A stretch of DNA of 54,059 nucleotides from a virus (Duplodnaviria > Caudoviricetes): IMG/VR virus record IMGVR_UViG_3300042292_001176, positions 1 through 54,059 of that record. One strand, given 5' to 3'. The notes under the pieces were generated by a model that saw nothing but the letters and a program-made list of their open reading frames with translations, did not search any database and was not told the DNA's origin. This document shows, piece after piece, positions 1 through 54,059 of the stretch. A program made the translations under genes and the position numbers. Position 1 is the stretch's first letter. Each line of letters starts with the position of its first letter.

Positions 1-90
1 GAAGATGGCGGGAGAGGGGCAGTCCTCGGCCAGGTACGGATACCCAGAGGTGTAGTGGGCGAGGAGTTCGGTGCTGTTCTTCTGGTCCAT
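1..90 (-). CDS. 5' part of a small hypothetical protein spanning the window junction (continues at 54059..53991)
   Basis: ATG at 90 with GGAG upstream; 30 codons (MDQKNSTELL...PAIF) run off the left end in frame with QECNVDAF...NN* at the right end. Confidence 0.65.
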   Translation of the reverse strand, partial: MDQKNSTELLAHYTSGYPYLAEDCPSPAIF

Positions 91-161
91 TGTCGGCTGT
101 CTCCGCAGGGATGATTTGGATGGTGTGTCATGCTCCCTGCAAGGACATGAAACACCGAGTG

Positions 162-201
162 AAAGAGAAACCCTCCGCTCCCCCGTTAAGGGGAGGGAGG
201 G
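162..201 (-). terminator. intrinsic terminator
   Basis: GC-rich stem with a TTAAC-containing loop followed by TTTCTCTTT on the minus strand. Confidence 0.7.
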
Positions 202-221
202 CGTGGGGGAAAAGATGCTGG

Positions 222-455
222 TCAACGGCGGCTGCGCTCGATGAGCGCAAGACGTTCGTCCTGCTCGGCGTCCTTGGCGAGCTTGTCCTCGCGGGCCTTG
301 CTGCGGCGGTAGCTCCAGTCCTGGATGGACTGGATGCCGAACCCGATGGCGAAGACCAAACCGGTGGCGAGGATGGCGGAGCAGACGATGATGATCAGGG
401 TGTGCTTGTCCATTGTTTGTCTCTGCACGGGTTTGATTGTGGGTTGGGCTGACAC
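222..455 (-). CDS. small membrane protein
   Basis: one hydrophobic segment (LIIIVCSAILATGLVFAIGFGI) followed by a charged tail. Confidence 0.7.
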   Translation of the reverse strand: MSAQPTIKPVQRQTMDKHTLIIIVCSAILATGLVFAIGFGIQSIQDWSYRRSKAREDKLAKDAEQDERLALIERSRR

Positions 456-481
456 CGTGCAGTCAGCCCAACGTGGGTCGC

Positions 482-519
482 AAAGAAACCCCTCACCCCG
501 CCGTCAAGCGGGGGAGGGG
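482..519 (-). terminator. intrinsic terminator
   Basis: stem CCCCTC.CCCGC / GCGGG.GAGGGG, TTGAC loop, then TTTCTTT. Confidence 0.7.
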
Positions 520-538
520 CAGTGGGGGGGGGGATCGG

Positions 539-931
539 TCAGAAGTGGTCGGCGGCCAGGTCGGGCGGCGGCGGGGCGTACTTGAACCCGTCGTCGACCC
601 AGTTGGTGTCGGCGGGGACACCGTCGAACGGATCGAGTCCGAGTGCCGAGTCCGACTCCTTCACCACGGGTTCGGTCGCCACGTTGTGGGTGGTGACCGC
701 CTTCAGGGTCTCGATCTCGAACACGACCACGGCGACCTTGCTGCCAGCTGGTTGGACGGGGTGGTCCTTGGCCAACAGTTCGGCGATGCGGTTGGCGTCG
801 CTCCACCATCGGGCGAAGGCGATGGGGGTGATGAGCTGCGTCACCCGCATCAGGCGGAACGGGTTCTCCGCCGAGAAGGTGCTGCTCGTGGTCTCGACGA
901 CCGAGGCGATCATGTAGTTCATTTCCGTCAT
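539..931 (-). CDS. hypothetical early protein
   Basis: ATG at 931 preceded by AGGAG; phage-like codon usage. Confidence 0.7.
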   Translation of the reverse strand: MTEMNYMIASVVETTSSTFSAENPFRLMRVTQLITPIAFARWWSDANRIAELLAKDHPVQPAGSKVAVVVFEIETLKAVTTHNVATEPVVKESDSALGLDPFDGVPADTNWVDDGFKYAPPPPDLAADHF

Positions 932-1016
932 GTTGTCTCCTGAGTTCGTGCCGCACCACGATGGTGGGTTGGGTGGGTGGTGACGGGGTGCGGTTCCGTC
1001 ACCGTCTGGAGGTGAC

Positions 1017-1053
1017 AAAAAAAGGGACACGGCTCCGTAGAACCGTGTCCCTT
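1017..1053 (-). terminator. intrinsic terminator
   Basis: AAGGGACACGG / CCGTGTCCCTT stem followed by a T7 run. Confidence 0.8.
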
Positions 1054-1058
1054 GTGGG

Positions 1059-1322
1059 TCACTTCTTCAGGTCGGCGAGCGCCTTCGCCACTGCTGCCGC
1101 CACGATGGCGGACAGGTCGGCGGTCATGTCGCCCTTGGGCGCCGACTTGCTGTTGCGGTCGACGATGGCGAAGGCACGACCGTCGCCCGTCAACTCCTTG
1201 GCGACCTCGCTGGGCAGCTGCTCGGCGGCGAAGCCCTCAGGCATCACCAGGATGGCGCAGATGCGGCTGCCGCTCTTGGTGCGGCGGGTCGTCTCAACGG
1301 TCTTGATCGTGAACTGGTCCAT
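1059..1322 (-). CDS. hypothetical early protein
   Basis: ATG at 1322 with GGAGAG RBS; ends just before the terminator. Confidence 0.7.
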   Translation of the reverse strand: MDQFTIKTVETTRRTKSGSRICAILVMPEGFAAEQLPSEVAKELTGDGRAFAIVDRNSKSAPKGDMTADLSAIVAAAVAKALADLKK

Positions 1323-1574
1323 GTGCGTACTCTCCAATTTCTTAGCCGTCCCTATCCCAGGGGAACTCCCCCTGACGACAGGACTCCCTCACCCCATGCA
1401 GCAACGCGACCCCCGCCAAACCGCGGCTTTCCCGCGGCTTCGACCCGCACTACCCACGCTGTAAGCCGCCATACGCACCCGTACAGACACCGAACAGACC
1501 CCCCCAAGCCCCCGCGCGGGCGTGTCACTCGACGGGGGAAAGACCATTTTTGTCTGGCAATTTGTGGTCAAATC

Positions 1575-1781
1575 CCCCCACTGACAGGTCCAAGCCAAGT
1601 GGACTGACAGGTTCCCGAAACCGCCCCGGGAACCCGATCCCGCGCCACGAGCTCCAAACGGCCCTTTCTCTCTCTTCTTCCTCCTACTGACAAGACTGAC
1701 AGATATAGAGAGAGAGATAGGGGTAAGAGATATATAGAGAGATAGTTGTGGCCGAAAGCTGTCAGTCCGGTTTCCTGTCAG
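1575..1781. repeat. iteron-like repeat cluster, putative replication origin or genome-end region
   Basis: ACTGACA(G) at 1580, 1603, 1686 and 1695, inverted CTGTCAG at 1759 and 1775, flanking an AG/AT-rich tract (1701-1745); non-coding, directly downstream of the helicase gene. Confidence 0.6.
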
Positions 1782-3205
1782 CCCAGATCGTCCTCTTGGT
1801 CCTTCTTCAGCGAAAGTCCCCCCAACGCCCGCGTACCTTCGGCACCTTTCCTGATCCTGCTGAGATCCCAGCTGCTCTCCGCCACAATTTTCATCATCAG
1901 CTGGTTGTCAGCCACGTGCATCTTCACGTTATTGGCCCTGCACCAGTCCTTCCACTCCCGCCGCACCAAATCATTTGCGACCGCCCCCTCCTTGTTCCGG
2001 ACGAACCGGGCCTCCAGGAAGTAATCGAACGGGTTGTTCGCCAGGTGATAGTCCTTGACCACCCGCATCCCGCCATCAGTGGGGGTGAACTTCTCTCCGT
2101 CCGGAGCCGCCTCCAGCTTGATCGCCCCCCGGAGGGCCCAGTACGCGATCCCCGCCAGCTCACCCTTCAGCACGTCCATCAGGTTGTGCTGCTCCTTGCC
2201 CTCGAAGCTCCGGTCGAACGGCAGCACCAGCATCTTCCCGCTCAGACCACGGCCCTTGTTCGGCAGCTGAGGGATCTCGTTCGACTGGACCCACGGCGCC
2301 GCGTTCACGACCACGTTCCGCATCTGCCGCTTGTACTTCGCATTGATCGAGATCGGGTCCCTTCCGAGCACGTTCTTCAGGACCCGCACCGCCACCTCGC
2401 CCTCCCGGGAATCGAGTTCACTGACCTCCGAGATGCACAACACCCTCGCGAACTCCAGCCCATCCAGCCCGAAGTTCCCCGCGATCTCGTCCAAGCTCGT
2501 GCCCACGAACCCGGTCCCGCCCACCAACCACCGCATCACCGTGCTGATCGTTCCCTTGCCAGCCCTGATCTTCCCGTGAAACAGCATCCACTTCGCGTAC
2601 CTTCGATGACTCATCATCGAGTAGCCCATCCACCGCTGCAGCAGCTCTTTCCAGAGCGTATCTCCGCCGCTCCACTCCTCTACGCACTTTGTCCACCGCG
2701 GACACTCCACAAACGGATCGAGATCCACGTCCACGACGCACGGATCGAACCACTCCGGCGTCCGGGGCACACACACCAGAGCCCCCGTCTCCGCACTCGC
2801 CTTCACGTCCACGATCACGTCCCGGAACGACACGGAACAGTGGGGGTCGCTCAACCGGTCCCGGTAATCCGGGCACAGCCACTGCGGAACCTCCGCCCCC
2901 GCGACCCGGCACAAGGCCTGCATCGCCCTCACAATCCCGTTCACCTTGAACTCCGTCGGCCCGTACCGCTCCACCACGAGCCCGTTCGGGTCGTCGCTCA
3001 CGTGCAGATCCTCGGTCCAGCGCCAGACCGCGTCCTCTAGCCACTGCTGGTCCCGCTGCACCCACTTGCCGCCGTACCACTCGAACAGCCGGCCCTGCAC
3101 TTCCTTCAGCCCCATGCCGTCCTCGAAGCACACCTTGAGCATCGCTCTCGCGACCTTCATTGGTTCCGTCGTTCTCAACGGGTTTTGTTGTGTACCCAGT
3201 GTCAT
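1778..3205 (-). CDS. D5/P4-family SF3 helicase (no obvious primase domain)
   Basis: D5_N-like WYGGKW, Walker A GKIRAGKGT, Walker B-like ISE, ISINAKYK, motif C SNEIP. Confidence 0.85.
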   Translation of the reverse strand: MTLGTQQNPLRTTEPMKVARAMLKVCFEDGMGLKEVQGRLFEWYGGKWVQRDQQWLEDAVWRWTEDLHVSDDPNGLVVERYGPTEFKVNGIVRAMQALCRVAGAEVPQWLCPDYRDRLSDPHCSVSFRDVIVDVKASAETGALVCVPRTPEWFDPCVVDVDLDPFVECPRWTKCVEEWSGGDTLWKELLQRWMGYSMMSHRRYAKWMLFHGKIRAGKGTISTVMRWLVGGTGFVGTSLDEIAGNFGLDGLEFARVLCISEVSELDSREGEVAVRVLKNVLGRDPISINAKYKRQMRNVVVNAAPWVQSNEIPQLPNKGRGLSGKMLVLPFDRSFEGKEQHNLMDVLKGELAGIAYWALRGAIKLEAAPDGEKFTPTDGGMRVVKDYHLANNPFDYFLEARFVRNKEGAVANDLVRREWKDWCRANNVKMHVADNQLMMKIVAESSWDLSRIRKGAEGTRALGGLSLKKDQEDDLG

Positions 3206-3232
3206 CTGATTATCCTTCCAGCAGGAGATACC

Positions 3233-5545
3233 ATGGCCCAGCCGCTTCGCAGCATGAACCCTTCCACTCCCTTTGGTCGCGAGAAGAACGCTCTTCTTCA
3301 GACCGACCTCCGGGATCCGAACGCCTTCCTGGGCCAGTTGATCGCCCGGAACGCCGCTGTTTCCGCGCCGGCAGCCCCGAAGCCCAAGAAGGCCGAGCCC
3401 CAGCAGCAGGCACAGCCTGCCACGCCACCTGCGACTCCTACTTCTCCGACTCCGCAGCCTCCCCAGTCGCGCCCGACCCCTCAGCTCGCCACGTCCTTCG
3501 ACGCTCAGCGCAAGGCTGCCCGCGACGCATACGACGCCGAACTGGCCGGCTTCTCGCAGCGTTCACAACAAGGCAACCAAGTCACCCCGCTCGAGCAGAA
3601 GCGCGCACTGGAGCGCTACAACAACCAGCTCGGCCGGATCAATGCCATCGAAAACAAGGGGATCAGGAAGAAGCGCGGCGAACAGCTGCGGAGCGAACGA
3701 CTTGCACGTGAGAACTACGCCGACGAACGAGCTGGTGCGATCTTAGACGAATCGACAAAGCGCTTGACTTCGTTGTTCGATTCTACACCAAAGCCTCCGG
3801 CTGTCAACATCCCGGGCCCCGCAGATCGCGCCGCGATGGCCGAACAGATGGCCGCGAACGACGCACAGCGCGCAGCCGCCGACCGTCTTCCGACTCCCAC
3901 CACGCCAGCTCCTACCCAGCCTAGCTGGCTGGACACCGCCATCTTGCGTACGATCGACCTGCTTCAGGCGGGTATGGCTCGTACCCCCACTGCTCAGCTC
4001 TCCGCTGTCGCCGCCCCAGCCGCAGCACCCCAGACCAGTGGGGGTGGCATGCCTGAACCGCCCCAGCGCTACGGTCTGGATCCCGGCGTCAACAAGGTCA
4101 TCTCCAACCTTTACTCCGGCAACGTCGCCCCGGGCAACCTGGGCATCGACCAGCTCGGCGAACTCATGCGCGGCGCCACCCCGCAGCAGCTTGCTTCGCT
4201 TTACGACGGGCTGCAAGCGCTTCCGCCCGAGCAGCAGAAGGCTGCGCTCCAGAAGATGATCGAGCAGAACCAGCAGCTGAACGTCAATCTGGGTCAGCCT
4301 CCGAAGGTCACCCCGGAACAGGCTGCGGAGATCGACCGGCTGAATCCTCCGGCGTCGTTCTTCTCCATGGACGGCTTCAACAACCTGGCCCAGGGATTCA
4401 CCGACCTGACCCAGAACCCAGTGCTTCAGACGATCGCTGGCCCCGGCGGCCTTCTCGGTACCAGCCTGCCGGCCGACGCCATCGCCCGTGAGCGAGCCAT
4501 GGCAACCACCCCGGAACAGCTCCGCATGATCCAGGCCCGCGAGGCTCAGGCCGGGATGCAGGGCGCGCTCCTCGACGCCCTTGGTGCTGGCGCCGCCATG
4601 CGGGGCAGTGCCGCCCCCAACATGACGGCCCCCGGCACCCGCGTCATCGACAACCCCACCCTCCGCGGCCAGACCCCGCCGACGTTCCGTGGACCTGGCG
4701 CAATGAACCCCAACGTGATGGATGTCACCCCAGGCCGTCCCGCCAAGCCTGTGACAGTGATCCCTGGAAACCCTGGCCAGGTCATGGACATGCCGGCGCC
4801 TCAGGCCATGCCGGGCGTCACGCCCCGCGATCTGCCGACAAACACCGGTGGACCCCGCCAGGGACCAATGCGCCCCATCGGCCCTGTGCAGACGGCCGAC
4901 GAAAGCTTCACGGCTCCGACCGTCAGGGTCAAGAATGTTCCGGGGGACATCAACAACCCCACGGCCCAGCGCCGCACTGAGCAAGGCGGTCGTGTTCCGG
5001 CGTCTCCCACCGGAAGAGAGCAGGGCCCAGGCACTGCCGCAGCCGAGGGCCAGATGCGTGTCCGTAGGTCAGACGCCCGTGTTCGCGAGCTCCGGGAACA
5101 GGATCGAGTCACCGACATCATCAACAACCTGATCGATCGCGGTGTTCTCCAGCCCAACCAGCCTGCCACCAGCACCCCCGAAGCCAAGCCCGCTACCGCC
5201 CCGGCTCCGGCCACCGAAACGGCTCTTGCTCAAGTTGCCAAGCCGGCAACACCGAAACCGGCAGCTGAAGCTCCGATCCCGCTCGCTGAACCCAGCGGCA
5301 CCACGGTCGGCCGCAACACGGTACAGGCCACCACGGTCAAACCACGCGCTACCCCGGCTCCTGGCCAGAAGGCCCAGTCCCGCAAGTCCGTCACCGAGGC
5401 CCTCAAGGCCTACGGAACCAAGGTCGTCGAGGATACCCGTGCACTCCTTGCCAAGGACCGCAAGGGCCAGGTCACCGACTCCGACGTTCTTGAGTACCTG
5501 CAGGGCCTGCTCCCCACCAAGGAATCCAAGGCAAACCCTCAGTAG
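3233..5545 (+). CDS. large Pro/Ala/Gln-rich protein, possibly an internal virion protein
   Basis: AGGAG RBS before ATG 3233; 770 aa low-complexity ORF at the head of the structural arm. Confidence 0.6.
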   Translation: MAQPLRSMNPSTPFGREKNALLQTDLRDPNAFLGQLIARNAAVSAPAAPKPKKAEPQQQAQPATPPATPTSPTPQPPQSRPTPQLATSFDAQRKAARDAYDAELAGFSQRSQQGNQVTPLEQKRALERYNNQLGRINAIENKGIRKKRGEQLRSERLARENYADERAGAILDESTKRLTSLFDSTPKPPAVNIPGPADRAAMAEQMAANDAQRAAADRLPTPTTPAPTQPSWLDTAILRTIDLLQAGMARTPTAQLSAVAAPAAAPQTSGGGMPEPPQRYGLDPGVNKVISNLYSGNVAPGNLGIDQLGELMRGATPQQLASLYDGLQALPPEQQKAALQKMIEQNQQLNVNLGQPPKVTPEQAAEIDRLNPPASFFSMDGFNNLAQGFTDLTQNPVLQTIAGPGGLLGTSLPADAIARERAMATTPEQLRMIQAREAQAGMQGALLDALGAGAAMRGSAAPNMTAPGTRVIDNPTLRGQTPPTFRGPGAMNPNVMDVTPGRPAKPVTVIPGNPGQVMDMPAPQAMPGVTPRDLPTNTGGPRQGPMRPIGPVQTADESFTAPTVRVKNVPGDINNPTAQRRTEQGGRVPASPTGREQGPGTAAAEGQMRVRRSDARVRELREQDRVTDIINNLIDRGVLQPNQPATSTPEAKPATAPAPATETALAQVAKPATPKPAAEAPIPLAEPSGTTVGRNTVQATTVKPRATPAPGQKAQSRKSVTEALKAYGTKVVEDTRALLAKDRKGQVTDSDVLEYLQGLLPTKESKANPQ

Positions 5546-5570
5546 GGGCTGGGTCCAACAGCCCAGCCCC
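5545..5570 (+). terminator. stem-loop, possible terminator or processing site
   Basis: GGGGCTGGG / CCCAGCCCC immediately after the stop codon; no U-tract. Confidence 0.4.
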
Positions 5571-5598
5571 CGTACCTAAGGAAGCCTCCCAGATACCT

Positions 5599-5997
5599 TT
5601 GACCATCCCGCTTCCGCAAGGTTTCAAAGCGGTTCGCATGATGGGTACGCCGGAAGCCCGTGCCGAAGGAATGCTGGCTTACGGTGTCGTCAATCCAGAG
5701 ACCGGAAAAATGGGGGGGCAGATTGTTTTTGTGTGGAACCCAGCCAACAGGATGTACCAGCCTTCTTGGCCAGGGGTGAACCTGTACCATTACGAACAGA
5801 ACAAAGGTCTTTACCCGGCATTCTTGAAGGAGGTCTCCAAGTATGTCGACATCGGATCCTCGGGGACATCCAAGGAAGCAGGGTCCATGCCGAACGCACT
5901 CAAGGTCTGGCGCAAGCTCGGTGCTGTTGAAGAGCAGGTGGTAGAGAATGAGTCCCTGAGTGGTCCACGAGCCTTTGTGCTGCGGAGGAAGAAGTGA
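5599..5997 (+). CDS. hypothetical protein, possible GNAT-fold
   Basis: YEQNKGLY...L and NALKVWRKLG resemble GNAT motifs A and B; more AT-rich codons than neighbours. Confidence 0.4.
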   Translation: MTIPLPQGFKAVRMMGTPEARAEGMLAYGVVNPETGKMGGQIVFVWNPANRMYQPSWPGVNLYHYEQNKGLYPAFLKEVSKYVDIGSSGTSKEAGSMPNALKVWRKLGAVEEQVVENESLSGPRAFVLRRKK

Positions 5998-6437
5998 GCA
6001 AGAAGCGCAAGGGCATGTCCTTCAGCCTCGGCGGCGGACTCCGGTGGGTCCATGAGTCTCGGTTCTGTGACGAGCTCCAGATGACTCCGAAGGGGTTCCG
6101 TCGCCTGTGCCGGCAGCTGGGCGTACCCATGCTGCACATCCACGAGGACTGGCTCGTGAACCTCCACATGTTCCGGATCGGCATGTGGGCCGCTTGCCGC
6201 TTCGGCCAACCGGACTTCCTCGTGCCGGGCTGCGAGCAGATCTCGAAGGGCCGAAAGCCCGCCCGTCACCAGGCAACTTCCGTGACCCGCGAGTACATCG
6301 AGAAGAATCTCCCGATGCTTATCGAGGAGATCAACAAGGCCCGCGTCATGGACGGCATCGAACTCGAGCAGCGCACCATCGACGAGTCCCGTGACGCCGC
6401 CCGCCGTATGCTCAACCTCCTCAACCCCAGGACCTGA
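5994..6437 (+). CDS. hypothetical protein
   Basis: GTGA overlap with the upstream gene; typical codon usage. Confidence 0.7.
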   Translation: MSKKRKGMSFSLGGGLRWVHESRFCDELQMTPKGFRRLCRQLGVPMLHIHEDWLVNLHMFRIGMWAACRFGQPDFLVPGCEQISKGRKPARHQATSVTREYIEKNLPMLIEEINKARVMDGIELEQRTIDESRDAARRMLNLLNPRT

Positions 6438-6438
6438 C

Positions 6439-6570
6439 ATGCCGTTCAAGTCGAAGGCCCAGCAGGGCTACATGTTCTCGAAGATGCCGAAGACCGCCAA
6501 GAAGTGGGCGAAGGAAACGCCCAACATGAAGTCCCTCCCGAAGAAGGCCCCCAAGAAGCGGAGCAAGTGA
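6439..6570 (+). CDS. small Lys-rich phage protein (MPFKSKAQ type)
   Basis: MPFKSKAQQGYMFSKMPKTAKKWAKETP...; N-terminus of a type common in tailed phages; not in the ORF track. Confidence 0.75.
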   Translation: MPFKSKAQQGYMFSKMPKTAKKWAKETPNMKSLPKKAPKKRSK

Positions 6571-6824
6571 TGGCTGCAAAGAAGAAGCGGTTCGACTTCA
6601 AGGCGGTCCACAAGAACCCAAAGGGCGGGCTCAGCGAGGCCGGCCGGTCGGCCTACAACAAGGCGACCGGCGGCAACCTCAAGGCGCCGCAGCCCGAGGG
6701 CGGCCCCCGGCGCAACAGCTTCTGCGCCCGAATGCGCGGCATGAAGAAGAAGCTCACGAGCTCCAAGACCGCGAACGATCCGAACTCCCGCATCAACAAG
6801 AGCCTTCGGGCCTGGAACTGCTGA
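6570..6824 (+). CDS. DUF6321-like small basic protein
   Basis: KNPKGGL...GGNLK...RRNSFCARM...DPNSRINKSLRAWNC signature; TGATG coupling. Confidence 0.8.
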   Translation: MAAKKKRFDFKAVHKNPKGGLSEAGRSAYNKATGGNLKAPQPEGGPRRNSFCARMRGMKKKLTSSKTANDPNSRINKSLRAWNC

Positions 6825-6825
6825 C

Positions 6826-7023
6826 ATGCTACCCCCACTGAATGCGAAGCCGAAGAAGCCTTCCAAGTACGCGCCCAAGAAGTGCCCTGAGTGCGGCGAG
6901 AAGCTGGACGAGGAGGGCGAGTGCGAGGAGTGCGGCTACGGTTGCGAGGAGTGCGAGGCCGAGAAGGAAGCCGCGAAGCAGATGGAGATCAAGTTGTCGA
7001 TCTTGCTTCCCGGCGGAGACTAG
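6826..7023 (+). CDS. small zinc-ribbon protein
   Basis: CPECG...CEECG plus a further CEEC. Confidence 0.6.
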   Translation: MLPPLNAKPKKPSKYAPKKCPECGEKLDEEGECEECGYGCEECEAEKEAAKQMEIKLSILLPGGD

Positions 7024-7030
7024 TTACAAT
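7003..7030 (+). promoter_or_regulatory. possible sigma70-type promoter
   Basis: TTGCTT-16 nt-TACAAT upstream of ORF 7077. Confidence 0.35.
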
Positions 7031-7076
7031 CTGATCAACATGTTCCGCCTGTTGCGGAACCAACCAGGAGAGTGTC

Positions 7077-7193
7077 ATGAAGAACAAGATGATGATGAAG
7101 GCCGCAGCCAAGGGCAAGCCGTCCAAGGGCGCCGCCAAGAAGAACCCGTTCGCCGCCATGCGCGCCAAGGCGAAGCCCGCCCCCAAGAAGTGA
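7077..7193 (+). CDS. tiny Lys/Ala-rich peptide (38 aa)
   Basis: AGGAG RBS; MKNKMMMKAAAKGKPSKGAAKKNPFAAMRAKAKPAPKK. Confidence 0.65.
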   Translation: MKNKMMMKAAAKGKPSKGAAKKNPFAAMRAKAKPAPKK

Positions 7194-7202
7194 GGGTGAC
7201 CC

Positions 7203-8726
7203 ATGGCCGAACCGGATGATCTGAATCAGCTATCGCTTGATCGTCCGGTTCGGCCGGGGGAGATGTTCCTCCCCAAGGAGGGTTTCAAGTACCCCAATCC
7301 GCAGCTCCTCCGCAGGCAGGCGCGCACGAAGGCAACCACCTTGCTGCCGGAGCTGGAACAGAACTTCCAGTATGCCCTAGATGTGACGCCGATGTCCAGG
7401 TCCGGTTTCGGACAGGGCACTCGGATCAAGCTTGATCCGGACCTTCCGATCCTGGAATCGCGGATCGTCCCGTGGTTCGGGCGCGTCGACAGCCCCGAGT
7501 ACATGGACGAGTTGCGCCGCACTCAGGACAGCCTGGAGAAGGCTCGCGCGGCCATGCCAGCTCTCAAGCAGCGCCATGCCCGAGAGTTCGAGCGGCAGGT
7601 CTCGACCCTGGGTCACGCCCTGCGCCAGTTCGGAACCCAAGGACTTGGCACGACCATTCGGATGGGCCTGGCAAATCCAAACGTCGCCACCTCAGAGCTC
7701 AATGTCCGTGATGCCCACATGATCATGGCTTACCTGATGGGCCGCAATCTGCCGCCGGAATCCGCGTCCATGGACCTCACCCGCCAGGTAGCTGACCGTT
7801 CCGTCGGTCGCCACGCTGCGCGCCTGGGTCTTCAGGTGGCCCGTCCAGACCCAGCGTACGTGATGGGTGCACCACTATCCGAGCACGTCCGTGGACTTGA
7901 GCTTGGCTTTGGAACCAAGGGCCAGGGTCACTTGCTCGCCGGCCTCGGCCTCAAGAGCGACACCGACATCTTCGGGGTCCAGTTCGAGGAGCAGTTCATC
8001 AACAAGGGTCAGCCTCTCAACCCGTTCAGCCGCAAGCTGGTCGAGGGGGTGATGGCTGACCGCGAGCGTGTCGCCCAATCAGAGTTGCAACTGGCCAAGG
8101 CCACGTCTTCCAAGGCTAAGTTCCGCGAAGCATCAGTGGCTTATCGCAACGCGCTTGAAAGCTTCCTCGACGATGTCTTCAATCAGGATCCTCCGAGCCA
8201 GACTCCTGGGCTCAAGATGCCCAAGATCAATGTGCCCAAGGACGTGATCCAGGAGTCCGTGAACAACTCCTTCAAGAAGACGTTCCGCCAGGGTATGGAG
8301 CCGTTCGGAACTCGGCATCTGGACGCAGTTCGCAAGGACATTCGCGAAACGGCTCTCAGTGCGATCAAAGACGGACATCCTCGGGCGGAGTACGTTCGCC
8401 TGCGCTTCCAAGACATGAAGCGAGGCGTTGACGAATACTTGATCCAGTGGGTCCGGAGCCAGAAGACCTTCCAAGCCCCGAGACGGGCATCGAAGGCGAC
8501 GCTTGCTGCGGAGGGCGGAGTCAAGAGCGTGGTCAATCCTGTGACCAAGACCATGAGCGAGGGAGTGCCCGCGCGCGCGACGAACCTCAAGCGGCTGGAG
8601 CAGGGAACCGCTCAAGTGTTGAAGCAGCTGGGACGCACTGCGCCAAATATTCCGATGTTCCTGGTAACAGCACTGGCCGCCGGCCTTGCAGTCACCGGGT
8701 TCACGAGAGAGGATTCAGATGTCTAA
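7203..8726 (+). CDS. hypothetical protein with a C-terminal hydrophobic segment
   Basis: 507 aa ORF with GAGGG RBS; C-terminal MFLVTALAAGLAVTGF. Confidence 0.7.
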   Translation: MAEPDDLNQLSLDRPVRPGEMFLPKEGFKYPNPQLLRRQARTKATTLLPELEQNFQYALDVTPMSRSGFGQGTRIKLDPDLPILESRIVPWFGRVDSPEYMDELRRTQDSLEKARAAMPALKQRHAREFERQVSTLGHALRQFGTQGLGTTIRMGLANPNVATSELNVRDAHMIMAYLMGRNLPPESASMDLTRQVADRSVGRHAARLGLQVARPDPAYVMGAPLSEHVRGLELGFGTKGQGHLLAGLGLKSDTDIFGVQFEEQFINKGQPLNPFSRKLVEGVMADRERVAQSELQLAKATSSKAKFREASVAYRNALESFLDDVFNQDPPSQTPGLKMPKINVPKDVIQESVNNSFKKTFRQGMEPFGTRHLDAVRKDIRETALSAIKDGHPRAEYVRLRFQDMKRGVDEYLIQWVRSQKTFQAPRRASKATLAAEGGVKSVVNPVTKTMSEGVPARATNLKRLEQGTAQVLKQLGRTAPNIPMFLVTALAAGLAVTGFTREDSDV

Positions 8727-9135
8727 GCCCAAGGAACAGATCGAGAACGGCGAGGACGTGATCCGTTCGATGTTCTCGATCGACGGGGCGGCTGCGGCCA
8801 TCAGGCGATCGGGATTCGACATCGAGGAGGAGTTCGCGATGTACATCGACATCGCCCGCAACTCGCTCGAGGACAACACGAGACTTGCCGCCCTGCAAAG
8901 ATTGCATAGGCGTACACGAGAAATTGCGGAAGTGAACGGCATGATCTCGACCGGATCGGTTAGAATGGTATCCCATGAAGAAGACGGAACCCTCATCGAG
9001 CAGACCCGCTCAGAATCCCGGCTCCTCTCCCAGGTCCGAGGATTCAACCTCCCCGGCAATTCGGGGATCGCGAAACGGGTCCTTCCACCCGCAGACCCTG
9101 GATCATCTGGAGCAGCGCCTGCAGCAGATGCGTAA
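8719..9135 (+). CDS. hypothetical protein, terminase small subunit candidate
   Basis: GAGG RBS; helical N-terminal part, RLAAL motif, position upstream of terL; function inferred from position only. Confidence 0.4.
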   Translation: MSKPKEQIENGEDVIRSMFSIDGAAAAIRRSGFDIEEEFAMYIDIARNSLEDNTRLAALQRLHRRTREIAEVNGMISTGSVRMVSHEEDGTLIEQTRSESRLLSQVRGFNLPGNSGIAKRVLPPADPGSSGAAPAADA

Positions 9136-9418
9136 CGAGGACTTCGCTTCGTGGGGGGCGATTCCGCTGGAGGACATCGGCATCATCGAGCTTGACCGCG
9201 TGGTTGGACGGGCGTCCGACTTCGGACGCGAGATCCGCAATGAACTCTGCGTCTCCGACGGGTCCCGGCTCAAGGAGAAGTGGCGCGAGGTGGCTTCCCG
9301 CCTCTGGGTCCATTCCCCCGCCGCCGTCAATCCCACCAACCTGTTTGCGGCGCTCTGCTTCCTGGCGTCATCGCAGCTCTACGCAGAGGGGGCCATCCGT
9401 GCCTCGGGCCCCCAGTAG
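9128..9418 (+). CDS. hypothetical protein
   Basis: ATG overlapping the previous stop region; start uncertain. Confidence 0.55.
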   Translation: MRNEDFASWGAIPLEDIGIIELDRVVGRASDFGREIRNELCVSDGSRLKEKWREVASRLWVHSPAAVNPTNLFAALCFLASSQLYAEGAIRASGPQ

Positions 9419-9623
9419 GACCCTGAGGGTCGACGAGCAAACCCATCGGGATCTGCGGTCGCTCTGCGCCAAGTACAGCGATTCCACCGGTCGTTACCAC
9501 AGTCTCGCCGACATGGTCCGCATCGGGCTGACACTATCAACCATTGATCTCGAGAGGAGGGAACATGCCCGTGGGAGACATCGAACACCGCCTGGAAGTG
9601 ATGAGGGAGTACTACCCGTCTGA
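9399..9623 (+). CDS. ribbon-helix-helix-like DNA-binding protein
   Basis: GTG start after GAGGGG; RTLRVDEQTHRDLRSLC...SLADMVRIGL pattern. Confidence 0.5.
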   Translation: MPRAPSRTLRVDEQTHRDLRSLCAKYSDSTGRYHSLADMVRIGLTLSTIDLERREHARGRHRTPPGSDEGVLPV

Positions 9624-9954
9624 CGACCATTCGACCATCGACGAGGCCATCGAGACGATCAAGCGTCTCCGCCAGATGATCCGAAAGGTCTCGTACGTTC
9701 CCGCCATCAAGGAAGAGATCGAGAACATCAACCCGGCCGCGATGTTCATCGACGGCATGGACGACGCCATCATCGGCTACGCGATTCAGTGGGGGTCTCC
9801 CGCCCTGGTCGTGTACGACGCCGAGCGCATCATCGAGATCCTGTCGAAGGACATGGGCTACGAGGACGCCTCCGAGTTCTTCAGCTTCAACATCGAGTGC
9901 GCCTACGTCGGCCCCGGGACTCCGCTGATCCTGTACCGGCCGGAGCCCGAGTGA
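9565..9954 (+). CDS. conserved phage hypothetical protein
   Basis: DGMDDAIIG...VYD...EFFSFNIECAYVGPGTP motif typical of environmental phages; GGAGG RBS. Confidence 0.75.
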   Translation: MPVGDIEHRLEVMREYYPSDDHSTIDEAIETIKRLRQMIRKVSYVPAIKEEIENINPAAMFIDGMDDAIIGYAIQWGSPALVVYDAERIIEILSKDMGYEDASEFFSFNIECAYVGPGTPLILYRPEPE

Positions 9955-11915
9955 TGGAGATCAAGCGGATCCAGAGCCGGGAGCAAGGCAACGACAACTA
10001 CCCGCTACCGCCGGACTACGACACCCTCACCAAGGATGGTCAGCGTCTGGCTCGGGTCAACGCTTGCCGCCAGTGGCTTCTTCACGAGGACGATCTCGAG
10101 GTCCGTGGCAACAACCTCGTGGCTTCCGTGTGGTGGTTCGACCGCTACTACCTCTGGCCCGATGACGACGCCGACTTCAACCCGCTCTTCTACGACGACA
10201 CGCCCCTGGAGACCCCGGACTTCCACTGGGTGCTGCTGCGGCAGTGGGCCTCGTACCGCTTGACGGCGGCCGTCGCTCCCCGTGGTTCCGCGAAATCCTA
10301 CCTGAACTGCAAGGACATGCTGCTCCGCCTGATCACGCGGCCGGCCTACTCCTTCGTGTACGCGACCTCCACGCACCCGAACGCGCGCGAGGTCGGTGAG
10401 CGCATCAAGCGCCAGCTGATTCACAACCAGCGGATCCACGACGACTTCTCACCCGAGTTCGATGGGCGCATCGTTCCACGCCGCGGCGAAGGCTCCTTCA
10501 GCACCGAGCACATGATCCTCAACAACGGGTCCTGGCTCCGGCTCCTGAGTGCCTCGTCGAAGCAGCGTGGTGGCCGTCCCCGTCGCTACCGGCTGGACGA
10601 CCCCGAGTACGATCCCAAGTCCTCGACTCCGATGTCGGTGCTCCGCGCCTACATGGACGAGCTCCTCTTCAAGATCGTGATCCCGATGGTCACGCGCCCT
10701 GACACCGGCGTGGACTGGGTCGGCACGTTCGTGTCGAAGCGCCACTACCTGTGGCATGCGATGCAGACCGAAGACACCCCCGAAGGCCTTCTTGCCAAGG
10801 ACGCCCGCTTCAACCGCTGGGCCCGTCTCGTGATCCCCGCTGCGATCGAGGACGATGGCAAGCTGATGTCGTGCTGGCCGGACATGTGGCCCACCTCCCG
10901 GGAGGAGCGTCTCGAGAAAGCCAAGACCCGCCCCCGCTTCAAGGAGGCCCTGTCGCTGGAGGAGATCCGCGAGACCATCGGTAGCTCCAACTTCGCCTCC
11001 GAGTACATGGCGTCCCCCGGCGACGGCACCGACTCGTTCTTCGGCGAACTCGACCAGCAGAAGCACGGCTGGTGGTACGAGGAGATCGACGACCATCTCG
11101 ATCAGCCGCTGTCCTCCACTACGCACATCTGCTGGTACGAGCGGAACGGCGAGAACCACGAGCTTCGGAGGATGCCGATCCAGGACTTCCTTAGGTCCTA
11201 CTGCCGCACCTTCATGACCTCGGACACCTCGCACACGTCCGGCAGCGACTCCGACTTCAAGGTCGTGTGCCTGATGGCCGTCACCCCGCAGAACGACCTG
11301 TTCGTCCTCGACCTCTGGGCCCGCCAGGGCCAGGAGTCTGAGCTGGTCCGGGCCACCTTCGAGATGGCCGACCGTTGGCGCTGCCCCACTGTACACCCCG
11401 AGGCCATCCGCCAGGGCGTCTCGCTCTACAACGCGCTCCAGTCCATCGTCTCCACCCGCGCCAACGACATGGCCGGCGTGGCCCACCTGCCCAAGATCGT
11501 CAAGCTGAACCCCGGCATGGCGGAGAAGCAGGACAAGATCGCCGGCCTCCAGTTCCGGTTCGAGCACGGCAAGATCAAGTTGCCCCTTTGGCGCCGGTCC
11601 CAGCTGCCGTGGCGCCACCTCTTCGACCAGGTGGAGTCGTTCAACCCCGAGGCCCAGGACGGCGGCCTTGAGAAGGACGACTGCATCGACGCCGTCGCCA
11701 TGTCCCAGTTCGTCCTGCGGGGCCGTCTGGCCAAGCCCCCAGGAGCCGCAGCCGACAAGAGCCTGTTCGAGCGCCTGCGGGACGGCGACTTCTTCGACAA
11801 CGGCCGGCACATCGGCGAAGGCCTCAATATCGACAGCCTGACCGCCCAGCAGATCCACGAGATCTTGGATGCACGAACCCCACACCCAACAACCACAAAG
11901 ACAAACAAGATCTGA
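9954..11915 (+). CDS. terL: terminase large subunit
   Basis: Walker A APRGSAKS, RGGRP...LDDPE Walker B, RNase H-like nuclease (SDTS...SD, DDCIDA). Confidence 0.9.
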   Translation: MEIKRIQSREQGNDNYPLPPDYDTLTKDGQRLARVNACRQWLLHEDDLEVRGNNLVASVWWFDRYYLWPDDDADFNPLFYDDTPLETPDFHWVLLRQWASYRLTAAVAPRGSAKSYLNCKDMLLRLITRPAYSFVYATSTHPNAREVGERIKRQLIHNQRIHDDFSPEFDGRIVPRRGEGSFSTEHMILNNGSWLRLLSASSKQRGGRPRRYRLDDPEYDPKSSTPMSVLRAYMDELLFKIVIPMVTRPDTGVDWVGTFVSKRHYLWHAMQTEDTPEGLLAKDARFNRWARLVIPAAIEDDGKLMSCWPDMWPTSREERLEKAKTRPRFKEALSLEEIRETIGSSNFASEYMASPGDGTDSFFGELDQQKHGWWYEEIDDHLDQPLSSTTHICWYERNGENHELRRMPIQDFLRSYCRTFMTSDTSHTSGSDSDFKVVCLMAVTPQNDLFVLDLWARQGQESELVRATFEMADRWRCPTVHPEAIRQGVSLYNALQSIVSTRANDMAGVAHLPKIVKLNPGMAEKQDKIAGLQFRFEHGKIKLPLWRRSQLPWRHLFDQVESFNPEAQDGGLEKDDCIDAVAMSQFVLRGRLAKPPGAAADKSLFERLRDGDFFDNGRHIGEGLNIDSLTAQQIHEILDARTPHPTTTKTNKI

Positions 11916-12372
11916 GAACACGGTCTCCCAGTCCCTGTTCGACGCGATGGCCCGCTGGTACTTCGGCGCTTCCGTCGAGAAGGAACCGCCGTTGGATCGC
12001 GGGGTGGGTCAGACCGTCACAATCTCCGATTCTTGGTTAGGGATCCTCTGCCTCTCCTACTACGGCAACGGTCCCCGGCATCCCTCCGTCCAGGTCCGCC
12101 CACTCGATTCAGTGGGGGTGGACACGCCGGCCCGTGATACCGTCGTGCAGTATGTTCCCGTCAAGGAATCCGTCCGCATGATCCCTGGTGGATATGCGGC
12201 CAAGAAGGCCCAGGTAAAACATGTCAACCGACCCGATCAAGCTGACCAAAGACCCGATGATGCTGGCTCGGATCATCGACGAGCACTGCGAACGGGAGCA
12301 GAACCGCCTGTCGTACCGCCGGGCGACGTGGCTGGTGGCCCTGTACTACATGATGGGGGCCCGTCAGTTTGA
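11869..12372 (+). CDS. hypothetical protein between terL and portal
   Basis: fills the 300 bp gap; overlaps terL by 47 nt and portal by 152 nt; weak internal repeat. Confidence 0.5.
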   Translation: MHEPHTQQPQRQTRSENTVSQSLFDAMARWYFGASVEKEPPLDRGVGQTVTISDSWLGILCLSYYGNGPRHPSVQVRPLDSVGVDTPARDTVVQYVPVKESVRMIPGGYAAKKAQVKHVNRPDQADQRPDDAGSDHRRALRTGAEPPVVPPGDVAGGPVLHDGGPSV

Positions 12373-14224
12373 TGTCTTCGATCCGGTCAGCGGCACCGTC
12401 CGCTACTCGTACCTCGACGACGAGGAGAAGATGGAGTTCCAGTCCTCGGAGCTCCTGAGCGCGGTCGACAAGATCTCCGGCCGCCTGTCTTCGCTGGACT
12501 ACAGGCCGCTGGTGCAGCGCGTCGGGTCCTCGCTGAGCTCGATCCGCCAGCGGTCGATCGCGCAGATCATGCTGGACCAGGTGGTCTCGGAGCACCAGCT
12601 CCAGCGCGTGGTCCCGCAGTTCAATCACATCTTCGCGCTCCTGGGCTCCTGCGGCATCACCGGCCACATGGTCAACCACCCCACGGTAGGCATGACCGCC
12701 GACCTTGAGGTCGTGCACCCGATGGAGTTGTTCCCGTTCCCGAGCCTGACCCAGGACTACACGAAGCAGCGCGGCCTCCTGCGCCAGCGCATGGTCTCCA
12801 TGGAGTACCTGAAGGACGTGTTCGGCCCGAAGGTGACCCGCAACAAGGACCGCCTGGAGTACTTCACGATCAAGCCGGGCGAGACCTTCGAGCAGCAGAC
12901 CGCCAACGAGTACACCATGGGTTCCAACGTGGAGTACTCCGACAGCAAGGTCGTGGGCTCGGATCCGAAGTACGACGCGATCGAGGTCGTCAAGGTCCGC
13001 GAGCTCTGGCTCAAGGGACCCCGCGACACCGTGACCCGCTACGTCGTGACGAGCGGCGAGTACGTGATCCACGACGAGGACCTGGAGGGCCGGGAGGTCT
13101 ACTGCCCGATTGGGTTCGCCAGGTTCATGGAGAACGGCACGTTCCACGGCGCCGGTGTCTTCGACCTGCTGTTCCCGCTGTGCCGCGAAGCCGAGAAGCT
13201 TCAGAAGCAGCTCTTCAAGAACGTGCACGACATCGACCGTTACGGCGTCCTCGTGCTGCCGCACGGCTCGTTCAACGCGAACACGATGCTGCGCGACGTG
13301 GGCAAGGGGCTCCGGGTGTTCCCGTGGGAACCGGATCCGATCAGCGAGGGCTTCCGTCCCTTCAACATCACGCCGTTCAACTCCGGCGACGTGCCCGGCA
13401 AGATCAGCGCATTCGCGGTCCAGCAGATCGACCGCCTCAACCCGATCCGCGATCTGATCGCGGAGAAGGGCCGCGTCGACTCCGCCACGGGCCTGCAGTT
13501 CCTGGACGAGCAGGTGAACCGCGCCATGAACACCCCCACTGCCGGTGTGCAGCAGGCGTGGGGCGATTGCTACCGGGCGGTGCTGGCCGGCACGGTGCGC
13601 GAGGTTGTGTTCAGCCCGAAGACGTTCACGGTGGACCAGCTGACCCTGGACCTCGCGGGCGTCGTGGTTGACCCCGAGACCATGGCCGTCAGCTTCGAGC
13701 AGAATCCGCTGCCGTCGCTCGGGCAGCTGTCGTTCAAGATCAAGGACATCAACCCCCGGAGCAAGGTGGCCCGCAAGCAGGAGGCCCTCCAGCTCCAGCA
13801 GCAGTTCCAGATCGACCCGGACACCTTCATGCTCTTTGCGCTGAAGGAGGGCCTGGACTTCGCGATGTGGACCGACGAGCACCAGTCGGCCTACGAGTCG
13901 GTTGTGCGGAACTGCCTGCTCCTGTACGGTGACGGCAAGAGCCCGGGGCAGGTGGTGCTGACGCCGCAGACCACGAAGCCCGAGATGCAGATCCGGGTGC
14001 TCAACTCCTTCATGGCGGGACCGACGATGGCGGTTGCATCGGCCGAGGTGCAGAACGCCTTCATCGAGTACCACAAGACGCTGATGAGCTTTATGGGCTT
14101 GGTACTTCCGAACGCCCTTCCCAATCCAGACGATATGGCTATGCTGGGGCGGCTGGATCAGCAGATGGCCCAGCTCCAGGGGATGCAGCAGCAGGCTCCT
14201 GGCCCACAGATGCAAGGGATGTAA
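12221..14224 (+). CDS. portal protein
   Basis: 667 aa after terL; KGRVDSATGLQFLDEQ (portal-type SG.A...L.E motif); Q/M-rich tail. Confidence 0.8.
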   Translation: MSTDPIKLTKDPMMLARIIDEHCEREQNRLSYRRATWLVALYYMMGARQFDVFDPVSGTVRYSYLDDEEKMEFQSSELLSAVDKISGRLSSLDYRPLVQRVGSSLSSIRQRSIAQIMLDQVVSEHQLQRVVPQFNHIFALLGSCGITGHMVNHPTVGMTADLEVVHPMELFPFPSLTQDYTKQRGLLRQRMVSMEYLKDVFGPKVTRNKDRLEYFTIKPGETFEQQTANEYTMGSNVEYSDSKVVGSDPKYDAIEVVKVRELWLKGPRDTVTRYVVTSGEYVIHDEDLEGREVYCPIGFARFMENGTFHGAGVFDLLFPLCREAEKLQKQLFKNVHDIDRYGVLVLPHGSFNANTMLRDVGKGLRVFPWEPDPISEGFRPFNITPFNSGDVPGKISAFAVQQIDRLNPIRDLIAEKGRVDSATGLQFLDEQVNRAMNTPTAGVQQAWGDCYRAVLAGTVREVVFSPKTFTVDQLTLDLAGVVVDPETMAVSFEQNPLPSLGQLSFKIKDINPRSKVARKQEALQLQQQFQIDPDTFMLFALKEGLDFAMWTDEHQSAYESVVRNCLLLYGDGKSPGQVVLTPQTTKPEMQIRVLNSFMAGPTMAVASAEVQNAFIEYHKTLMSFMGLVLPNALPNPDDMAMLGRLDQQMAQLQGMQQQAPGPQMQGM

Positions 14225-15133
14225 ATGGACCCCACGACGAAGATCACGCTCGAAGACGGAACCGAGGTCACGCTGGCGGATCTCATGCAGAACCGGAAGG
14301 ACCTGCAGGAGGCCGTCGAGATCAACGACACCCTGCAGAAGGATCTGCAGGAGGTCGGCGTCTTGTTCCAGGCGGGCATCACCCAGGACCGCCGCGAGAA
14401 CGCAATCCGCAACGTGCTCGAGAACCTGGGCTACGAAGACGAACAGATCGGCAAGTACCTGGAGGCCACCCGCCAGGCACCCACCCCGAAACCGGAACCG
14501 GAGGAAGTCGAGGAGATCGAGCTTCCCGACCTGCCGGACGAGAACGACGACATCGAAGATTCCAGTGGGGGTGAACAAGAGGACACCATGACCGCAGAAC
14601 GTGAACAGATCCTTCGGCAGGAGCTCGAGGCCCAGCGGGCTGAGCTCCACAAGATGCGGGTGCGCGAGCTCCGCGAAAACCTGAACCGCCAACTGGATAC
14701 CGCGTTGAAAAGCAATGCGGACTTCCAGAGGCTTATCGAGAGCGCCCGCAGTACTCGGGGCGACGAAGGCGTGAAGCAGGCAGAGCAGACGCTTCGAGCA
14801 CAACTCGAGCAGCGCGCTCTGGAGCGCATGCAGGCTCGTCGTGCCACTGCGGGAACCTTCGAGGACTCATGGATGTCCGAGGAGGTCGAGAAGGCAGTAG
14901 AGCCCGTCGTGGGCACATTCCGGTCGGTAATCGGCGACATCGACAAGCTCGGTCGGTCGTCGGAAACGGTCACTGGACTCGACGCGCAGGAGATTCTGCG
15001 CTCCAAGCCAATCCCCGCTCCAGAGTACAAGGCTGGGATGTCCTTGACCGACGTTGAGTCGGATGTCAAGGCATTCGCCTCGGACACCATCAAGCGGGCC
15101 TTGGCGTCGTCTCCCGGTGAATCCGCAATCTGA
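14225..15133 (+). CDS. capsid scaffolding protein
   Basis: acidic coiled-coil, DGTEVTLADL N-terminus, located between portal and capsid. Confidence 0.7.
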   Translation: MDPTTKITLEDGTEVTLADLMQNRKDLQEAVEINDTLQKDLQEVGVLFQAGITQDRRENAIRNVLENLGYEDEQIGKYLEATRQAPTPKPEPEEVEEIELPDLPDENDDIEDSSGGEQEDTMTAEREQILRQELEAQRAELHKMRVRELRENLNRQLDTALKSNADFQRLIESARSTRGDEGVKQAEQTLRAQLEQRALERMQARRATAGTFEDSWMSEEVEKAVEPVVGTFRSVIGDIDKLGRSSETVTGLDAQEILRSKPIPAPEYKAGMSLTDVESDVKAFASDTIKRALASSPGESAI

Positions 15134-15150
15134 AATAAAGGGCAACACAC

Positions 15151-16824
15151 ATGCCATTCGCAACAACCGGCTCGATCTTCGACCGGCAGTCCAACCGCAT
15201 TCAGGAAGTCCTCAACAAGTCCCTCAAGGTGTTCCTTGCGGGCCTCGACCCGGTCTGGCGTGACAGCGTCGTCACCAGCCAGGGCGTCGGCAACTCCGGC
15301 GACATGGGACGTGACCTCAAGATCACCAAGCTCTTCATGGGCAGCCTGACCGGCGTCATCGATCCGGGTCGTCCATACGGCGAGCAGGATCTCTACGGTG
15401 ACACCACGACCTCGCTCGGCCAGCTGATGCACACCCAGAACACGAACCAGGCGTACCCGAGCCCGCGCGAGGGTCCGAACGCCACCGCGTACCGGCTTGC
15501 GATTCCGATGAAGTCGCTCGTCACCAACCTGATGATCACCCTCGGTGAGAAGCAGGCTGACGCGACCCCGGCGCTCATCGATCAGGTCGTCGCCCCGAAG
15601 CTGACGGCGTTCGCCCGCAACATGGCGCACACCCTCTGCAACTACTGGTACCTGAGCCAGAACAGCTCGTACCGGCTCTGCACCACCTCGAACGCCGAAG
15701 TGATCCGAGTCGCGAGTGCGGGAAACGTGGCGACCCACTGGAAGATCCGCTTCAATCCGGCGAACTTCGAGACCCACCGGTTCACCCGTGGCCAGCGCGT
15801 GGACCTCATCGTTCCGGCGACTGGCGTCCGCTCCAATGATTCCACCGGAACCATCGGTTCTCAGACCCGCACCAGCCGTCGTCAGCTGATCGTGGAGAAC
15901 GTGGATGCGCTGCAGAACCGCGTCACCCTTGTCACCCCCAACGATGTCTACACCGATTTCTTCGACAAGTCTGCTTCGCCGGCGGCGGTCGGCTCGGGCG
16001 CAGTTCCGACCAGCTGGACGGCAGAGACCGACTTTGACTCGATGGCGGTCGTGTACGCGAACACCACGATCAACGGCAGCAATGCCGGATCGAACACGTT
16101 CTCGGGCATCGCCGGCATCAACAGCTGGCTCAAGAACGGCAACGAGACCAATACGGACGGAGCCAAGCTGCTGGGCGCAGAGGCTGACTCGGTCGACTTC
16201 ATCGACGTGAACGAGCGTCCGGAGTTCAAGAGCTTCAAGTACGACGTGGCCGGCGTGCTCACGGAGTACAACCTCAAGCGCTACCTCCAGCGCGTTCACT
16301 CGGCGTTCGAGCCGAACGGCAACACCATCGACACGCTCATCGCCAGCGAGGGCGTGTGGACGGCGTACGAGGCGCAGAAGATCGGTCAGTACCGCATCGA
16401 CCGCACCAACCGCGCTGCCTCGATCACCAACGAGGGCCAGGCCGACGGCTTCAGCTTCAGCTTCGAGGGCAAGACCTACAAGGGTTCGACCTCGCGCTAC
16501 GTCGAGGGCGGCACCCTCTACGGCATCAAGCTGGGCGGCAAGAACTGGAAGAAGTACATCCCGCCGAGCCCGGCTGGACTGTCCAAGATGAGCCAGGCGG
16601 ACGCCTACGTTCCGTTCGAGTTCGTCGCGGGCGCCATCACCGGCACCAGCACCAACCAGCTGCCGATGTTCGCCATCAGCGGCTCTGACAACCTGGTGAC
16701 CCAGGCCAGCCAGATGCCGGGCCGCATCCGCATGCAGCTCGTCCCCGATCAGGTCAACGGCATGAAGCTCGTTGGCATCACGGAGGATCGCGTGTACATG
16801 CCGACCTCCGGCAACATCGCCTGA
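15151..16824 (+). CDS. major capsid protein
   Basis: follows scaffold, strongly biased codons, followed by a terminator; 557 aa suggests an insertion domain. Confidence 0.75.
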   Translation: MPFATTGSIFDRQSNRIQEVLNKSLKVFLAGLDPVWRDSVVTSQGVGNSGDMGRDLKITKLFMGSLTGVIDPGRPYGEQDLYGDTTTSLGQLMHTQNTNQAYPSPREGPNATAYRLAIPMKSLVTNLMITLGEKQADATPALIDQVVAPKLTAFARNMAHTLCNYWYLSQNSSYRLCTTSNAEVIRVASAGNVATHWKIRFNPANFETHRFTRGQRVDLIVPATGVRSNDSTGTIGSQTRTSRRQLIVENVDALQNRVTLVTPNDVYTDFFDKSASPAAVGSGAVPTSWTAETDFDSMAVVYANTTINGSNAGSNTFSGIAGINSWLKNGNETNTDGAKLLGAEADSVDFIDVNERPEFKSFKYDVAGVLTEYNLKRYLQRVHSAFEPNGNTIDTLIASEGVWTAYEAQKIGQYRIDRTNRAASITNEGQADGFSFSFEGKTYKGSTSRYVEGGTLYGIKLGGKNWKKYIPPSPAGLSKMSQADAYVPFEFVAGAITGTSTNQLPMFAISGSDNLVTQASQMPGRIRMQLVPDQVNGMKLVGITEDRVYMPTSGNIA

Positions 16825-16845
16825 TCCTGAGCCAGACGGTACAAT

Positions 16846-16881
16846 GGGGCCATCCCGTAAATGGGGTGGCCCCTATTCTTT
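16846..16881 (+). terminator. intrinsic terminator after the capsid gene
   Basis: GGGGCCATCCC / GGGGTGGCCCC stem plus TATTCTTT. Confidence 0.75.
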
Positions 16882-16891
16882 GGAGTGAACC

Positions 16892-17443
16892 ATGTCGATG
16901 TCGGAAGCTGAGATTTCGGCGGCTCTACTGTTCGGAACCGAGATGTCGGCCGAGCGGTTCGAGTTGGTACCCCCGTGCCCCTGGCTGTCGGCCCTGAAGC
17001 AGAAGACAGGGATGGACGACCTGTTCGTGTACCGGCACCGCAAGACCGGGAAGTTCGGTCTGGCGCAGTGGTCGATCAAGCCGAAGGTGTTCGGTCAGGG
17101 AATGGCGGTGGCCACTGAGCTCTGCATCTTCTCCGGTCCTCCAGGACAGAACCCGCCGGATCTTCCGGAGATGGAGTGGCTGCTGTGGCGCTGCAAGCCG
17201 GAGGCGGAGATGATTGACGAGATGAAGCGCAACCGGCTTAAGAAGTACAGTGACAAGCAGTCGGCGCTGCTGGATCGGAAGACCATGCTGGATGACATGG
17301 AGAAGGTGCTTCGGACCAGGGGACTGGACGAGGCCGCTGACAAACTGAGTCTTGAGGATGTACCGGACGAGGGACCCGAGCTGGACCAGATGCGCGAACT
17401 GCTGACCTGGGCCGCTTCCGGCAAGATCATCTCCACGAGCTGA
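16892..17443 (+). CDS. hypothetical protein
   Basis: GGAG RBS; 183 aa ORF. Confidence 0.7.
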   Translation: MSMSEAEISAALLFGTEMSAERFELVPPCPWLSALKQKTGMDDLFVYRHRKTGKFGLAQWSIKPKVFGQGMAVATELCIFSGPPGQNPPDLPEMEWLLWRCKPEAEMIDEMKRNRLKKYSDKQSALLDRKTMLDDMEKVLRTRGLDEAADKLSLEDVPDEGPELDQMRELLTWAASGKIISTS

Positions 17444-17446
17444 ACC

Positions 17447-18508
17447 ATGCACTCATCAGGCTCCATCATCAAGACGTACTGCGAGAAGGTCCGGCATTAC
17501 CTCGACGATCCGGATCTCGACGCCAAGTACGACGACAACTACCTGGTGCGGTTCTTCCTGCCGAGCGCGATGACCGACGTGATGTCGCGCGTCTCGCAGA
17601 TGTCGGAAGCCCAGATCCTTTCGTCCTTCGACATCACGGTCACCCCCGGAACAACGCACTACCGGCTCCCGCCAGCGGTCGCGCAGGTCATCCGCATCGG
17701 AGTCGTGGAAGCGGTCACCGGTCTGTTCGTGGAGGACCTCCGGCCCCGAAACCAGTTCAACCTGCATGGTCCGAACTGGTCCATCCAGGGCAACGCCATC
17801 GTGTTCCAGCCGGCCATTGATTCGACCCGGACATTCACGGTGGTGTTCGTGCCGAGCGGCGACGTGATGTGCCACTACTGTTCGACGCTCACGGGTTCCC
17901 TGAACTCGAACGGCACGTTCACGATGGACACGACGCCGACGCTCGGCAGCATCGACAAGCGCCCGAACTCCTACCAGGGTTGCTACGTCCGCGTGTTCGG
18001 CAACGTGACCGACGAAATCACCATCCGCAACCACGACTCCACCCTGCAGGTGCTGACGCCCAACATCGCGTTCCTCAACGCAGCTGGCCTCTACAGCTAC
18101 GAGGTGGTTCCGTTCCTGCTGGAACCGATGATCGACGCGGTCTCAATCAGCGCGGCCATGCGCGCGGGCGTGGGCCGCAAGATCAACCAGGCCCACATGC
18201 AGTCGTTGATGCTGGCGTACAAGCAGGCGATCAAAACGTCGCACGACACGCTGGCCAACATGAATGGCCGCACCGGCAAGTACTTCGCCAGCCCGACCAT
18301 CGACACCCATCCGGCCTTCTACGTCGGACCTGCTGCCGCCACCAGCACACCCACGATCGGCGGCGGAGTCGGAGGCACTGCGGCCTGCGACTGCGAGGAC
18401 GTGGCCAGCCAGACCACCCAGGCCCAGATCCTCGCGCTCCTCGAAAGCCTCGAGACCAACGTGGAAGCTTTGGCGACCGGGGGAATCGACGGAGGAACCT
18501 GGAGCTAA
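17447..18508 (+). CDS. head-tail adaptor / tail tubular A-like protein
   Basis: KVRHYLDD...Y.D..L N-terminus and G...Y.LP motif; C-terminal IDGGTW. Confidence 0.6.
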   Translation: MHSSGSIIKTYCEKVRHYLDDPDLDAKYDDNYLVRFFLPSAMTDVMSRVSQMSEAQILSSFDITVTPGTTHYRLPPAVAQVIRIGVVEAVTGLFVEDLRPRNQFNLHGPNWSIQGNAIVFQPAIDSTRTFTVVFVPSGDVMCHYCSTLTGSLNSNGTFTMDTTPTLGSIDKRPNSYQGCYVRVFGNVTDEITIRNHDSTLQVLTPNIAFLNAAGLYSYEVVPFLLEPMIDAVSISAAMRAGVGRKINQAHMQSLMLAYKQAIKTSHDTLANMNGRTGKYFASPTIDTHPAFYVGPAAATSTPTIGGGVGGTAACDCEDVASQTTQAQILALLESLETNVEALATGGIDGGTWS

Positions 18509-19590
18509 TGGCTCTCATCGGCTACCCATACTCGGCGGCTTCCCAGGATCTCTGGCTCTACGGGCCTGAGACCATCGTGCACAGCGGTGGCTCCACCGTG
18601 GTCGAAAGCCCGATTGCCTGGAACCCAGGATCACCGCTGTACGGCTACCGCCGGTCACTGCAGGGCATCTCTCTGCGGAAGCGATACGCCTCCAACATCA
18701 ACCTGAGCGCCTCCTACTTCCAGTACAACGACCCGAACGATCCCGCCAACAAGTGGGTCTACAACAACTGCTACCCGATGGCGTTCCTGGCCATCACCCG
18801 CAAGCACTTGTTCACCTGTGCCCACTGTTACGGCCGCACCGTGTCTGCAGTCCGCAATCCCGCACAGAAATGGTCCGGGACTGTGTGGACGCCCAACAAC
18901 CTGAACGACAAGCTGACGGCGTTCAAGTGGATGGACGCCAACAACAACATCTCCGACTCCTTCGAGACCACCCAGGTCATTGCACCGTACGGCGTCAACA
19001 CCACACCCCCACTGTCTACGGATGCGGACGTTCTCCTGTCGGAGCTCGAAGGAACCCTCTCGTTCGAGCCGCTGCAGGTCGTGGACTTCCTGAACCTGGC
19101 GCCGAACGCCACGATGTGGCTGATCGACTCCACGATGAAGATCATCAGGATGAAGACCGTTTCGTCGAGCGTCGGCTACTCCTCCGTGTCCGGGACATCC
19201 CAGGAGCGCCTTACGGTCCAGTCGATGCTGCCCGACGGATCAGCCACCGCGATCGTGCAGTTCTTCCTCCACGATTCCGGAAGCTTCCTCCTCGCCGAGA
19301 TCAGGCCTCCGTCAAGCCCTGCGGCCGGCGACGGGATCATGGGCCTGGTGGCGTCCCACGTCTACACGGGCGGATCGTTCTACTCCCCCGCCGGGTTCTA
19401 CGGAGAGCTCTCGGCACCAGGTCAGTGGGGGTCTGCACCGAACCCGATCAACATCCGCCAGTACACCGAGGCCACTGGCTTCGAGATGAAGCCGTTGGTC
19501 CACGCCAAGCGCCAGCACACCGACCTCGTCCTTGTCAACGAGATGGACCGCCTGCTCGAGCGGGTCCAGGCCATCCAGCTCCCGGAGTGA
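18508..19590 (+). CDS. trypsin-like serine protease domain protein
   Basis: ITRKHLFTCAHC (His), DADVLL (Asp) and HDSGS (Ser) in the correct order; TAATG coupling. Confidence 0.65.
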   Translation: MALIGYPYSAASQDLWLYGPETIVHSGGSTVVESPIAWNPGSPLYGYRRSLQGISLRKRYASNINLSASYFQYNDPNDPANKWVYNNCYPMAFLAITRKHLFTCAHCYGRTVSAVRNPAQKWSGTVWTPNNLNDKLTAFKWMDANNNISDSFETTQVIAPYGVNTTPPLSTDADVLLSELEGTLSFEPLQVVDFLNLAPNATMWLIDSTMKIIRMKTVSSSVGYSSVSGTSQERLTVQSMLPDGSATAIVQFFLHDSGSFLLAEIRPPSSPAAGDGIMGLVASHVYTGGSFYSPAGFYGELSAPGQWGSAPNPINIRQYTEATGFEMKPLVHAKRQHTDLVLVNEMDRLLERVQAIQLPE

Positions 19591-19594
19591 CATC

Positions 19595-20644
19595 ATGACC
19601 ATCGAAGGCCCGATCATCCCCAAGAAGTTCACGCCTGCAACGACGGCTGCGCCGACCCCGACGGTCGCCTCCAGCGTTGCCGGAGAGATCATCACGTGCA
19701 CGAACACCGGCAGGATGTGGGTCAACAACCGCGACCTGACCATGGTCCCCGTCCGCCCCGAGTTCACCTTCACCAACCTCTTGAGTGAAACGGTTGGGGG
19801 AATCCGAAGCACCCTCTTTGGCACATTCCCATTCCAATCAGTGGGGGTGGAGATCTACGGGTCAGGACTTCGGGTCGGTGCCATCGATGCCACTGGGCCG
19901 ATCACCACGACCGGATCTCTGAGTTCGGCAGGTCTTTCCGTGAACTCGGCCAGCGCCATCACGGTGTCGACAACAGCGACGGCTGGAAACCCGATCAACC
20001 TGACGAGCATCAAGCCGACGATGTCGAACCAGAACCACGCGACGGGCGCCGGCCTGTACTGGTTCAGCGTCACCAAGGACCTGGGCTGCGAGTTCGGCGA
20101 CAGCGGAGGCGCGGCGAATAGCTACAGGCTCAACGCCTTGATCAGCGGAACCAAGGCTCAGTTCGAGCGAGTGGTCGAGGCCAACGACGGCGTGAAGATC
20201 ACCGATCTGCCGTCCAGCTACCTGCTGGGAACCGACGCAACAGGCCTTGTTCAAAGCACCGGTTTGACAAGAGGCCAAACGGTCCTCACGTCCCCCGTCG
20301 CATTGACGGCTAACAGCGATACAACTCTGACTGATCTCACTGCCGCTCCTGGTAGTGCGGGCACATACCTCATCACGGTTCAAGTGGTGGCCAACCACAA
20401 CGGTAATTACGCCTTGACGGCAACTCTTCGGGATCATGGTGTTGCAGGAATCTCCCACGCTAAGACGAGCGGCAACGGGTTCGTCACCCTGACGCTGACG
20501 GCCATCTATACAGCTGCCTCTGCCCCCAATTTCCGCGTGGCCTGCCTTTCGTCGCACACCGCCACTATTCAAGTCGAAACCGGGGATGGTACTTTCCCGA
20601 CGGCCGATCTGGCCACGCACCTTAGCTGGGTGCGGTTGGCGTGA
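19595..20644 (+). CDS. tail fibre/spike-like protein
   Basis: T/S/G-rich; N-terminal PKK...APT...GEI...TGRMW anchor-like motif; beta-rich C-terminal head. Confidence 0.55.
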   Translation: MTIEGPIIPKKFTPATTAAPTPTVASSVAGEIITCTNTGRMWVNNRDLTMVPVRPEFTFTNLLSETVGGIRSTLFGTFPFQSVGVEIYGSGLRVGAIDATGPITTTGSLSSAGLSVNSASAITVSTTATAGNPINLTSIKPTMSNQNHATGAGLYWFSVTKDLGCEFGDSGGAANSYRLNALISGTKAQFERVVEANDGVKITDLPSSYLLGTDATGLVQSTGLTRGQTVLTSPVALTANSDTTLTDLTAAPGSAGTYLITVQVVANHNGNYALTATLRDHGVAGISHAKTSGNGFVTLTLTAIYTAASAPNFRVACLSSHTATIQVETGDGTFPTADLATHLSWVRLA

Positions 20645-21408
20645 GCGGCAACCCGGAACAACTGAATGACGCGAACCGCGAGTTCGAGTTGATCCTCCCG
20701 AGCTTCGCGGGACCGGTCACGCAGCGGTTCATCGAAGGCTTCCAGGTCCGCACGGTCGTGCCGGGAATGCGGATGATCGGCGCTACGGCGTACTCGTCGC
20801 CCGGGGATGCGTCGGCACAGACCGGGCCGTCTCCTGCCACCAACACGTTCCTGATGGGCCCGAATGGACTCGGCGACCCAGGGGCGATGATCTTCAACCT
20901 GATCTCGAATCCGCCCACCCCCACTGTTCCCAATCCGGGGACCGAGCCGCCGGTTGGCCCGGAGGAGAGGCTCAGGTACTCGTGCGTGAGCGGCAAGTGC
21001 CTGCAGGATCCAAACGGCCAGTACTACGGGATCGACGAGTGCCTTGCGGATTCGTGCGGAGTCACCGAGCCTGGGGGCGGGGGCAAGGGCTGCGACTGCG
21101 GATACGGGTTGTCGCACAGCGTCTTCAAGGCGGAGATCGTGAACGCCGCTGGGCCGAGCACGGTGCCAGCCAACGGAAGAAAGTACTGGCTTTACACCTT
21201 TAACGAGGTGGGAGGGGCCGGACGGTCGGGAACGATGTACAATGAGTACGAGTTCACCGTGCCCAACAACGGCGGGAACATCGGCCCGGCGGGTGCAGTG
21301 ATCCAGAGGCTGGGAATCCCCAACCTGGAGATCGTGCCCGTGTACATCGATGAGGCAGGACTGTACTGGTTCCATGAGCAGAATCCCCTCCAGGTCACCT
21401 GTCCATGA
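20641..21408 (+). CDS. virion-associated protein with a Cys module
   Basis: YSCVSGKCLQDPNGQYYGIDEC...C module; Pro-rich linker. Confidence 0.55.
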   Translation: MSGNPEQLNDANREFELILPSFAGPVTQRFIEGFQVRTVVPGMRMIGATAYSSPGDASAQTGPSPATNTFLMGPNGLGDPGAMIFNLISNPPTPTVPNPGTEPPVGPEERLRYSCVSGKCLQDPNGQYYGIDECLADSCGVTEPGGGGKGCDCGYGLSHSVFKAEIVNAAGPSTVPANGRKYWLYTFNEVGGAGRSGTMYNEYEFTVPNNGGNIGPAGAVIQRLGIPNLEIVPVYIDEAGLYWFHEQNPLQVTCP

Positions 21409-22769
21409 GTAGCGGAATCGTCACGGCTGGTTGCTGCTGCGGTCCCTGTACGACGTGCTGCAGCTGGTGGTCCGCCTCGCCTGCGGGCCCGGTCGACATC
21501 GTGCTCACGTACTACCAGAACCAGACGCTGGAGATCGGGCCTGGCGGTCAGTTCATGCAGCTGGGCTACACGGCCTGGACCATCACGGCCACGCTGACCA
21601 AGAGCGGCAGCTGCTGCGACTACAACACCTGTGGTCCCACCTACGCCAACCTCACCAGGTACACGGCGGATGTCTGTGAGGTCTCGGCCACCCGGGTCTC
21701 CAACATCTACACGTACGGGTTCCCGCGCAGGAGCTGCCGCGAGGAGGACGTGGCTGCCTGTCTTGGATTACCCAACTGCTACTGCACGATTGACCCCAAG
21801 GGCTGCAACCAGATTGTGGTCGGGGGGATTACGCCTCCCCCTCTGTACACCGGTGGTAACACCTATGACGGACTGCTGAACTGCACCGTCCCCTGCACCA
21901 ACTTCAACTATCCGTATTCTGGGCTCTACCCCGCGGGTTACCAGTTGGCCGATCCGTGCAGGGGTTGGAACTGCAAGAAGTGCAACTTCATCCAAGGGCT
22001 CGGCGACTGCGAGTGCGAGTGCAAGACCGTGCCGGAGCTGCTGTGGAAGAAGATGTACGAGGAGACCCACAACTACACGGCCACCGTGTTCGGGACAGGC
22101 ACCGGTCCTGGTGCGTGTGCGTACGGAGGAAAGCCGGCACAGGCAGGTGCGAACGCGGTGATCACGGTGTACTGCGGACCCAACCCCTGCGGTGGAACTT
22201 GCTTCGTGCCGAGGCTGCTGTTTACGCCGAGGGACCAGGCACTGGTGTCTAACGTCCGGGTCTATGACGCCACGATGAACCCGTGCTGCCCCAACGGCTA
22301 CTGCCCTGGACAGAGGCCGTACCCCTCGAGCATTCCGTGGGGGTCCTGCTACTCGACCACGACCACTGTGACACCGCATTGCCTGCCGGAGTTCTCGCTC
22401 GTGGGCAAGGGTACGTCGTTCAATAGCGCCACCTTCTCGAATCCGATTCCTGCGTCCACGTTCGACATCACGCTCGGGTTCGGTATCCAGACGGGCACCG
22501 TGGAGTGGGGCATGGGGACCAACGTGACGAACGCCAATGCGTGTGAGACGGTGGACAAGACGGCTGTGTGCACCAAGTACTCTTGGGACCACAGCACCGA
22601 GCTCAACCCGTCGGGGTCCCCGTACTTCCCCGTGTACTGTGGCAACGAAAGACTCTCCCCGCTTGGCAACAACAAGGGCTGCGATACCAACGCCTCTCGT
22701 TGTTACGGGCCAAGTTGGAACGAGAGGTACTGCATGGCCACCAGGTCTCTTACTGCGACTGTCACATGA
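21405..22769 (+). CDS. Cys-rich putative virion protein
   Basis: GCCCGPCTTCC start; about 38 Cys in 454 aa. Confidence 0.65.
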   Translation: MSSGIVTAGCCCGPCTTCCSWWSASPAGPVDIVLTYYQNQTLEIGPGGQFMQLGYTAWTITATLTKSGSCCDYNTCGPTYANLTRYTADVCEVSATRVSNIYTYGFPRRSCREEDVAACLGLPNCYCTIDPKGCNQIVVGGITPPPLYTGGNTYDGLLNCTVPCTNFNYPYSGLYPAGYQLADPCRGWNCKKCNFIQGLGDCECECKTVPELLWKKMYEETHNYTATVFGTGTGPGACAYGGKPAQAGANAVITVYCGPNPCGGTCFVPRLLFTPRDQALVSNVRVYDATMNPCCPNGYCPGQRPYPSSIPWGSCYSTTTTVTPHCLPEFSLVGKGTSFNSATFSNPIPASTFDITLGFGIQTGTVEWGMGTNVTNANACETVDKTAVCTKYSWDHSTELNPSGSPYFPVYCGNERLSPLGNNKGCDTNASRCYGPSWNERYCMATRSLTATVT

Positions 22770-23266
22770 AATGCTTCTGGGATAACAACGGTACCTGCAA
22801 GCACCCCTTGATGGGCGGCGTCGACGCCACCGAGGAGCGCTGCCGGCAATGTTCCTTCTTCTCCAGGGCCTCGAAGGAGGCCAACCAGGATCCAGCCACA
22901 CACGAGGAGATGCTGAAGAAGCAGGCCCTCTGGGAGCAGGACCAGCGGCACCAGCGGGAGGAGGAGCGCAAGCAGTCGCTGCTGGACATGGCGGCGAGCT
23001 GGGTCAAGGCGGAGGTCAGCCAGGTCATAAGGGGGCCCGTCGACGACGAGACCTACCGCATGAGGCTGGAGACCTGCAACGCCTGCTTCCGGCTCGAGCG
23101 CGCGCCCGACGCCGCCCTCGGCTTCTGCAAGGCCTGTGGCTGCGGCAACAACGCCCGGGCGGAGCTGACCGTCAAGGCCCGAATGCCGGAGGCCAAGTGC
23201 CCCATCGGGGCATGGGGCGAACCCGCTGCGCCCAGGGCTCCTTTGCCCGATACTTTCGGTAGGTGA
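22766..23266 (+). CDS. Cys-rich metal-binding protein (DUF6171-like C-terminus)
   Basis: R...C..C...C..CGC...K......CP.G.W. Confidence 0.6.
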   Translation: MKCFWDNNGTCKHPLMGGVDATEERCRQCSFFSRASKEANQDPATHEEMLKKQALWEQDQRHQREEERKQSLLDMAASWVKAEVSQVIRGPVDDETYRMRLETCNACFRLERAPDAALGFCKACGCGNNARAELTVKARMPEAKCPIGAWGEPAAPRAPLPDTFGR

Positions 23267-23269
23267 ACC

Positions 23270-26200
23270 ATGCCGGACATCAAGACAGACTGGCCGTACC
23301 CCCTGATGGAGACCACGCTGGACAAGAGGCTCGAAAGGCCTGGGGTCCAGCGTGGCTACTCTGCGGAGCTCACGGGTGTGGACGGCCGCAGCGAGGGCGG
23401 GCTCAAGCCGTTCCCCGGCTTCAAGAAGATCCATGTCCTGAACGAGCTGAAGAACCAGGCCAACCACGGCGTGGGCTCCCGGATCGTGGACTTCAAGGCG
23501 ATCGACTTCCGCATCGGCTCGGAGTACTACGGCTACGGCTTCGTGTACCGGGCCCGTCGTCCGGCAAGCAGCACCTGCGACGTGTTCATCGACTACTGGG
23601 ATTCGGTGAACCAGGCGTGGACCAGGTGCGTCAAGCTGATGGACGCCGTCAGCTTGTCCGCTCAGTTCGACGTGCAGGTCGCCGGCCGGTTCGTGTACAC
23701 GTTCGCGAGTGGTCGCTCTCCGGCCCTGTTCTACATCGAGGCCACCCGGTCCAAGACCTACGAGGCCGAGGCCGACGCATCGATCACGAGCTCGACGCCC
23801 ACCACCAACGTAGGCACGGCGCAGACCCTTGAGGTCCGCACGGTCACCAACCTTCTGCTCCGGTTCAACACGGCCGCCGAGGCCAACAAGACCGTCGAGA
23901 GCGCGCAGCTCAACTTCACGGTGTCCGGCAACGACCTGGTGTCCGCTGCCACACTCACCATCAATCCGCTCACGGATCCCGGCGCCAACGACGGCGACTG
24001 GATCGAGTCCGAGGTCACCTGGAACAACCGCAAGTCCGCCGCAGCGTGGACCACCCCAGGCGGCGACTACAACGCCGGCGTCTCCGCCACGGTACCAGTG
24101 GGGGTGGGCTTCCTCGGCAGGGTCACGGTCGACCTGAAGACCATGGTGCAGGGCGGGCTGAACTCGACGTACAACGCGAACTCCGACAAGGTCGATCTGG
24201 TGGTCCGCAGCAACCAGGTCCCCAAGGTGTACCTGGCGGCCAGGAACCAGGCCAACTTCTCGATCCGTCCGCAGCTGACGGTGACCTACGTCGACAAGGT
24301 GTTCCTGAACCAGGTGATCGTGGGCGCCTCTGGAAGCGGGACCGTGCCTGGGCCGGGCAAGCAGCCTGTGCTGACGAGCCCGGAGCGCGGCATCTCCGCA
24401 GGCACCTACACGGTTGTCGACAACGATAGGCCGGCAAGTGCACAGGTGGTGCTGGTCTCCGATGACCCCTACGCCAACGAGAACAACTTCCCGGATCAGA
24501 CCTCCGGTCTTTGCCCCCAGGACACCTTCCCGGCGGCAGGTGCGGCCGTCAACCCGGGCACCCCGGGATCGTGCCATCCGAACCCTGCGGTCGGACTTTG
24601 CAGCGCCACGCCAGACGGGAAGACCGCGGACAACCTGGTGATCCAGCTGCTCACGCCGGCGAATCGGCAGACGAGCGTCAGCGTGACGCCGAAGCTGGAC
24701 TGGACCGCGTACTACACCGACGGCGACTCGCTGTCGGCGAACATGTTGTTCGACGTGTACCTGGTGCAGGACGGCCGCGGATCCCTCGTGGAGCACCGGG
24801 TCGCCACTGACATCACCGCCAGCTCCTTCGAGCCTGCAAGCCTCTGGCCCCAGGCCCGGATGCCGTACGGCAAGAAGTTCCTGTGGAAGGTGGTCGCGCA
24901 CCGCGTCGACTGCAGCGACTTCTGCGTGTCGAGCATCGTCGGTTCCTTCACCACCGAGAACCGGTACCTGTCCCGCAAGTTCGAGCCGGGCGACTACAGC
25001 TTCAGCTACGTGCTCGTGGACTCGAAGACCGGACGAAGGAGCGCGCTGAGCTCCGTGGCCCAGGTCCGCAGCGAGGACTTCGTGGTGACGCGGACCCAGG
25101 GCGGCAACAGCATCAGCGTCAAGCAGGACCAGTACATGGGCATCGAGATCGTGTACGACTCGGGCAAGTACGACCTGCTGTATGCGTACCGCAGCGTCAA
25201 GATCCAGGATGCCGGCGGCACGATGGTGGCCGGTCTCCCGTTCCTGGACGCGGTCGTGAGGCTCGAGGATTACCACACTTGCAAGAATGGCACGGGCCGT
25301 ACCTTCGACCCGGCGACCACCTCGAACCGGCATGCGATGTACTTCTACGAACTGGAGGACAAGCAGCTGGTGTACCAGAGCCCGTACGTGGACCGCAGCG
25401 TCTTCGACGAGGACATGCCCTACGGCGGCACGGCAGCCTTCTACCAGAACACGATGCTGGTCTCGCGCATCAAGAACCCCATCGAGTCCACCAGCGACGA
25501 GGATCGCATCGACGACCCGCACCGCGGACTCGGGGAGATGCGCTGGTCGAGCCTGATGGAGATGAGCCCCGAGCTCTTCCCGCCGTTCAACCGGTACAAC
25601 CCCACGGTGCCGAGCAACGAGGTGATCTGCTTCTCCAAGGTCGGCGGCAACGTGGTCGGCATCAGCCGCGACAAGGTGTACCACCTGCGGAAGAGCGGGC
25701 CGTACGTCAAGGTCACGGAGATGCACGAGGGCTACGGCATAGTGAACCACCGTGCCGTGGACTCGGTCGGCAGCGCGGCCTTCTACGTCACGAGCCACGG
25801 ATTGAAGAGCGTGGACATGCAGGGCCAGCTTGACGAGCTGCGAAACCTGAACAGCGTGTTCGTTCGGGAGTGGCGCAACGATCTTTCCGAGGTGCAGGTT
25901 GCGTACGACCCGTTCATGAACTGCCTGTTCGTCCACAACCCGGTGCAGGAGGAGGCGTACGTCCTGTGGTTCTCGTCCGGAAAGACGACGAAGATCGAGG
26001 ATGCCAGCTTCAACCTGGTGTGCCAGGGCTCCTGGCCCATCAACTTCACCGGGGCCCAGTTTGGAAACGACCTGTGCCGCCGGGCCTTCTTCCTCCAGGA
26101 CAACCAGGAGACCCGGGCCAATGGCACAGGATTCGATCAGTTCGACGGACCCGCGATCTTCATCGTGGACCAGGCTGCGTCGCGCACGATCAGTGGGGGT

Positions 26201-26959
26201 AGCGCCTCCTGGAACGGATCGCGCCGGATCACGACGCTGGATTTCAACGGAGATTCGCGATTCGTGGCGTCTGCGGCTTGGACGAGTGATCGGATCCCCG
26301 TCTCTACTGCGACTGGTACGGTGGTGCCTGCTGATGCGTGGAAGTTCGCGTATGCGTACCTTTCATCCTCGACCGTGAACCAGGCCAACATCGGGCGCAA
26401 GTTCAAGGTGATGCACAACACGACGACCGGCGTCTACGTGGACACGGCCGTGTACCCGTGGGTCACGAGCACGGTTGCCGGCGACGTGTTCGTGGTGAGC
26501 CCGGTGCCGTTCGAGTGGGTCGGACATCCGCTCGGGCTTGCGACGGAGCAGGGCATGGTGTTCTCGAACGCCGACCTGTTCCGCATGAAGGTGGTGAGCA
26601 GCGTCGGGGCGGCGTTCACCGACGTGTCGGGACCTCCGGTCAACGACTCGATCACGGACACGAAACCGCTGGACAGGTACACCGGGCTGGTGTACTCGGG
26701 CACGGCTGCTGCGCCGGTGGCCACAGCCCAGACCAAGGATACGAATGGAAATCTCTATGCGTCTGTGGAGGATGACGAAGGCGTGGTGTACGCTGCCTTT
26801 GGATCTGATGCTTCCGACGGACGGTACGGTGTCAAGGGCACCTCGCTCAACCCGGGAATCCGGATCCTGTGTCCCGACCTGGACTTCAGGTTGCTGGGTT
26901 GCATCGTGCGGGGCAGCATTACGTCGGTGGAACGGACCACGAACATCAGAGGTAGTTGA
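23270..26959 (+). CDS. tail nozzle / tubular B-like protein with a DNRLRE (CBM96)-like insertion
   Basis: 1229 aa, beta-rich; LLRFN...SAQL...W.ES.VTWN...WTTPGGDY...RPQLTVTY module; precedes the ejection-protein genes. Confidence 0.6.
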   Translation: MPDIKTDWPYPLMETTLDKRLERPGVQRGYSAELTGVDGRSEGGLKPFPGFKKIHVLNELKNQANHGVGSRIVDFKAIDFRIGSEYYGYGFVYRARRPASSTCDVFIDYWDSVNQAWTRCVKLMDAVSLSAQFDVQVAGRFVYTFASGRSPALFYIEATRSKTYEAEADASITSSTPTTNVGTAQTLEVRTVTNLLLRFNTAAEANKTVESAQLNFTVSGNDLVSAATLTINPLTDPGANDGDWIESEVTWNNRKSAAAWTTPGGDYNAGVSATVPVGVGFLGRVTVDLKTMVQGGLNSTYNANSDKVDLVVRSNQVPKVYLAARNQANFSIRPQLTVTYVDKVFLNQVIVGASGSGTVPGPGKQPVLTSPERGISAGTYTVVDNDRPASAQVVLVSDDPYANENNFPDQTSGLCPQDTFPAAGAAVNPGTPGSCHPNPAVGLCSATPDGKTADNLVIQLLTPANRQTSVSVTPKLDWTAYYTDGDSLSANMLFDVYLVQDGRGSLVEHRVATDITASSFEPASLWPQARMPYGKKFLWKVVAHRVDCSDFCVSSIVGSFTTENRYLSRKFEPGDYSFSYVLVDSKTGRRSALSSVAQVRSEDFVVTRTQGGNSISVKQDQYMGIEIVYDSGKYDLLYAYRSVKIQDAGGTMVAGLPFLDAVVRLEDYHTCKNGTGRTFDPATTSNRHAMYFYELEDKQLVYQSPYVDRSVFDEDMPYGGTAAFYQNTMLVSRIKNPIESTSDEDRIDDPHRGLGEMRWSSLMEMSPELFPPFNRYNPTVPSNEVICFSKVGGNVVGISRDKVYHLRKSGPYVKVTEMHEGYGIVNHRAVDSVGSAAFYVTSHGLKSVDMQGQLDELRNLNSVFVREWRNDLSEVQVAYDPFMNCLFVHNPVQEEAYVLWFSSGKTTKIEDASFNLVCQGSWPINFTGAQFGNDLCRRAFFLQDNQETRANGTGFDQFDGPAIFIVDQAASRTISGGSASWNGSRRITTLDFNGDSRFVASAAWTSDRIPVSTATGTVVPADAWKFAYAYLSSSTVNQANIGRKFKVMHNTTTGVYVDTAVYPWVTSTVAGDVFVVSPVPFEWVGHPLGLATEQGMVFSNADLFRMKVVSSVGAAFTDVSGPPVNDSITDTKPLDRYTGLVYSGTAAAPVATAQTKDTNGNLYASVEDDEGVVYAAFGSDASDGRYGVKGTSLNPGIRILCPDLDFRLLGCIVRGSITSVERTTNIRGS

Positions 26960-28137
26960 TGAGCCAGTTCAACGGCAACTTCGGAAACTTCGGACCCGGG
27001 TCCTACGACCCCGTGTCGTCCCTTCTCCCCAACTCCCCGATGCAGGGAGCGCAGCCTCAGCGTCAGCCCCGAAGGGCGGGCCAGCAGGTCTCGATGCAGC
27101 AGCCCCAGGGCACCAGAACCAACCGGCAGTGGCAGCCCTACACCGGCGGCATGACTGCCCAGCAGCCCGGCAATCCCTATCGCTCGTCGAACGGTCCAGC
27201 CCGTCAGATCGGCCAGAGCAGGATTGACCAGGGCTTCCTGAACTGGGACCAGGCGCTGGCTGGCGCGATGGGCCAGGACATGGCGAACCAGCAGGGCGCG
27301 ATGAACCAGCAGTTCAACCAGATGAGCGGGCAGATCGGCCAGTACGAAGACGCTCTGCAGCGCGGCATCGGGACCATGCAATCAGTGGGGGTGCAGCAGC
27401 GTGACGCGCTCCAGGGTCTCGCGGGCGGCCTTGAGCAGCAGGGCCAGAAGGGCTTCGACGAGTTCAAGGCGTTCCGCGACCAGCAGATGGGGCGGGTCGA
27501 TCAGGACATCTCGAAGGCGAACCAGTTCGCGGCCCAGGCAACCCAGAACTACGAGCAGGCCATCGGCGAGTTCAAGGACACCAGCGCCCAGGACGCGGCG
27601 AATGCGGCGTTCGGGATGCGTCGGAACGCGCAGGAGCAGATGTCGCAGATCGACATGCTCGATGTGGATCCGGGACAGAAGGCGGCGCTGAAGCAGACGA
27701 TGATGCAGGACGTGAGCAACCAGGTCACGCAGACGGTGACCGGCATCTACAGCAACATGAACCAGACCATGGCGTCGATGCGCGGGAACCTGTCGAGCCT
27801 GATGGGTGCACAGTCGCAGACGGCGATGGCCGGCGGCCAGCTCCGGGGGCAGATGGGTACCAGCTTCGGAGCCCAGACGCTGCAGTCCCAGCAGATGAAC
27901 CAGCAGATGATGGAGCTGGGGACGAACGTCCGGATGATGGGTGAGCAGGCGTACGCAAGCGCGATGCAGCAGTCGGTGGTCTTGGAGCTTCAGGGTCGGA
28001 CCACGGTGGCCCAGATGATCCAGGAGAACCCACGGCAGTTCGTCAGCATGTTCGCCGGGTTGACCGGGTACCTCGCGGGCGCGACCACGCCGGGCATCAA
28101 CCAGATCAGTGTGCCTAACTTCGGAGCCATCGCATGA
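26959..28137 (+). CDS. Gln/Met-rich putative ejection (internal virion) protein
   Basis: Q/M/G/A-rich helical sequence directly after the nozzle gene. Confidence 0.55.
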   Translation: MSQFNGNFGNFGPGSYDPVSSLLPNSPMQGAQPQRQPRRAGQQVSMQQPQGTRTNRQWQPYTGGMTAQQPGNPYRSSNGPARQIGQSRIDQGFLNWDQALAGAMGQDMANQQGAMNQQFNQMSGQIGQYEDALQRGIGTMQSVGVQQRDALQGLAGGLEQQGQKGFDEFKAFRDQQMGRVDQDISKANQFAAQATQNYEQAIGEFKDTSAQDAANAAFGMRRNAQEQMSQIDMLDVDPGQKAALKQTMMQDVSNQVTQTVTGIYSNMNQTMASMRGNLSSLMGAQSQTAMAGGQLRGQMGTSFGAQTLQSQQMNQQMMELGTNVRMMGEQAYASAMQQSVVLELQGRTTVAQMIQENPRQFVSMFAGLTGYLAGATTPGINQISVPNFGAIA

Positions 28138-29780
28138 GTCGGATGCCGTCGAACACAGAGCAGTTCCTTGGCGGGCTCGCGGCCTCGCAGGGTTTCCTGC
28201 AGCAGGCTGGTGCGAACCAGCGGGCCAAGATGGACTACCAGCTGGCTCAGCAGCAGATGGGTCTCGAGCAGCAGAAGATGCTGCAGCAGGGCCAGCAGTT
28301 CGAGCGCGGCCTTCAGGCCGAGTCGGAGAACTACCGGAAGCTGAACGAGAGCCGGGAGCGCATGGCCCAGGCCGAGATGGCGCAGCAGGGTTCCCAGTTC
28401 GGGCAGCGCATGGAGTTCGACCGGGAGCAGGCGAACCTGGAGCGGCTGGTCGGACTGAAGATGCAGCAGCTCGAGATGGATATGCGCCGCAACGAAGCCG
28501 AGATCGCGGCGATGGTCGACAACGATCCCCGTCTTGTGGAAGCCCGGCTCCGTCGCCGCCAGATGCGCGGCGATATGGTCAACCTGGAGCAGATGCTCGG
28601 TGCCAGCGAACAGGCCCAGCAGATGGCCCGTGGCCTCAAGGACGACCGGGTGGCCGAAATCGACGCCCGGCTCAACGCATACAAGGAATCAGTGGGGGTG
28701 CGCCGATCGCAGGCCGAAGCCGCGATGAAGGCGGGACTCGACTACGCGGTGCTCAAGGATGCCCGTGAGGGCGGCTTCATCCCGGAGTTGGCCCGCGTGG
28801 CAGCCGACCAGTTCGGTCCAGGTGTCGCTGCGGGAGGGCCGGTCGGAGCAGGAGCAGCAGGAATCGCGGCCGTCCGGATCCTCGGTGACAACCTGGTGAA
28901 GTGGGCAACCGGCGTCGGAAGCCCCGAGCTGGCGGAGACCAAGGCCACCGCCTTCATGAAGAACGGTGGCGTGATGGCGGTTCAGGTTGCGAACAACGCG
29001 ATCGAACTCAACGGGGATGCGTTCGGCCTTCAGCCTGGAAAGCGCGAGGAGGCGGCACGTGTCATGTCGGACATTGTGTCTAAGGGTGCGATCCTGGCAA
29101 GCCTGGATCCGCAGGCGCGGTCGTCAAACGGTGCAAGCCAGCAGCAGCTGAAGCAGGAGATCGCGCAGGGCGTGGCTCAGCTGCGGCAGGCGGGCATGGG
29201 CGACGAGCAGATCGCGGCGGTCTTCGACGGCCTCGAGTCGATGAGCGAGAACCGGGCGGGACTCCTGCAGCAGTACGCGGAGATGGATCCGCGGTCGGCA
29301 GAAGCGGGAATCCTGGAGGAGAGCCTTGCAGGTGTCGGCAGGATCCAGGATGCGATCGAAGGCGTCGTCGGCGATCAGCAGACCATGCGTCAGTTCGGCG
29401 GCAAGCTTGTCGATCACAGCAAGTACGACTGGGTTGGAGTCAGCCGCAATGCACGGTTGGCGTACGGCATGGGCCAGAGCGCCGAGCTGCAGCAGTTGAT
29501 GGGCGACCTTGATTCGATGGGCATGACCGACGAGGAGCTGAACCAAATCGGCCGGCTCTTGACGGAAAGCGATCCGAACCTGCAGTACCTGCGTCCCGAG
29601 GACTTCACCTCGATGATGCGCGGCATCAGTGGGCGCATGGGTTCGCTGTCGTTGGGCATCGAGGACATCGGGGAAGACATCGGTCAGATCCAGGGTCAGG
29701 CAGTTGCGCGTGGACGCCTGCAGGGCTTGAACGAAGCGGACCAGCGACTGGCTGATCTCATCGGCCGGGTGGGAGGCTAA
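28134..29780 (+). CDS. putative ejection protein
   Basis: coiled-coil, Q/A/G-rich, ATGA coupling. Confidence 0.55.
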   Translation: MSRMPSNTEQFLGGLAASQGFLQQAGANQRAKMDYQLAQQQMGLEQQKMLQQGQQFERGLQAESENYRKLNESRERMAQAEMAQQGSQFGQRMEFDREQANLERLVGLKMQQLEMDMRRNEAEIAAMVDNDPRLVEARLRRRQMRGDMVNLEQMLGASEQAQQMARGLKDDRVAEIDARLNAYKESVGVRRSQAEAAMKAGLDYAVLKDAREGGFIPELARVAADQFGPGVAAGGPVGAGAAGIAAVRILGDNLVKWATGVGSPELAETKATAFMKNGGVMAVQVANNAIELNGDAFGLQPGKREEAARVMSDIVSKGAILASLDPQARSSNGASQQQLKQEIAQGVAQLRQAGMGDEQIAAVFDGLESMSENRAGLLQQYAEMDPRSAEAGILEESLAGVGRIQDAIEGVVGDQQTMRQFGGKLVDHSKYDWVGVSRNARLAYGMGQSAELQQLMGDLDSMGMTDEELNQIGRLLTESDPNLQYLRPEDFTSMMRGISGRMGSLSLGIEDIGEDIGQIQGQAVARGRLQGLNEADQRLADLIGRVGG

Positions 29781-29782
29781 CC

Positions 29783-32683
29783 ATGGCAAAGCTTAGTTTG
29801 AAGGCTGCCAAGAATCGGCAGATCGGCCTGAAGACGAAGATCCAGGCGGTCAAGGATCCCACGCTTCGAGAGCAGTTGATGGAGATGTTGAACGAGGTCA
29901 ACCTTCGGGAGGCCGAGGATGTCGACTTCAAGGCAATCGAAGAAGGTCTGAAGGCGGCGCCGGCAATGCCCGCAGATTCTCCGGTTCCCGCGCCTGAGCG
30001 CGAGGCCACGCCCGATGATCTTGAGGCTGCGAAGAAGAATCTGGAGGGTGGCGCTGCGAAGCCGGCTCCCGCGCCCGAAGCACCGAAGAAGAGGACTCGG
30101 GGTCCCAAGACTTCGGCTGACCGCCTGACGTTCCAGCCGAACACCGAGGGTGTGTTCGCCTACGTTCGTGGTACCAGGCCTGGTAAAGACGGGAAGACTG
30201 AAGTGGTCAGCATCGTGCTCAACGGCACGGATCAGGCTGATCTGCTTCGCGTTGCTCAGGACTACATGAAGAAGGAGGGCATCAGTTCTGGCGGCGAGGT
30301 CGCTGGACAGCCCGGTGTCTTCAAGAACATCTACGTTCAGACCATTCCCAATCCGACAACTGGGAACTTCAATCCGGTTGATGCCCGCAACCTCGCGGAC
30401 TCGCACGAGGCCAACTACCGGGTGGCCCGCAACGACGCGCTGGCCAAGGTTCGTGAAGCTCGTCGGCAGGGCAAGACCGTTGAAGAGATCAAGGCGCTGG
30501 ACGATGCGGTTCCGCCGGCACTGATGACGGTTTCCGAGACGCAGGCCTACGAGGCTGCCGACGCAGCCCGCAAGGAGGCCCGTGGGACTCGCCGATCTCA
30601 GAAGGCGACCAAGGACGAGGCCAAGTCTGCACAGGGCAGGAGTGTCGAGCTGCTGGAGAAAGAAGCCAAAGATTCGCAGCGCTCTGTTGCGGACAGCTTT
30701 CTTACTCGTGGTGGCGCTAAGCCCTACTTTGAAACGACTGCCAAAGGTTCCAACCAAGTCGGGTTCATTACTGAGGACGAGACGTTCATCAGCTTTGAAC
30801 AGCGTGACCGCCTTGCGGAAAGACTGGGGTTGAGCCAGGCGGAGATCGATCAGCTCACGGAGCCGGAGAAGGCGGCTCTGGCGAAGATGAAGAACCAGCT
30901 CAGTAACGGCAACTTCAAGGAGGCGCTGCAGACGGCTTCGGCGATTCCAGCTGGGTCTGTCGAGAAGGTGATGCGCGGTGAGCGGCCGGCGAACGTGCCT
31001 GAAGAAGCGCGTCCTGGTGTCGCCAAGGATCGGTGGAGCGATCCGCCGGAGCTCGAGCAGAAGCTCAAGGCTGCTGGTCTCAAGTCGAACGCCAAGGGCG
31101 CCAAGGCCCGGGAGATCCGCGTTCGGCACATGTTCGAGACGGGCATGTTCAACGTGATGGGCGACGATCGCACCGGCTGGATCGACGACAACCCCGAGGG
31201 TTGGGCCAAGATCCGGGGCAACGCCAACGCGATGGATTACCTCGAGACCGTAGGTAAGAACCGCGACATCGCGATGACCAAGGTTACGGCGGAGGCCTTT
31301 GAGTCGGGCGTGTTGGTCCCCCTCAACGTCGGCATCGGCCGTATGGGTGAGCCTGGTGCGGATGTCACCAAGAACATCGTGACCCTGGCCGAGAGGACGA
31401 AGTCTCGAGTCTTCCGGAACGGCCAGCTCAAGAAGGGATTCGGCAACGTCGACGCGCAGGTTGGCAAGGCTGCAGCAATGCAGGACACCTTTACCCGAAG
31501 CAGAGATCAGGATCGCTTGGCGTACATGGAAAACCAGGGTTGGACCGAGGCGTCCCTGGACAAGAAGATCGGCAACTACCGCGAGGAGATGTCCAAGAAG
31601 CAGGAGAAGGGCAAGCTCGATCCTGAGGCGAAGGCCACGTATGAGCGTCGCATCCGCCAGGCTGAGGCGGACAAGGCTCTTCTTGCCGGCCGTCGTGAGC
31701 GACGAGCTGCTGTGGAGAAGGCTGCTCTTGAGGGTGGTCGTGTTCCGGCGACTCCCTATCGTGCAACCAGGCGATCCTTCGAGGAGCAGCTTGCGGCCGT
31801 GGAGACCAAGATCACCCGCCTCAGGAGTGGCTTTCATCCGGACGCCGTTTACGGTCCTGGCGCCAATGAAGGCAAGCCGAAGAAGATCCCGTACGCCAAG
31901 AAGGACAAGGAAGGCAATGTCTTCCTGACCGAAGGCTGGAAGAAGAGGCTTGCCACCTTTGAGGAAACCCGCGATAAGCTGAAGGCAAGGATCGCCGGGC
32001 AGGCATTGACCGAGGCTTCCCCCGAGGGAGTCCGCGTCGTCAATCCCACACCAACGCCTGCAGCTGTTGGCCCGGCTGCACCCTCTGCGGAAGCAACTGC
32101 GGTCGATGAAGTGCTCGGGGCTAAGGCTCCTCCGACACCTTCGGCGGCTGGTGCAACAACGGGTGCGGCGGCGCAGGCTGCGGCCGGCGGACTGCCGAAT
32201 CCGTACGGAACCAAGGGCAAGGGCAAGGGTCCTTGGAAGCCAAACCCCAATCGGGATACTGCGATGCTCAAAGAACGTGCCAAGAAGATGGGCGTCAAGG
32301 GCGCCAAGGGCATCGGCAAGGCGGCCGGGGTGATGCGGTTCCTTGGGCCGCTGGCAGCTGTGTACGGTGGCTACGAGCTGCTGAACACACTGAAGGGTGG
32401 CACGGTTGACGAGGCCGATGAGCGCCGGATCCAGGCCATCCGGGCACTGGGTGCCGTGGGCGGCGGCATGGAGCAGGACATGGCCATGAAGGAACAGATC
32501 CGCGGCATGCAGCGGATGGTGGACCTTGCGGCGATCCAGCGGCAGCAGGCCCTTGACCAGATGCGAAATCAGTACACTGGCAACCAGGCGCTGGATGCGC
32601 TGGTTCGTGGCCAGCAGGCCAGCCTGGCGGCATTGGCCCAGCCCAGCCGGCCGAGCATCGCGGAGATGATGGCGAGGATGTAA
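29783..32683 (+). CDS. large putative internal virion protein
   Basis: 966 aa, K/A/E-rich, hydrophobic GPLAAVYGGY segment near the C-terminus. Confidence 0.55.
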   Translation: MAKLSLKAAKNRQIGLKTKIQAVKDPTLREQLMEMLNEVNLREAEDVDFKAIEEGLKAAPAMPADSPVPAPEREATPDDLEAAKKNLEGGAAKPAPAPEAPKKRTRGPKTSADRLTFQPNTEGVFAYVRGTRPGKDGKTEVVSIVLNGTDQADLLRVAQDYMKKEGISSGGEVAGQPGVFKNIYVQTIPNPTTGNFNPVDARNLADSHEANYRVARNDALAKVREARRQGKTVEEIKALDDAVPPALMTVSETQAYEAADAARKEARGTRRSQKATKDEAKSAQGRSVELLEKEAKDSQRSVADSFLTRGGAKPYFETTAKGSNQVGFITEDETFISFEQRDRLAERLGLSQAEIDQLTEPEKAALAKMKNQLSNGNFKEALQTASAIPAGSVEKVMRGERPANVPEEARPGVAKDRWSDPPELEQKLKAAGLKSNAKGAKAREIRVRHMFETGMFNVMGDDRTGWIDDNPEGWAKIRGNANAMDYLETVGKNRDIAMTKVTAEAFESGVLVPLNVGIGRMGEPGADVTKNIVTLAERTKSRVFRNGQLKKGFGNVDAQVGKAAAMQDTFTRSRDQDRLAYMENQGWTEASLDKKIGNYREEMSKKQEKGKLDPEAKATYERRIRQAEADKALLAGRRERRAAVEKAALEGGRVPATPYRATRRSFEEQLAAVETKITRLRSGFHPDAVYGPGANEGKPKKIPYAKKDKEGNVFLTEGWKKRLATFEETRDKLKARIAGQALTEASPEGVRVVNPTPTPAAVGPAAPSAEATAVDEVLGAKAPPTPSAAGATTGAAAQAAAGGLPNPYGTKGKGKGPWKPNPNRDTAMLKERAKKMGVKGAKGIGKAAGVMRFLGPLAAVYGGYELLNTLKGGTVDEADERRIQAIRALGAVGGGMEQDMAMKEQIRGMQRMVDLAAIQRQQALDQMRNQYTGNQALDALVRGQQASLAALAQPSRPSIAEMMARM

Positions 32684-33045
32684 TGGTTCAGATCGACGAC
32701 GTGAAGCAGCTCTCGCACGAGATCGTCGGGTCTCACAATGCCCGCGGGTTCTCCCTTGTCAAGATCACCCCCACTGATAGCGGGTCAGTGGGGGTGCTAC
32801 TGAACGTGACGAAGACGCCGCTGGTGGTCAAGGGGCGGGAGCTGAAGGCGAAGGCGGATGTGCGGCGGTTCCTGTGGGACCAGAGCCGGACCACCCGGAT
32901 GCGAAGGAAGGACCGGACGTTCGTGTGGACCCGGTACATGAAGGACGAGGACGTGAGTGTGGTGGGGCTGGCCACGGTGGTCAGTCGCGAGGTGGCTGAG
33001 CGGATGGCGCGGCTGGATTACCAGTGGATCGAGGTGCAGTCATGA
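32683..33045 (+). CDS. hypothetical protein
   Basis: TAATG coupling; 120 aa. Confidence 0.65.
   Translation: MVQIDDVKQLSHEIVGSHNARGFSLVKITPTDSGSVGVLLNVTKTPLVVKGRELKAKADVRRFLWDQSRTTRMRRKDRTFVWTRYMKDEDVSVVGLATVVSREVAERMARLDYQWIEVQS
32766..32796. repeat. perfect 12-bp inverted repeat made of two copies of the dispersed motif
   Basis: CACCCCCACTGA-TAGCGGG-TCAGTGGGGGTG. Confidence 0.9.
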
Positions 33046-33536
33046 GCCGATTTGCAGGAGCATTCAAGGGCTTGGCGGATCTGGTGAAGCCGGTGGCCAA
33101 GGGCGCGAAGGCGGTCGGCATGGACTTCTCGAGTCCTTCCATGGCGCTGGGCGCAGGCGTCCCGCTTGGGTTGCTGGCGGCTGGTGGTGTCCGGGAAGGG
33201 GTCAAGGCCGTGAAGGAGGAGTTCACCGGGTTCGACAAGGACCTGAAGGCCGAGGCTCGGCGGATGCGGTACCAGGCTTCGCAGCAGATGAAGGCGCAGA
33301 GACTGCAGCGGGCGATGGCGGACAACATGGTGAGGCTGGCGGCCGCGAACCCCCAGCTGTACAATCAGCTGTTGGCGGGACGACCCTTGCCCAACGGGGC
33401 AGTCGTGATCGGCGGTGGACAGAGGAGTGATTTCCTGGAGAGCGTGGCGTACCAGATGGCCACGGGTGGGTTTGGAAACCCCCAGGGAACCCCCGATTCT
33501 CCCGACGTGATGCAGTCGCTCGTCAACTCCTACTGA
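33042..33536 (+). CDS. hypothetical (possible virion) protein
   Basis: GAGG RBS, ATGA overlap, Gly/Ala hydrophobic stretch. Confidence 0.65.
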   Translation: MSRFAGAFKGLADLVKPVAKGAKAVGMDFSSPSMALGAGVPLGLLAAGGVREGVKAVKEEFTGFDKDLKAEARRMRYQASQQMKAQRLQRAMADNMVRLAAANPQLYNQLLAGRPLPNGAVVIGGGQRSDFLESVAYQMATGGFGNPQGTPDSPDVMQSLVNSY

Positions 33537-33544
33537 GGTGAACC

Positions 33545-33982
33545 ATGGCCGGCCAGATCCCGCTCGATACCAAGTACTACCCGTCCGATTTCCACGTGAC
33601 CAACGTGACCGTCACTCCTGGCACGACCGAGCAGTTCATCCCGATCCTGTACTTCGACCGCCTCTCGGTGGTCGACTCGATCGTGGCGTACTTCGGTGAT
33701 GCGCCGAGTGCGGACGAGACTCTCCGGTTCTGCAAGGTGACTTCGGATGCGCTGCCGACCGACGCCGGCATTCCGGCTCAGACGAACATCACGGCGGCGA
33801 AGGCGTTGGCTGCAGCGGGCACGTTCCCGGCGCGTTGGATCTCGGGAACCACCTCGGGGTTCACGATCCAGACCGCGAACAACCTGATGGAGGCCGGGTC
33901 CACGCTGTGGCTCGTGGGCGCAAGCGCGCTGGCGGGCATCAACGGATTCCAGATCCAGGTGCGCTGGCGCAGCCAGGTCTGA
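33545..33982 (+). CDS. small beta-rich virion protein (decoration-like)
   Basis: GAGGT RBS; followed by a terminator. Confidence 0.5.
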   Translation: MAGQIPLDTKYYPSDFHVTNVTVTPGTTEQFIPILYFDRLSVVDSIVAYFGDAPSADETLRFCKVTSDALPTDAGIPAQTNITAAKALAAAGTFPARWISGTTSGFTIQTANNLMEAGSTLWLVGASALAGINGFQIQVRWRSQV

Positions 33983-34007
33983 TCAACAAGCATCTTTTCC
34001 CCCTGCG

Positions 34008-34041
34008 AAGGGCCACCTGTCATGGGTGGCCCTTTGTCTTT
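34008..34041 (+). terminator. intrinsic terminator
   Basis: AAGGGCCACC / GGTGGCCCTT plus TGTCTTT. Confidence 0.7.
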
Positions 34042-34058
34042 GGTGATACTCTGAGTAG

Positions 34059-37000
34059 ATGAGCCAGGTACCGATGAACCTACCGTTCGAGCAGCTGGCG
34101 AGTTACGACAAGCCGCAGCTCCTGTTGACGCAGGCGTTGGACAACGAGTTGACGGTGCGTGGTGCGCTGCAGACGCTGGTGGATGTGGATGGGTTGAGCC
34201 CGAACGAACGGGACCTGTTCACCACCAGGCTGAAGGAGCGGGTCGGAAGGAACTCGGTCACTGATGCGGCCATCGATGTGCTCACGAATCCGTTCGTGCT
34301 GCTGATGGCGGTGACCAGTCCGGTGGCTGGCCAGGCGCTGAGCCGGACGGGCCGAGCGATCTTTGACATGAGCGAGCGGTTCAGTCCGTTCGTCAAGGAG
34401 CAGGGTGGGTTGCTCGGGTCGCTTGGGTTCCTGGCGCCGATGCAGCTGTTCCGGGGCACGGCGCTGACGCCGGCGGTCCAAGCGTTCACGAAGGGCGTGG
34501 ACGAGATGGAGAAGGAGATGCTGGGCAGGGTGGGCCCGGCGCTTCAGAAGGTGCTGGAGAAGCACGGGCTTGAGTCGCTGAACCCGGAGAAGGTGCAGGG
34601 TGCGGCCCTGAAGAAGAAGGCGGAGGATCTGAACGACCTGCTGTGGGCATCGTTGAGCGGTGCGGACAAGAAGACGAAGCAGGAGATGTGGCGGATCAGG
34701 ACGTACGACAAGGCGGGCAATCCGTTCAAGGGCACGAAGAAGGAGCGGCTGGAGAACGGCGTGTTCCGGCTGGAGAAGGTGAAGACCAAGGAGCAGGGCG
34801 CACTGGTGTCGGCCGACATCGAGAAGATGCTGGCGCAGAACGGGCTCACGGATCTGCGGGATGCGTACCGGGGTGCCATGGATCAGCGGCGCATGAGGTT
34901 GTTCGGGAACGAGGCGGAGAGCGCAGCCAAGGGCGTGTTCGTGGCAGACGAGCAGAAGCTGCTGCGGATGTGGGACGGGCTGCGGATGGGGCTGAGCGGC
35001 AAGGGTGCGCTGAGTGGAACTGGTGCCGAGATGGCGGCCACGCTGATGGGCCCGGAGCTGGCGGCGCAGATCGCGTCCGGCCGGGTGCCGAAGGAGGATG
35101 TGCTCAAGGCACTTCGGCAGATGGTCGAGGGTCAGGATGCGAGCTCGTACTTGCCGAGGAACCTGATCGACATGAAGGGGACCAGCGATGTGGCGCGGCT
35201 GATGGAGCAGCGCAGGAGCCGGGCGCTGGTGGCTACGGGCTCGAGCCTGAACAGAATCAGCTCGGCCGGCCGCTTCGATCCCGACGACCTGAAGCGGGTG
35301 TTCGGCAAGTACGGCGCAACCGATGAAGGGCTCAAGGTCCTGAAGGGTGCGGAGCGGAAAGTGCAGACCCTGATTGCGAAGGGCGAGACGGCGCGGGTCT
35401 ACAAGATCAACGCGCAGGAGTCGCTGGCCCGGCACTTCCGGGACACGGGCGTGACGCACTCGATGTTCGTGCGGACCACCGACCAGATGCCGAGGCTGAG
35501 CCAGGCGGTCCAGGATTCGATGCGGCTGGCGAACCCCGAGAAGCTGAAGCAGCTCGACGAATCGTTCAAGCGGACCTCGCTGATGACGGGCGGCCAGTCG
35601 CTGGCCGAGCTGTTTCACCGGCAGCACTTCCTGCTGGAGGACGATGCCGCGAAGGAAGCGCTCGAAGTGATGTTGCGCGGAGCAGTGGGGGTGCAGAAGG
35701 TCGAGCATGTGGCCACGCACATGGCGCTGATCCGGGGCAAGCAGGGGTTGAGGGCGGTGCTGGATTCACCGGTTGGTGCGGCGATGAAGGGCGCCGGCAA
35801 GTGGGGCCAGGGCATGTACGACCGGCTCGACGAGATGGCGAACGCCAAGCTCACGTTCGGCGAGGCGAAGGGCATGAGCGGCCAGCTGGCGAAGTACTTC
35901 TATGTGACGCACCTCGGCCTGAACCTGAGCAGCGTGACGATGAACCTGATGCAGCCGCTCCTGTATGCGAGCGTGTACGGCGGGCTCGGCAACGTGATGA
36001 AGGCGTACGGCTCGGCGTTCAAGGAGATGGGCGAGTACATCACGGAGCGCGTCGGGAAGTACGGGGTGCGGGCGCTGAGCGAGGATGAGCAGCAGGGCCT
36101 GATCCGGAAGCACTTCAAGTTCTCCAACATGGAGGGCGAGAACCTGGTGCAGATCGGACGGGACACGTTCTCGACGCTCGACACGATCTCGTTCCAGAGT
36201 GACAAGCTGGGTAGGGTGGGAAGGCGAGAGAGCTACTTCTTCGATTACCCGATGAAGATGTTTGAGAAGGCCGAGTGGATGAACCGCAACGTGGCGGCCC
36301 ATGCGGTCGAGAACATCTACCGGGGTGCGAAGATCGATGTGAAGCCCGGGTCGGCCGGGTACTACCGGATGATCGGGGATGTGGACGAGATGGTGAGCGC
36401 AACGCAGTTCGGCGGCAACACGCTGAACACGCCGCTGGCGTTCCAGGGGGCAGGCCCGTTCGGTCGGTTGGCAAACAACCCGCTGTTCCGCCAGTTCCTC
36501 AGCTTCCCGCTGCGGTCGGTCACGACGCTGGCGTACGACAGCCCGAGGCTCGGTGGCCGCGGTGTCTTCAAGGGAATCGGGCAGGACTTCCTGCGGGGCA
36601 TGGGCATCAGTGCGGTCTTCTACGAGATGGGGAAGAACACCTTCGGCGTGGACCTGAGCCCCGGTTTGTTCGGGGCCAGCTTGACGCAGGCGGTCGGAGG
36701 CGACCGGTTCTTCCAGGACGGGAACGAGTACGTGCCGATCCCGCCGGTGGTGGACATCCCGATGAACCTGATCCGGGGTGCGCTGGATCCTGGGCAGCGG
36801 GACCTGATCCAGAACAACCTGCCGAGGTTGGTGCCGGGTGGGATTGCGGCGGCCCGGGTGATGGGCATGATGCCGAACCTGATGGAGGGTCCGCTGTTCG
36901 GGCTGCCGGGCTCCCTGCAGAAGACCTACGTGGACTTCAAGACGAAGACAGAGGATGGGCGGGTGCCGGTGTACAAGGCGGACGGAACCCTGATCGATTA

Positions 37001-37493
37001 CCAGGGCACGGGCCAGATCTTCGCGAAGGCGCTGGGTGTCGACTTCGGTACGTTCAAGCAGACGGCGGACTTCGATGCGTTCCTGCTGAAGAACCGGGAC
37101 CAGATCGTGGAGTACCGGCGGCGGGCGATTGCGGCGCTGCTGGCGAACGAGATCCCGAAGATGCAGGGGGTCAAGCAGGAGTTCAAGCGGCGGTTCGGGA
37201 TCGAGCTGACCATCAGCAAGGACCAGCTGGACGAGGCGATGAAGAACCGGCTGGTGCCCAGGACGGAGCGCATCCTTGAGCGGATCCCCCCGGAGCTCCG
37301 AGGTCAGTTCCAGCAGCTGGCGGCCAGCAGGGCACCGGAGCTGGGTGTGTCGGCGGAGGCCATCATGGGGGCGGACACGGCCCGCCAGAGGATGCAGTCT
37401 CGTCAGATCGGGACGCTGCCGCTGACGGCAGAGCAGCAGGCTGTGATGGCACAGGAGACGGGGAAACCGTTCGAGAGCTTCGGCTCGTTCTAG
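34059..37493 (+). CDS. large putative internal virion protein
   Basis: 1144 aa; NLMQP and LFRQFLSFP motifs resemble large podophage ejection proteins. Confidence 0.55.
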   Translation: MSQVPMNLPFEQLASYDKPQLLLTQALDNELTVRGALQTLVDVDGLSPNERDLFTTRLKERVGRNSVTDAAIDVLTNPFVLLMAVTSPVAGQALSRTGRAIFDMSERFSPFVKEQGGLLGSLGFLAPMQLFRGTALTPAVQAFTKGVDEMEKEMLGRVGPALQKVLEKHGLESLNPEKVQGAALKKKAEDLNDLLWASLSGADKKTKQEMWRIRTYDKAGNPFKGTKKERLENGVFRLEKVKTKEQGALVSADIEKMLAQNGLTDLRDAYRGAMDQRRMRLFGNEAESAAKGVFVADEQKLLRMWDGLRMGLSGKGALSGTGAEMAATLMGPELAAQIASGRVPKEDVLKALRQMVEGQDASSYLPRNLIDMKGTSDVARLMEQRRSRALVATGSSLNRISSAGRFDPDDLKRVFGKYGATDEGLKVLKGAERKVQTLIAKGETARVYKINAQESLARHFRDTGVTHSMFVRTTDQMPRLSQAVQDSMRLANPEKLKQLDESFKRTSLMTGGQSLAELFHRQHFLLEDDAAKEALEVMLRGAVGVQKVEHVATHMALIRGKQGLRAVLDSPVGAAMKGAGKWGQGMYDRLDEMANAKLTFGEAKGMSGQLAKYFYVTHLGLNLSSVTMNLMQPLLYASVYGGLGNVMKAYGSAFKEMGEYITERVGKYGVRALSEDEQQGLIRKHFKFSNMEGENLVQIGRDTFSTLDTISFQSDKLGRVGRRESYFFDYPMKMFEKAEWMNRNVAAHAVENIYRGAKIDVKPGSAGYYRMIGDVDEMVSATQFGGNTLNTPLAFQGAGPFGRLANNPLFRQFLSFPLRSVTTLAYDSPRLGGRGVFKGIGQDFLRGMGISAVFYEMGKNTFGVDLSPGLFGASLTQAVGGDRFFQDGNEYVPIPPVVDIPMNLIRGALDPGQRDLIQNNLPRLVPGGIAAARVMGMMPNLMEGPLFGLPGSLQKTYVDFKTKTEDGRVPVYKADGTLIDYQGTGQIFAKALGVDFGTFKQTADFDAFLLKNRDQIVEYRRRAIAALLANEIPKMQGVKQEFKRRFGIELTISKDQLDEAMKNRLVPRTERILERIPPELRGQFQQLAASRAPELGVSAEAIMGADTARQRMQSRQIGTLPLTAEQQAVMAQETGKPFESFGSF

Positions 37494-38029
37494 ATGGCGG
37501 CCCAGAACTGAAGGCAGCCCTGCTGGCGGTACCACCGGACGGCGCCCAGGCAGAAGCGAGGGAGCAGGCGCACCAGGATCCTGGACTCGGGCTCACGATC
37601 CAGGACCCTGGCGGCCATGCCCTTCAGGGTGGCCCTGGTGATATCGACGTTGATCATGTAGGCCTTCCCCGCAGAGGAGAAGGTCATGTGCCCCTTGCAG
37701 AGGGCCCCATCCACGCGAGTGTGGGGCGGCTCATTGGCAAACGGATCGTCGGGGATGGATCCGTCCGGCAGGGCCAACGTCGTAACCAGCCAGTGGCGTC
37801 CACCTGGGTATGTCAGCAGGTGGGGTGTTCCCAGTAACGGGAGGGTGAAACACCCAGGGTGGGTGGTGGGGGGAACGGGTGCTGTCACCCCCATCTCCTT
37901 GAACCCCGAGTGTCTCACCCTCAGCGGCACTGGAAGACTCCAGAGGCGGGGTGTCGACACCTGATCCGTCAATCGGGCGTTGGTTGTGTGTTCCTCGTAG
38001 TTGGCCGGGGGCTCGTGCAAACGATCCAT
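37490..38029 (-). CDS. hypothetical protein
   Basis: converges on the large gene with a 4-nt stop overlap; start uncertain. Confidence 0.5.
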   Translation of the reverse strand: MDRLHEPPANYEEHTTNARLTDQVSTPRLWSLPVPLRVRHSGFKEMGVTAPVPPTTHPGCFTLPLLGTPHLLTYPGGRHWLVTTLALPDGSIPDDPFANEPPHTRVDGALCKGHMTFSSAGKAYMINVDITRATLKGMAARVLDREPESRILVRLLPRFCLGAVRWYRQQGCLQFWAAI

Positions 38030-38117
38030 CGCTGCGCTTTCAAGTGGAGACAGTCACACTTGCCCGGTAAGGGAGGCGCGGATGCACCCCCGGCCACTAC
38101 GTGAGGAGGACTGTGTG

Positions 38118-38149
38118 GAGGGGGTGGAGCTTGTAGGCCCCACCCCCTC
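38118..38149 (-). terminator. stem-loop after the SSB-like gene
   Basis: GAGGGGGTGG.GC / GC.CCACCCCCTC; no clear U-tract. Confidence 0.5.
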
Positions 38150-38167
38150 GATCAGTGGGGGTGCGTG

Positions 38168-38731
38168 TTAGGCGGACAGGAGCTTCTGCAGGAACTCGGT
38201 CTTGTAGACCTTGGTCGCGGCGTTGCCCTTGCCCTTGCGGTACTGGCACCGGACGGTGCACACCACCTGCTTGTCCGAGCCGAGGAGGTTGGAGACCTTC
38301 TCGATCGCGTCGGCCACGTCGAGACCATCAGCCGTTCCCACCTTGGTTCCAAGGACGGTGCTGAGATGGCCGCAGAAGCGGTTGCGCTCGATCTGCAGGC
38401 CGGTGCGACGGCCCTCTGCGGTGACGGCGCCGGCGTTGTCCGGGAAGGTGAACGGTGCGCCGCCCCAGACGAGCGGGTTGTCCGGGTTGACCTGGTCGTT
38501 CAGGAGCTGGTAGCGGAAGCGGAACTCGGTGGCCGAGAGCTCGACCTGCTGACCCTGATCGGTGGTGAACCGGTAGGTGGCCTTCTCGTTGATCTCGAGA
38601 CCGAGCACGTAGCAGTCGTGCTCACCCTCGGTGGGCCACTCGCCGAGACCGCCGACGCCGGTGTCCGGATTGGCGTCACCGAAGGCCTGCTTCTGGGCTG
38701 CGAACATTGCGCTGATCTTGCTGTTTGCCAT
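38168..38731 (-). CDS. putative ssDNA-binding (OB-fold) protein
   Basis: directly after the Sak4-like ATPase; WP.EGEH.C.V motif; highly biased codons. Confidence 0.5.
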   Translation of the reverse strand: MANSKISAMFAAQKQAFGDANPDTGVGGLGEWPTEGEHDCYVLGLEINEKATYRFTTDQGQQVELSATEFRFRYQLLNDQVNPDNPLVWGGAPFTFPDNAGAVTAEGRRTGLQIERNRFCGHLSTVLGTKVGTADGLDVADAIEKVSNLLGSDKQVVCTVRCQYRKGKGNAATKVYKTEFLQKLLSA

Positions 38732-38763
38732 GACTCTGACACTCCTGAAAGGGTTGACTGGGG

Positions 38764-39660
38764 TTACGCCCCAGCATTGGTGTTGTACTTGCGAACGAAC
38801 TCGGCCCAGCCGTACGACTCGGGCAACTCGAACTCTGCCTCCATCTTGACCCGGTGCTTCGTGATCCCCGAGAGGGTCTCGGAGTCGACGGAGAACAGGT
38901 GGCGCTTGCGCTTCTCGGTCACCACCTTGGGCTTGAGCTGAACGGTCTTGCCGTCCTTGACGATGGCGGGCTGCTGGATCTCACGCTGCTCGGTGACCCA
39001 CTCCGAGGACACGGCAGCGACCAACTCGAACAGCGGGTAGAGCCGCTTGTAGAAGCCGTCGGTGATCGTGAGCTCGGGCTTGAAGACGTACCGGTCGTCG
39101 CCCAGGGGGATCTTGGCGTTGACCACGTGACACACAATGTACACGCCGTAACCGTACCGGCGCAAGGTGAGGCACGAATCGATCACCATGTCGTAGAGCT
39201 GGTCCCACGAGCGGCGGCCGTCCATCTCGCGCCAGTCCTTCTTGTCGTTGGACCGGGTGATCCAGTCCTTGAGGACGGGGATCCACGTGCCGAGCGAGTC
39301 GAAGAACACGGTGGCCGGCCGGGGCTGGTTGTTCTTGGCGAGGTTGCAGAGCAGGTCGATCTTCGTCTGGATGGCTTCCCACGTGAGGACGAGGGGCTCT
39401 CCATTCACGTCGATCGGCTGACCCTGCGGGTTGATGCCCGGCCACACGCATGCCTGGGGATCCCCGAGCGTGGACGTGCAGTCCATGTTGCACACCCATG
39501 CGTCCGGGTGGCTCTGGATGAACTGCGACTTGCCCTCGCCGGGCAGCCCACAGATCAGGCCGAAGAGCTTCTCCGGCGGATGGACCATCTTGATGCCTTG
39601 GAATCCAAGGCCCGAGTACCGCTGCTGCGGTAGCTTTCCTGCTGCTGTCGTGACTGACAT
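38764..39660 (-). CDS. Sak4-like AAA ATPase (recombination/annealing)
   Basis: Walker A GLPGEGKS, Walker B VFFDSL, YIVCH. Confidence 0.75.
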   Translation of the reverse strand: MSVTTAAGKLPQQRYSGLGFQGIKMVHPPEKLFGLICGLPGEGKSQFIQSHPDAWVCNMDCTSTLGDPQACVWPGINPQGQPIDVNGEPLVLTWEAIQTKIDLLCNLAKNNQPRPATVFFDSLGTWIPVLKDWITRSNDKKDWREMDGRRSWDQLYDMVIDSCLTLRRYGYGVYIVCHVVNAKIPLGDDRYVFKPELTITDGFYKRLYPLFELVAAVSSEWVTEQREIQQPAIVKDGKTVQLKPKVVTEKRKRHLFSVDSETLSGITKHRVKMEAEFELPESYGWAEFVRKYNTNAGA

Positions 39661-39663
39661 GGC

Positions 39664-40011
39664 TTACTCCTCGAAGCCCGGCATGCGTACGTTGCTAAAG
39701 ACAGACGTAGGTGCCGGGAAGTTGAATGACTGCTGGCGGTGCACGGTCTCGAACGTGTCGTACTCGCTGCGCTGCGCGGGCACAGGCGCGGGCGCGGGCG
39801 GGCGCTTCATGTTCGGCCGGTCGATCTGCACGGTGCGGGTCACCCGGTAGCCGATGGCCTTGAGCCACTCGGTGATGCGGGACTTCGACACCTTGCACTC
39901 GAACACCTTGTTGAACTTGGCGGTGAGATCCCCGATGGACTCGACGCCGTCCTCCAGGACCAAGTCGATCTTCGGCTTGATCACGAGGCGGACGTACTCG
40001 TCCTCGAACAT
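39664..40011 (-). CDS. putative HTH DNA-binding protein
   Basis: SIGDLTAKFNKVFECKVSKSRITEWLKAIG winged-HTH-like pattern. Confidence 0.5.
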   Translation of the reverse strand: MFEDEYVRLVIKPKIDLVLEDGVESIGDLTAKFNKVFECKVSKSRITEWLKAIGYRVTRTVQIDRPNMKRPPAPAPVPAQRSEYDTFETVHRQQSFNFPAPTSVFSNVRMPGFEE

Positions 40012-41435
40012 CACGTGAGGTGTTCGGGTTCGAGGCTCTCGATCATCCCGTCGAACTCGTGCGGTTCCGGTTCGCTTGGCAGTTCGCCCGCGTCCCGATG
40101 GGCGACGAGGAACTGCTGCGTCTGGACCAGCGCCGGCCAGTCCTTCGGCTCGGTCAGGTAGAACGGGCTGTAGTTCGCCAGCTTCGACCCCATCCGGATT
40201 GCGTCGATGTTCTTCAGGAAGTTGCATGGGTTCGCCTCTTGGGTTGCCAGGTTGTAGATCATGGCAACACGGGAAAGGTAGTCGATGCGCCAATCCTTGT
40301 CAAGCATCACCGACGAATGAGTGTACGAAATATTGATCGGGGGGTCGTTCACGAAATCCGGAGCCTTGTCAAGGTATTCAAGTTCACCCCGGTACCAGCG
40401 CATGCACCTGGCCATGTAGTTCGTGAGCGACGGTTCGCCCTGGTAGATCTTCTCAGGCTTCTTGCCGGTGACCTGGTGCAGCACGTTGAGGCACTCTTCC
40501 ATCGTGCCGCAGCACGGCTCCGGGCTGGGCTGGTTCTTGGTCCACTTGATCACGTACTCGCCGAACTCCTGCAGGTGGACGGGGGACCGCATGATGCGGC
40601 CGGAGACGCCGGTGCGCTTGCCGTCGGACTCCCAGTGGAAGTCGCGGTCGGACTGCCCGAACTGGATCGACGGCTTGAGAATGGCCATGTGCATCATGCC
40701 GCCGAGCTGCACGTCCTGTGCCAGGTTGTACTGCTTGTGAAGCAGACCCCGGGCAAAGAACCACTCGAGGGCGTGGAGGTAATGCATGGTCTGGAACTCC
40801 TCCTTCACCGTCGACAACCGGATCAGTGGGGGTGACGCGGTCGTCTTCGCGTCCACGATCCAGAGCTTGTTGGTCTTGCGGTTGAGCAGGAGCAGGTCGA
40901 ACTGCGCGACCTGGCGGGTCTTCGGGAACCGCTCGTCGATCCACGTGAGCCGGACCTCGGCGCCGAGCTTGACGAAGTTGTCGGAGAGGGTGTCGAGCGC
41001 GCTCTGGTTGTTGATGCAGGGCAGGTTCTCGAAGGCGTTGTACCAGGCGGAGGCGTAGGCCTGGTCGATCTGCTCGTTCTGGATCGCGTCGGCCCGGTGG
41101 GATTCGGCGATCCGCAGCTCCTTGCAGATGTTGTTGATCTCGGCAAGGCGGGCAGAGCACTGGCGCTTGAAGATCTGCCAGCGATCATCGCGGTCGTAGA
41201 GGGCGAACAGGGTGTGGAAGTAGGAGCCCCGCGACAGGGCCTCGGAGTAGGAGAGCGCGGGGATCAGGCCGAGCCGGCGGCGGATGTAGTAGCCGAAGGG
41301 ATCGGAGAGGGCGGAGCTGTAGTCGGATGAGCGGATGGAGGGAATCCGGGGCACGAGGCCTTCGGACTCGAGGTACTGCCGGGCGCTTCTGGCACGGTCA
41401 GTCGGGAGGGGGAGCGGTGTCGTTTCGGGTGGCAT
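40011..41435 (-). CDS. PD-(D/E)xK (RecB/Cas4-like) exonuclease
   Basis: RGSYFH, QFDLL, IVDAKTT, Q..HY motifs. Confidence 0.75.
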   Translation of the reverse strand: MPPETTPLPLPTDRARSARQYLESEGLVPRIPSIRSSDYSSALSDPFGYYIRRRLGLIPALSYSEALSRGSYFHTLFALYDRDDRWQIFKRQCSARLAEINNICKELRIAESHRADAIQNEQIDQAYASAWYNAFENLPCINNQSALDTLSDNFVKLGAEVRLTWIDERFPKTRQVAQFDLLLLNRKTNKLWIVDAKTTASPPLIRLSTVKEEFQTMHYLHALEWFFARGLLHKQYNLAQDVQLGGMMHMAILKPSIQFGQSDRDFHWESDGKRTGVSGRIMRSPVHLQEFGEYVIKWTKNQPSPEPCCGTMEECLNVLHQVTGKKPEKIYQGEPSLTNYMARCMRWYRGELEYLDKAPDFVNDPPINISYTHSSVMLDKDWRIDYLSRVAMIYNLATQEANPCNFLKNIDAIRMGSKLANYSPFYLTEPKDWPALVQTQQFLVAHRDAGELPSEPEPHEFDGMIESLEPEHLT

Positions 41436-41934
41436 CTTGTTCCTGTCCTGTGAACTTGTCCCTGATCTTGACGAGTCGGTTGTACACGGATTGCGGGGAC
41501 TTCAATCCGAGGACCGATGCAATGCGGGTCATGGTGTACCCGTCATGGCGTAGACGTATGATGGTCCATTCCTCCTCGGTCAGGTCGGGGATCTCCAGAC
41601 GGTGCATCCGAACCTCGACCGAGATGTCTTCACAAAGTGTATCAGTTGTCACGGGGATCTTCAAGCGAGGTCCCGACGACGTGAACCGGAATCCGTTCGA
41701 GGTCCAGTAGCTGTAGTGGACGGCGCCCCAAAGGAACGACTTGAGGAAGGTGACGACCGTGGATTTGGATGGGTCGTAGACCGTGGCCAGGAGCCGGTCG
41801 GTATGGAGGTAGGCTTCGCTCAGGATCTCGTGCTTGTCCCAGAGGGGGAAGCGCTTCTTGCGATGGGCGTCGTAGGCCCACATCGTGAGGAAGCCCATGT
41901 GGTCCCGCGCATCCCGGCTCCGGTTGATCTCCAC
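41398..41934 (-). CDS. sigma-70/ECF-like transcription factor
   Basis: YDPSKS...TF (region 2-like) and LTEEE..II.LR..GYTMTRIA..LG (region 4 HTH). Confidence 0.65.
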   Translation of the reverse strand: MEINRSRDARDHMGFLTMWAYDAHRKKRFPLWDKHEILSEAYLHTDRLLATVYDPSKSTVVTFLKSFLWGAVHYSYWTSNGFRFTSSGPRLKIPVTTDTLCEDISVEVRMHRLEIPDLTEEEWTIIRLRHDGYTMTRIASVLGLKSPQSVYNRLVKIRDKFTGQEQDATRNDTAPPPD

Positions 41935-41943
41935 CTCATCCTC

Positions 41944-42168
41944 CTACTCCTTCACGAAGCTTGGAGGAACAAGGTACCAACCTTCTGGAATCGTGATCCG
42001 GTTCTGGGACAAGGTCCACTCACCGTTGATCCGGTGGTACACCTTGATCGCGCTGTTGGGTCCCGTCCGCATCGGAGACTCTTCCGGCACGAAGACGGTC
42101 CTGCTGCTGCATCCAGTCACGAATGCGCTGACCGCCACGAGCAAGAGTGTCCCGGTCAGGATCAGCAT
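41944..42168 (-). CDS. lipoprotein, o-spanin candidate
   Basis: signal peptide with lipobox VTGC; overlaps the upstream gene in another frame; start uncertain. Confidence 0.55.
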   Translation of the reverse strand: MLILTGTLLLVAVSAFVTGCSSRTVFVPEESPMRTGPNSAIKVYHRINGEWTLSQNRITIPEGWYLVPPSFVKE

Positions 42169-42253
42169 CAACCGCACTGTTGCCAGCTTGGATTCGACGG
42201 TCCAGCCACGAGATAAGGGCAATCGTGATCTGTGCGACGATGCGTTCGAGCAC
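42020..42253 (-). CDS. small membrane protein, i-spanin candidate
   Basis: GGAG RBS; hydrophobic N-terminus; overlaps the lipoprotein gene as in Rz/Rz1. Confidence 0.45.
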   Translation of the reverse strand: MLERIVAQITIALISWLDRRIQAGNSAVDADPDRDTLARGGQRIRDWMQQQDRLRAGRVSDADGTQQRDQGVPPDQR

Positions 42254-42290
42254 GGGGAGTTCTCCGAGTACCAGTCGTCGTAACCCTGGG

Positions 42291-42491
42291 TCACTTGGCC
42301 CCCACTGCCTCGCTGCTCACGTTGTTGTCCCGGGCGAAGAACCCGATGCCAGCCACGCCAAGCGCAGCGAACACAGCCTGCAGGTTGAACACGGTCTCGG
42401 GATCGGTGTCAAGCAGGTACGAGACCTGGGTCGCGATGATGCCGATGGCGGTGAGGATTCCGACGGCGGTGGTCTTCCAGCTGCCCTTCAT
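42291..42491 (-). CDS. putative holin
   Basis: SWKTT..G N-terminus, two TM segments, F.ARD C-terminal motif. Confidence 0.6.
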   Translation of the reverse strand: MKGSWKTTAVGILTAIGIIATQVSYLLDTDPETVFNLQAVFAALGVAGIGFFARDNNVSSEAVGAK

Positions 42492-42757
42492 TGCTTGCTC
42501 CGTTCGAGGCGGTCAAGACGGGCGGCAAGGTCACGCAACCTTTCGTCCGTCTGTTGGTCTTTCATGGTACTCACGACCTGGGCCTTGGCCAAGTCCGAGA
42601 CGATGCTGCTCAGCTCCTTGACCTGCTCGGTGGTTGTCTCGAGCTGCTGATCCTTCTTCCCCATGTGGAGGAGGATGGTCCCGATGCCGATGCAGATCGC
42701 GACGAACTGTGCCCATGAGGCGACCAGTTGCGAGGATTGCTTCGTCTCCGGTGTCAT
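42488..42757 (-). CDS. single-TM coiled-coil protein (holin-like)
   Basis: one TM segment followed by a coiled coil ending RLDRLE. Confidence 0.55.
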   Translation of the reverse strand: MTPETKQSSQLVASWAQFVAICIGIGTILLHMGKKDQQLETTTEQVKELSSIVSDLAKAQVVSTMKDQQTDERLRDLAARLDRLERSKQ

Positions 42758-43152
42758 CCGAGGATCTCCCCCTTGCGCTGCTCGGTGAGGAGACCGGCGG
42801 ACACGAGGTAGTCCATGCCGGCCACGGTCTGCGGATCGTTGCTCACGATCTCCTGTGCGGCAGTGGCCAGCGTGAGGAACCGCCAGGTGATGGGGTCCGT
42901 GTTCGCCGCCGTGCGAATCCCAAGGAGCTCGGCCTCGGTGAACCGCAGCAGGAACTGGTACGCAGTCCACACGCGGGGAACAACGGGCGGCTTGAATCGG
43001 GGGGTCTCACCGGGCGCGTAGGTCCAGCCCTTGTCCGGGAACTCGTCGGCCTGAAGCTCGATCTTGTGCGGAGCCGGAGTCGGGGGGACATCGTGTTCCC
43101 GAACAAAAAGAACGACGTTCTCAGTCAGGTTGACGTATGCGTACCAACTCAT
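42754..43152 (-). CDS. tail-fibre-associated (assembly chaperone-like) protein
   Basis: FLLRFT.AE...DP...G...L...GLLT..R..EIL motif; directly after the fibre gene. Confidence 0.6.
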   Translation of the reverse strand: MSWYAYVNLTENVVLFVREHDVPPTPAPHKIELQADEFPDKGWTYAPGETPRFKPPVVPRVWTAYQFLLRFTEAELLGIRTAANTDPITWRFLTLATAAQEIVSNDPQTVAGMDYLVSAGLLTEQRKGEILG

Positions 43153-44048
43153 CGCGTGACCTCCGTCAAGATGCTGAGATGATCGACTTCGACTCGTCCT
43201 GCGCCACCGTTGCCGCCGGAACGGATGCAGACATGGGGCGCGAAGAAGCTAGAGGAGGTCATGTCGATGTTGTAGGTGGTCATTAGGGTTACGGTCGTAA
43301 TGGTGTGTACCGTTGCCCCACCGATCTTGATGGTGTAGGTAATCACACCCGCATTGTATTGCGTGAGGATCTGGATCGTGCGCCACGCCGCGTTCTTGAG
43401 GACACCAGTGCTGAAGTCGACGTAACTGATGGTTGACATCTCGGCATCAACCCCTGTGTATCGAACGGTCCAGTTGGAAAGATCCTTGGTCATGTAGACC
43501 GCGATGCCTGTAACTCCGTACCCAGAGACCTGAGAGTGGAAGTCGGCGCCATCTCCGAAGCAGACACCCACTTCAAATGGGTTTCCTGCTGTAGGAAGGG
43601 TAGGCACACGAACCACGGCAGTGACAGTGTTTACCAACTGCTGCGAAGCGGCGCATCGGTAGTTCATACCGTCGATGCGCGTGAAGCCGCCGAGGCTGGC
43701 GGTGTTGGTGGATGAGATTCCAAATCCACCGACAGCCGTGGCGGTAAGCCCAACGTCCAGAGCTCCGGCGCGATCAACGTACGCCCCGTAAGTCTGAGAG
43801 GTCACGGGGCGTACGTATGCAGCTCCTTGGATGTAGCTTTGGAAATCGCCGAGACCGTAGCCTTCGGTAACTGCGTATGCCTGAGTGATCGGTGGAACTC
43901 CGCCGCCGCCGCCGACCTCGACGCCGCCGGCGGTGGTGCCGTCGCCGATGTACAGCTTCTTGGTGTCGGTGGCGAAGATCGGCTCGCCCTGTAAGGGAGT
44001 AAGCGCGAGTCGATCGTTGTTGTTTCCACGACGGATCTGTAGAGGCAT
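43149..44048 (-). CDS. tail fibre / receptor-binding protein with an Mtd_N-like N-terminus
   Basis: LQIRRG...P.QGEP.F.TDTKKLYIGDGTT.GG; beta-rich C-terminus. Confidence 0.7.
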   Translation of the reverse strand: MPLQIRRGNNNDRLALTPLQGEPIFATDTKKLYIGDGTTAGGVEVGGGGGVPPITQAYAVTEGYGLGDFQSYIQGAAYVRPVTSQTYGAYVDRAGALDVGLTATAVGGFGISSTNTASLGGFTRIDGMNYRCAASQQLVNTVTAVVRVPTLPTAGNPFEVGVCFGDGADFHSQVSGYGVTGIAVYMTKDLSNWTVRYTGVDAEMSTISYVDFSTGVLKNAAWRTIQILTQYNAGVITYTIKIGGATVHTITTVTLMTTYNIDMTSSSFFAPHVCIRSGGNGGAGRVEVDHLSILTEVTR

Positions 44049-44057
44049 GGTTGATCC

Positions 44058-44605
44058 TTAGAGGACGTTGAAGTCTTCGTTGAAGGCAGCAGGAGAAGTG
44101 AAGGTTCCGTAATCTCGGTTGGTTCCAAGAGGATAGAAGATAAATCCGTAGTCCCAGCCCGCTGGCAACATCTGCAGCGTGAACGTGTTGAGCACGATGT
44201 TGGCATCGGAGACGTTCTGGATCTGGTAGACGTTCGCGCCAGGGACGGAAAGGTCGGCCGCGAATCCGAAGTTGTAGTTGTCCGGGACCGTGATGGTCGC
44301 GCTTGTGTTCAGCGTGAAGTTGAGAACAGTCCACGAACCTGGGTTGACCGAGTAATCCCCTGGGTTCAGGCGACCCGAGCTGATCTTGTAGTACACCGTT
44401 GCCGCAACACCAGAGGTCTGCACCAACCGGATGTCGATCGACGAATCAACACCCGTGATCTTCATCGTGTTGCTGTGCGGGTTAGTTCCCTCGTAGTACG
44501 AGAGCGTCGAGTCGGAGTAGATATAGAACGGGTCGGGTGTAAAGTCACCGACCGGAAGCGACGGCACAATCCTGGGGCGGTAGCTCCGCACCGTGATCCA
44601 CGCCA
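44058..44605 (-). CDS. putative virion/tail protein
   Basis: beta-rich; C-terminal DYG..DYGTF motif; start 44605 or 44633. Confidence 0.55.
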
Positions 44606-44636
44606 TGGGCTGTGCTCGAGATCGTCGCCTCATGAT

Positions 44637-45563
44637 TCACCCCAGGAAAACACCAACCAGGAAGTAGTGGATCTTGCCGCTGCCAACGGATGATGCGCCA
44701 GTCTGTGCATCCATTGTCACGACGGGCAAGTTCGTTGCCGAAGCCAAGTGGCTGACAACGATCTCTTCGCAACCCATGGTCGAGAACTCGAGGCCCGCGC
44801 CAACGAAGACCGAGCTTGCCGAATTGAGGGTTGCAGCGAAAACGCTAGCGGCGTTTGTAACGGCACTGCCTGCCGTGGTGTTGGCACCAACGGAAAGATC
44901 CGGAGGAAGTTGGTATCCGGCACCGATTCCGACTGCGCTTGCCGTGCTTCGGGGAGTGGAGACGGGGGCTCCAAAGCTACCAACCGTCGTAGCAAGAGCG
45001 TTGTTGGTGGGCCAAAAGGTCGCGTAGGGCGGAAGCGCAGTCCAGATTCCTTCGTTCGAGAAGTCCGGAGTAGTAGACGCGCTGGGGGTTTCCTTCAGGA
45101 TGAGGTCTCGAGGTAGGCAACGAATCGTGGAAGGCCCAACCGGAGAGTTGTCCTTGCTCTGCGGGAACCTACCGAACGGCATCACGATTGGAGCCGTGTA
45201 GCCGGTGGGCCAGGAGGCAGTGCTAAAGGACGTGGGAACTGATTCGCCCGACAGCACGAAGTTGGTGGTGGAAACCACGTACATCGGGAAGACGTAGAGC
45301 CGGTCGTAGGCGTTCGGAACCTTGACCGGGAAGTGGTTGTCCTGATTGCGGATGGTCCACGGTTGGAACCTCGAAGCAAGCAGGGGGGTCGTGAGCGAGG
45401 GGGCAGTGATAACTGTGGTACCGGAGGTCGAACCGTTGGTTCGAGCTTGTCCAGCGTTGCCGTAGTACAGGACGAACGGCTGCGAGGCAAGGGTGGCAAT
45501 CGCGCCGAATCCCCAGTTGGCTGGTTCAACTGCACGGAATGTCTGAATCGGGTTGTTCGGCAT
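44637..45563 (-). CDS. putative virion protein
   Basis: S/T/A/P-rich 308 aa; GGAG RBS. Confidence 0.55.
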   Translation of the reverse strand: MPNNPIQTFRAVEPANWGFGAIATLASQPFVLYYGNAGQARTNGSTSGTTVITAPSLTTPLLASRFQPWTIRNQDNHFPVKVPNAYDRLYVFPMYVVSTTNFVLSGESVPTSFSTASWPTGYTAPIVMPFGRFPQSKDNSPVGPSTIRCLPRDLILKETPSASTTPDFSNEGIWTALPPYATFWPTNNALATTVGSFGAPVSTPRSTASAVGIGAGYQLPPDLSVGANTTAGSAVTNAASVFAATLNSASSVFVGAGLEFSTMGCEEIVVSHLASATNLPVVTMDAQTGASSVGSGKIHYFLVGVFLG

Positions 45564-46074
45564 GGGTGATGGCTCCGTTGATCAGGAGTCTTGCGACTTC
45601 TTCCCCCACTGATCTGCGCTGTTCGGGGGTGGCGGCTGGAAGGTAGAGGATCTGGATGTGGCGTTCAAGACAGATGCGGTGAAGGGCGTCGACCACCAGC
45701 CATGGGTCCACATCGAGCTGGCTTCTGGCCGTCCTGACCAGGTGGCCGATCGTCCCTTCAAGGATGAGTATCGGATGGGCGCACTCGGATCGCAGCCGGT
45801 CACAGGCCTTGACGAATCGCTCGCGACCAGTGGGGGTGAGCAGGTTCGAGAAGAGCTCGGGCAGGTGCTTCTTGCGCTCGATCAGGACCTTGGACTCGAA
45901 GCCTTCTAGGGCGTAGTCGCCGGTCTGTAATCGTTTCTTGACGACCGTAAGTGAAACGGTGCAGGACCGCTTGTCCGTAGGGACATGGGCATCGTCGAGC
46001 ATGACGATGTTGGCCGGGAAGATGAGGGGCGTCTTCTCCCGGTCGTCCTGGAGGATGGTCCAGCTGCGCTTCAA
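45526..46074 (-). CDS. ERCC4-domain nuclease (resolvase-like)
   Basis: DDREKTP, LQTGDY, LIERK, LILEG. Confidence 0.8.
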   Translation of the reverse strand: MKRSWTILQDDREKTPLIFPANIVMLDDAHVPTDKRSCTVSLTVVKKRLQTGDYALEGFESKVLIERKKHLPELFSNLLTPTGRERFVKACDRLRSECAHPILILEGTIGHLVRTARSQLDVDPWLVVDALHRICLERHIQILYLPAATPEQRRSVGEEVARLLINGAITHAEQPDSDIPCS

Positions 46075-46361
46075 CCGACGACAGCCTTGGTCTCCCGGTC
46101 CACCCGGGACAGGATCTCCTTGATCCGGCACTCGGCGATGCGGAAGGCGGACGCGATCTCGGGGATGGTGAGGACCCGGGAAGCACGGACGATCTGCTTC
46201 TCGATGCGACCGCCGGGAGTGACGATCGGGTTGGTGGGTACACCGTGGCGGCGGGCCAGGTCGAAGACCCGCTTGCGGGAGAGGCCGACCTCATCGGCTA
46301 CCTCTGCTGCGTTGACTCCACGGTTGAGAAGGGCGACGACCTTGCGATGGTTGGCTTGCAT
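46071..46361 (-). CDS. HTH DNA-binding protein
   Basis: two HTH-like units (AAEVADEVGLSRKRV; IPEIASAFRIAECRI). Confidence 0.65.
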   Translation of the reverse strand: MQANHRKVVALLNRGVNAAEVADEVGLSRKRVFDLARRHGVPTNPIVTPGGRIEKQIVRASRVLTIPEIASAFRIAECRIKEILSRVDRETKAVVG

Positions 46362-46364
46362 GGT

Positions 46365-48428
46365 TCAGGTGTAGATGGTGCGTTCGTAGCGGATCGGAAC
46401 AGATCGACCCAGCAGCTGGCACAGTCTAGCCCAATATCCCTGGGTTGTCACGTAGGTGAAGGCGTCACGGAACAGGGTGTCGAGGCGGTCAACAGCGGTG
46501 TCGCTACGGCAATCGAAGTAGATGGCGTCGTACACGTTGAGGAACATGAGGATGTCAGGGGATGGTGCGTTGATGGAGGGGAGGGTGCGGTGCAGCTGGT
46601 GCTGGATGCGGAGCAGGACGTTGCCGGCCGTGCATTGGATGGGCATGTTCACGATCTCGGAGATGTCGTAGGCATCGCCACCCATGAAGCGACGGGACTG
46701 CCCGATGAGGGGGAGCGCCACGTACCCACGGGCACGGGTCTCCCGGATCAGGGTCTCTTGCCAGTGCCACAGGCCAGGGCGCGAGGCGGAGCGGGTCTTC
46801 ACGATGTTCTCGCAGATGGACATGGGCACGACGACGCCGGTCATCTTGAAGACTTGGGTCTGGAGGGTGGGCGCGCCGGCACGGAAGAGGTCGCCGAAGT
46901 TGGCACCCTTGGCGGCCTGGCGGTACACCTTCTTGAAGTCAGGGTTCTCCTTGATGTCGGGCCCGAAGACCTGGACGGCACGGCTGGTGTGCAGGTCGAG
47001 GGGTGGGTCGGCACGGAAGGCAGCGAGGAGGTCGGCGTCACCGGATAAGAGGCCGGCCACGACCATCTCGATCTGAGACAGGTCGTACCCGACGATGTGG
47101 CCCCGGGTCCAACGGCTCCGGTAGAACTTCTTGATCTCGTCGGGGTCGGTCTGATGCCGGAAGTTCTTGCAGGTGATGCGGCCCTGCAGGGTACCACCCT
47201 CGCCGCCGGCCCCGTCCTTCGAGGCAGTGGGGGTGACGAACCACGTGGGATAGGAGACCCCCACTGGACTGTTGGGCCGGGCCACGAGGCGGGAGGATTT
47301 GTTGGTGGGGTCCATCCGCTGGTGACGGAGCAGCGGGTAGAGGTAGGAGGAGAGGAGCTTCTGGTGGGAGGAGTAGGTGCCGAGCAGGTTGAGCTGGTCC
47401 GCGAGATCAGTGGGGGGCTGGAAGCTGAGGAAGAGCTGGCGGTTCACGTCGTTGACCGCGATCTCCTTCTTGGTTTCGGTGAGCTGGAACAGGGGGTGGG
47501 ATCGGATGGCCGGGTCACGGTTGTGCTCGATCCAGGTGCAGGCCGATTGCATCAGGGCCAGTTTGGACTTGGCACTTCCTGGCCCGGTGAGTACGAGTCC
47601 GAGGGAGGCAGCGGCATCTTCAGCATCCCGCATCCGGGACACCACGGATTGCTCGAGTTCGGATAGGCCCGCCCGGTCCATAGGCACTCCTGATTCCGAC
47701 ATGCGGACCACTGTCCAGATGGTGTCGGAGTAGTGGGTGATGCACTCGGGCGAGAGCTTGTCGGTGTCGGGGTAGTCGGTGCGGATCCGGCGGCCGAGTT
47801 CGGTGCAGGCAAGCAGGGTGTTGTGGGTGTCGGCTGCGTTGTACCGGTGGAGTTCGGGGTCACGGGCGTCGTGGTATTTCTTGTCACGGTCGAGTTGCTC
47901 CTTGGGGTAGGCGTGGGTTCCGAGGATGGGACCGAGGGCTTTGAGTGAGCGCTCGGGCCGGAGCTCGGAGTGCAGGTAGTTGAGGACCGAGAGGTCGATC
48001 AGGGTTTGGTGTTCGAGGTGGAAGCGGAGGTCGGGCTGGGATCGGAGGTACAGGAGGTCGAACTGCAGGTTCATTCCGAGGATGGTTCGGGAGTGGGCGA
48101 GCCATCGGGCGAGGTGCTTGCGGTGGGCGGGGATGTGAAGCTGGAAGACGAAGGTGGGACCGGGACGGAGGTGGGCCAGGTCACCATCACGATCGGCAAC
48201 GGTGACGGAAACGGTTTGAACCAGATCGCGGATGGGGCATCCGTCCACGTCGACGGATCGAGCGGGGTGGAAGACGGACTGGGTGGGGAGGAGTCGGCCG
48301 GCTGCGGTGAATCGGGTGATGCCATAGGTCTCGATGTCCAGGCTAATGGTGCGGGGGTCGGGGCGGCTGGATGTCGGGGTCGGTGGGGACAGGGGCGCAG
48401 CCACGGATGGTGGAGGAGAGGAGTTCAA
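46365..48428 (-). CDS. polA: DNA polymerase, family A, with 3'-5' exonuclease
   Basis: ExoI LDIET, ExoII N..FD, ExoIII YNAAD, motif A DLSQIE, motif B RQAAKGANFG, motif C VYDA. Confidence 0.9.
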   Translation of the reverse strand: MNSSPPPSVAAPLSPPTPTSSRPDPRTISLDIETYGITRFTAAGRLLPTQSVFHPARSVDVDGCPIRDLVQTVSVTVADRDGDLAHLRPGPTFVFQLHIPAHRKHLARWLAHSRTILGMNLQFDLLYLRSQPDLRFHLEHQTLIDLSVLNYLHSELRPERSLKALGPILGTHAYPKEQLDRDKKYHDARDPELHRYNAADTHNTLLACTELGRRIRTDYPDTDKLSPECITHYSDTIWTVVRMSESGVPMDRAGLSELEQSVVSRMRDAEDAAASLGLVLTGPGSAKSKLALMQSACTWIEHNRDPAIRSHPLFQLTETKKEIAVNDVNRQLFLSFQPPTDLADQLNLLGTYSSHQKLLSSYLYPLLRHQRMDPTNKSSRLVARPNSPVGVSYPTWFVTPTASKDGAGGEGGTLQGRITCKNFRHQTDPDEIKKFYRSRWTRGHIVGYDLSQIEMVVAGLLSGDADLLAAFRADPPLDLHTSRAVQVFGPDIKENPDFKKVYRQAAKGANFGDLFRAGAPTLQTQVFKMTGVVVPMSICENIVKTRSASRPGLWHWQETLIRETRARGYVALPLIGQSRRFMGGDAYDISEIVNMPIQCTAGNVLLRIQHQLHRTLPSINAPSPDILMFLNVYDAIYFDCRSDTAVDRLDTLFRDAFTYVTTQGYWARLCQLLGRSVPIRYERTIYT

Positions 48429-49002
48429 TGTGGTCCTCGACGGTGTAGATCAGGGAGTTGTTGCGGAGGATGGCGGCCGGGTGCAGGGTGGTGAAGACCG
48501 GGATGGTGCGGCCCGCGATTTGGTGTGGCTTCCCGTTGCGGGCGATCGCGTCTTTATGAGAGCAACGGGAGCCCAGGTGGAGACGATGGAACTGGGCAGC
48601 AGCGTCGGACCCAAGCAGTAGCACATGGATTTGAGAACCTGGGTGGGCGTCGAGGATGGAGCGGAAGTCGGAGTCATGAAAAGAAAAGCAAGCCTTGTAG
48701 TCGCGCGCCTTGGCGTCGGGCTCGGGTCCGCAGCGGGCGAGGTAGGTGCCGTAGATGGTACACAGAGTGGAGAGGTCGGCAAGCAGGATGTCACGGAGCA
48801 GGCGGCCGGGCTTGCCGACGAACGGCTCGGAGTGGACGTGCTCGTGGTAGCCCGGGGTCGGGCCGATCACGATGAGGACGGGGGCATCCGGTCCCGGCAA
48901 TCCCCACCTGGTGGTGGGGACGCCGGGGTTCCGGGGCGCCTGCTCCCAGCGGAGGCAGGCACGGCAGTCAGGCTGCGGGGGCAGCAGGGTTAGCGGGATC
49001 AA
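48343..49002 (-). CDS. uracil-DNA glycosylase family 4-like protein (degenerate)
   Basis: C..C, G.TPG..E....PFVG..G.LL, LLG..A, TLHPAAILR; TTG start after GAGGA. Confidence 0.7.
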   Translation of the reverse strand: MIPLTLLPPQPDCRACLRWEQAPRNPGVPTTRWGLPGPDAPVLIVIGPTPGYHEHVHSEPFVGKPGRLLRDILLADLSTLCTIYGTYLARCGPEPDAKARDYKACFSFHDSDFRSILDAHPGSQIHVLLLGSDAAAQFHRLHLGSRCSHKDAIARNGKPHQIAGRTIPVFTTLHPAAILRNNSLIYTVEDHIELLSSTIRGCAPVPTDPDIQPPRPPHH

Positions 49003-49339
49003 AGGAGTCCTCGTGGTGCGGGTTGTCGATCTCGTAGGCTTGGATCTCTTTGCCGACGGCTTCGCCGAGGAGTCGGTCGATGTCGTCGTACTTGCCCTCG
49101 ATGCGGCAGAGCCATGCGTCACCGACCACCATGTCGATGTGCCAGTCGATGATGCCCTCGAGTTCCTCGACTCGGGCTCGGAGCTTCTGGTTCTGCTCCT
49201 CGAGTTCGACGGTGGTGCGGCGCAGGGTGTTGAGTTCCTCAATGGCGAGGCTGATGGAGTGGCGGACGCTGGGGTTGTGGTTGCTCCGGTGCGCCTTGTA
49301 GAGGTCGTTGATGTCGGTGCGTGGGGTGTCAGGGTTCAT
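48968..49339 (-). CDS. hypothetical coiled-coil protein
   Basis: ELEEQNQKLRARVEELE. Confidence 0.6.
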   Translation of the reverse strand: MNPDTPRTDINDLYKAHRSNHNPSVRHSISLAIEELNTLRRTTVELEEQNQKLRARVEELEGIIDWHIDMVVGDAWLCRIEGKYDDIDRLLGEAVGKEIQAYEIDNPHHEDSFDPANPAAPAA

Positions 49340-49631
49340 TGTCGAGTTCCGGGGTGCGGGCGCCACGGTTGGCGCAGTTGATGCAGGCAGTGGGCGTGTC
49401 GATGTTGTCCCAGTCGGAGTTCGCCCGGTAGAACCCGGTGTACGAGGGCTCCGAGGGGAGGTCGTGCTTGGCGAGAAGGGCGCGGAGGTCCTTGTCGAAG
49501 GCGACGAGGGCGGCGTGGTGACGCTCGTCGGTGGACGGGGGGAAGGCGAGGCGCAGGAGCTGGACGTTGTGCGACCAGCGGGGCATGTCCTTGCGCCACG
49601 GGTGGTTCTTCTTGGGTTGATGGGCTGTCAC
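49329..49631 (-). CDS. hypothetical protein
   Basis: overlapping operon organisation; HPWRK motif; CxxC. Confidence 0.55.
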   Translation of the reverse strand: MTAHQPKKNHPWRKDMPRWSHNVQLLRLAFPPSTDERHHAALVAFDKDLRALLAKHDLPSEPSYTGFYRANSDWDNIDTPTACINCANRGARTPELDNEP

Positions 49632-49744
49632 TTGGCACCTCCGATGACAACGCCGAGGAGGAAGAAGGCAAGGCCCCAGCCGGTGATGGCAAGGACCACG
49701 AAGGCTTCGTGACGGAAGCGGGAGACTGTGATGTCGTCGTTCAT
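49628..49744 (-). CDS. tiny membrane protein (38 aa)
   Basis: MNDDITVSRFRHEAFVVLAITGWGLAFFLLGVVIGGAK; GTGA coupling. Confidence 0.5.
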   Translation of the reverse strand: MNDDITVSRFRHEAFVVLAITGWGLAFFLLGVVIGGAK

Positions 49745-49794
49745 GGGATCAGTGGGGGTGGGAGAGGGGCGGTCGCATCGCCCCCTCGGTGCGG

Positions 49795-50349
49795 TCAGAC
49801 GCTGGGCGTGATGGAGATGGAGATGGAATCGATGACGCGCTTGGTCACCGAGCGGAGGTTGTCGTCGTCGTCGAAGTAGTCGGACACCTTGTCGGCGATG
49901 TCGGTGTCGAGGTCGAGGTCGTCGGAGACCTTGTCCTTGACGATGTTGGCGATCTCGTCGGTGTCGATGGTGTTCTCGACGGCGTTCTCGACGGCACGGA
50001 TGAAGTAGCGGGGCTCGGACCCGAGCTCCTCGCGGATGAAGTCACGGGCGCTGTCCTCGTTGAGGAGGTTGCGGGTGGACTCCTCGATGTCCTTGCGGAT
50101 CACGTCACCGAGGATGTCGGAGAAGCGGGACTGGGCGTCGGTGTACGGGTGCGTGAGGGCGGAGGAAACGGTGCTGAGGATGTGGTCTGCCAGGAGACGG
50201 CGCATGAACTCGGCGGAGACAGCCTCGGTGACTGCCTTGTTGATCGAGGGCTGCAGCACGGCGATGATGGCCGGCGAGGTGAGGAAGGTGCGGAGTGCGG
50301 AGGCGATGGCGATGTCGTCGGTGAGATCGTTGTTGATGTGGTCGGACAT
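49795..50349 (-). CDS. acidic helical hypothetical protein
   Basis: 184 aa D/E/I-rich ORF with strongly biased codons. Confidence 0.7.
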   Translation of the reverse strand: MSDHINNDLTDDIAIASALRTFLTSPAIIAVLQPSINKAVTEAVSAEFMRRLLADHILSTVSSALTHPYTDAQSRFSDILGDVIRKDIEESTRNLLNEDSARDFIREELGSEPRYFIRAVENAVENTIDTDEIANIVKDKVSDDLDLDTDIADKVSDYFDDDDNLRSVTKRVIDSISISITPSV

Positions 50350-50469
50350 GGTCTATCTCAATGGGTGGTGTCACGATGCGAGGATCGTGACGAGTAGGTA
50401 GAGGATGAGGAAGATGTAGAACGTGGTTGGGTTGATGTAGCGGGTGGGGTCGGGGTCACGGTCGGACAA

Positions 50470-50829
50470 TCAAAGGTCCCTCCTTTCGTCCTGGCGTTCC
50501 TTCCACTCCTTCACGCCGTCGTCCTCGATGGGGAGGGGACGGCGGTCGGGATCGTCGTTGAGCCACTGCTCGGTGACGTAGATGAGATGGAAGTCAGCCT
50601 TGAGACGGCGAACGATGACGGCGTAGATGATGGACGGGAGCATGGACTCGAGGTCGTTGCCTTCCCGGTCGGTGATGGAGTCAACGTCGATGACGATGTC
50701 GTTGTAGAGATCGCGCTCGAAGCCGACGGTGACGAAGAGGGGGGCGGGATCGAGGAGGTACTCGCAGCGGAACACGACGTGCTCCTTGTTGGTCCAGTCC
50801 TCGATGACAAGTGGCAGGGGATCAGGCAT
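50470..50829 (-). CDS. hypothetical protein
   Basis: GGAG RBS; ATG at 50829. Confidence 0.6.
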   Translation of the reverse strand: MPDPLPLVIEDWTNKEHVVFRCEYLLDPAPLFVTVGFERDLYNDIVIDVDSITDREGNDLESMLPSIIYAVIVRRLKADFHLIYVTEQWLNDDPDRRPLPIEDDGVKEWKERQDERRDL

Positions 50830-51532
50830 TGGTGGCTCCGATGGTGAGGAGGACACGGCGCTCTGCGTCAGAGACAGCGTGTCCATGGGGCAGGTAGTTG
50901 ACGTAGTCGGTGTCGTCCCAGCAGGTGCGGCAATCGTGATCGGCACAGGAGCCACCGGATACGGTCTTGGGGCAGGTGCGAATGCCGGGCAGGGACTGGT
51001 GCATGGAGACGGTGCCGTGCCCGAGACCGGGGATCACGGGCGGTTCGTCGCCGAAGGAGAGGGCGGACGGACGGACACAGGCGTTGGGCTTGCGATGGAG
51101 CTTGCGAAGGGCGGGCCTCCAGTTGGGGAAGAGGTAGGTGCGAGTGGGGAACCAGAAGCGGGTGGCAGGGCAGCGGTCCACGATGGACTGCCACAGGTGG
51201 ATGGCGGACAGAGAGTGGAAGTCACCGCTGTCGTGGACACGGAACCAGAGGGGTGACTCCAGGTGGAGGAAGCGGACGAGCATGTCGGCGAAGGCGGTGG
51301 GCTGTGACTTGAGGAAGTCGAAGCGGGCCCACTGGGTGTCGCGGACATTGCGGAACAGGTAGTTGCCCTGCTGGGCGTAGCAGGAGGAGCAGATGGAGTT
51401 GGGTGCACGGTGCTCGGCGGGGCAGGCAGCGTGCTTGCCGGCTGGCAGGGACCACGACCAGCACGACATGGCCGATGTCCATGTGAGCAGGGCGTAGGAC
51501 TTGCCGTTGTGGTTGAAGCGGGGTGAGTTCAT
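50822..51532 (-). CDS. Gp88-family protein (radical-SAM-related Cys cluster)
   Basis: WSLPA...CP...C..CYA..G.Y, FRVHDSGDF, FWFPTR. Confidence 0.75.
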   Translation of the reverse strand: MNSPRFNHNGKSYALLTWTSAMSCWSWSLPAGKHAACPAEHRAPNSICSSCYAQQGNYLFRNVRDTQWARFDFLKSQPTAFADMLVRFLHLESPLWFRVHDSGDFHSLSAIHLWQSIVDRCPATRFWFPTRTYLFPNWRPALRKLHRKPNACVRPSALSFGDEPPVIPGLGHGTVSMHQSLPGIRTCPKTVSGGSCADHDCRTCWDDTDYVNYLPHGHAVSDAERRVLLTIGATNA

Positions 51533-51535
51533 GGG

Positions 51536-51985
51536 TTAGTCCTCGGGGTAGGTGATGACGGCGTCGATGACACGGAGCTCGCCGTTCTTGATGAGCCACT
51601 TCCACTGGGCGCCGCACTCGCCGGACCAGAAGAGTTCGGTGGTGCCCGTCATGGCGGGGGCCATGGCGTCGAAGAGTTCCTCCTCGTTGCCGGTCTTGCT
51701 GTCGTAGCAGAGGTCGACGATGGCACCGTCGTTGTCGTGCATCACGTCGAAGTCGAAGTCCTCGAGCACAGCGGAGAGGTCGTTGGACTTGAGGTGCTTC
51801 TCGAGTGCGGCCATGTCGACCCACGAGTACCACCGCTTACCGTCGTCGGGACCACCGTAACAACCGCCGCTCATGGAGTCGGTGTTGGTGAGGAACCCGG
51901 TGGTGAGGAGGTGCTGGCAGATGCGGGGGAAGTCGGACTCGGGGATGCGGATCTTGCAGGAGTTGAGAGTGACGTAGTAACCCAT
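51536..51985 (-). CDS. hypothetical phage protein
   Basis: MGY N-terminus and W.GE.G..W motif. Confidence 0.7.
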   Translation of the reverse strand: MGYYVTLNSCKIRIPESDFPRICQHLLTTGFLTNTDSMSGGCYGGPDDGKRWYSWVDMAALEKHLKSNDLSAVLEDFDFDVMHDNDGAIVDLCYDSKTGNEEELFDAMAPAMTGTTELFWSGECGAQWKWLIKNGELRVIDAVITYPED

Positions 51986-52007
51986 GTGCTGTCTCGTGAA
52001 GGGGGTG

Positions 52008-52039
52008 AGAAAGAAACCCCGCCGGTCGCATCGGCGGGG
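52008..52039 (-). terminator. intrinsic terminator
   Basis: CCCCGCCG / CGGCGGGG plus TTTCTTTCT. Confidence 0.7.
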
Positions 52040-52064
52040 AGCGAGTGATCAGTGGGGGTGCAGG

Positions 52065-52928
52065 TCAGGAGTTGAGGTAGCGCTGGTAGGACTCGTCGTT
52101 GATGAGTTCGCCCGTGCCGCTCCAGTAGCGGTCCTCGATCTCGTCCTCGCGGGCATCGTCGATGGCATGGCAGATGCCGTCGAGCATGGTGGAGAGACGG
52201 GCGGTGCGACGCTGCGACTCGGCGGGAGAGTCGGTGGTCTTCTCGACCTCGGTGAAGGCGTTGAAGAGGGACCACAGGTTGCTGCCCTTGAGGGAGTTGT
52301 GTCCGCCGGGTCCGTCCTCACGGTTGAACTCGTGCCAGACACGGGGCAAGAGACGACCGTTGGTGGCGCCCTTGGTGAGGGCGGTCATGCACAGGTCGGC
52401 AGCGGTACGGCGGACCTCGACGGGTTCAGTGCCGAGGATCGTGGTCTTCCACCGATCGATCTGCCGCTCGGTGTCGGCGAAGTAACCGGGCAGCTCGGCG
52501 ACCTTGTCGATGCACAGGCGGGGGAAGTCACGGAGGATGAACGTGGTGTGCTTGCGGGAGAACTTGACCACGGCATCCGAAGCACGGAAGGCCAGGTTGT
52601 CGCAGACGAAGACGCGGGAACCGAGGGCGGCTTGGGCTGCGAAGCGGTGGCGGTGGGAGTTGCGGAGACCGAGGACGTGGGTGAAGTCACCGGTGGGGGA
52701 GACGCGGTCGAGGGTGATGACACCGAAGTAGTCCTCGCCAGCCTTGCCCATGAGACCGTGCTTCTGGTCGGTCACGGTGTACCCGTGGTAGGCCAGGGCC
52801 TCGAGCACCTGCTCGAGGAAGTAACGGTGCGAGATGGGCACGTGGGTGGCGGTGGGCTTGGGGGTCACGACGTTGGTGATGTCGGCGAGAGAGGCGGAGT
52901 AACCGCCGGCGTGGAGCATGAGGCTCAT
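52065..52928 (-). CDS. DUF932/DUF945-family protein
   Basis: LGLRNSH...G.RVFVCDNLAF...KHT, LWSLFNAFTE. Confidence 0.8.
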   Translation of the reverse strand: MSLMLHAGGYSASLADITNVVTPKPTATHVPISHRYFLEQVLEALAYHGYTVTDQKHGLMGKAGEDYFGVITLDRVSPTGDFTHVLGLRNSHRHRFAAQAALGSRVFVCDNLAFRASDAVVKFSRKHTTFILRDFPRLCIDKVAELPGYFADTERQIDRWKTTILGTEPVEVRRTAADLCMTALTKGATNGRLLPRVWHEFNREDGPGGHNSLKGSNLWSLFNAFTEVEKTTDSPAESQRRTARLSTMLDGICHAIDDAREDEIEDRYWSGTGELINDESYQRYLNS

Positions 52929-53179
52929 GAGTTGCTGTCTCCGAAGGGCGATTCGTTGGGAAGCCAGACCCGCTGCCCCTTCTTTGCAGCGGAGATGGCG
53001 ATGGCCTCGCAGAGAGCGCGAGAACCAGAGAGGAGGATCTCGAAGTCGAAGTTGTCACCCTTGTCCTCGAGAACAGAGACAAGGTAGAAGGCGGTCGGTG
53101 GCATGTCCGGGTCACGGAGCAGCCCCGCCTTGTGCGGGGTGAAGATGACGAAGTCTGTGGGATTGAACGACGGTTGCAC
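52925..53179 (-). CDS. hypothetical protein
   Basis: GGAGG RBS then GTG at 53179; ATGA overlap with DUF932. Confidence 0.55.
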   Translation of the reverse strand: MQPSFNPTDFVIFTPHKAGLLRDPDMPPTAFYLVSVLEDKGDNFDFEILLSGSRALCEAIAISAAKKGQRVWLPNESPFGDSNS

Positions 53180-53231
53180 TGTCCTCCATGGTATACGGGT
53201 TGGAGAGATTGTAAAGCCTGACTCGGGGGAA

Positions 53232-53567
53232 TCAGGCGGGAAGATGGAGCGGACCCCAGCGGCGGGACCACCAGTCGGGGATGACACGGACGATCTCGTC
53301 GCGGTCATTGAGGGTGTCCGAGGAGAAGCGGGAATCGCGGCGGGGCAGGAGGATGAAGACGGGGTGATGGCCGGCGGTGATGCCGATGCGACCACGCCGA
53401 GTGTGGGTGGTGCCGTCGGGGTAGGTGGTGCGGACCTCAACGCGGGGTCCGTTGTAGTAGGGTCGGAACTGCGGGGCAAGTCCGACCTCGGAGAGGCGGT
53501 CTCCGTGGATTACACGGAGCAGACGGAGCGATCCGTCGAGGGTTACTTGATTGGTTCGGCGGTCCAT
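53232..53567 (-). CDS. hypothetical phage protein
   Basis: LAPQF...RVEV...GITAG..P motif; start uncertain. Confidence 0.55.
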   Translation of the reverse strand: MDRRTNQVTLDGSLRLLRVIHGDRLSEVGLAPQFRPYYNGPRVEVRTTYPDGTTHTRRGRIGITAGHHPVFILLPRRDSRFSSDTLNDRDEIVRVIPDWWSRRWGPLHLPA

Positions 53568-53923
53568 GCGTCCTCCCTTTCTGAGCCGAGGTACTCGTCG
53601 GTCATGGGTTCGATGATGAGGTCGGTGGTTGAGTCGTAGCGTTGGGCGGCGAAGTCGATGGCCTGCTGCTCGTTCTCAGCGTCGACCTCGAAGACGAGAC
53701 GACGGTGTTCGGTCGAGACGCAGGTGACACGGTAGGTGATGGCGAGAGGTGCGTCGAGGTTGAGGAGGGTGAAGGTCCCGAGGTTCCAGTTGTCGGCGAA
53801 GACTCTTGGTTTCCCATCGCCAGGGTCCAGGCCTGTGCGGATGGAGATGCCTGCCTTGGCGCAGAGCGAGTGGATGACGGTGATGAGTTGGGGTTTGTCG
53901 AGTTGGAGGAGGATGTGGTTCAT
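53543..53923 (-). CDS. hypothetical protein
   Basis: EVDAENEQQAI motif common in small phage early proteins. Confidence 0.6.
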   Translation of the reverse strand: MNHILLQLDKPQLITVIHSLCAKAGISIRTGLDPGDGKPRVFADNWNLGTFTLLNLDAPLAITYRVTCVSTEHRRLVFEVDAENEQQAIDFAAQRYDSTTDLIIEPMTDEYLGSEREDAWTAEPIK

Positions 53924-53932
53924 GGTGGGTCC

Positions 53933-53972
53933 AAAGAGAAACCCCCTGCACCAAACGACTCGGTGCAGGGGG
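53933..53972 (-). terminator. intrinsic terminator
   Basis: CCCCCTGCACC / GGTGCAGGGGG plus TTTCTCTTT. Confidence 0.75.
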
Positions 53973-53990
53973 CGGAGACAAATGGCGGGG

Positions 53991-54059
53991 TCAGTTGTTG
54001 TCGGCGGGCGGGAAGAGGCCGTTGAGTTGGGCGACGAAGGCGTCCACGTTGCACTCCTG
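53991..54059 (-). CDS. 3' part of the junction-spanning small protein
   Basis: 23 codons ending in TGA, in frame with 90..1. Confidence 0.6.
   Translation of the reverse strand, partial: QECNVDAFVAQLNGLFPPADNN

Follow-up and report, generated by a model that had tools for sequence, protein, structure and literature searches.

The window is the whole stretch of 54,059 nucleotides analysed here and represents a complete uncultured lake phage. The gene set made for this analysis contains 63 genes and is 92% coding. The genes include a P4/D5-type helicase and a family A DNA polymerase, the recombination genes for an AAA_24/Sak4-like protein (38764-39660), a PD-(D/E)XK nuclease (40011-41435) and an ERCC4 nuclease (45526-46074), as well as small HTH and sigma-region-4-like proteins (46071-46361 and 41398-41934). 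The feature under study is the nine-base word CAGTGGGGG, asymmetric, G-rich and with GTGG inside. It is present in 32 copies, 22 on the plus strand and 10 on the minus strand, at a density of one per 1.69 kb. The 32 positions given in the initial annotation all hold the word, with a sole slip (13532 for 13533), and its description of the motif as genome-wide is confirmed, the copies being evenly spread. The copies are listed below with their setting and, inside genes, their orientation and the residues as which they are read. Conservation was scored over six long relatives aligned at the site (n of 6) and, at some sites, over the further relatives G001-G005.

520..528, plus strand, intergenic, between the minus-strand genes 222-413 and 539-931; unalignable to relatives
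1575..1583, minus strand, in a 440-bp non-coding origin-like gap, adjoining the first CTGACAG iteron; kept in G002
2077..2085, plus strand, antisense in the P4/D5-type helicase gene 1778-3160 (minus), TPT; kept in 5 of 6
2838..2846, plus strand, antisense in the same helicase gene 1778-3160 (minus), DPHC; kept in 4 of 6
3984..3992, minus strand, antisense in the hypervariable P/A/Q-rich gene 3233-5545 (plus); inverted pair with 4036
4036..4044, plus strand, sense in the same P/A/Q-rich gene 3233-5545 (plus), SGG; pairs with 3984
6832..6840, minus strand, at the junction of genes 6567-6824 and 6826-7023 (plus); kept in G002 and G407, while G005 keeps the 9-mer with C at +1
9787..9795, plus strand, sense in gene 9565-9954 (plus), QWG; kept in 3 of 6, one base off in G410
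12110..12118, plus strand, intergenic, 111 nt upstream of gene 12221-14224 (plus); kept in 4 of 6
13533..13541, minus strand, antisense in gene 12221-14224 (plus), TPT; kept in 3 of 6
14563..14571, plus strand, sense in gene 14225-15133 (plus), SGG; universal, 6 of 6
19006..19014, minus strand, antisense in gene 18508-19590 (plus), PPL; absent at the aligned place in G002
19423..19431, plus strand, sense in gene 18508-19590 (plus), QWG
19839..19847, plus strand, in the weakly called gene 19595-20644 (plus), coding frame ambiguous at the site
20918..20926, minus strand, antisense in gene 20641-21408 (plus), TPT; kept in G409 only
24096..24104, plus strand, sense in the 1229-aa CBM96/DNRLRE-domain gene 23270-26959 (plus), PVGV; kept in G005
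26191..26199, plus strand, sense in the same CBM96/DNRLRE-domain gene 23270-26959 (plus), SGG; kept in G005 and G411
27383..27391, plus strand, sense in gene 26956-28137 (plus), SVGV; kept in G005 and G410
28690..28698, plus strand, sense in gene 28134-29780 (plus), SVGV; absent at the aligned place in G005
32768..32776, minus strand, antisense in gene 32683-33045 (plus), TPT; left arm of a conserved inverted pair
32786..32794, plus strand, sense in gene 32683-33045 (plus), SVGV; right arm of this pair, kept in 4 of 6; the starts of the two arms are 18 bp apart, and the pair is kept in G001, G002, G407 and G410 with a varying spacer
35683..35691, plus strand, sense in the 1144-aa gene 34059-37493 (plus), AVGV; kept in G001, G002 and G408
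38153..38161, plus strand, intergenic, just past the stop of gene 38168-38731 (minus), near the convergence of two transcription blocks; universal, 6 of 6, and also in G001, G003 and G004
40824..40832, plus strand, antisense in the PD-(D/E)XK nuclease gene 40011-41435 (minus), PPL; universal, 6 of 6
42299..42307, minus strand, sense, near the end of the small gene 42291-42491 (minus); one base off in G004, absent in the aligned long relatives
45603..45611, minus strand, sense in the ERCC4 nuclease gene 45526-46074 (minus), SVGE; universal, 6 of 6, with A always at +1
45828..45836, plus strand, antisense in the same ERCC4 gene 45526-46074 (minus), TPT; kept in 3 of 6
47225..47233, plus strand, antisense in the family A DNA polymerase gene 46365-48404 (minus), TPT; head-to-head with 47258, kept in 3 of 6
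47258..47266, minus strand, sense in the same polymerase gene 46365-48404 (minus), PVGV; kept in 2 of 6
47408..47416, plus strand, antisense in the same polymerase gene 46365-48404 (minus), PPT; kept in 2 of 6
49750..49758, plus strand, intergenic (49745-49794), a few bases upstream of a minus-strand start codon; kept in G408
52050..52058, plus strand, intergenic (51986-52064)

By raw count the CAGTGGGGG word is both the commonest 8-mer and the commonest 9-mer of the genome. Dinucleotide shuffles yield 1.03 copies on average (sd 0.94, largest 4) against the 32 observed, and Markov models predict 0.40 (order-3) and 3.99 (order-5). The full 11-mer CAGTGGGGGTG occurs 20 times, 16 on the plus and 4 on the minus strand, where 0.09 are expected. 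These values reproduce the earlier estimates of about one 9-mer and fewer than 0.1 11-mers. The statements that about 20 copies are full 11-mers and that AT often stands in front also agree with the counts, AT directly preceding 12 of the 32 9-mers (ATCAGTGGGGG, 12 occurrences). C stands before every AGTGGGGG in the genome and G comes after CAGTGGGG in 32 of its 33 occurrences. Recognition of the 9-mer is all-or-none, in that near-misses are not enriched; for its one-mismatch variants, counts of 4-14 compare with expectations of 11-17, and none of the five genomes tested exceeds expectation. The site consists of nine invariant bases and a constrained tenth, with the consensus YCAGTGGGGGK, and is held at about 25-35 exact copies per genome.

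The excess resides in the DNA and not in the proteins. Altogether 26 copies (81%) lie wholly inside genes and six are intergenic, the latter 2.4-fold over-represented in relation to the 7.8% of non-coding sequence. In 1000 codon shuffles that preserved the proteins and the codon usage of each gene, and left the six intergenic copies in place, the mean was 7.47 copies (maximum 12); some 1.5 of these are coding, where 26 are observed. The genic copies occupy all three phases, sense and antisense, and are read as SVGV, AVGV or PVGV, SGG, QWG, TPT, PPL and DPHC. Inside them TCA, AGT, ACT, CCA and GGG all occur, codons that outside the motifs account for 4%, 4%, 8%, 8% and 17% of their respective families. 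The phase and codon counts thus bear out the initial annotation, which had pointed to varied frames and orientations and to uncommon codons.

The copies are distributed unequally between the strands. In no 5-kb bin does the G-rich strand lose its majority, and the sum over seven genomes is 136:65 copies. In the window the plus to minus split is 11:5 in plus-strand genes and again 11:5 in minus-strand genes, so that sense outnumbers antisense 11:5 in the plus block and is outnumbered 5:11 in the minus block; the equal split in both blocks indicates a bias tied to the genome and not to transcription. G414 and G416, both distant genomes, behave likewise. The strand with most copies proved to be the one in sense with the TerL/structural block in each of the 12 long records checked. 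Overall the G-rich word is about twice as common on the sense strand of the structural genes as on the other, whichever way the local genes are transcribed. The major strand carries 63-75% of main-clade copies and 69-87% of those of clade C, which leaves a minor-strand share of 25-37% in the seven main-clade genomes and of 13-31% in clade C. The polarity does not flip at either of the GC-skew switches, near 1.5 kb and near 24 kb. Spacing is even, with a copy every 2.4 kb or so on the major strand and every 5 kb or so on the minor one; in four of the five complete main-clade genomes the CV of the major-strand spacing is 0.53-0.63 against 0.93 at random (P 0.003-0.013). Close opposite-strand pairs are also in excess (10 observed, 3.1 expected), and conserved pairs lie 18-52 bp apart.

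The same 9-mer is found in 40 of 40 TerL-related loci, in 17 of 17 close PolA-related viral loci and in every close metagenome relative of at least 6 kb, at about 5 per 10 kb and across a GC content of 49-67%. Among the first 121 hits of a scan of viral contigs with a 14-mer, each multi-hit contig is a relative of this phage. Of 110 aligned site-by-relative cells, 68 retain the 9-mer, compared with 17.5 expected from the identity of the flanks. The sites are held far above neutral expectation and yet turn over, while the copy number remains steady at 24-35 per genome. The proposal that selection acts on DNA therefore withstands both outcomes that would have spoken against it: the enrichment is not lost on codon-aware shuffling and the motif is not missing in relatives.

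More distant relatives carry related words, GTGGGGGGA, AGTGGGGGA, ATCAGGGGG and GTGGGTGAG. The core GTGGGGG is common to phages from lake and sea with polymerases only 36% identical, and the replication module is the part conserved in all clades with the word. The base after the 9-mer (+1) has changed from T to G in three lineages, none of them sisters on the TerL tree. Within the window region 5.6-20 kb no gene family or residue tracks this T/G dialect; the ERCC4 and HTH proteins contain no tracking residue and the PD-(D/E)XK nuclease only two. A switch untracked by any phage gene or residue examined is explained more easily by a change of host than if the reader were phage-borne. The local word of G412 is a consensus of 14 bases with an 8:8 strand split, and 7 of its 16 copies are intergenic, several adjoining gene starts. 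In G414, 5 of 23 copies are intergenic.

The search for a motif-carrying bacterial host covered Cyanobacteriota and yielded none. Among 401 genomes no enrichment of the 9-mer was detected, and in 121 of them GTGGGGGGA was likewise not enriched near the phage density. One Sericytochromatia genome holds a 3.2-kb contig of the phage; it contains 18 copies of the 9-mer and 31 of a control word.

The core inference of the initial annotation, a cis signal of a so far undescribed kind, is supported and now much stronger. To it are added a strand polarity blind to transcription, even spacing, all-or-none exactness and lineage-specific dialects in a wide group of uncultured phages. The three functions that it named, a Chi-like site, a protein binding site and a priming signal, may all be retained as candidates. 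The best reading, put forward tentatively, is that the 9-mer may be a Chi-like signal for a helicase-nuclease. Chi sites range in length from 5 to 8 bases. As to the reader, its mode of reading and the outcome at the site, we infer that a helicase-nuclease of the RecBCD/AddAB class would enter at a free double-strand end, whether produced by terminase cutting of a concatemer, carried by a rolling-circle tail or brought in by injection. The enzyme would move against the packaging direction and read the G-rich strand as ssDNA from its 3' side. At the site, degradation would stop and the loading of recombinase would start; phage DNA would thus be spared and channelled into recombination-dependent replication. 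Minor-strand copies would protect ends entered from the opposite side, and the even spacing of the major-strand copies fits the need for a site near any break.

The nearest parallels to a Chi-like signal are described in the Chi-rich phages LLS, P1 and Pseudomonas phage MD8, where Chi is the most frequent oligomer at about one per 1.9 kb and lies on the top, or active, strand at 20 of 23 sites in LLS and 32 of 32 in MD8 (PMC12315714). The word studied here is likewise the top oligomer, at a similar density (one per 1.7-1.9 kb in these phages and the present one), G-rich, asymmetric and, as in the Chi sequences of that report, GTGG-containing (PMC12315714). Its bias is likewise towards the strand called 'top' on a map with the late genes reading rightwards, and its sites come and go inside genes regardless of frame. 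The exactness of the word, the turnover of sites at a steady copy number and the tolerance of close opposite-strand pairs are also in line with Chi. On the other hand, the word has 9-10 bases, whereas Chi has 8 in the cases reported there (PMC12315714); about 68% of the copies are on the favoured strand compared with 87-100% in LLS and MD8; and the copies are evenly spread instead of clustered at one end. The lambdoid Chi-rich phages of the same account lack a Rec module (PMC12315714), and the present phage has recombination genes of its own. These genes, the longer word and the weaker polarity would all weigh against Chi. A Chi sequence would also be over-represented in the chromosome of the host, and none of the bacterial genomes searched, all within Cyanobacteriota, is enriched for the word. 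Furthermore, a 9-mer constant over GC 49-67% and a GTGGGGG core retained over distant phages would require a very conserved host reader, and this constancy fits a phage-borne reader more simply. The pattern of G412, with its longer word, intergenic copies and even strand split, is not Chi-like.

The main rival to the Chi-like signal, and a less probable one, is a nick-site motif, a closely similar known phenomenon that the initial annotation did not name. A phage-encoded nickase would cut one strand at each copy, as in tf, T5 and phiKMV-like phages, and the putative nicks would serve packaging, ejection, recombination or counter-defence. Pseudomonas phage tf is described as having 14 nicks, all within one asymmetric 9-mer (TACTRTGMC) on one strand, with only three one-off variants of it in the genome (PMC3517423). 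The motif (also WACTRTGAC) is reported from Rembedalsseter and about 60 relatives (PMC3517423, PMC11780129), being enriched in 61 related phages of little nucleotide similarity with 88% of 542 copies in coding sequence (PMC11780129). The anatomy is alike: a nearly invariant asymmetric 9-mer, clade-wide, mostly coding (26 of 32 copies here) and with few near-misses. Its presence in all close relatives whatever their GC, and dialects that follow the phage phylogeny as expected of a co-evolving phage enzyme, also suit a nickase. Nucleases of unspecified target are conserved as well, a PD-(D/E)XK protein of 410-474 aa throughout the clades and ERCC4 in part of them. The strands argue the other way, since 13-37% of the copies (10 of 32 in the window) are on the minor strand, whereas tf sites are all on one strand (PMC3517423). 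These sites are given as 13-14 per 46 kb and concentrated on one side of the genome, and even in these known cases the function is stated as not known (PMC3517423, PMC11780129); here the copies are on both strands, even and about twice as dense. Nicking of both arms of a close opposite-strand pair would produce staggered double-strand breaks in the genome, and such pairs are conserved and in excess. The near-lack of +1-tracking residues in the candidate nucleases likewise speaks against a nickase. The phage is present in 24 sequencing runs, all stored as assembled contigs, and no read ends show in the four that were aligned.

It is unlikely that the copies are duplex binding sites for a sequence-specific phage protein (HTH or sigma-like, small terminase, or a genome-organising or shielding protein) that would bind regularly along the genome to coat or mark it. 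A monomeric DNA-binding domain could recognise a strict asymmetric site of 9-10 bp, the phage encodes the small HTH and sigma-region-4-like proteins, the intergenic excess is larger still in G412 and G414, and the dialects fit co-evolution with a phage protein. Asymmetric sites of 13 bp repeated 20-30 times and read by phage proteins occur as the stoperators of cluster A mycobacteriophages (L5) and the start-associated sequences of cluster K; both kinds lie between genes, oriented with transcription. The present copies are similarly repeated through the genome; unlike promoters, operators or L5 stoperators, most lie deep in genes and their orientation ignores transcription. An organiser would give no obvious reason for a genome-wide polarity, and no residue of the HTH protein follows the +1 dialect. 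The G-rich polar 8-mers KOPS and SRS, read by FtsK/SpoIIIE, resemble the word in composition and strand polarity but flip at the origin and dif; the present word does not flip, and no phage gene resembling FtsK was detected.

Also improbable is a replication signal, in which the copies would be preferred lagging-strand primer or restart sites and the phage replisome (the P4/D5-type helicase, the family A polymerase and an unrecognised primase) would read them on single-stranded template. The even spacing is of the same order as the size of Okazaki fragments, the uniform polarity suits rolling-circle or recombination-dependent replication, and the replication module accompanies the word in every clade. 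GTGG in the word recalls the primase-polymerase of phage NrS-1, described as recognising 5'-GTGG/GTGA-3' and an 8-base template site (PMC8718748). Against this, primase sites are reported to need 3-4 defined bases (PMC8718748), not 9-10, and no primase domain was found in the phage; the helicase, of 460-480 aa in the seven main-clade genomes, resembles primase-helicase families in their C-terminal helicase part only. The absence of a polarity flip at the GC-skew switches is a further objection. Finally, it is very improbable that the word is a functionless copy, acquired through amelioration, of a host-wide word, for example an uptake sequence or some other highly iterated motif. In Neisseriaceae and Pasteurellaceae uptake sequences measure 9-12 bp, number about one per kb on both strands, lie in genes, sometimes as inverted pairs, and have dialects; they are a feature of the host genome with many degenerate copies. 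Density, genic location, use of both strands, inverted pairs and lineage dialects are alike here, but near-misses are not enriched and none of the bacterial genomes searched is. Moreover, the 9-mer is identical throughout the GC range, the multi-hit contigs of the 14-mer scan are all relatives, and the polarity follows the map of the phage.

The most over-represented k-mer of the window is by far the 9-mer CAGTGGGGG, written here on its G-rich strand, for which an order-3 Markov model expects 0.40 copies and an order-5 model 3.99. The same word supplies the top 8-mer and the top 9-mer of the genome by raw count. The initial annotation listed 32 starts, and each was confirmed: 22 copies are plus-strand and 10 minus-strand, with a single coordinate off by one base (13533 instead of 13532). 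Its rough expectations also stand: dinucleotide-preserving shuffles give 1.03 copies of the 9-mer (maximum 4) where about one had been estimated, and the 11-mer form CAGTGGGGGTG, said to occur about 20 times against fewer than 0.1 by chance, has 20 copies against 0.09 expected. The frequency of the word, about 30 copies per 54-kb genome, is approximately thirtyfold over chance. After the motif family, the next most over-represented 8-mer of the window is AGATCGCG/CGCGATCT, found 14 times where the order-3 model predicts about 2.5.

The edges of the word are sharp. In the window, a C precedes every AGTGGGGG and a G follows 32 of the 33 occurrences of CAGTGGGG; beyond these, the flanks favour (G)AT upstream and TG downstream, in line with the AT and TG reported at first. 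Variants with one mismatch are not enriched (the window has 11 where 13.6 are expected, and four relatives have 4-14 where 11-17 are expected). The gene set of the window, built from codon statistics, comprises 63 genes and is 92% coding, and 26 of the 32 copies are wholly intragenic. As had been claimed, the copies lie in every codon phase, sense and antisense, and use codons that are otherwise uncommon (family shares elsewhere in the genome of 4% for TCA, 4% for AGT, 8% for ACT and 8% for CCA). The enrichment survives Markov models as well as a codon-preserving shuffle of 1000 runs, in which the protein sequences and the per-gene codon usage were preserved and the six intergenic copies were fixed: the mean total is 7.47 copies, fixed ones included, with a maximum of 12, so that about 1.5 coding copies remain against 26 observed. 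The proposal that selection acts on DNA or RNA rather than on protein is thus borne out. From the shuffles, the codon phases and the lack of near-miss enrichment it follows that the word is real, is under selection at the nucleic-acid level and is read all-or-none. Chance, base composition and coding bias are ruled out by the dinucleotide shuffles, the Markov models and the codon-preserving shuffle. An assembly artefact, which together with absence from relatives had been named as one refuting outcome, is likewise ruled out, because the word is found in over 70 loci and records that were assembled independently.

The record of 54,059 bases has an estimated completeness of 100%. Near-identical sequence is found in many lake-water metagenome runs, two of which show it at a word depth of 200-300. 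The contig ends of two relatives (G408 and G409) overlap and a third (G002) crosses the ends of the window without break; the map is therefore circular or circularly permuted. Plus-strand genes, the structural genes included, occupy approximately 3.2-37.5 kb, and a minus-strand replication block extends from 37.5 kb through the record end to about 3.2 kb. The main features are the following:

3233-5545, plus strand, hypervariable P/A/Q-rich gene, the first of the plus-strand block
9951-11915, plus-strand block, TerL
40011-41435, minus-strand block, PD-(D/E)XK nuclease
46365-48404, minus-strand block, family A polymerase (PolA)
1778-3160, minus-strand block, P4/D5-type helicase
minus-strand block, further members: UDG-like protein, HTH protein (46071-46361), ERCC4 (45526-46074), AAA_24/Sak4-like protein, DUF932 (52065-52928), GP88 (50822-51532) and a sigma-like protein (41398-41934)

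The window contains no tRNA genes, and no primase domain is detectable in the phage. The phage collection searched yielded no cultured relative: neither a 10-kb DNA query nor TerL was matched, and PolA identities did not exceed 26-30%, for the distant clades too. Sequence searches of the PDB with four proteins (the PD-(D/E)XK nuclease, a weakly DUF932-like protein and two without family match) gave no match, and a DUF932 search returned nothing useful.

The word is polar. Of the 32 window copies, 22 have their G-rich strand on the plus strand, as have 136 of the 201 copies counted in seven genomes placed in the same orientation; by 5-kb bin, the plus strand is never behind and leads everywhere except at 15-20 kb (6:6). 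Among the 26 intragenic copies, the ratio of sense to antisense is 11:5 in plus-strand genes and 3:7 in minus-strand genes. All six intergenic copies lie among minus-strand genes, and with these added by strand the latter ratio becomes 5:11. The strand bias is independent of transcription. A by-product of GC skew was considered and dropped: the skew is negative over approximately 2-24 kb and positive beyond, and the bias towards the plus strand persists without a flip where the skew is negative. The skew change near 24 kb lies midway through the structural block, whose genes keep their plus-strand orientation, and recurs in the high-GC relatives. A Shine-Dalgarno-like role or a promoter was also dropped, because copies lie on both strands within genes.

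Copies on the major strand, which is the sense strand of TerL and the structural block, are spaced more evenly than random in four of five complete genomes of the main clade (the close relatives), with CV 0.53-0.63 vs 0.93 and P 0.003-0.013, in tests that are not independent because the five genomes share sites. At distances of at most 60 bp, the seven genomes hold 10 opposite-strand copies, where 3.1 are expected, and no same-strand pair. The inverted pair 32768/32786 is kept in several relatives with a spacer of variable length.

The finding is real and considerably larger than a first look at the sequence alone could show. When viral contigs were scanned for a 14-base form of the word, every multi-hit contig among the first 121 hits proved to be a relative, 67-92% identical in nucleotide sequence and enriched in the 9-mer. 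The 9-mer is carried by 40 of 40 TerL loci 74-99% identical to that of the window (273 copies over 501,895 bases, a density of 5.4 per 10 kb), whose GC content ranges from 49% to 67%, by 17 of 17 close PolA loci (4.4-9.1 per 10 kb) and by every close metagenome relative of at least 6 kb; copy numbers are 24-35 in each of four complete genomes and one that is 84% complete. Conservation in relatives, suggested as a check, was found: with six long relatives aligned, the full 9-mer is kept in 68 of 110 site-by-relative cells, where flank identity predicts 17.5. The sites at 14563, 38153, 40824 and 45603 are universal and those at 2077, 2838 and 12110 nearly so. On the other hand, many sites are lineage-specific gains, with unrelated sequence at the same place in other genomes. 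Selection thus holds the number and spread of sites, and not particular positions.

The base right after the 9-mer (+1) is constrained genome by genome in the main clade. It is T in most lineages (the T-dialect), whereas three lineages combine G at +1 with a C preceding the word (10/10, 7/8 and 9/9 copies); these G-dialect lineages are non-sisters on the TerL tree. One further relative (G407) has A or T. Relatives with more distant polymerases show no enrichment of CAGTGGGGG and carry related words at similar density:

Lake and marine clades, PolA 36-46% identical to the window: GTGGGGGGA or AGTGGGGGGA
Clade with PolA 48% identical to the window: AGTGGGGGA, weaker
Contig L196/L197, PolA 44% identical to the window: CGGATCAGGGGG, 5 copies in 15.6 kb
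Contig G412, PolA 33% identical to the window: GTGGGTGAG, 16 copies in 33 kb, with a 14-base consensus
G418, a record of the lake/marine group, PolA 44% identical to the query L271 of a distant group (clade C): GTGGGGGGGA

The core of the word is GTGGGGG, and its discrete dialects are CAGTGGGGGT, CCAGTGGGGGG, AGTGGGGGGA, GTGGGGGGGA and ATCAGGGGG. Five long records of the marine group have 18-36 copies of GTGGGGGG against 0-6 of a control word used for comparison, with strand splits of 3:20, 8:18, 19:7, 5:13 and 11:25. In all five, the majority strand runs antisense to the polymerase and sense to the structural block, and this polarity holds in both gene orientations. G412 is an exception: its split is 8:8, and 7 of its 16 copies are intergenic, several of them beside gene starts and often within about 30 nt. 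DnaA boxes were dropped as an explanation, as only the G412 word, on its C-rich strand, may resemble one; a search for relatives of this contig found only the contig itself. The replication module common to these clades comprises the helicase, UDG, the polymerase, a 410-474 aa PD-(D/E)XK protein, AAA_24 and DUF932, with ERCC4 in only some of them. In L196, an ORF with a Cpn10 (GroES-like) domain (1922-2254) splits the polymerase gene in two. A family-level group of uncultured aquatic phages thus keeps a polar, evenly spaced, all-or-none G-rich word with discrete dialects.

To our knowledge, few words are polar across a whole genome, and those known (Chi, KOPS, uptake sequences, phage nick sites) each mark a fundamental DNA transaction. 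Uptake sequences, stoperators, KOPS and DnaA boxes, like the orientation of Chi with respect to packaging, serve here as background for comparison. The present word is unusually clean, with 9-10 bases, all-or-none reading and graded dialects across abundant uncultured aquatic phages; literature searches for its strings returned only unrelated primers and similar. It resembles both the Chi of Chi-rich phages and the nick motif of the Pseudomonas phage tf, and has the defining features of neither in full. A Chi-like site, a crossover hotspot read by RecBCD or AddAB, is the leading, if still tentative, reading. According to PMC12315714, LLS, P1 and MD8 carry 23, 50 and 32 Chi sites (about 1 per 1.9 kb in LLS and P1), and the window word is like these in rank, density, base composition, strand preference relative to late genes, site turnover and tolerance of opposite-strand copies; however, it is longer than the Chi of that work and its strand bias is weaker. 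The even spacing fits a host enzyme as reader, and so does a non-monophyletic dialect switch that no phage gene tracks: between 5.6 and 20 kb, neither a gene family nor a residue column follows the T/G dialects over the three G lineages. Several points weigh against a Chi-like site: the phage brings recombination genes of its own, very divergent phages from lakes and sea share the conserved core, and the Cyanobacteriota and Sericytochromatia genomes searched yielded no word-carrying host. Enrichment in candidate hosts, suggested as a check, is absent from all 401 Cyanobacteriota genomes counted for CAGTGGGGG, and GTGGGGGGA is nowhere near phage density in 121 of this phylum. A scan of one genome per species for TerL relatives returned a single 3.2-kb contig, in a Sericytochromatia genome that is not enriched (18 copies vs 31 of the control word). 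One 6.1-Mb Cyanobacteriota genome (G035) has 360 copies of GTGGGGGGA and 67 of the control word, part of the excess coming from tandem arrays with 24- and 53-base spacing (contig 1, about 866,339-866,671) that are, as far as can be told, unrelated to the phage. A Chi-like word would show which Chi an uncultured host group uses and how that group processes DNA ends, and would provide a sequence tag for phage-host matching.

Possible too, and held with some reserve, is a reader encoded by the phages themselves. This family-level lake and marine group would then possess an autonomous self-marking system, in which the word co-evolves into discrete dialects with a conserved replication or recombination protein, e.g., the 410-474 aa PD-(D/E)XK nuclease or the D5-type helicase, and serves for telling phage from host DNA or for directing its processing. 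It would amount to a Chi equivalent carried by phages, or to a system that nicks both strands, and we know of no description of either. Between 37 and 49 kb, with two partly G-dialect contigs, the columns that track the dialect are I58V and F227H in the PD-(D/E)XK nuclease, D215S in PolA, one in 44637-45563 and three in a doubtful small ORF, which might be no more than chance gives; none lies in the HTH protein or ERCC4 with these two G lineages. A nick-associated motif appears rather doubtful. The tf 9-mer (PMC3517423, PMC11780129) is shared with about 60 relatives and has all its sites on one strand; the window word may be compared with it in being clade-wide, exact and mostly intragenic, but a third of its copies lie on the other strand, and its close opposite-strand pairs are conserved, where nicking of both would give double-strand breaks. 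The phage was present in 24 metagenome runs as assembled contigs, a level of data uninformative on nicks. Across 30001-50000 in four of these runs, 42299 and 45603 are the only copies with contig ends close by, and these ends have the look of branch points between strains; no variant falls inside a motif copy among the 40 listed of 78. As a nick or self-marking site, the word would provide a second system, far larger and of greater diversity, for the fifty-year-old question of the purpose of phage nicks. A phage protein that binds the word as duplex seems unlikely, and a priming signal slightly more so, although the word contains GTGG, a known prim-pol site (PMC8718748). That the phages passively carry a host word is highly improbable, and the rest of the probability goes to an explanation of a kind not yet thought of. 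Whichever reading holds, the dialects are natural specificity swaps, and covariation could find the reader given more full genomes.

Several other features of the window were observed. The product of the gene at 3233-5545 is of low complexity with weak codon bias, and its counterparts in relatives measure 408-1061 aa and cannot be aligned as DNA. The plus-strand gene at 7263-8726 encodes a protein without family match (443-538 aa), present in 16 of 16 genomes compared with only 25-60% mutual identity and far more divergent than its neighbours. The minus-strand gene at 43149-44048 has an N-terminal match to the N-terminal domain of Mtd (major tropism determinant), and at 43900-43990 lake metagenome contigs have several joints and loose ends, with a skip of 33 bases; as the window yielded no reverse transcriptase, a diversity-generating retroelement is not evident. 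The iteron CTGACAG has five copies genome-wide (10.8 expected), all inside 200 bp (1581-1781; three direct, two inverted), beside a GA-rich low-complexity tract in the 440-bp non-coding gap (1338-1777) that adjoins the helicase gene. GC skew has a sharp change of sign at this place, near which G408 and G409, both circular assemblies, and the fragment G411 have a start or an end, and the region looks like a replication origin. The helicase frame stays open for 119 codons upstream of its first ATG/GTG/TTG (1778-3562, minus strand), and helicase similarity among relatives stops at about 3228.
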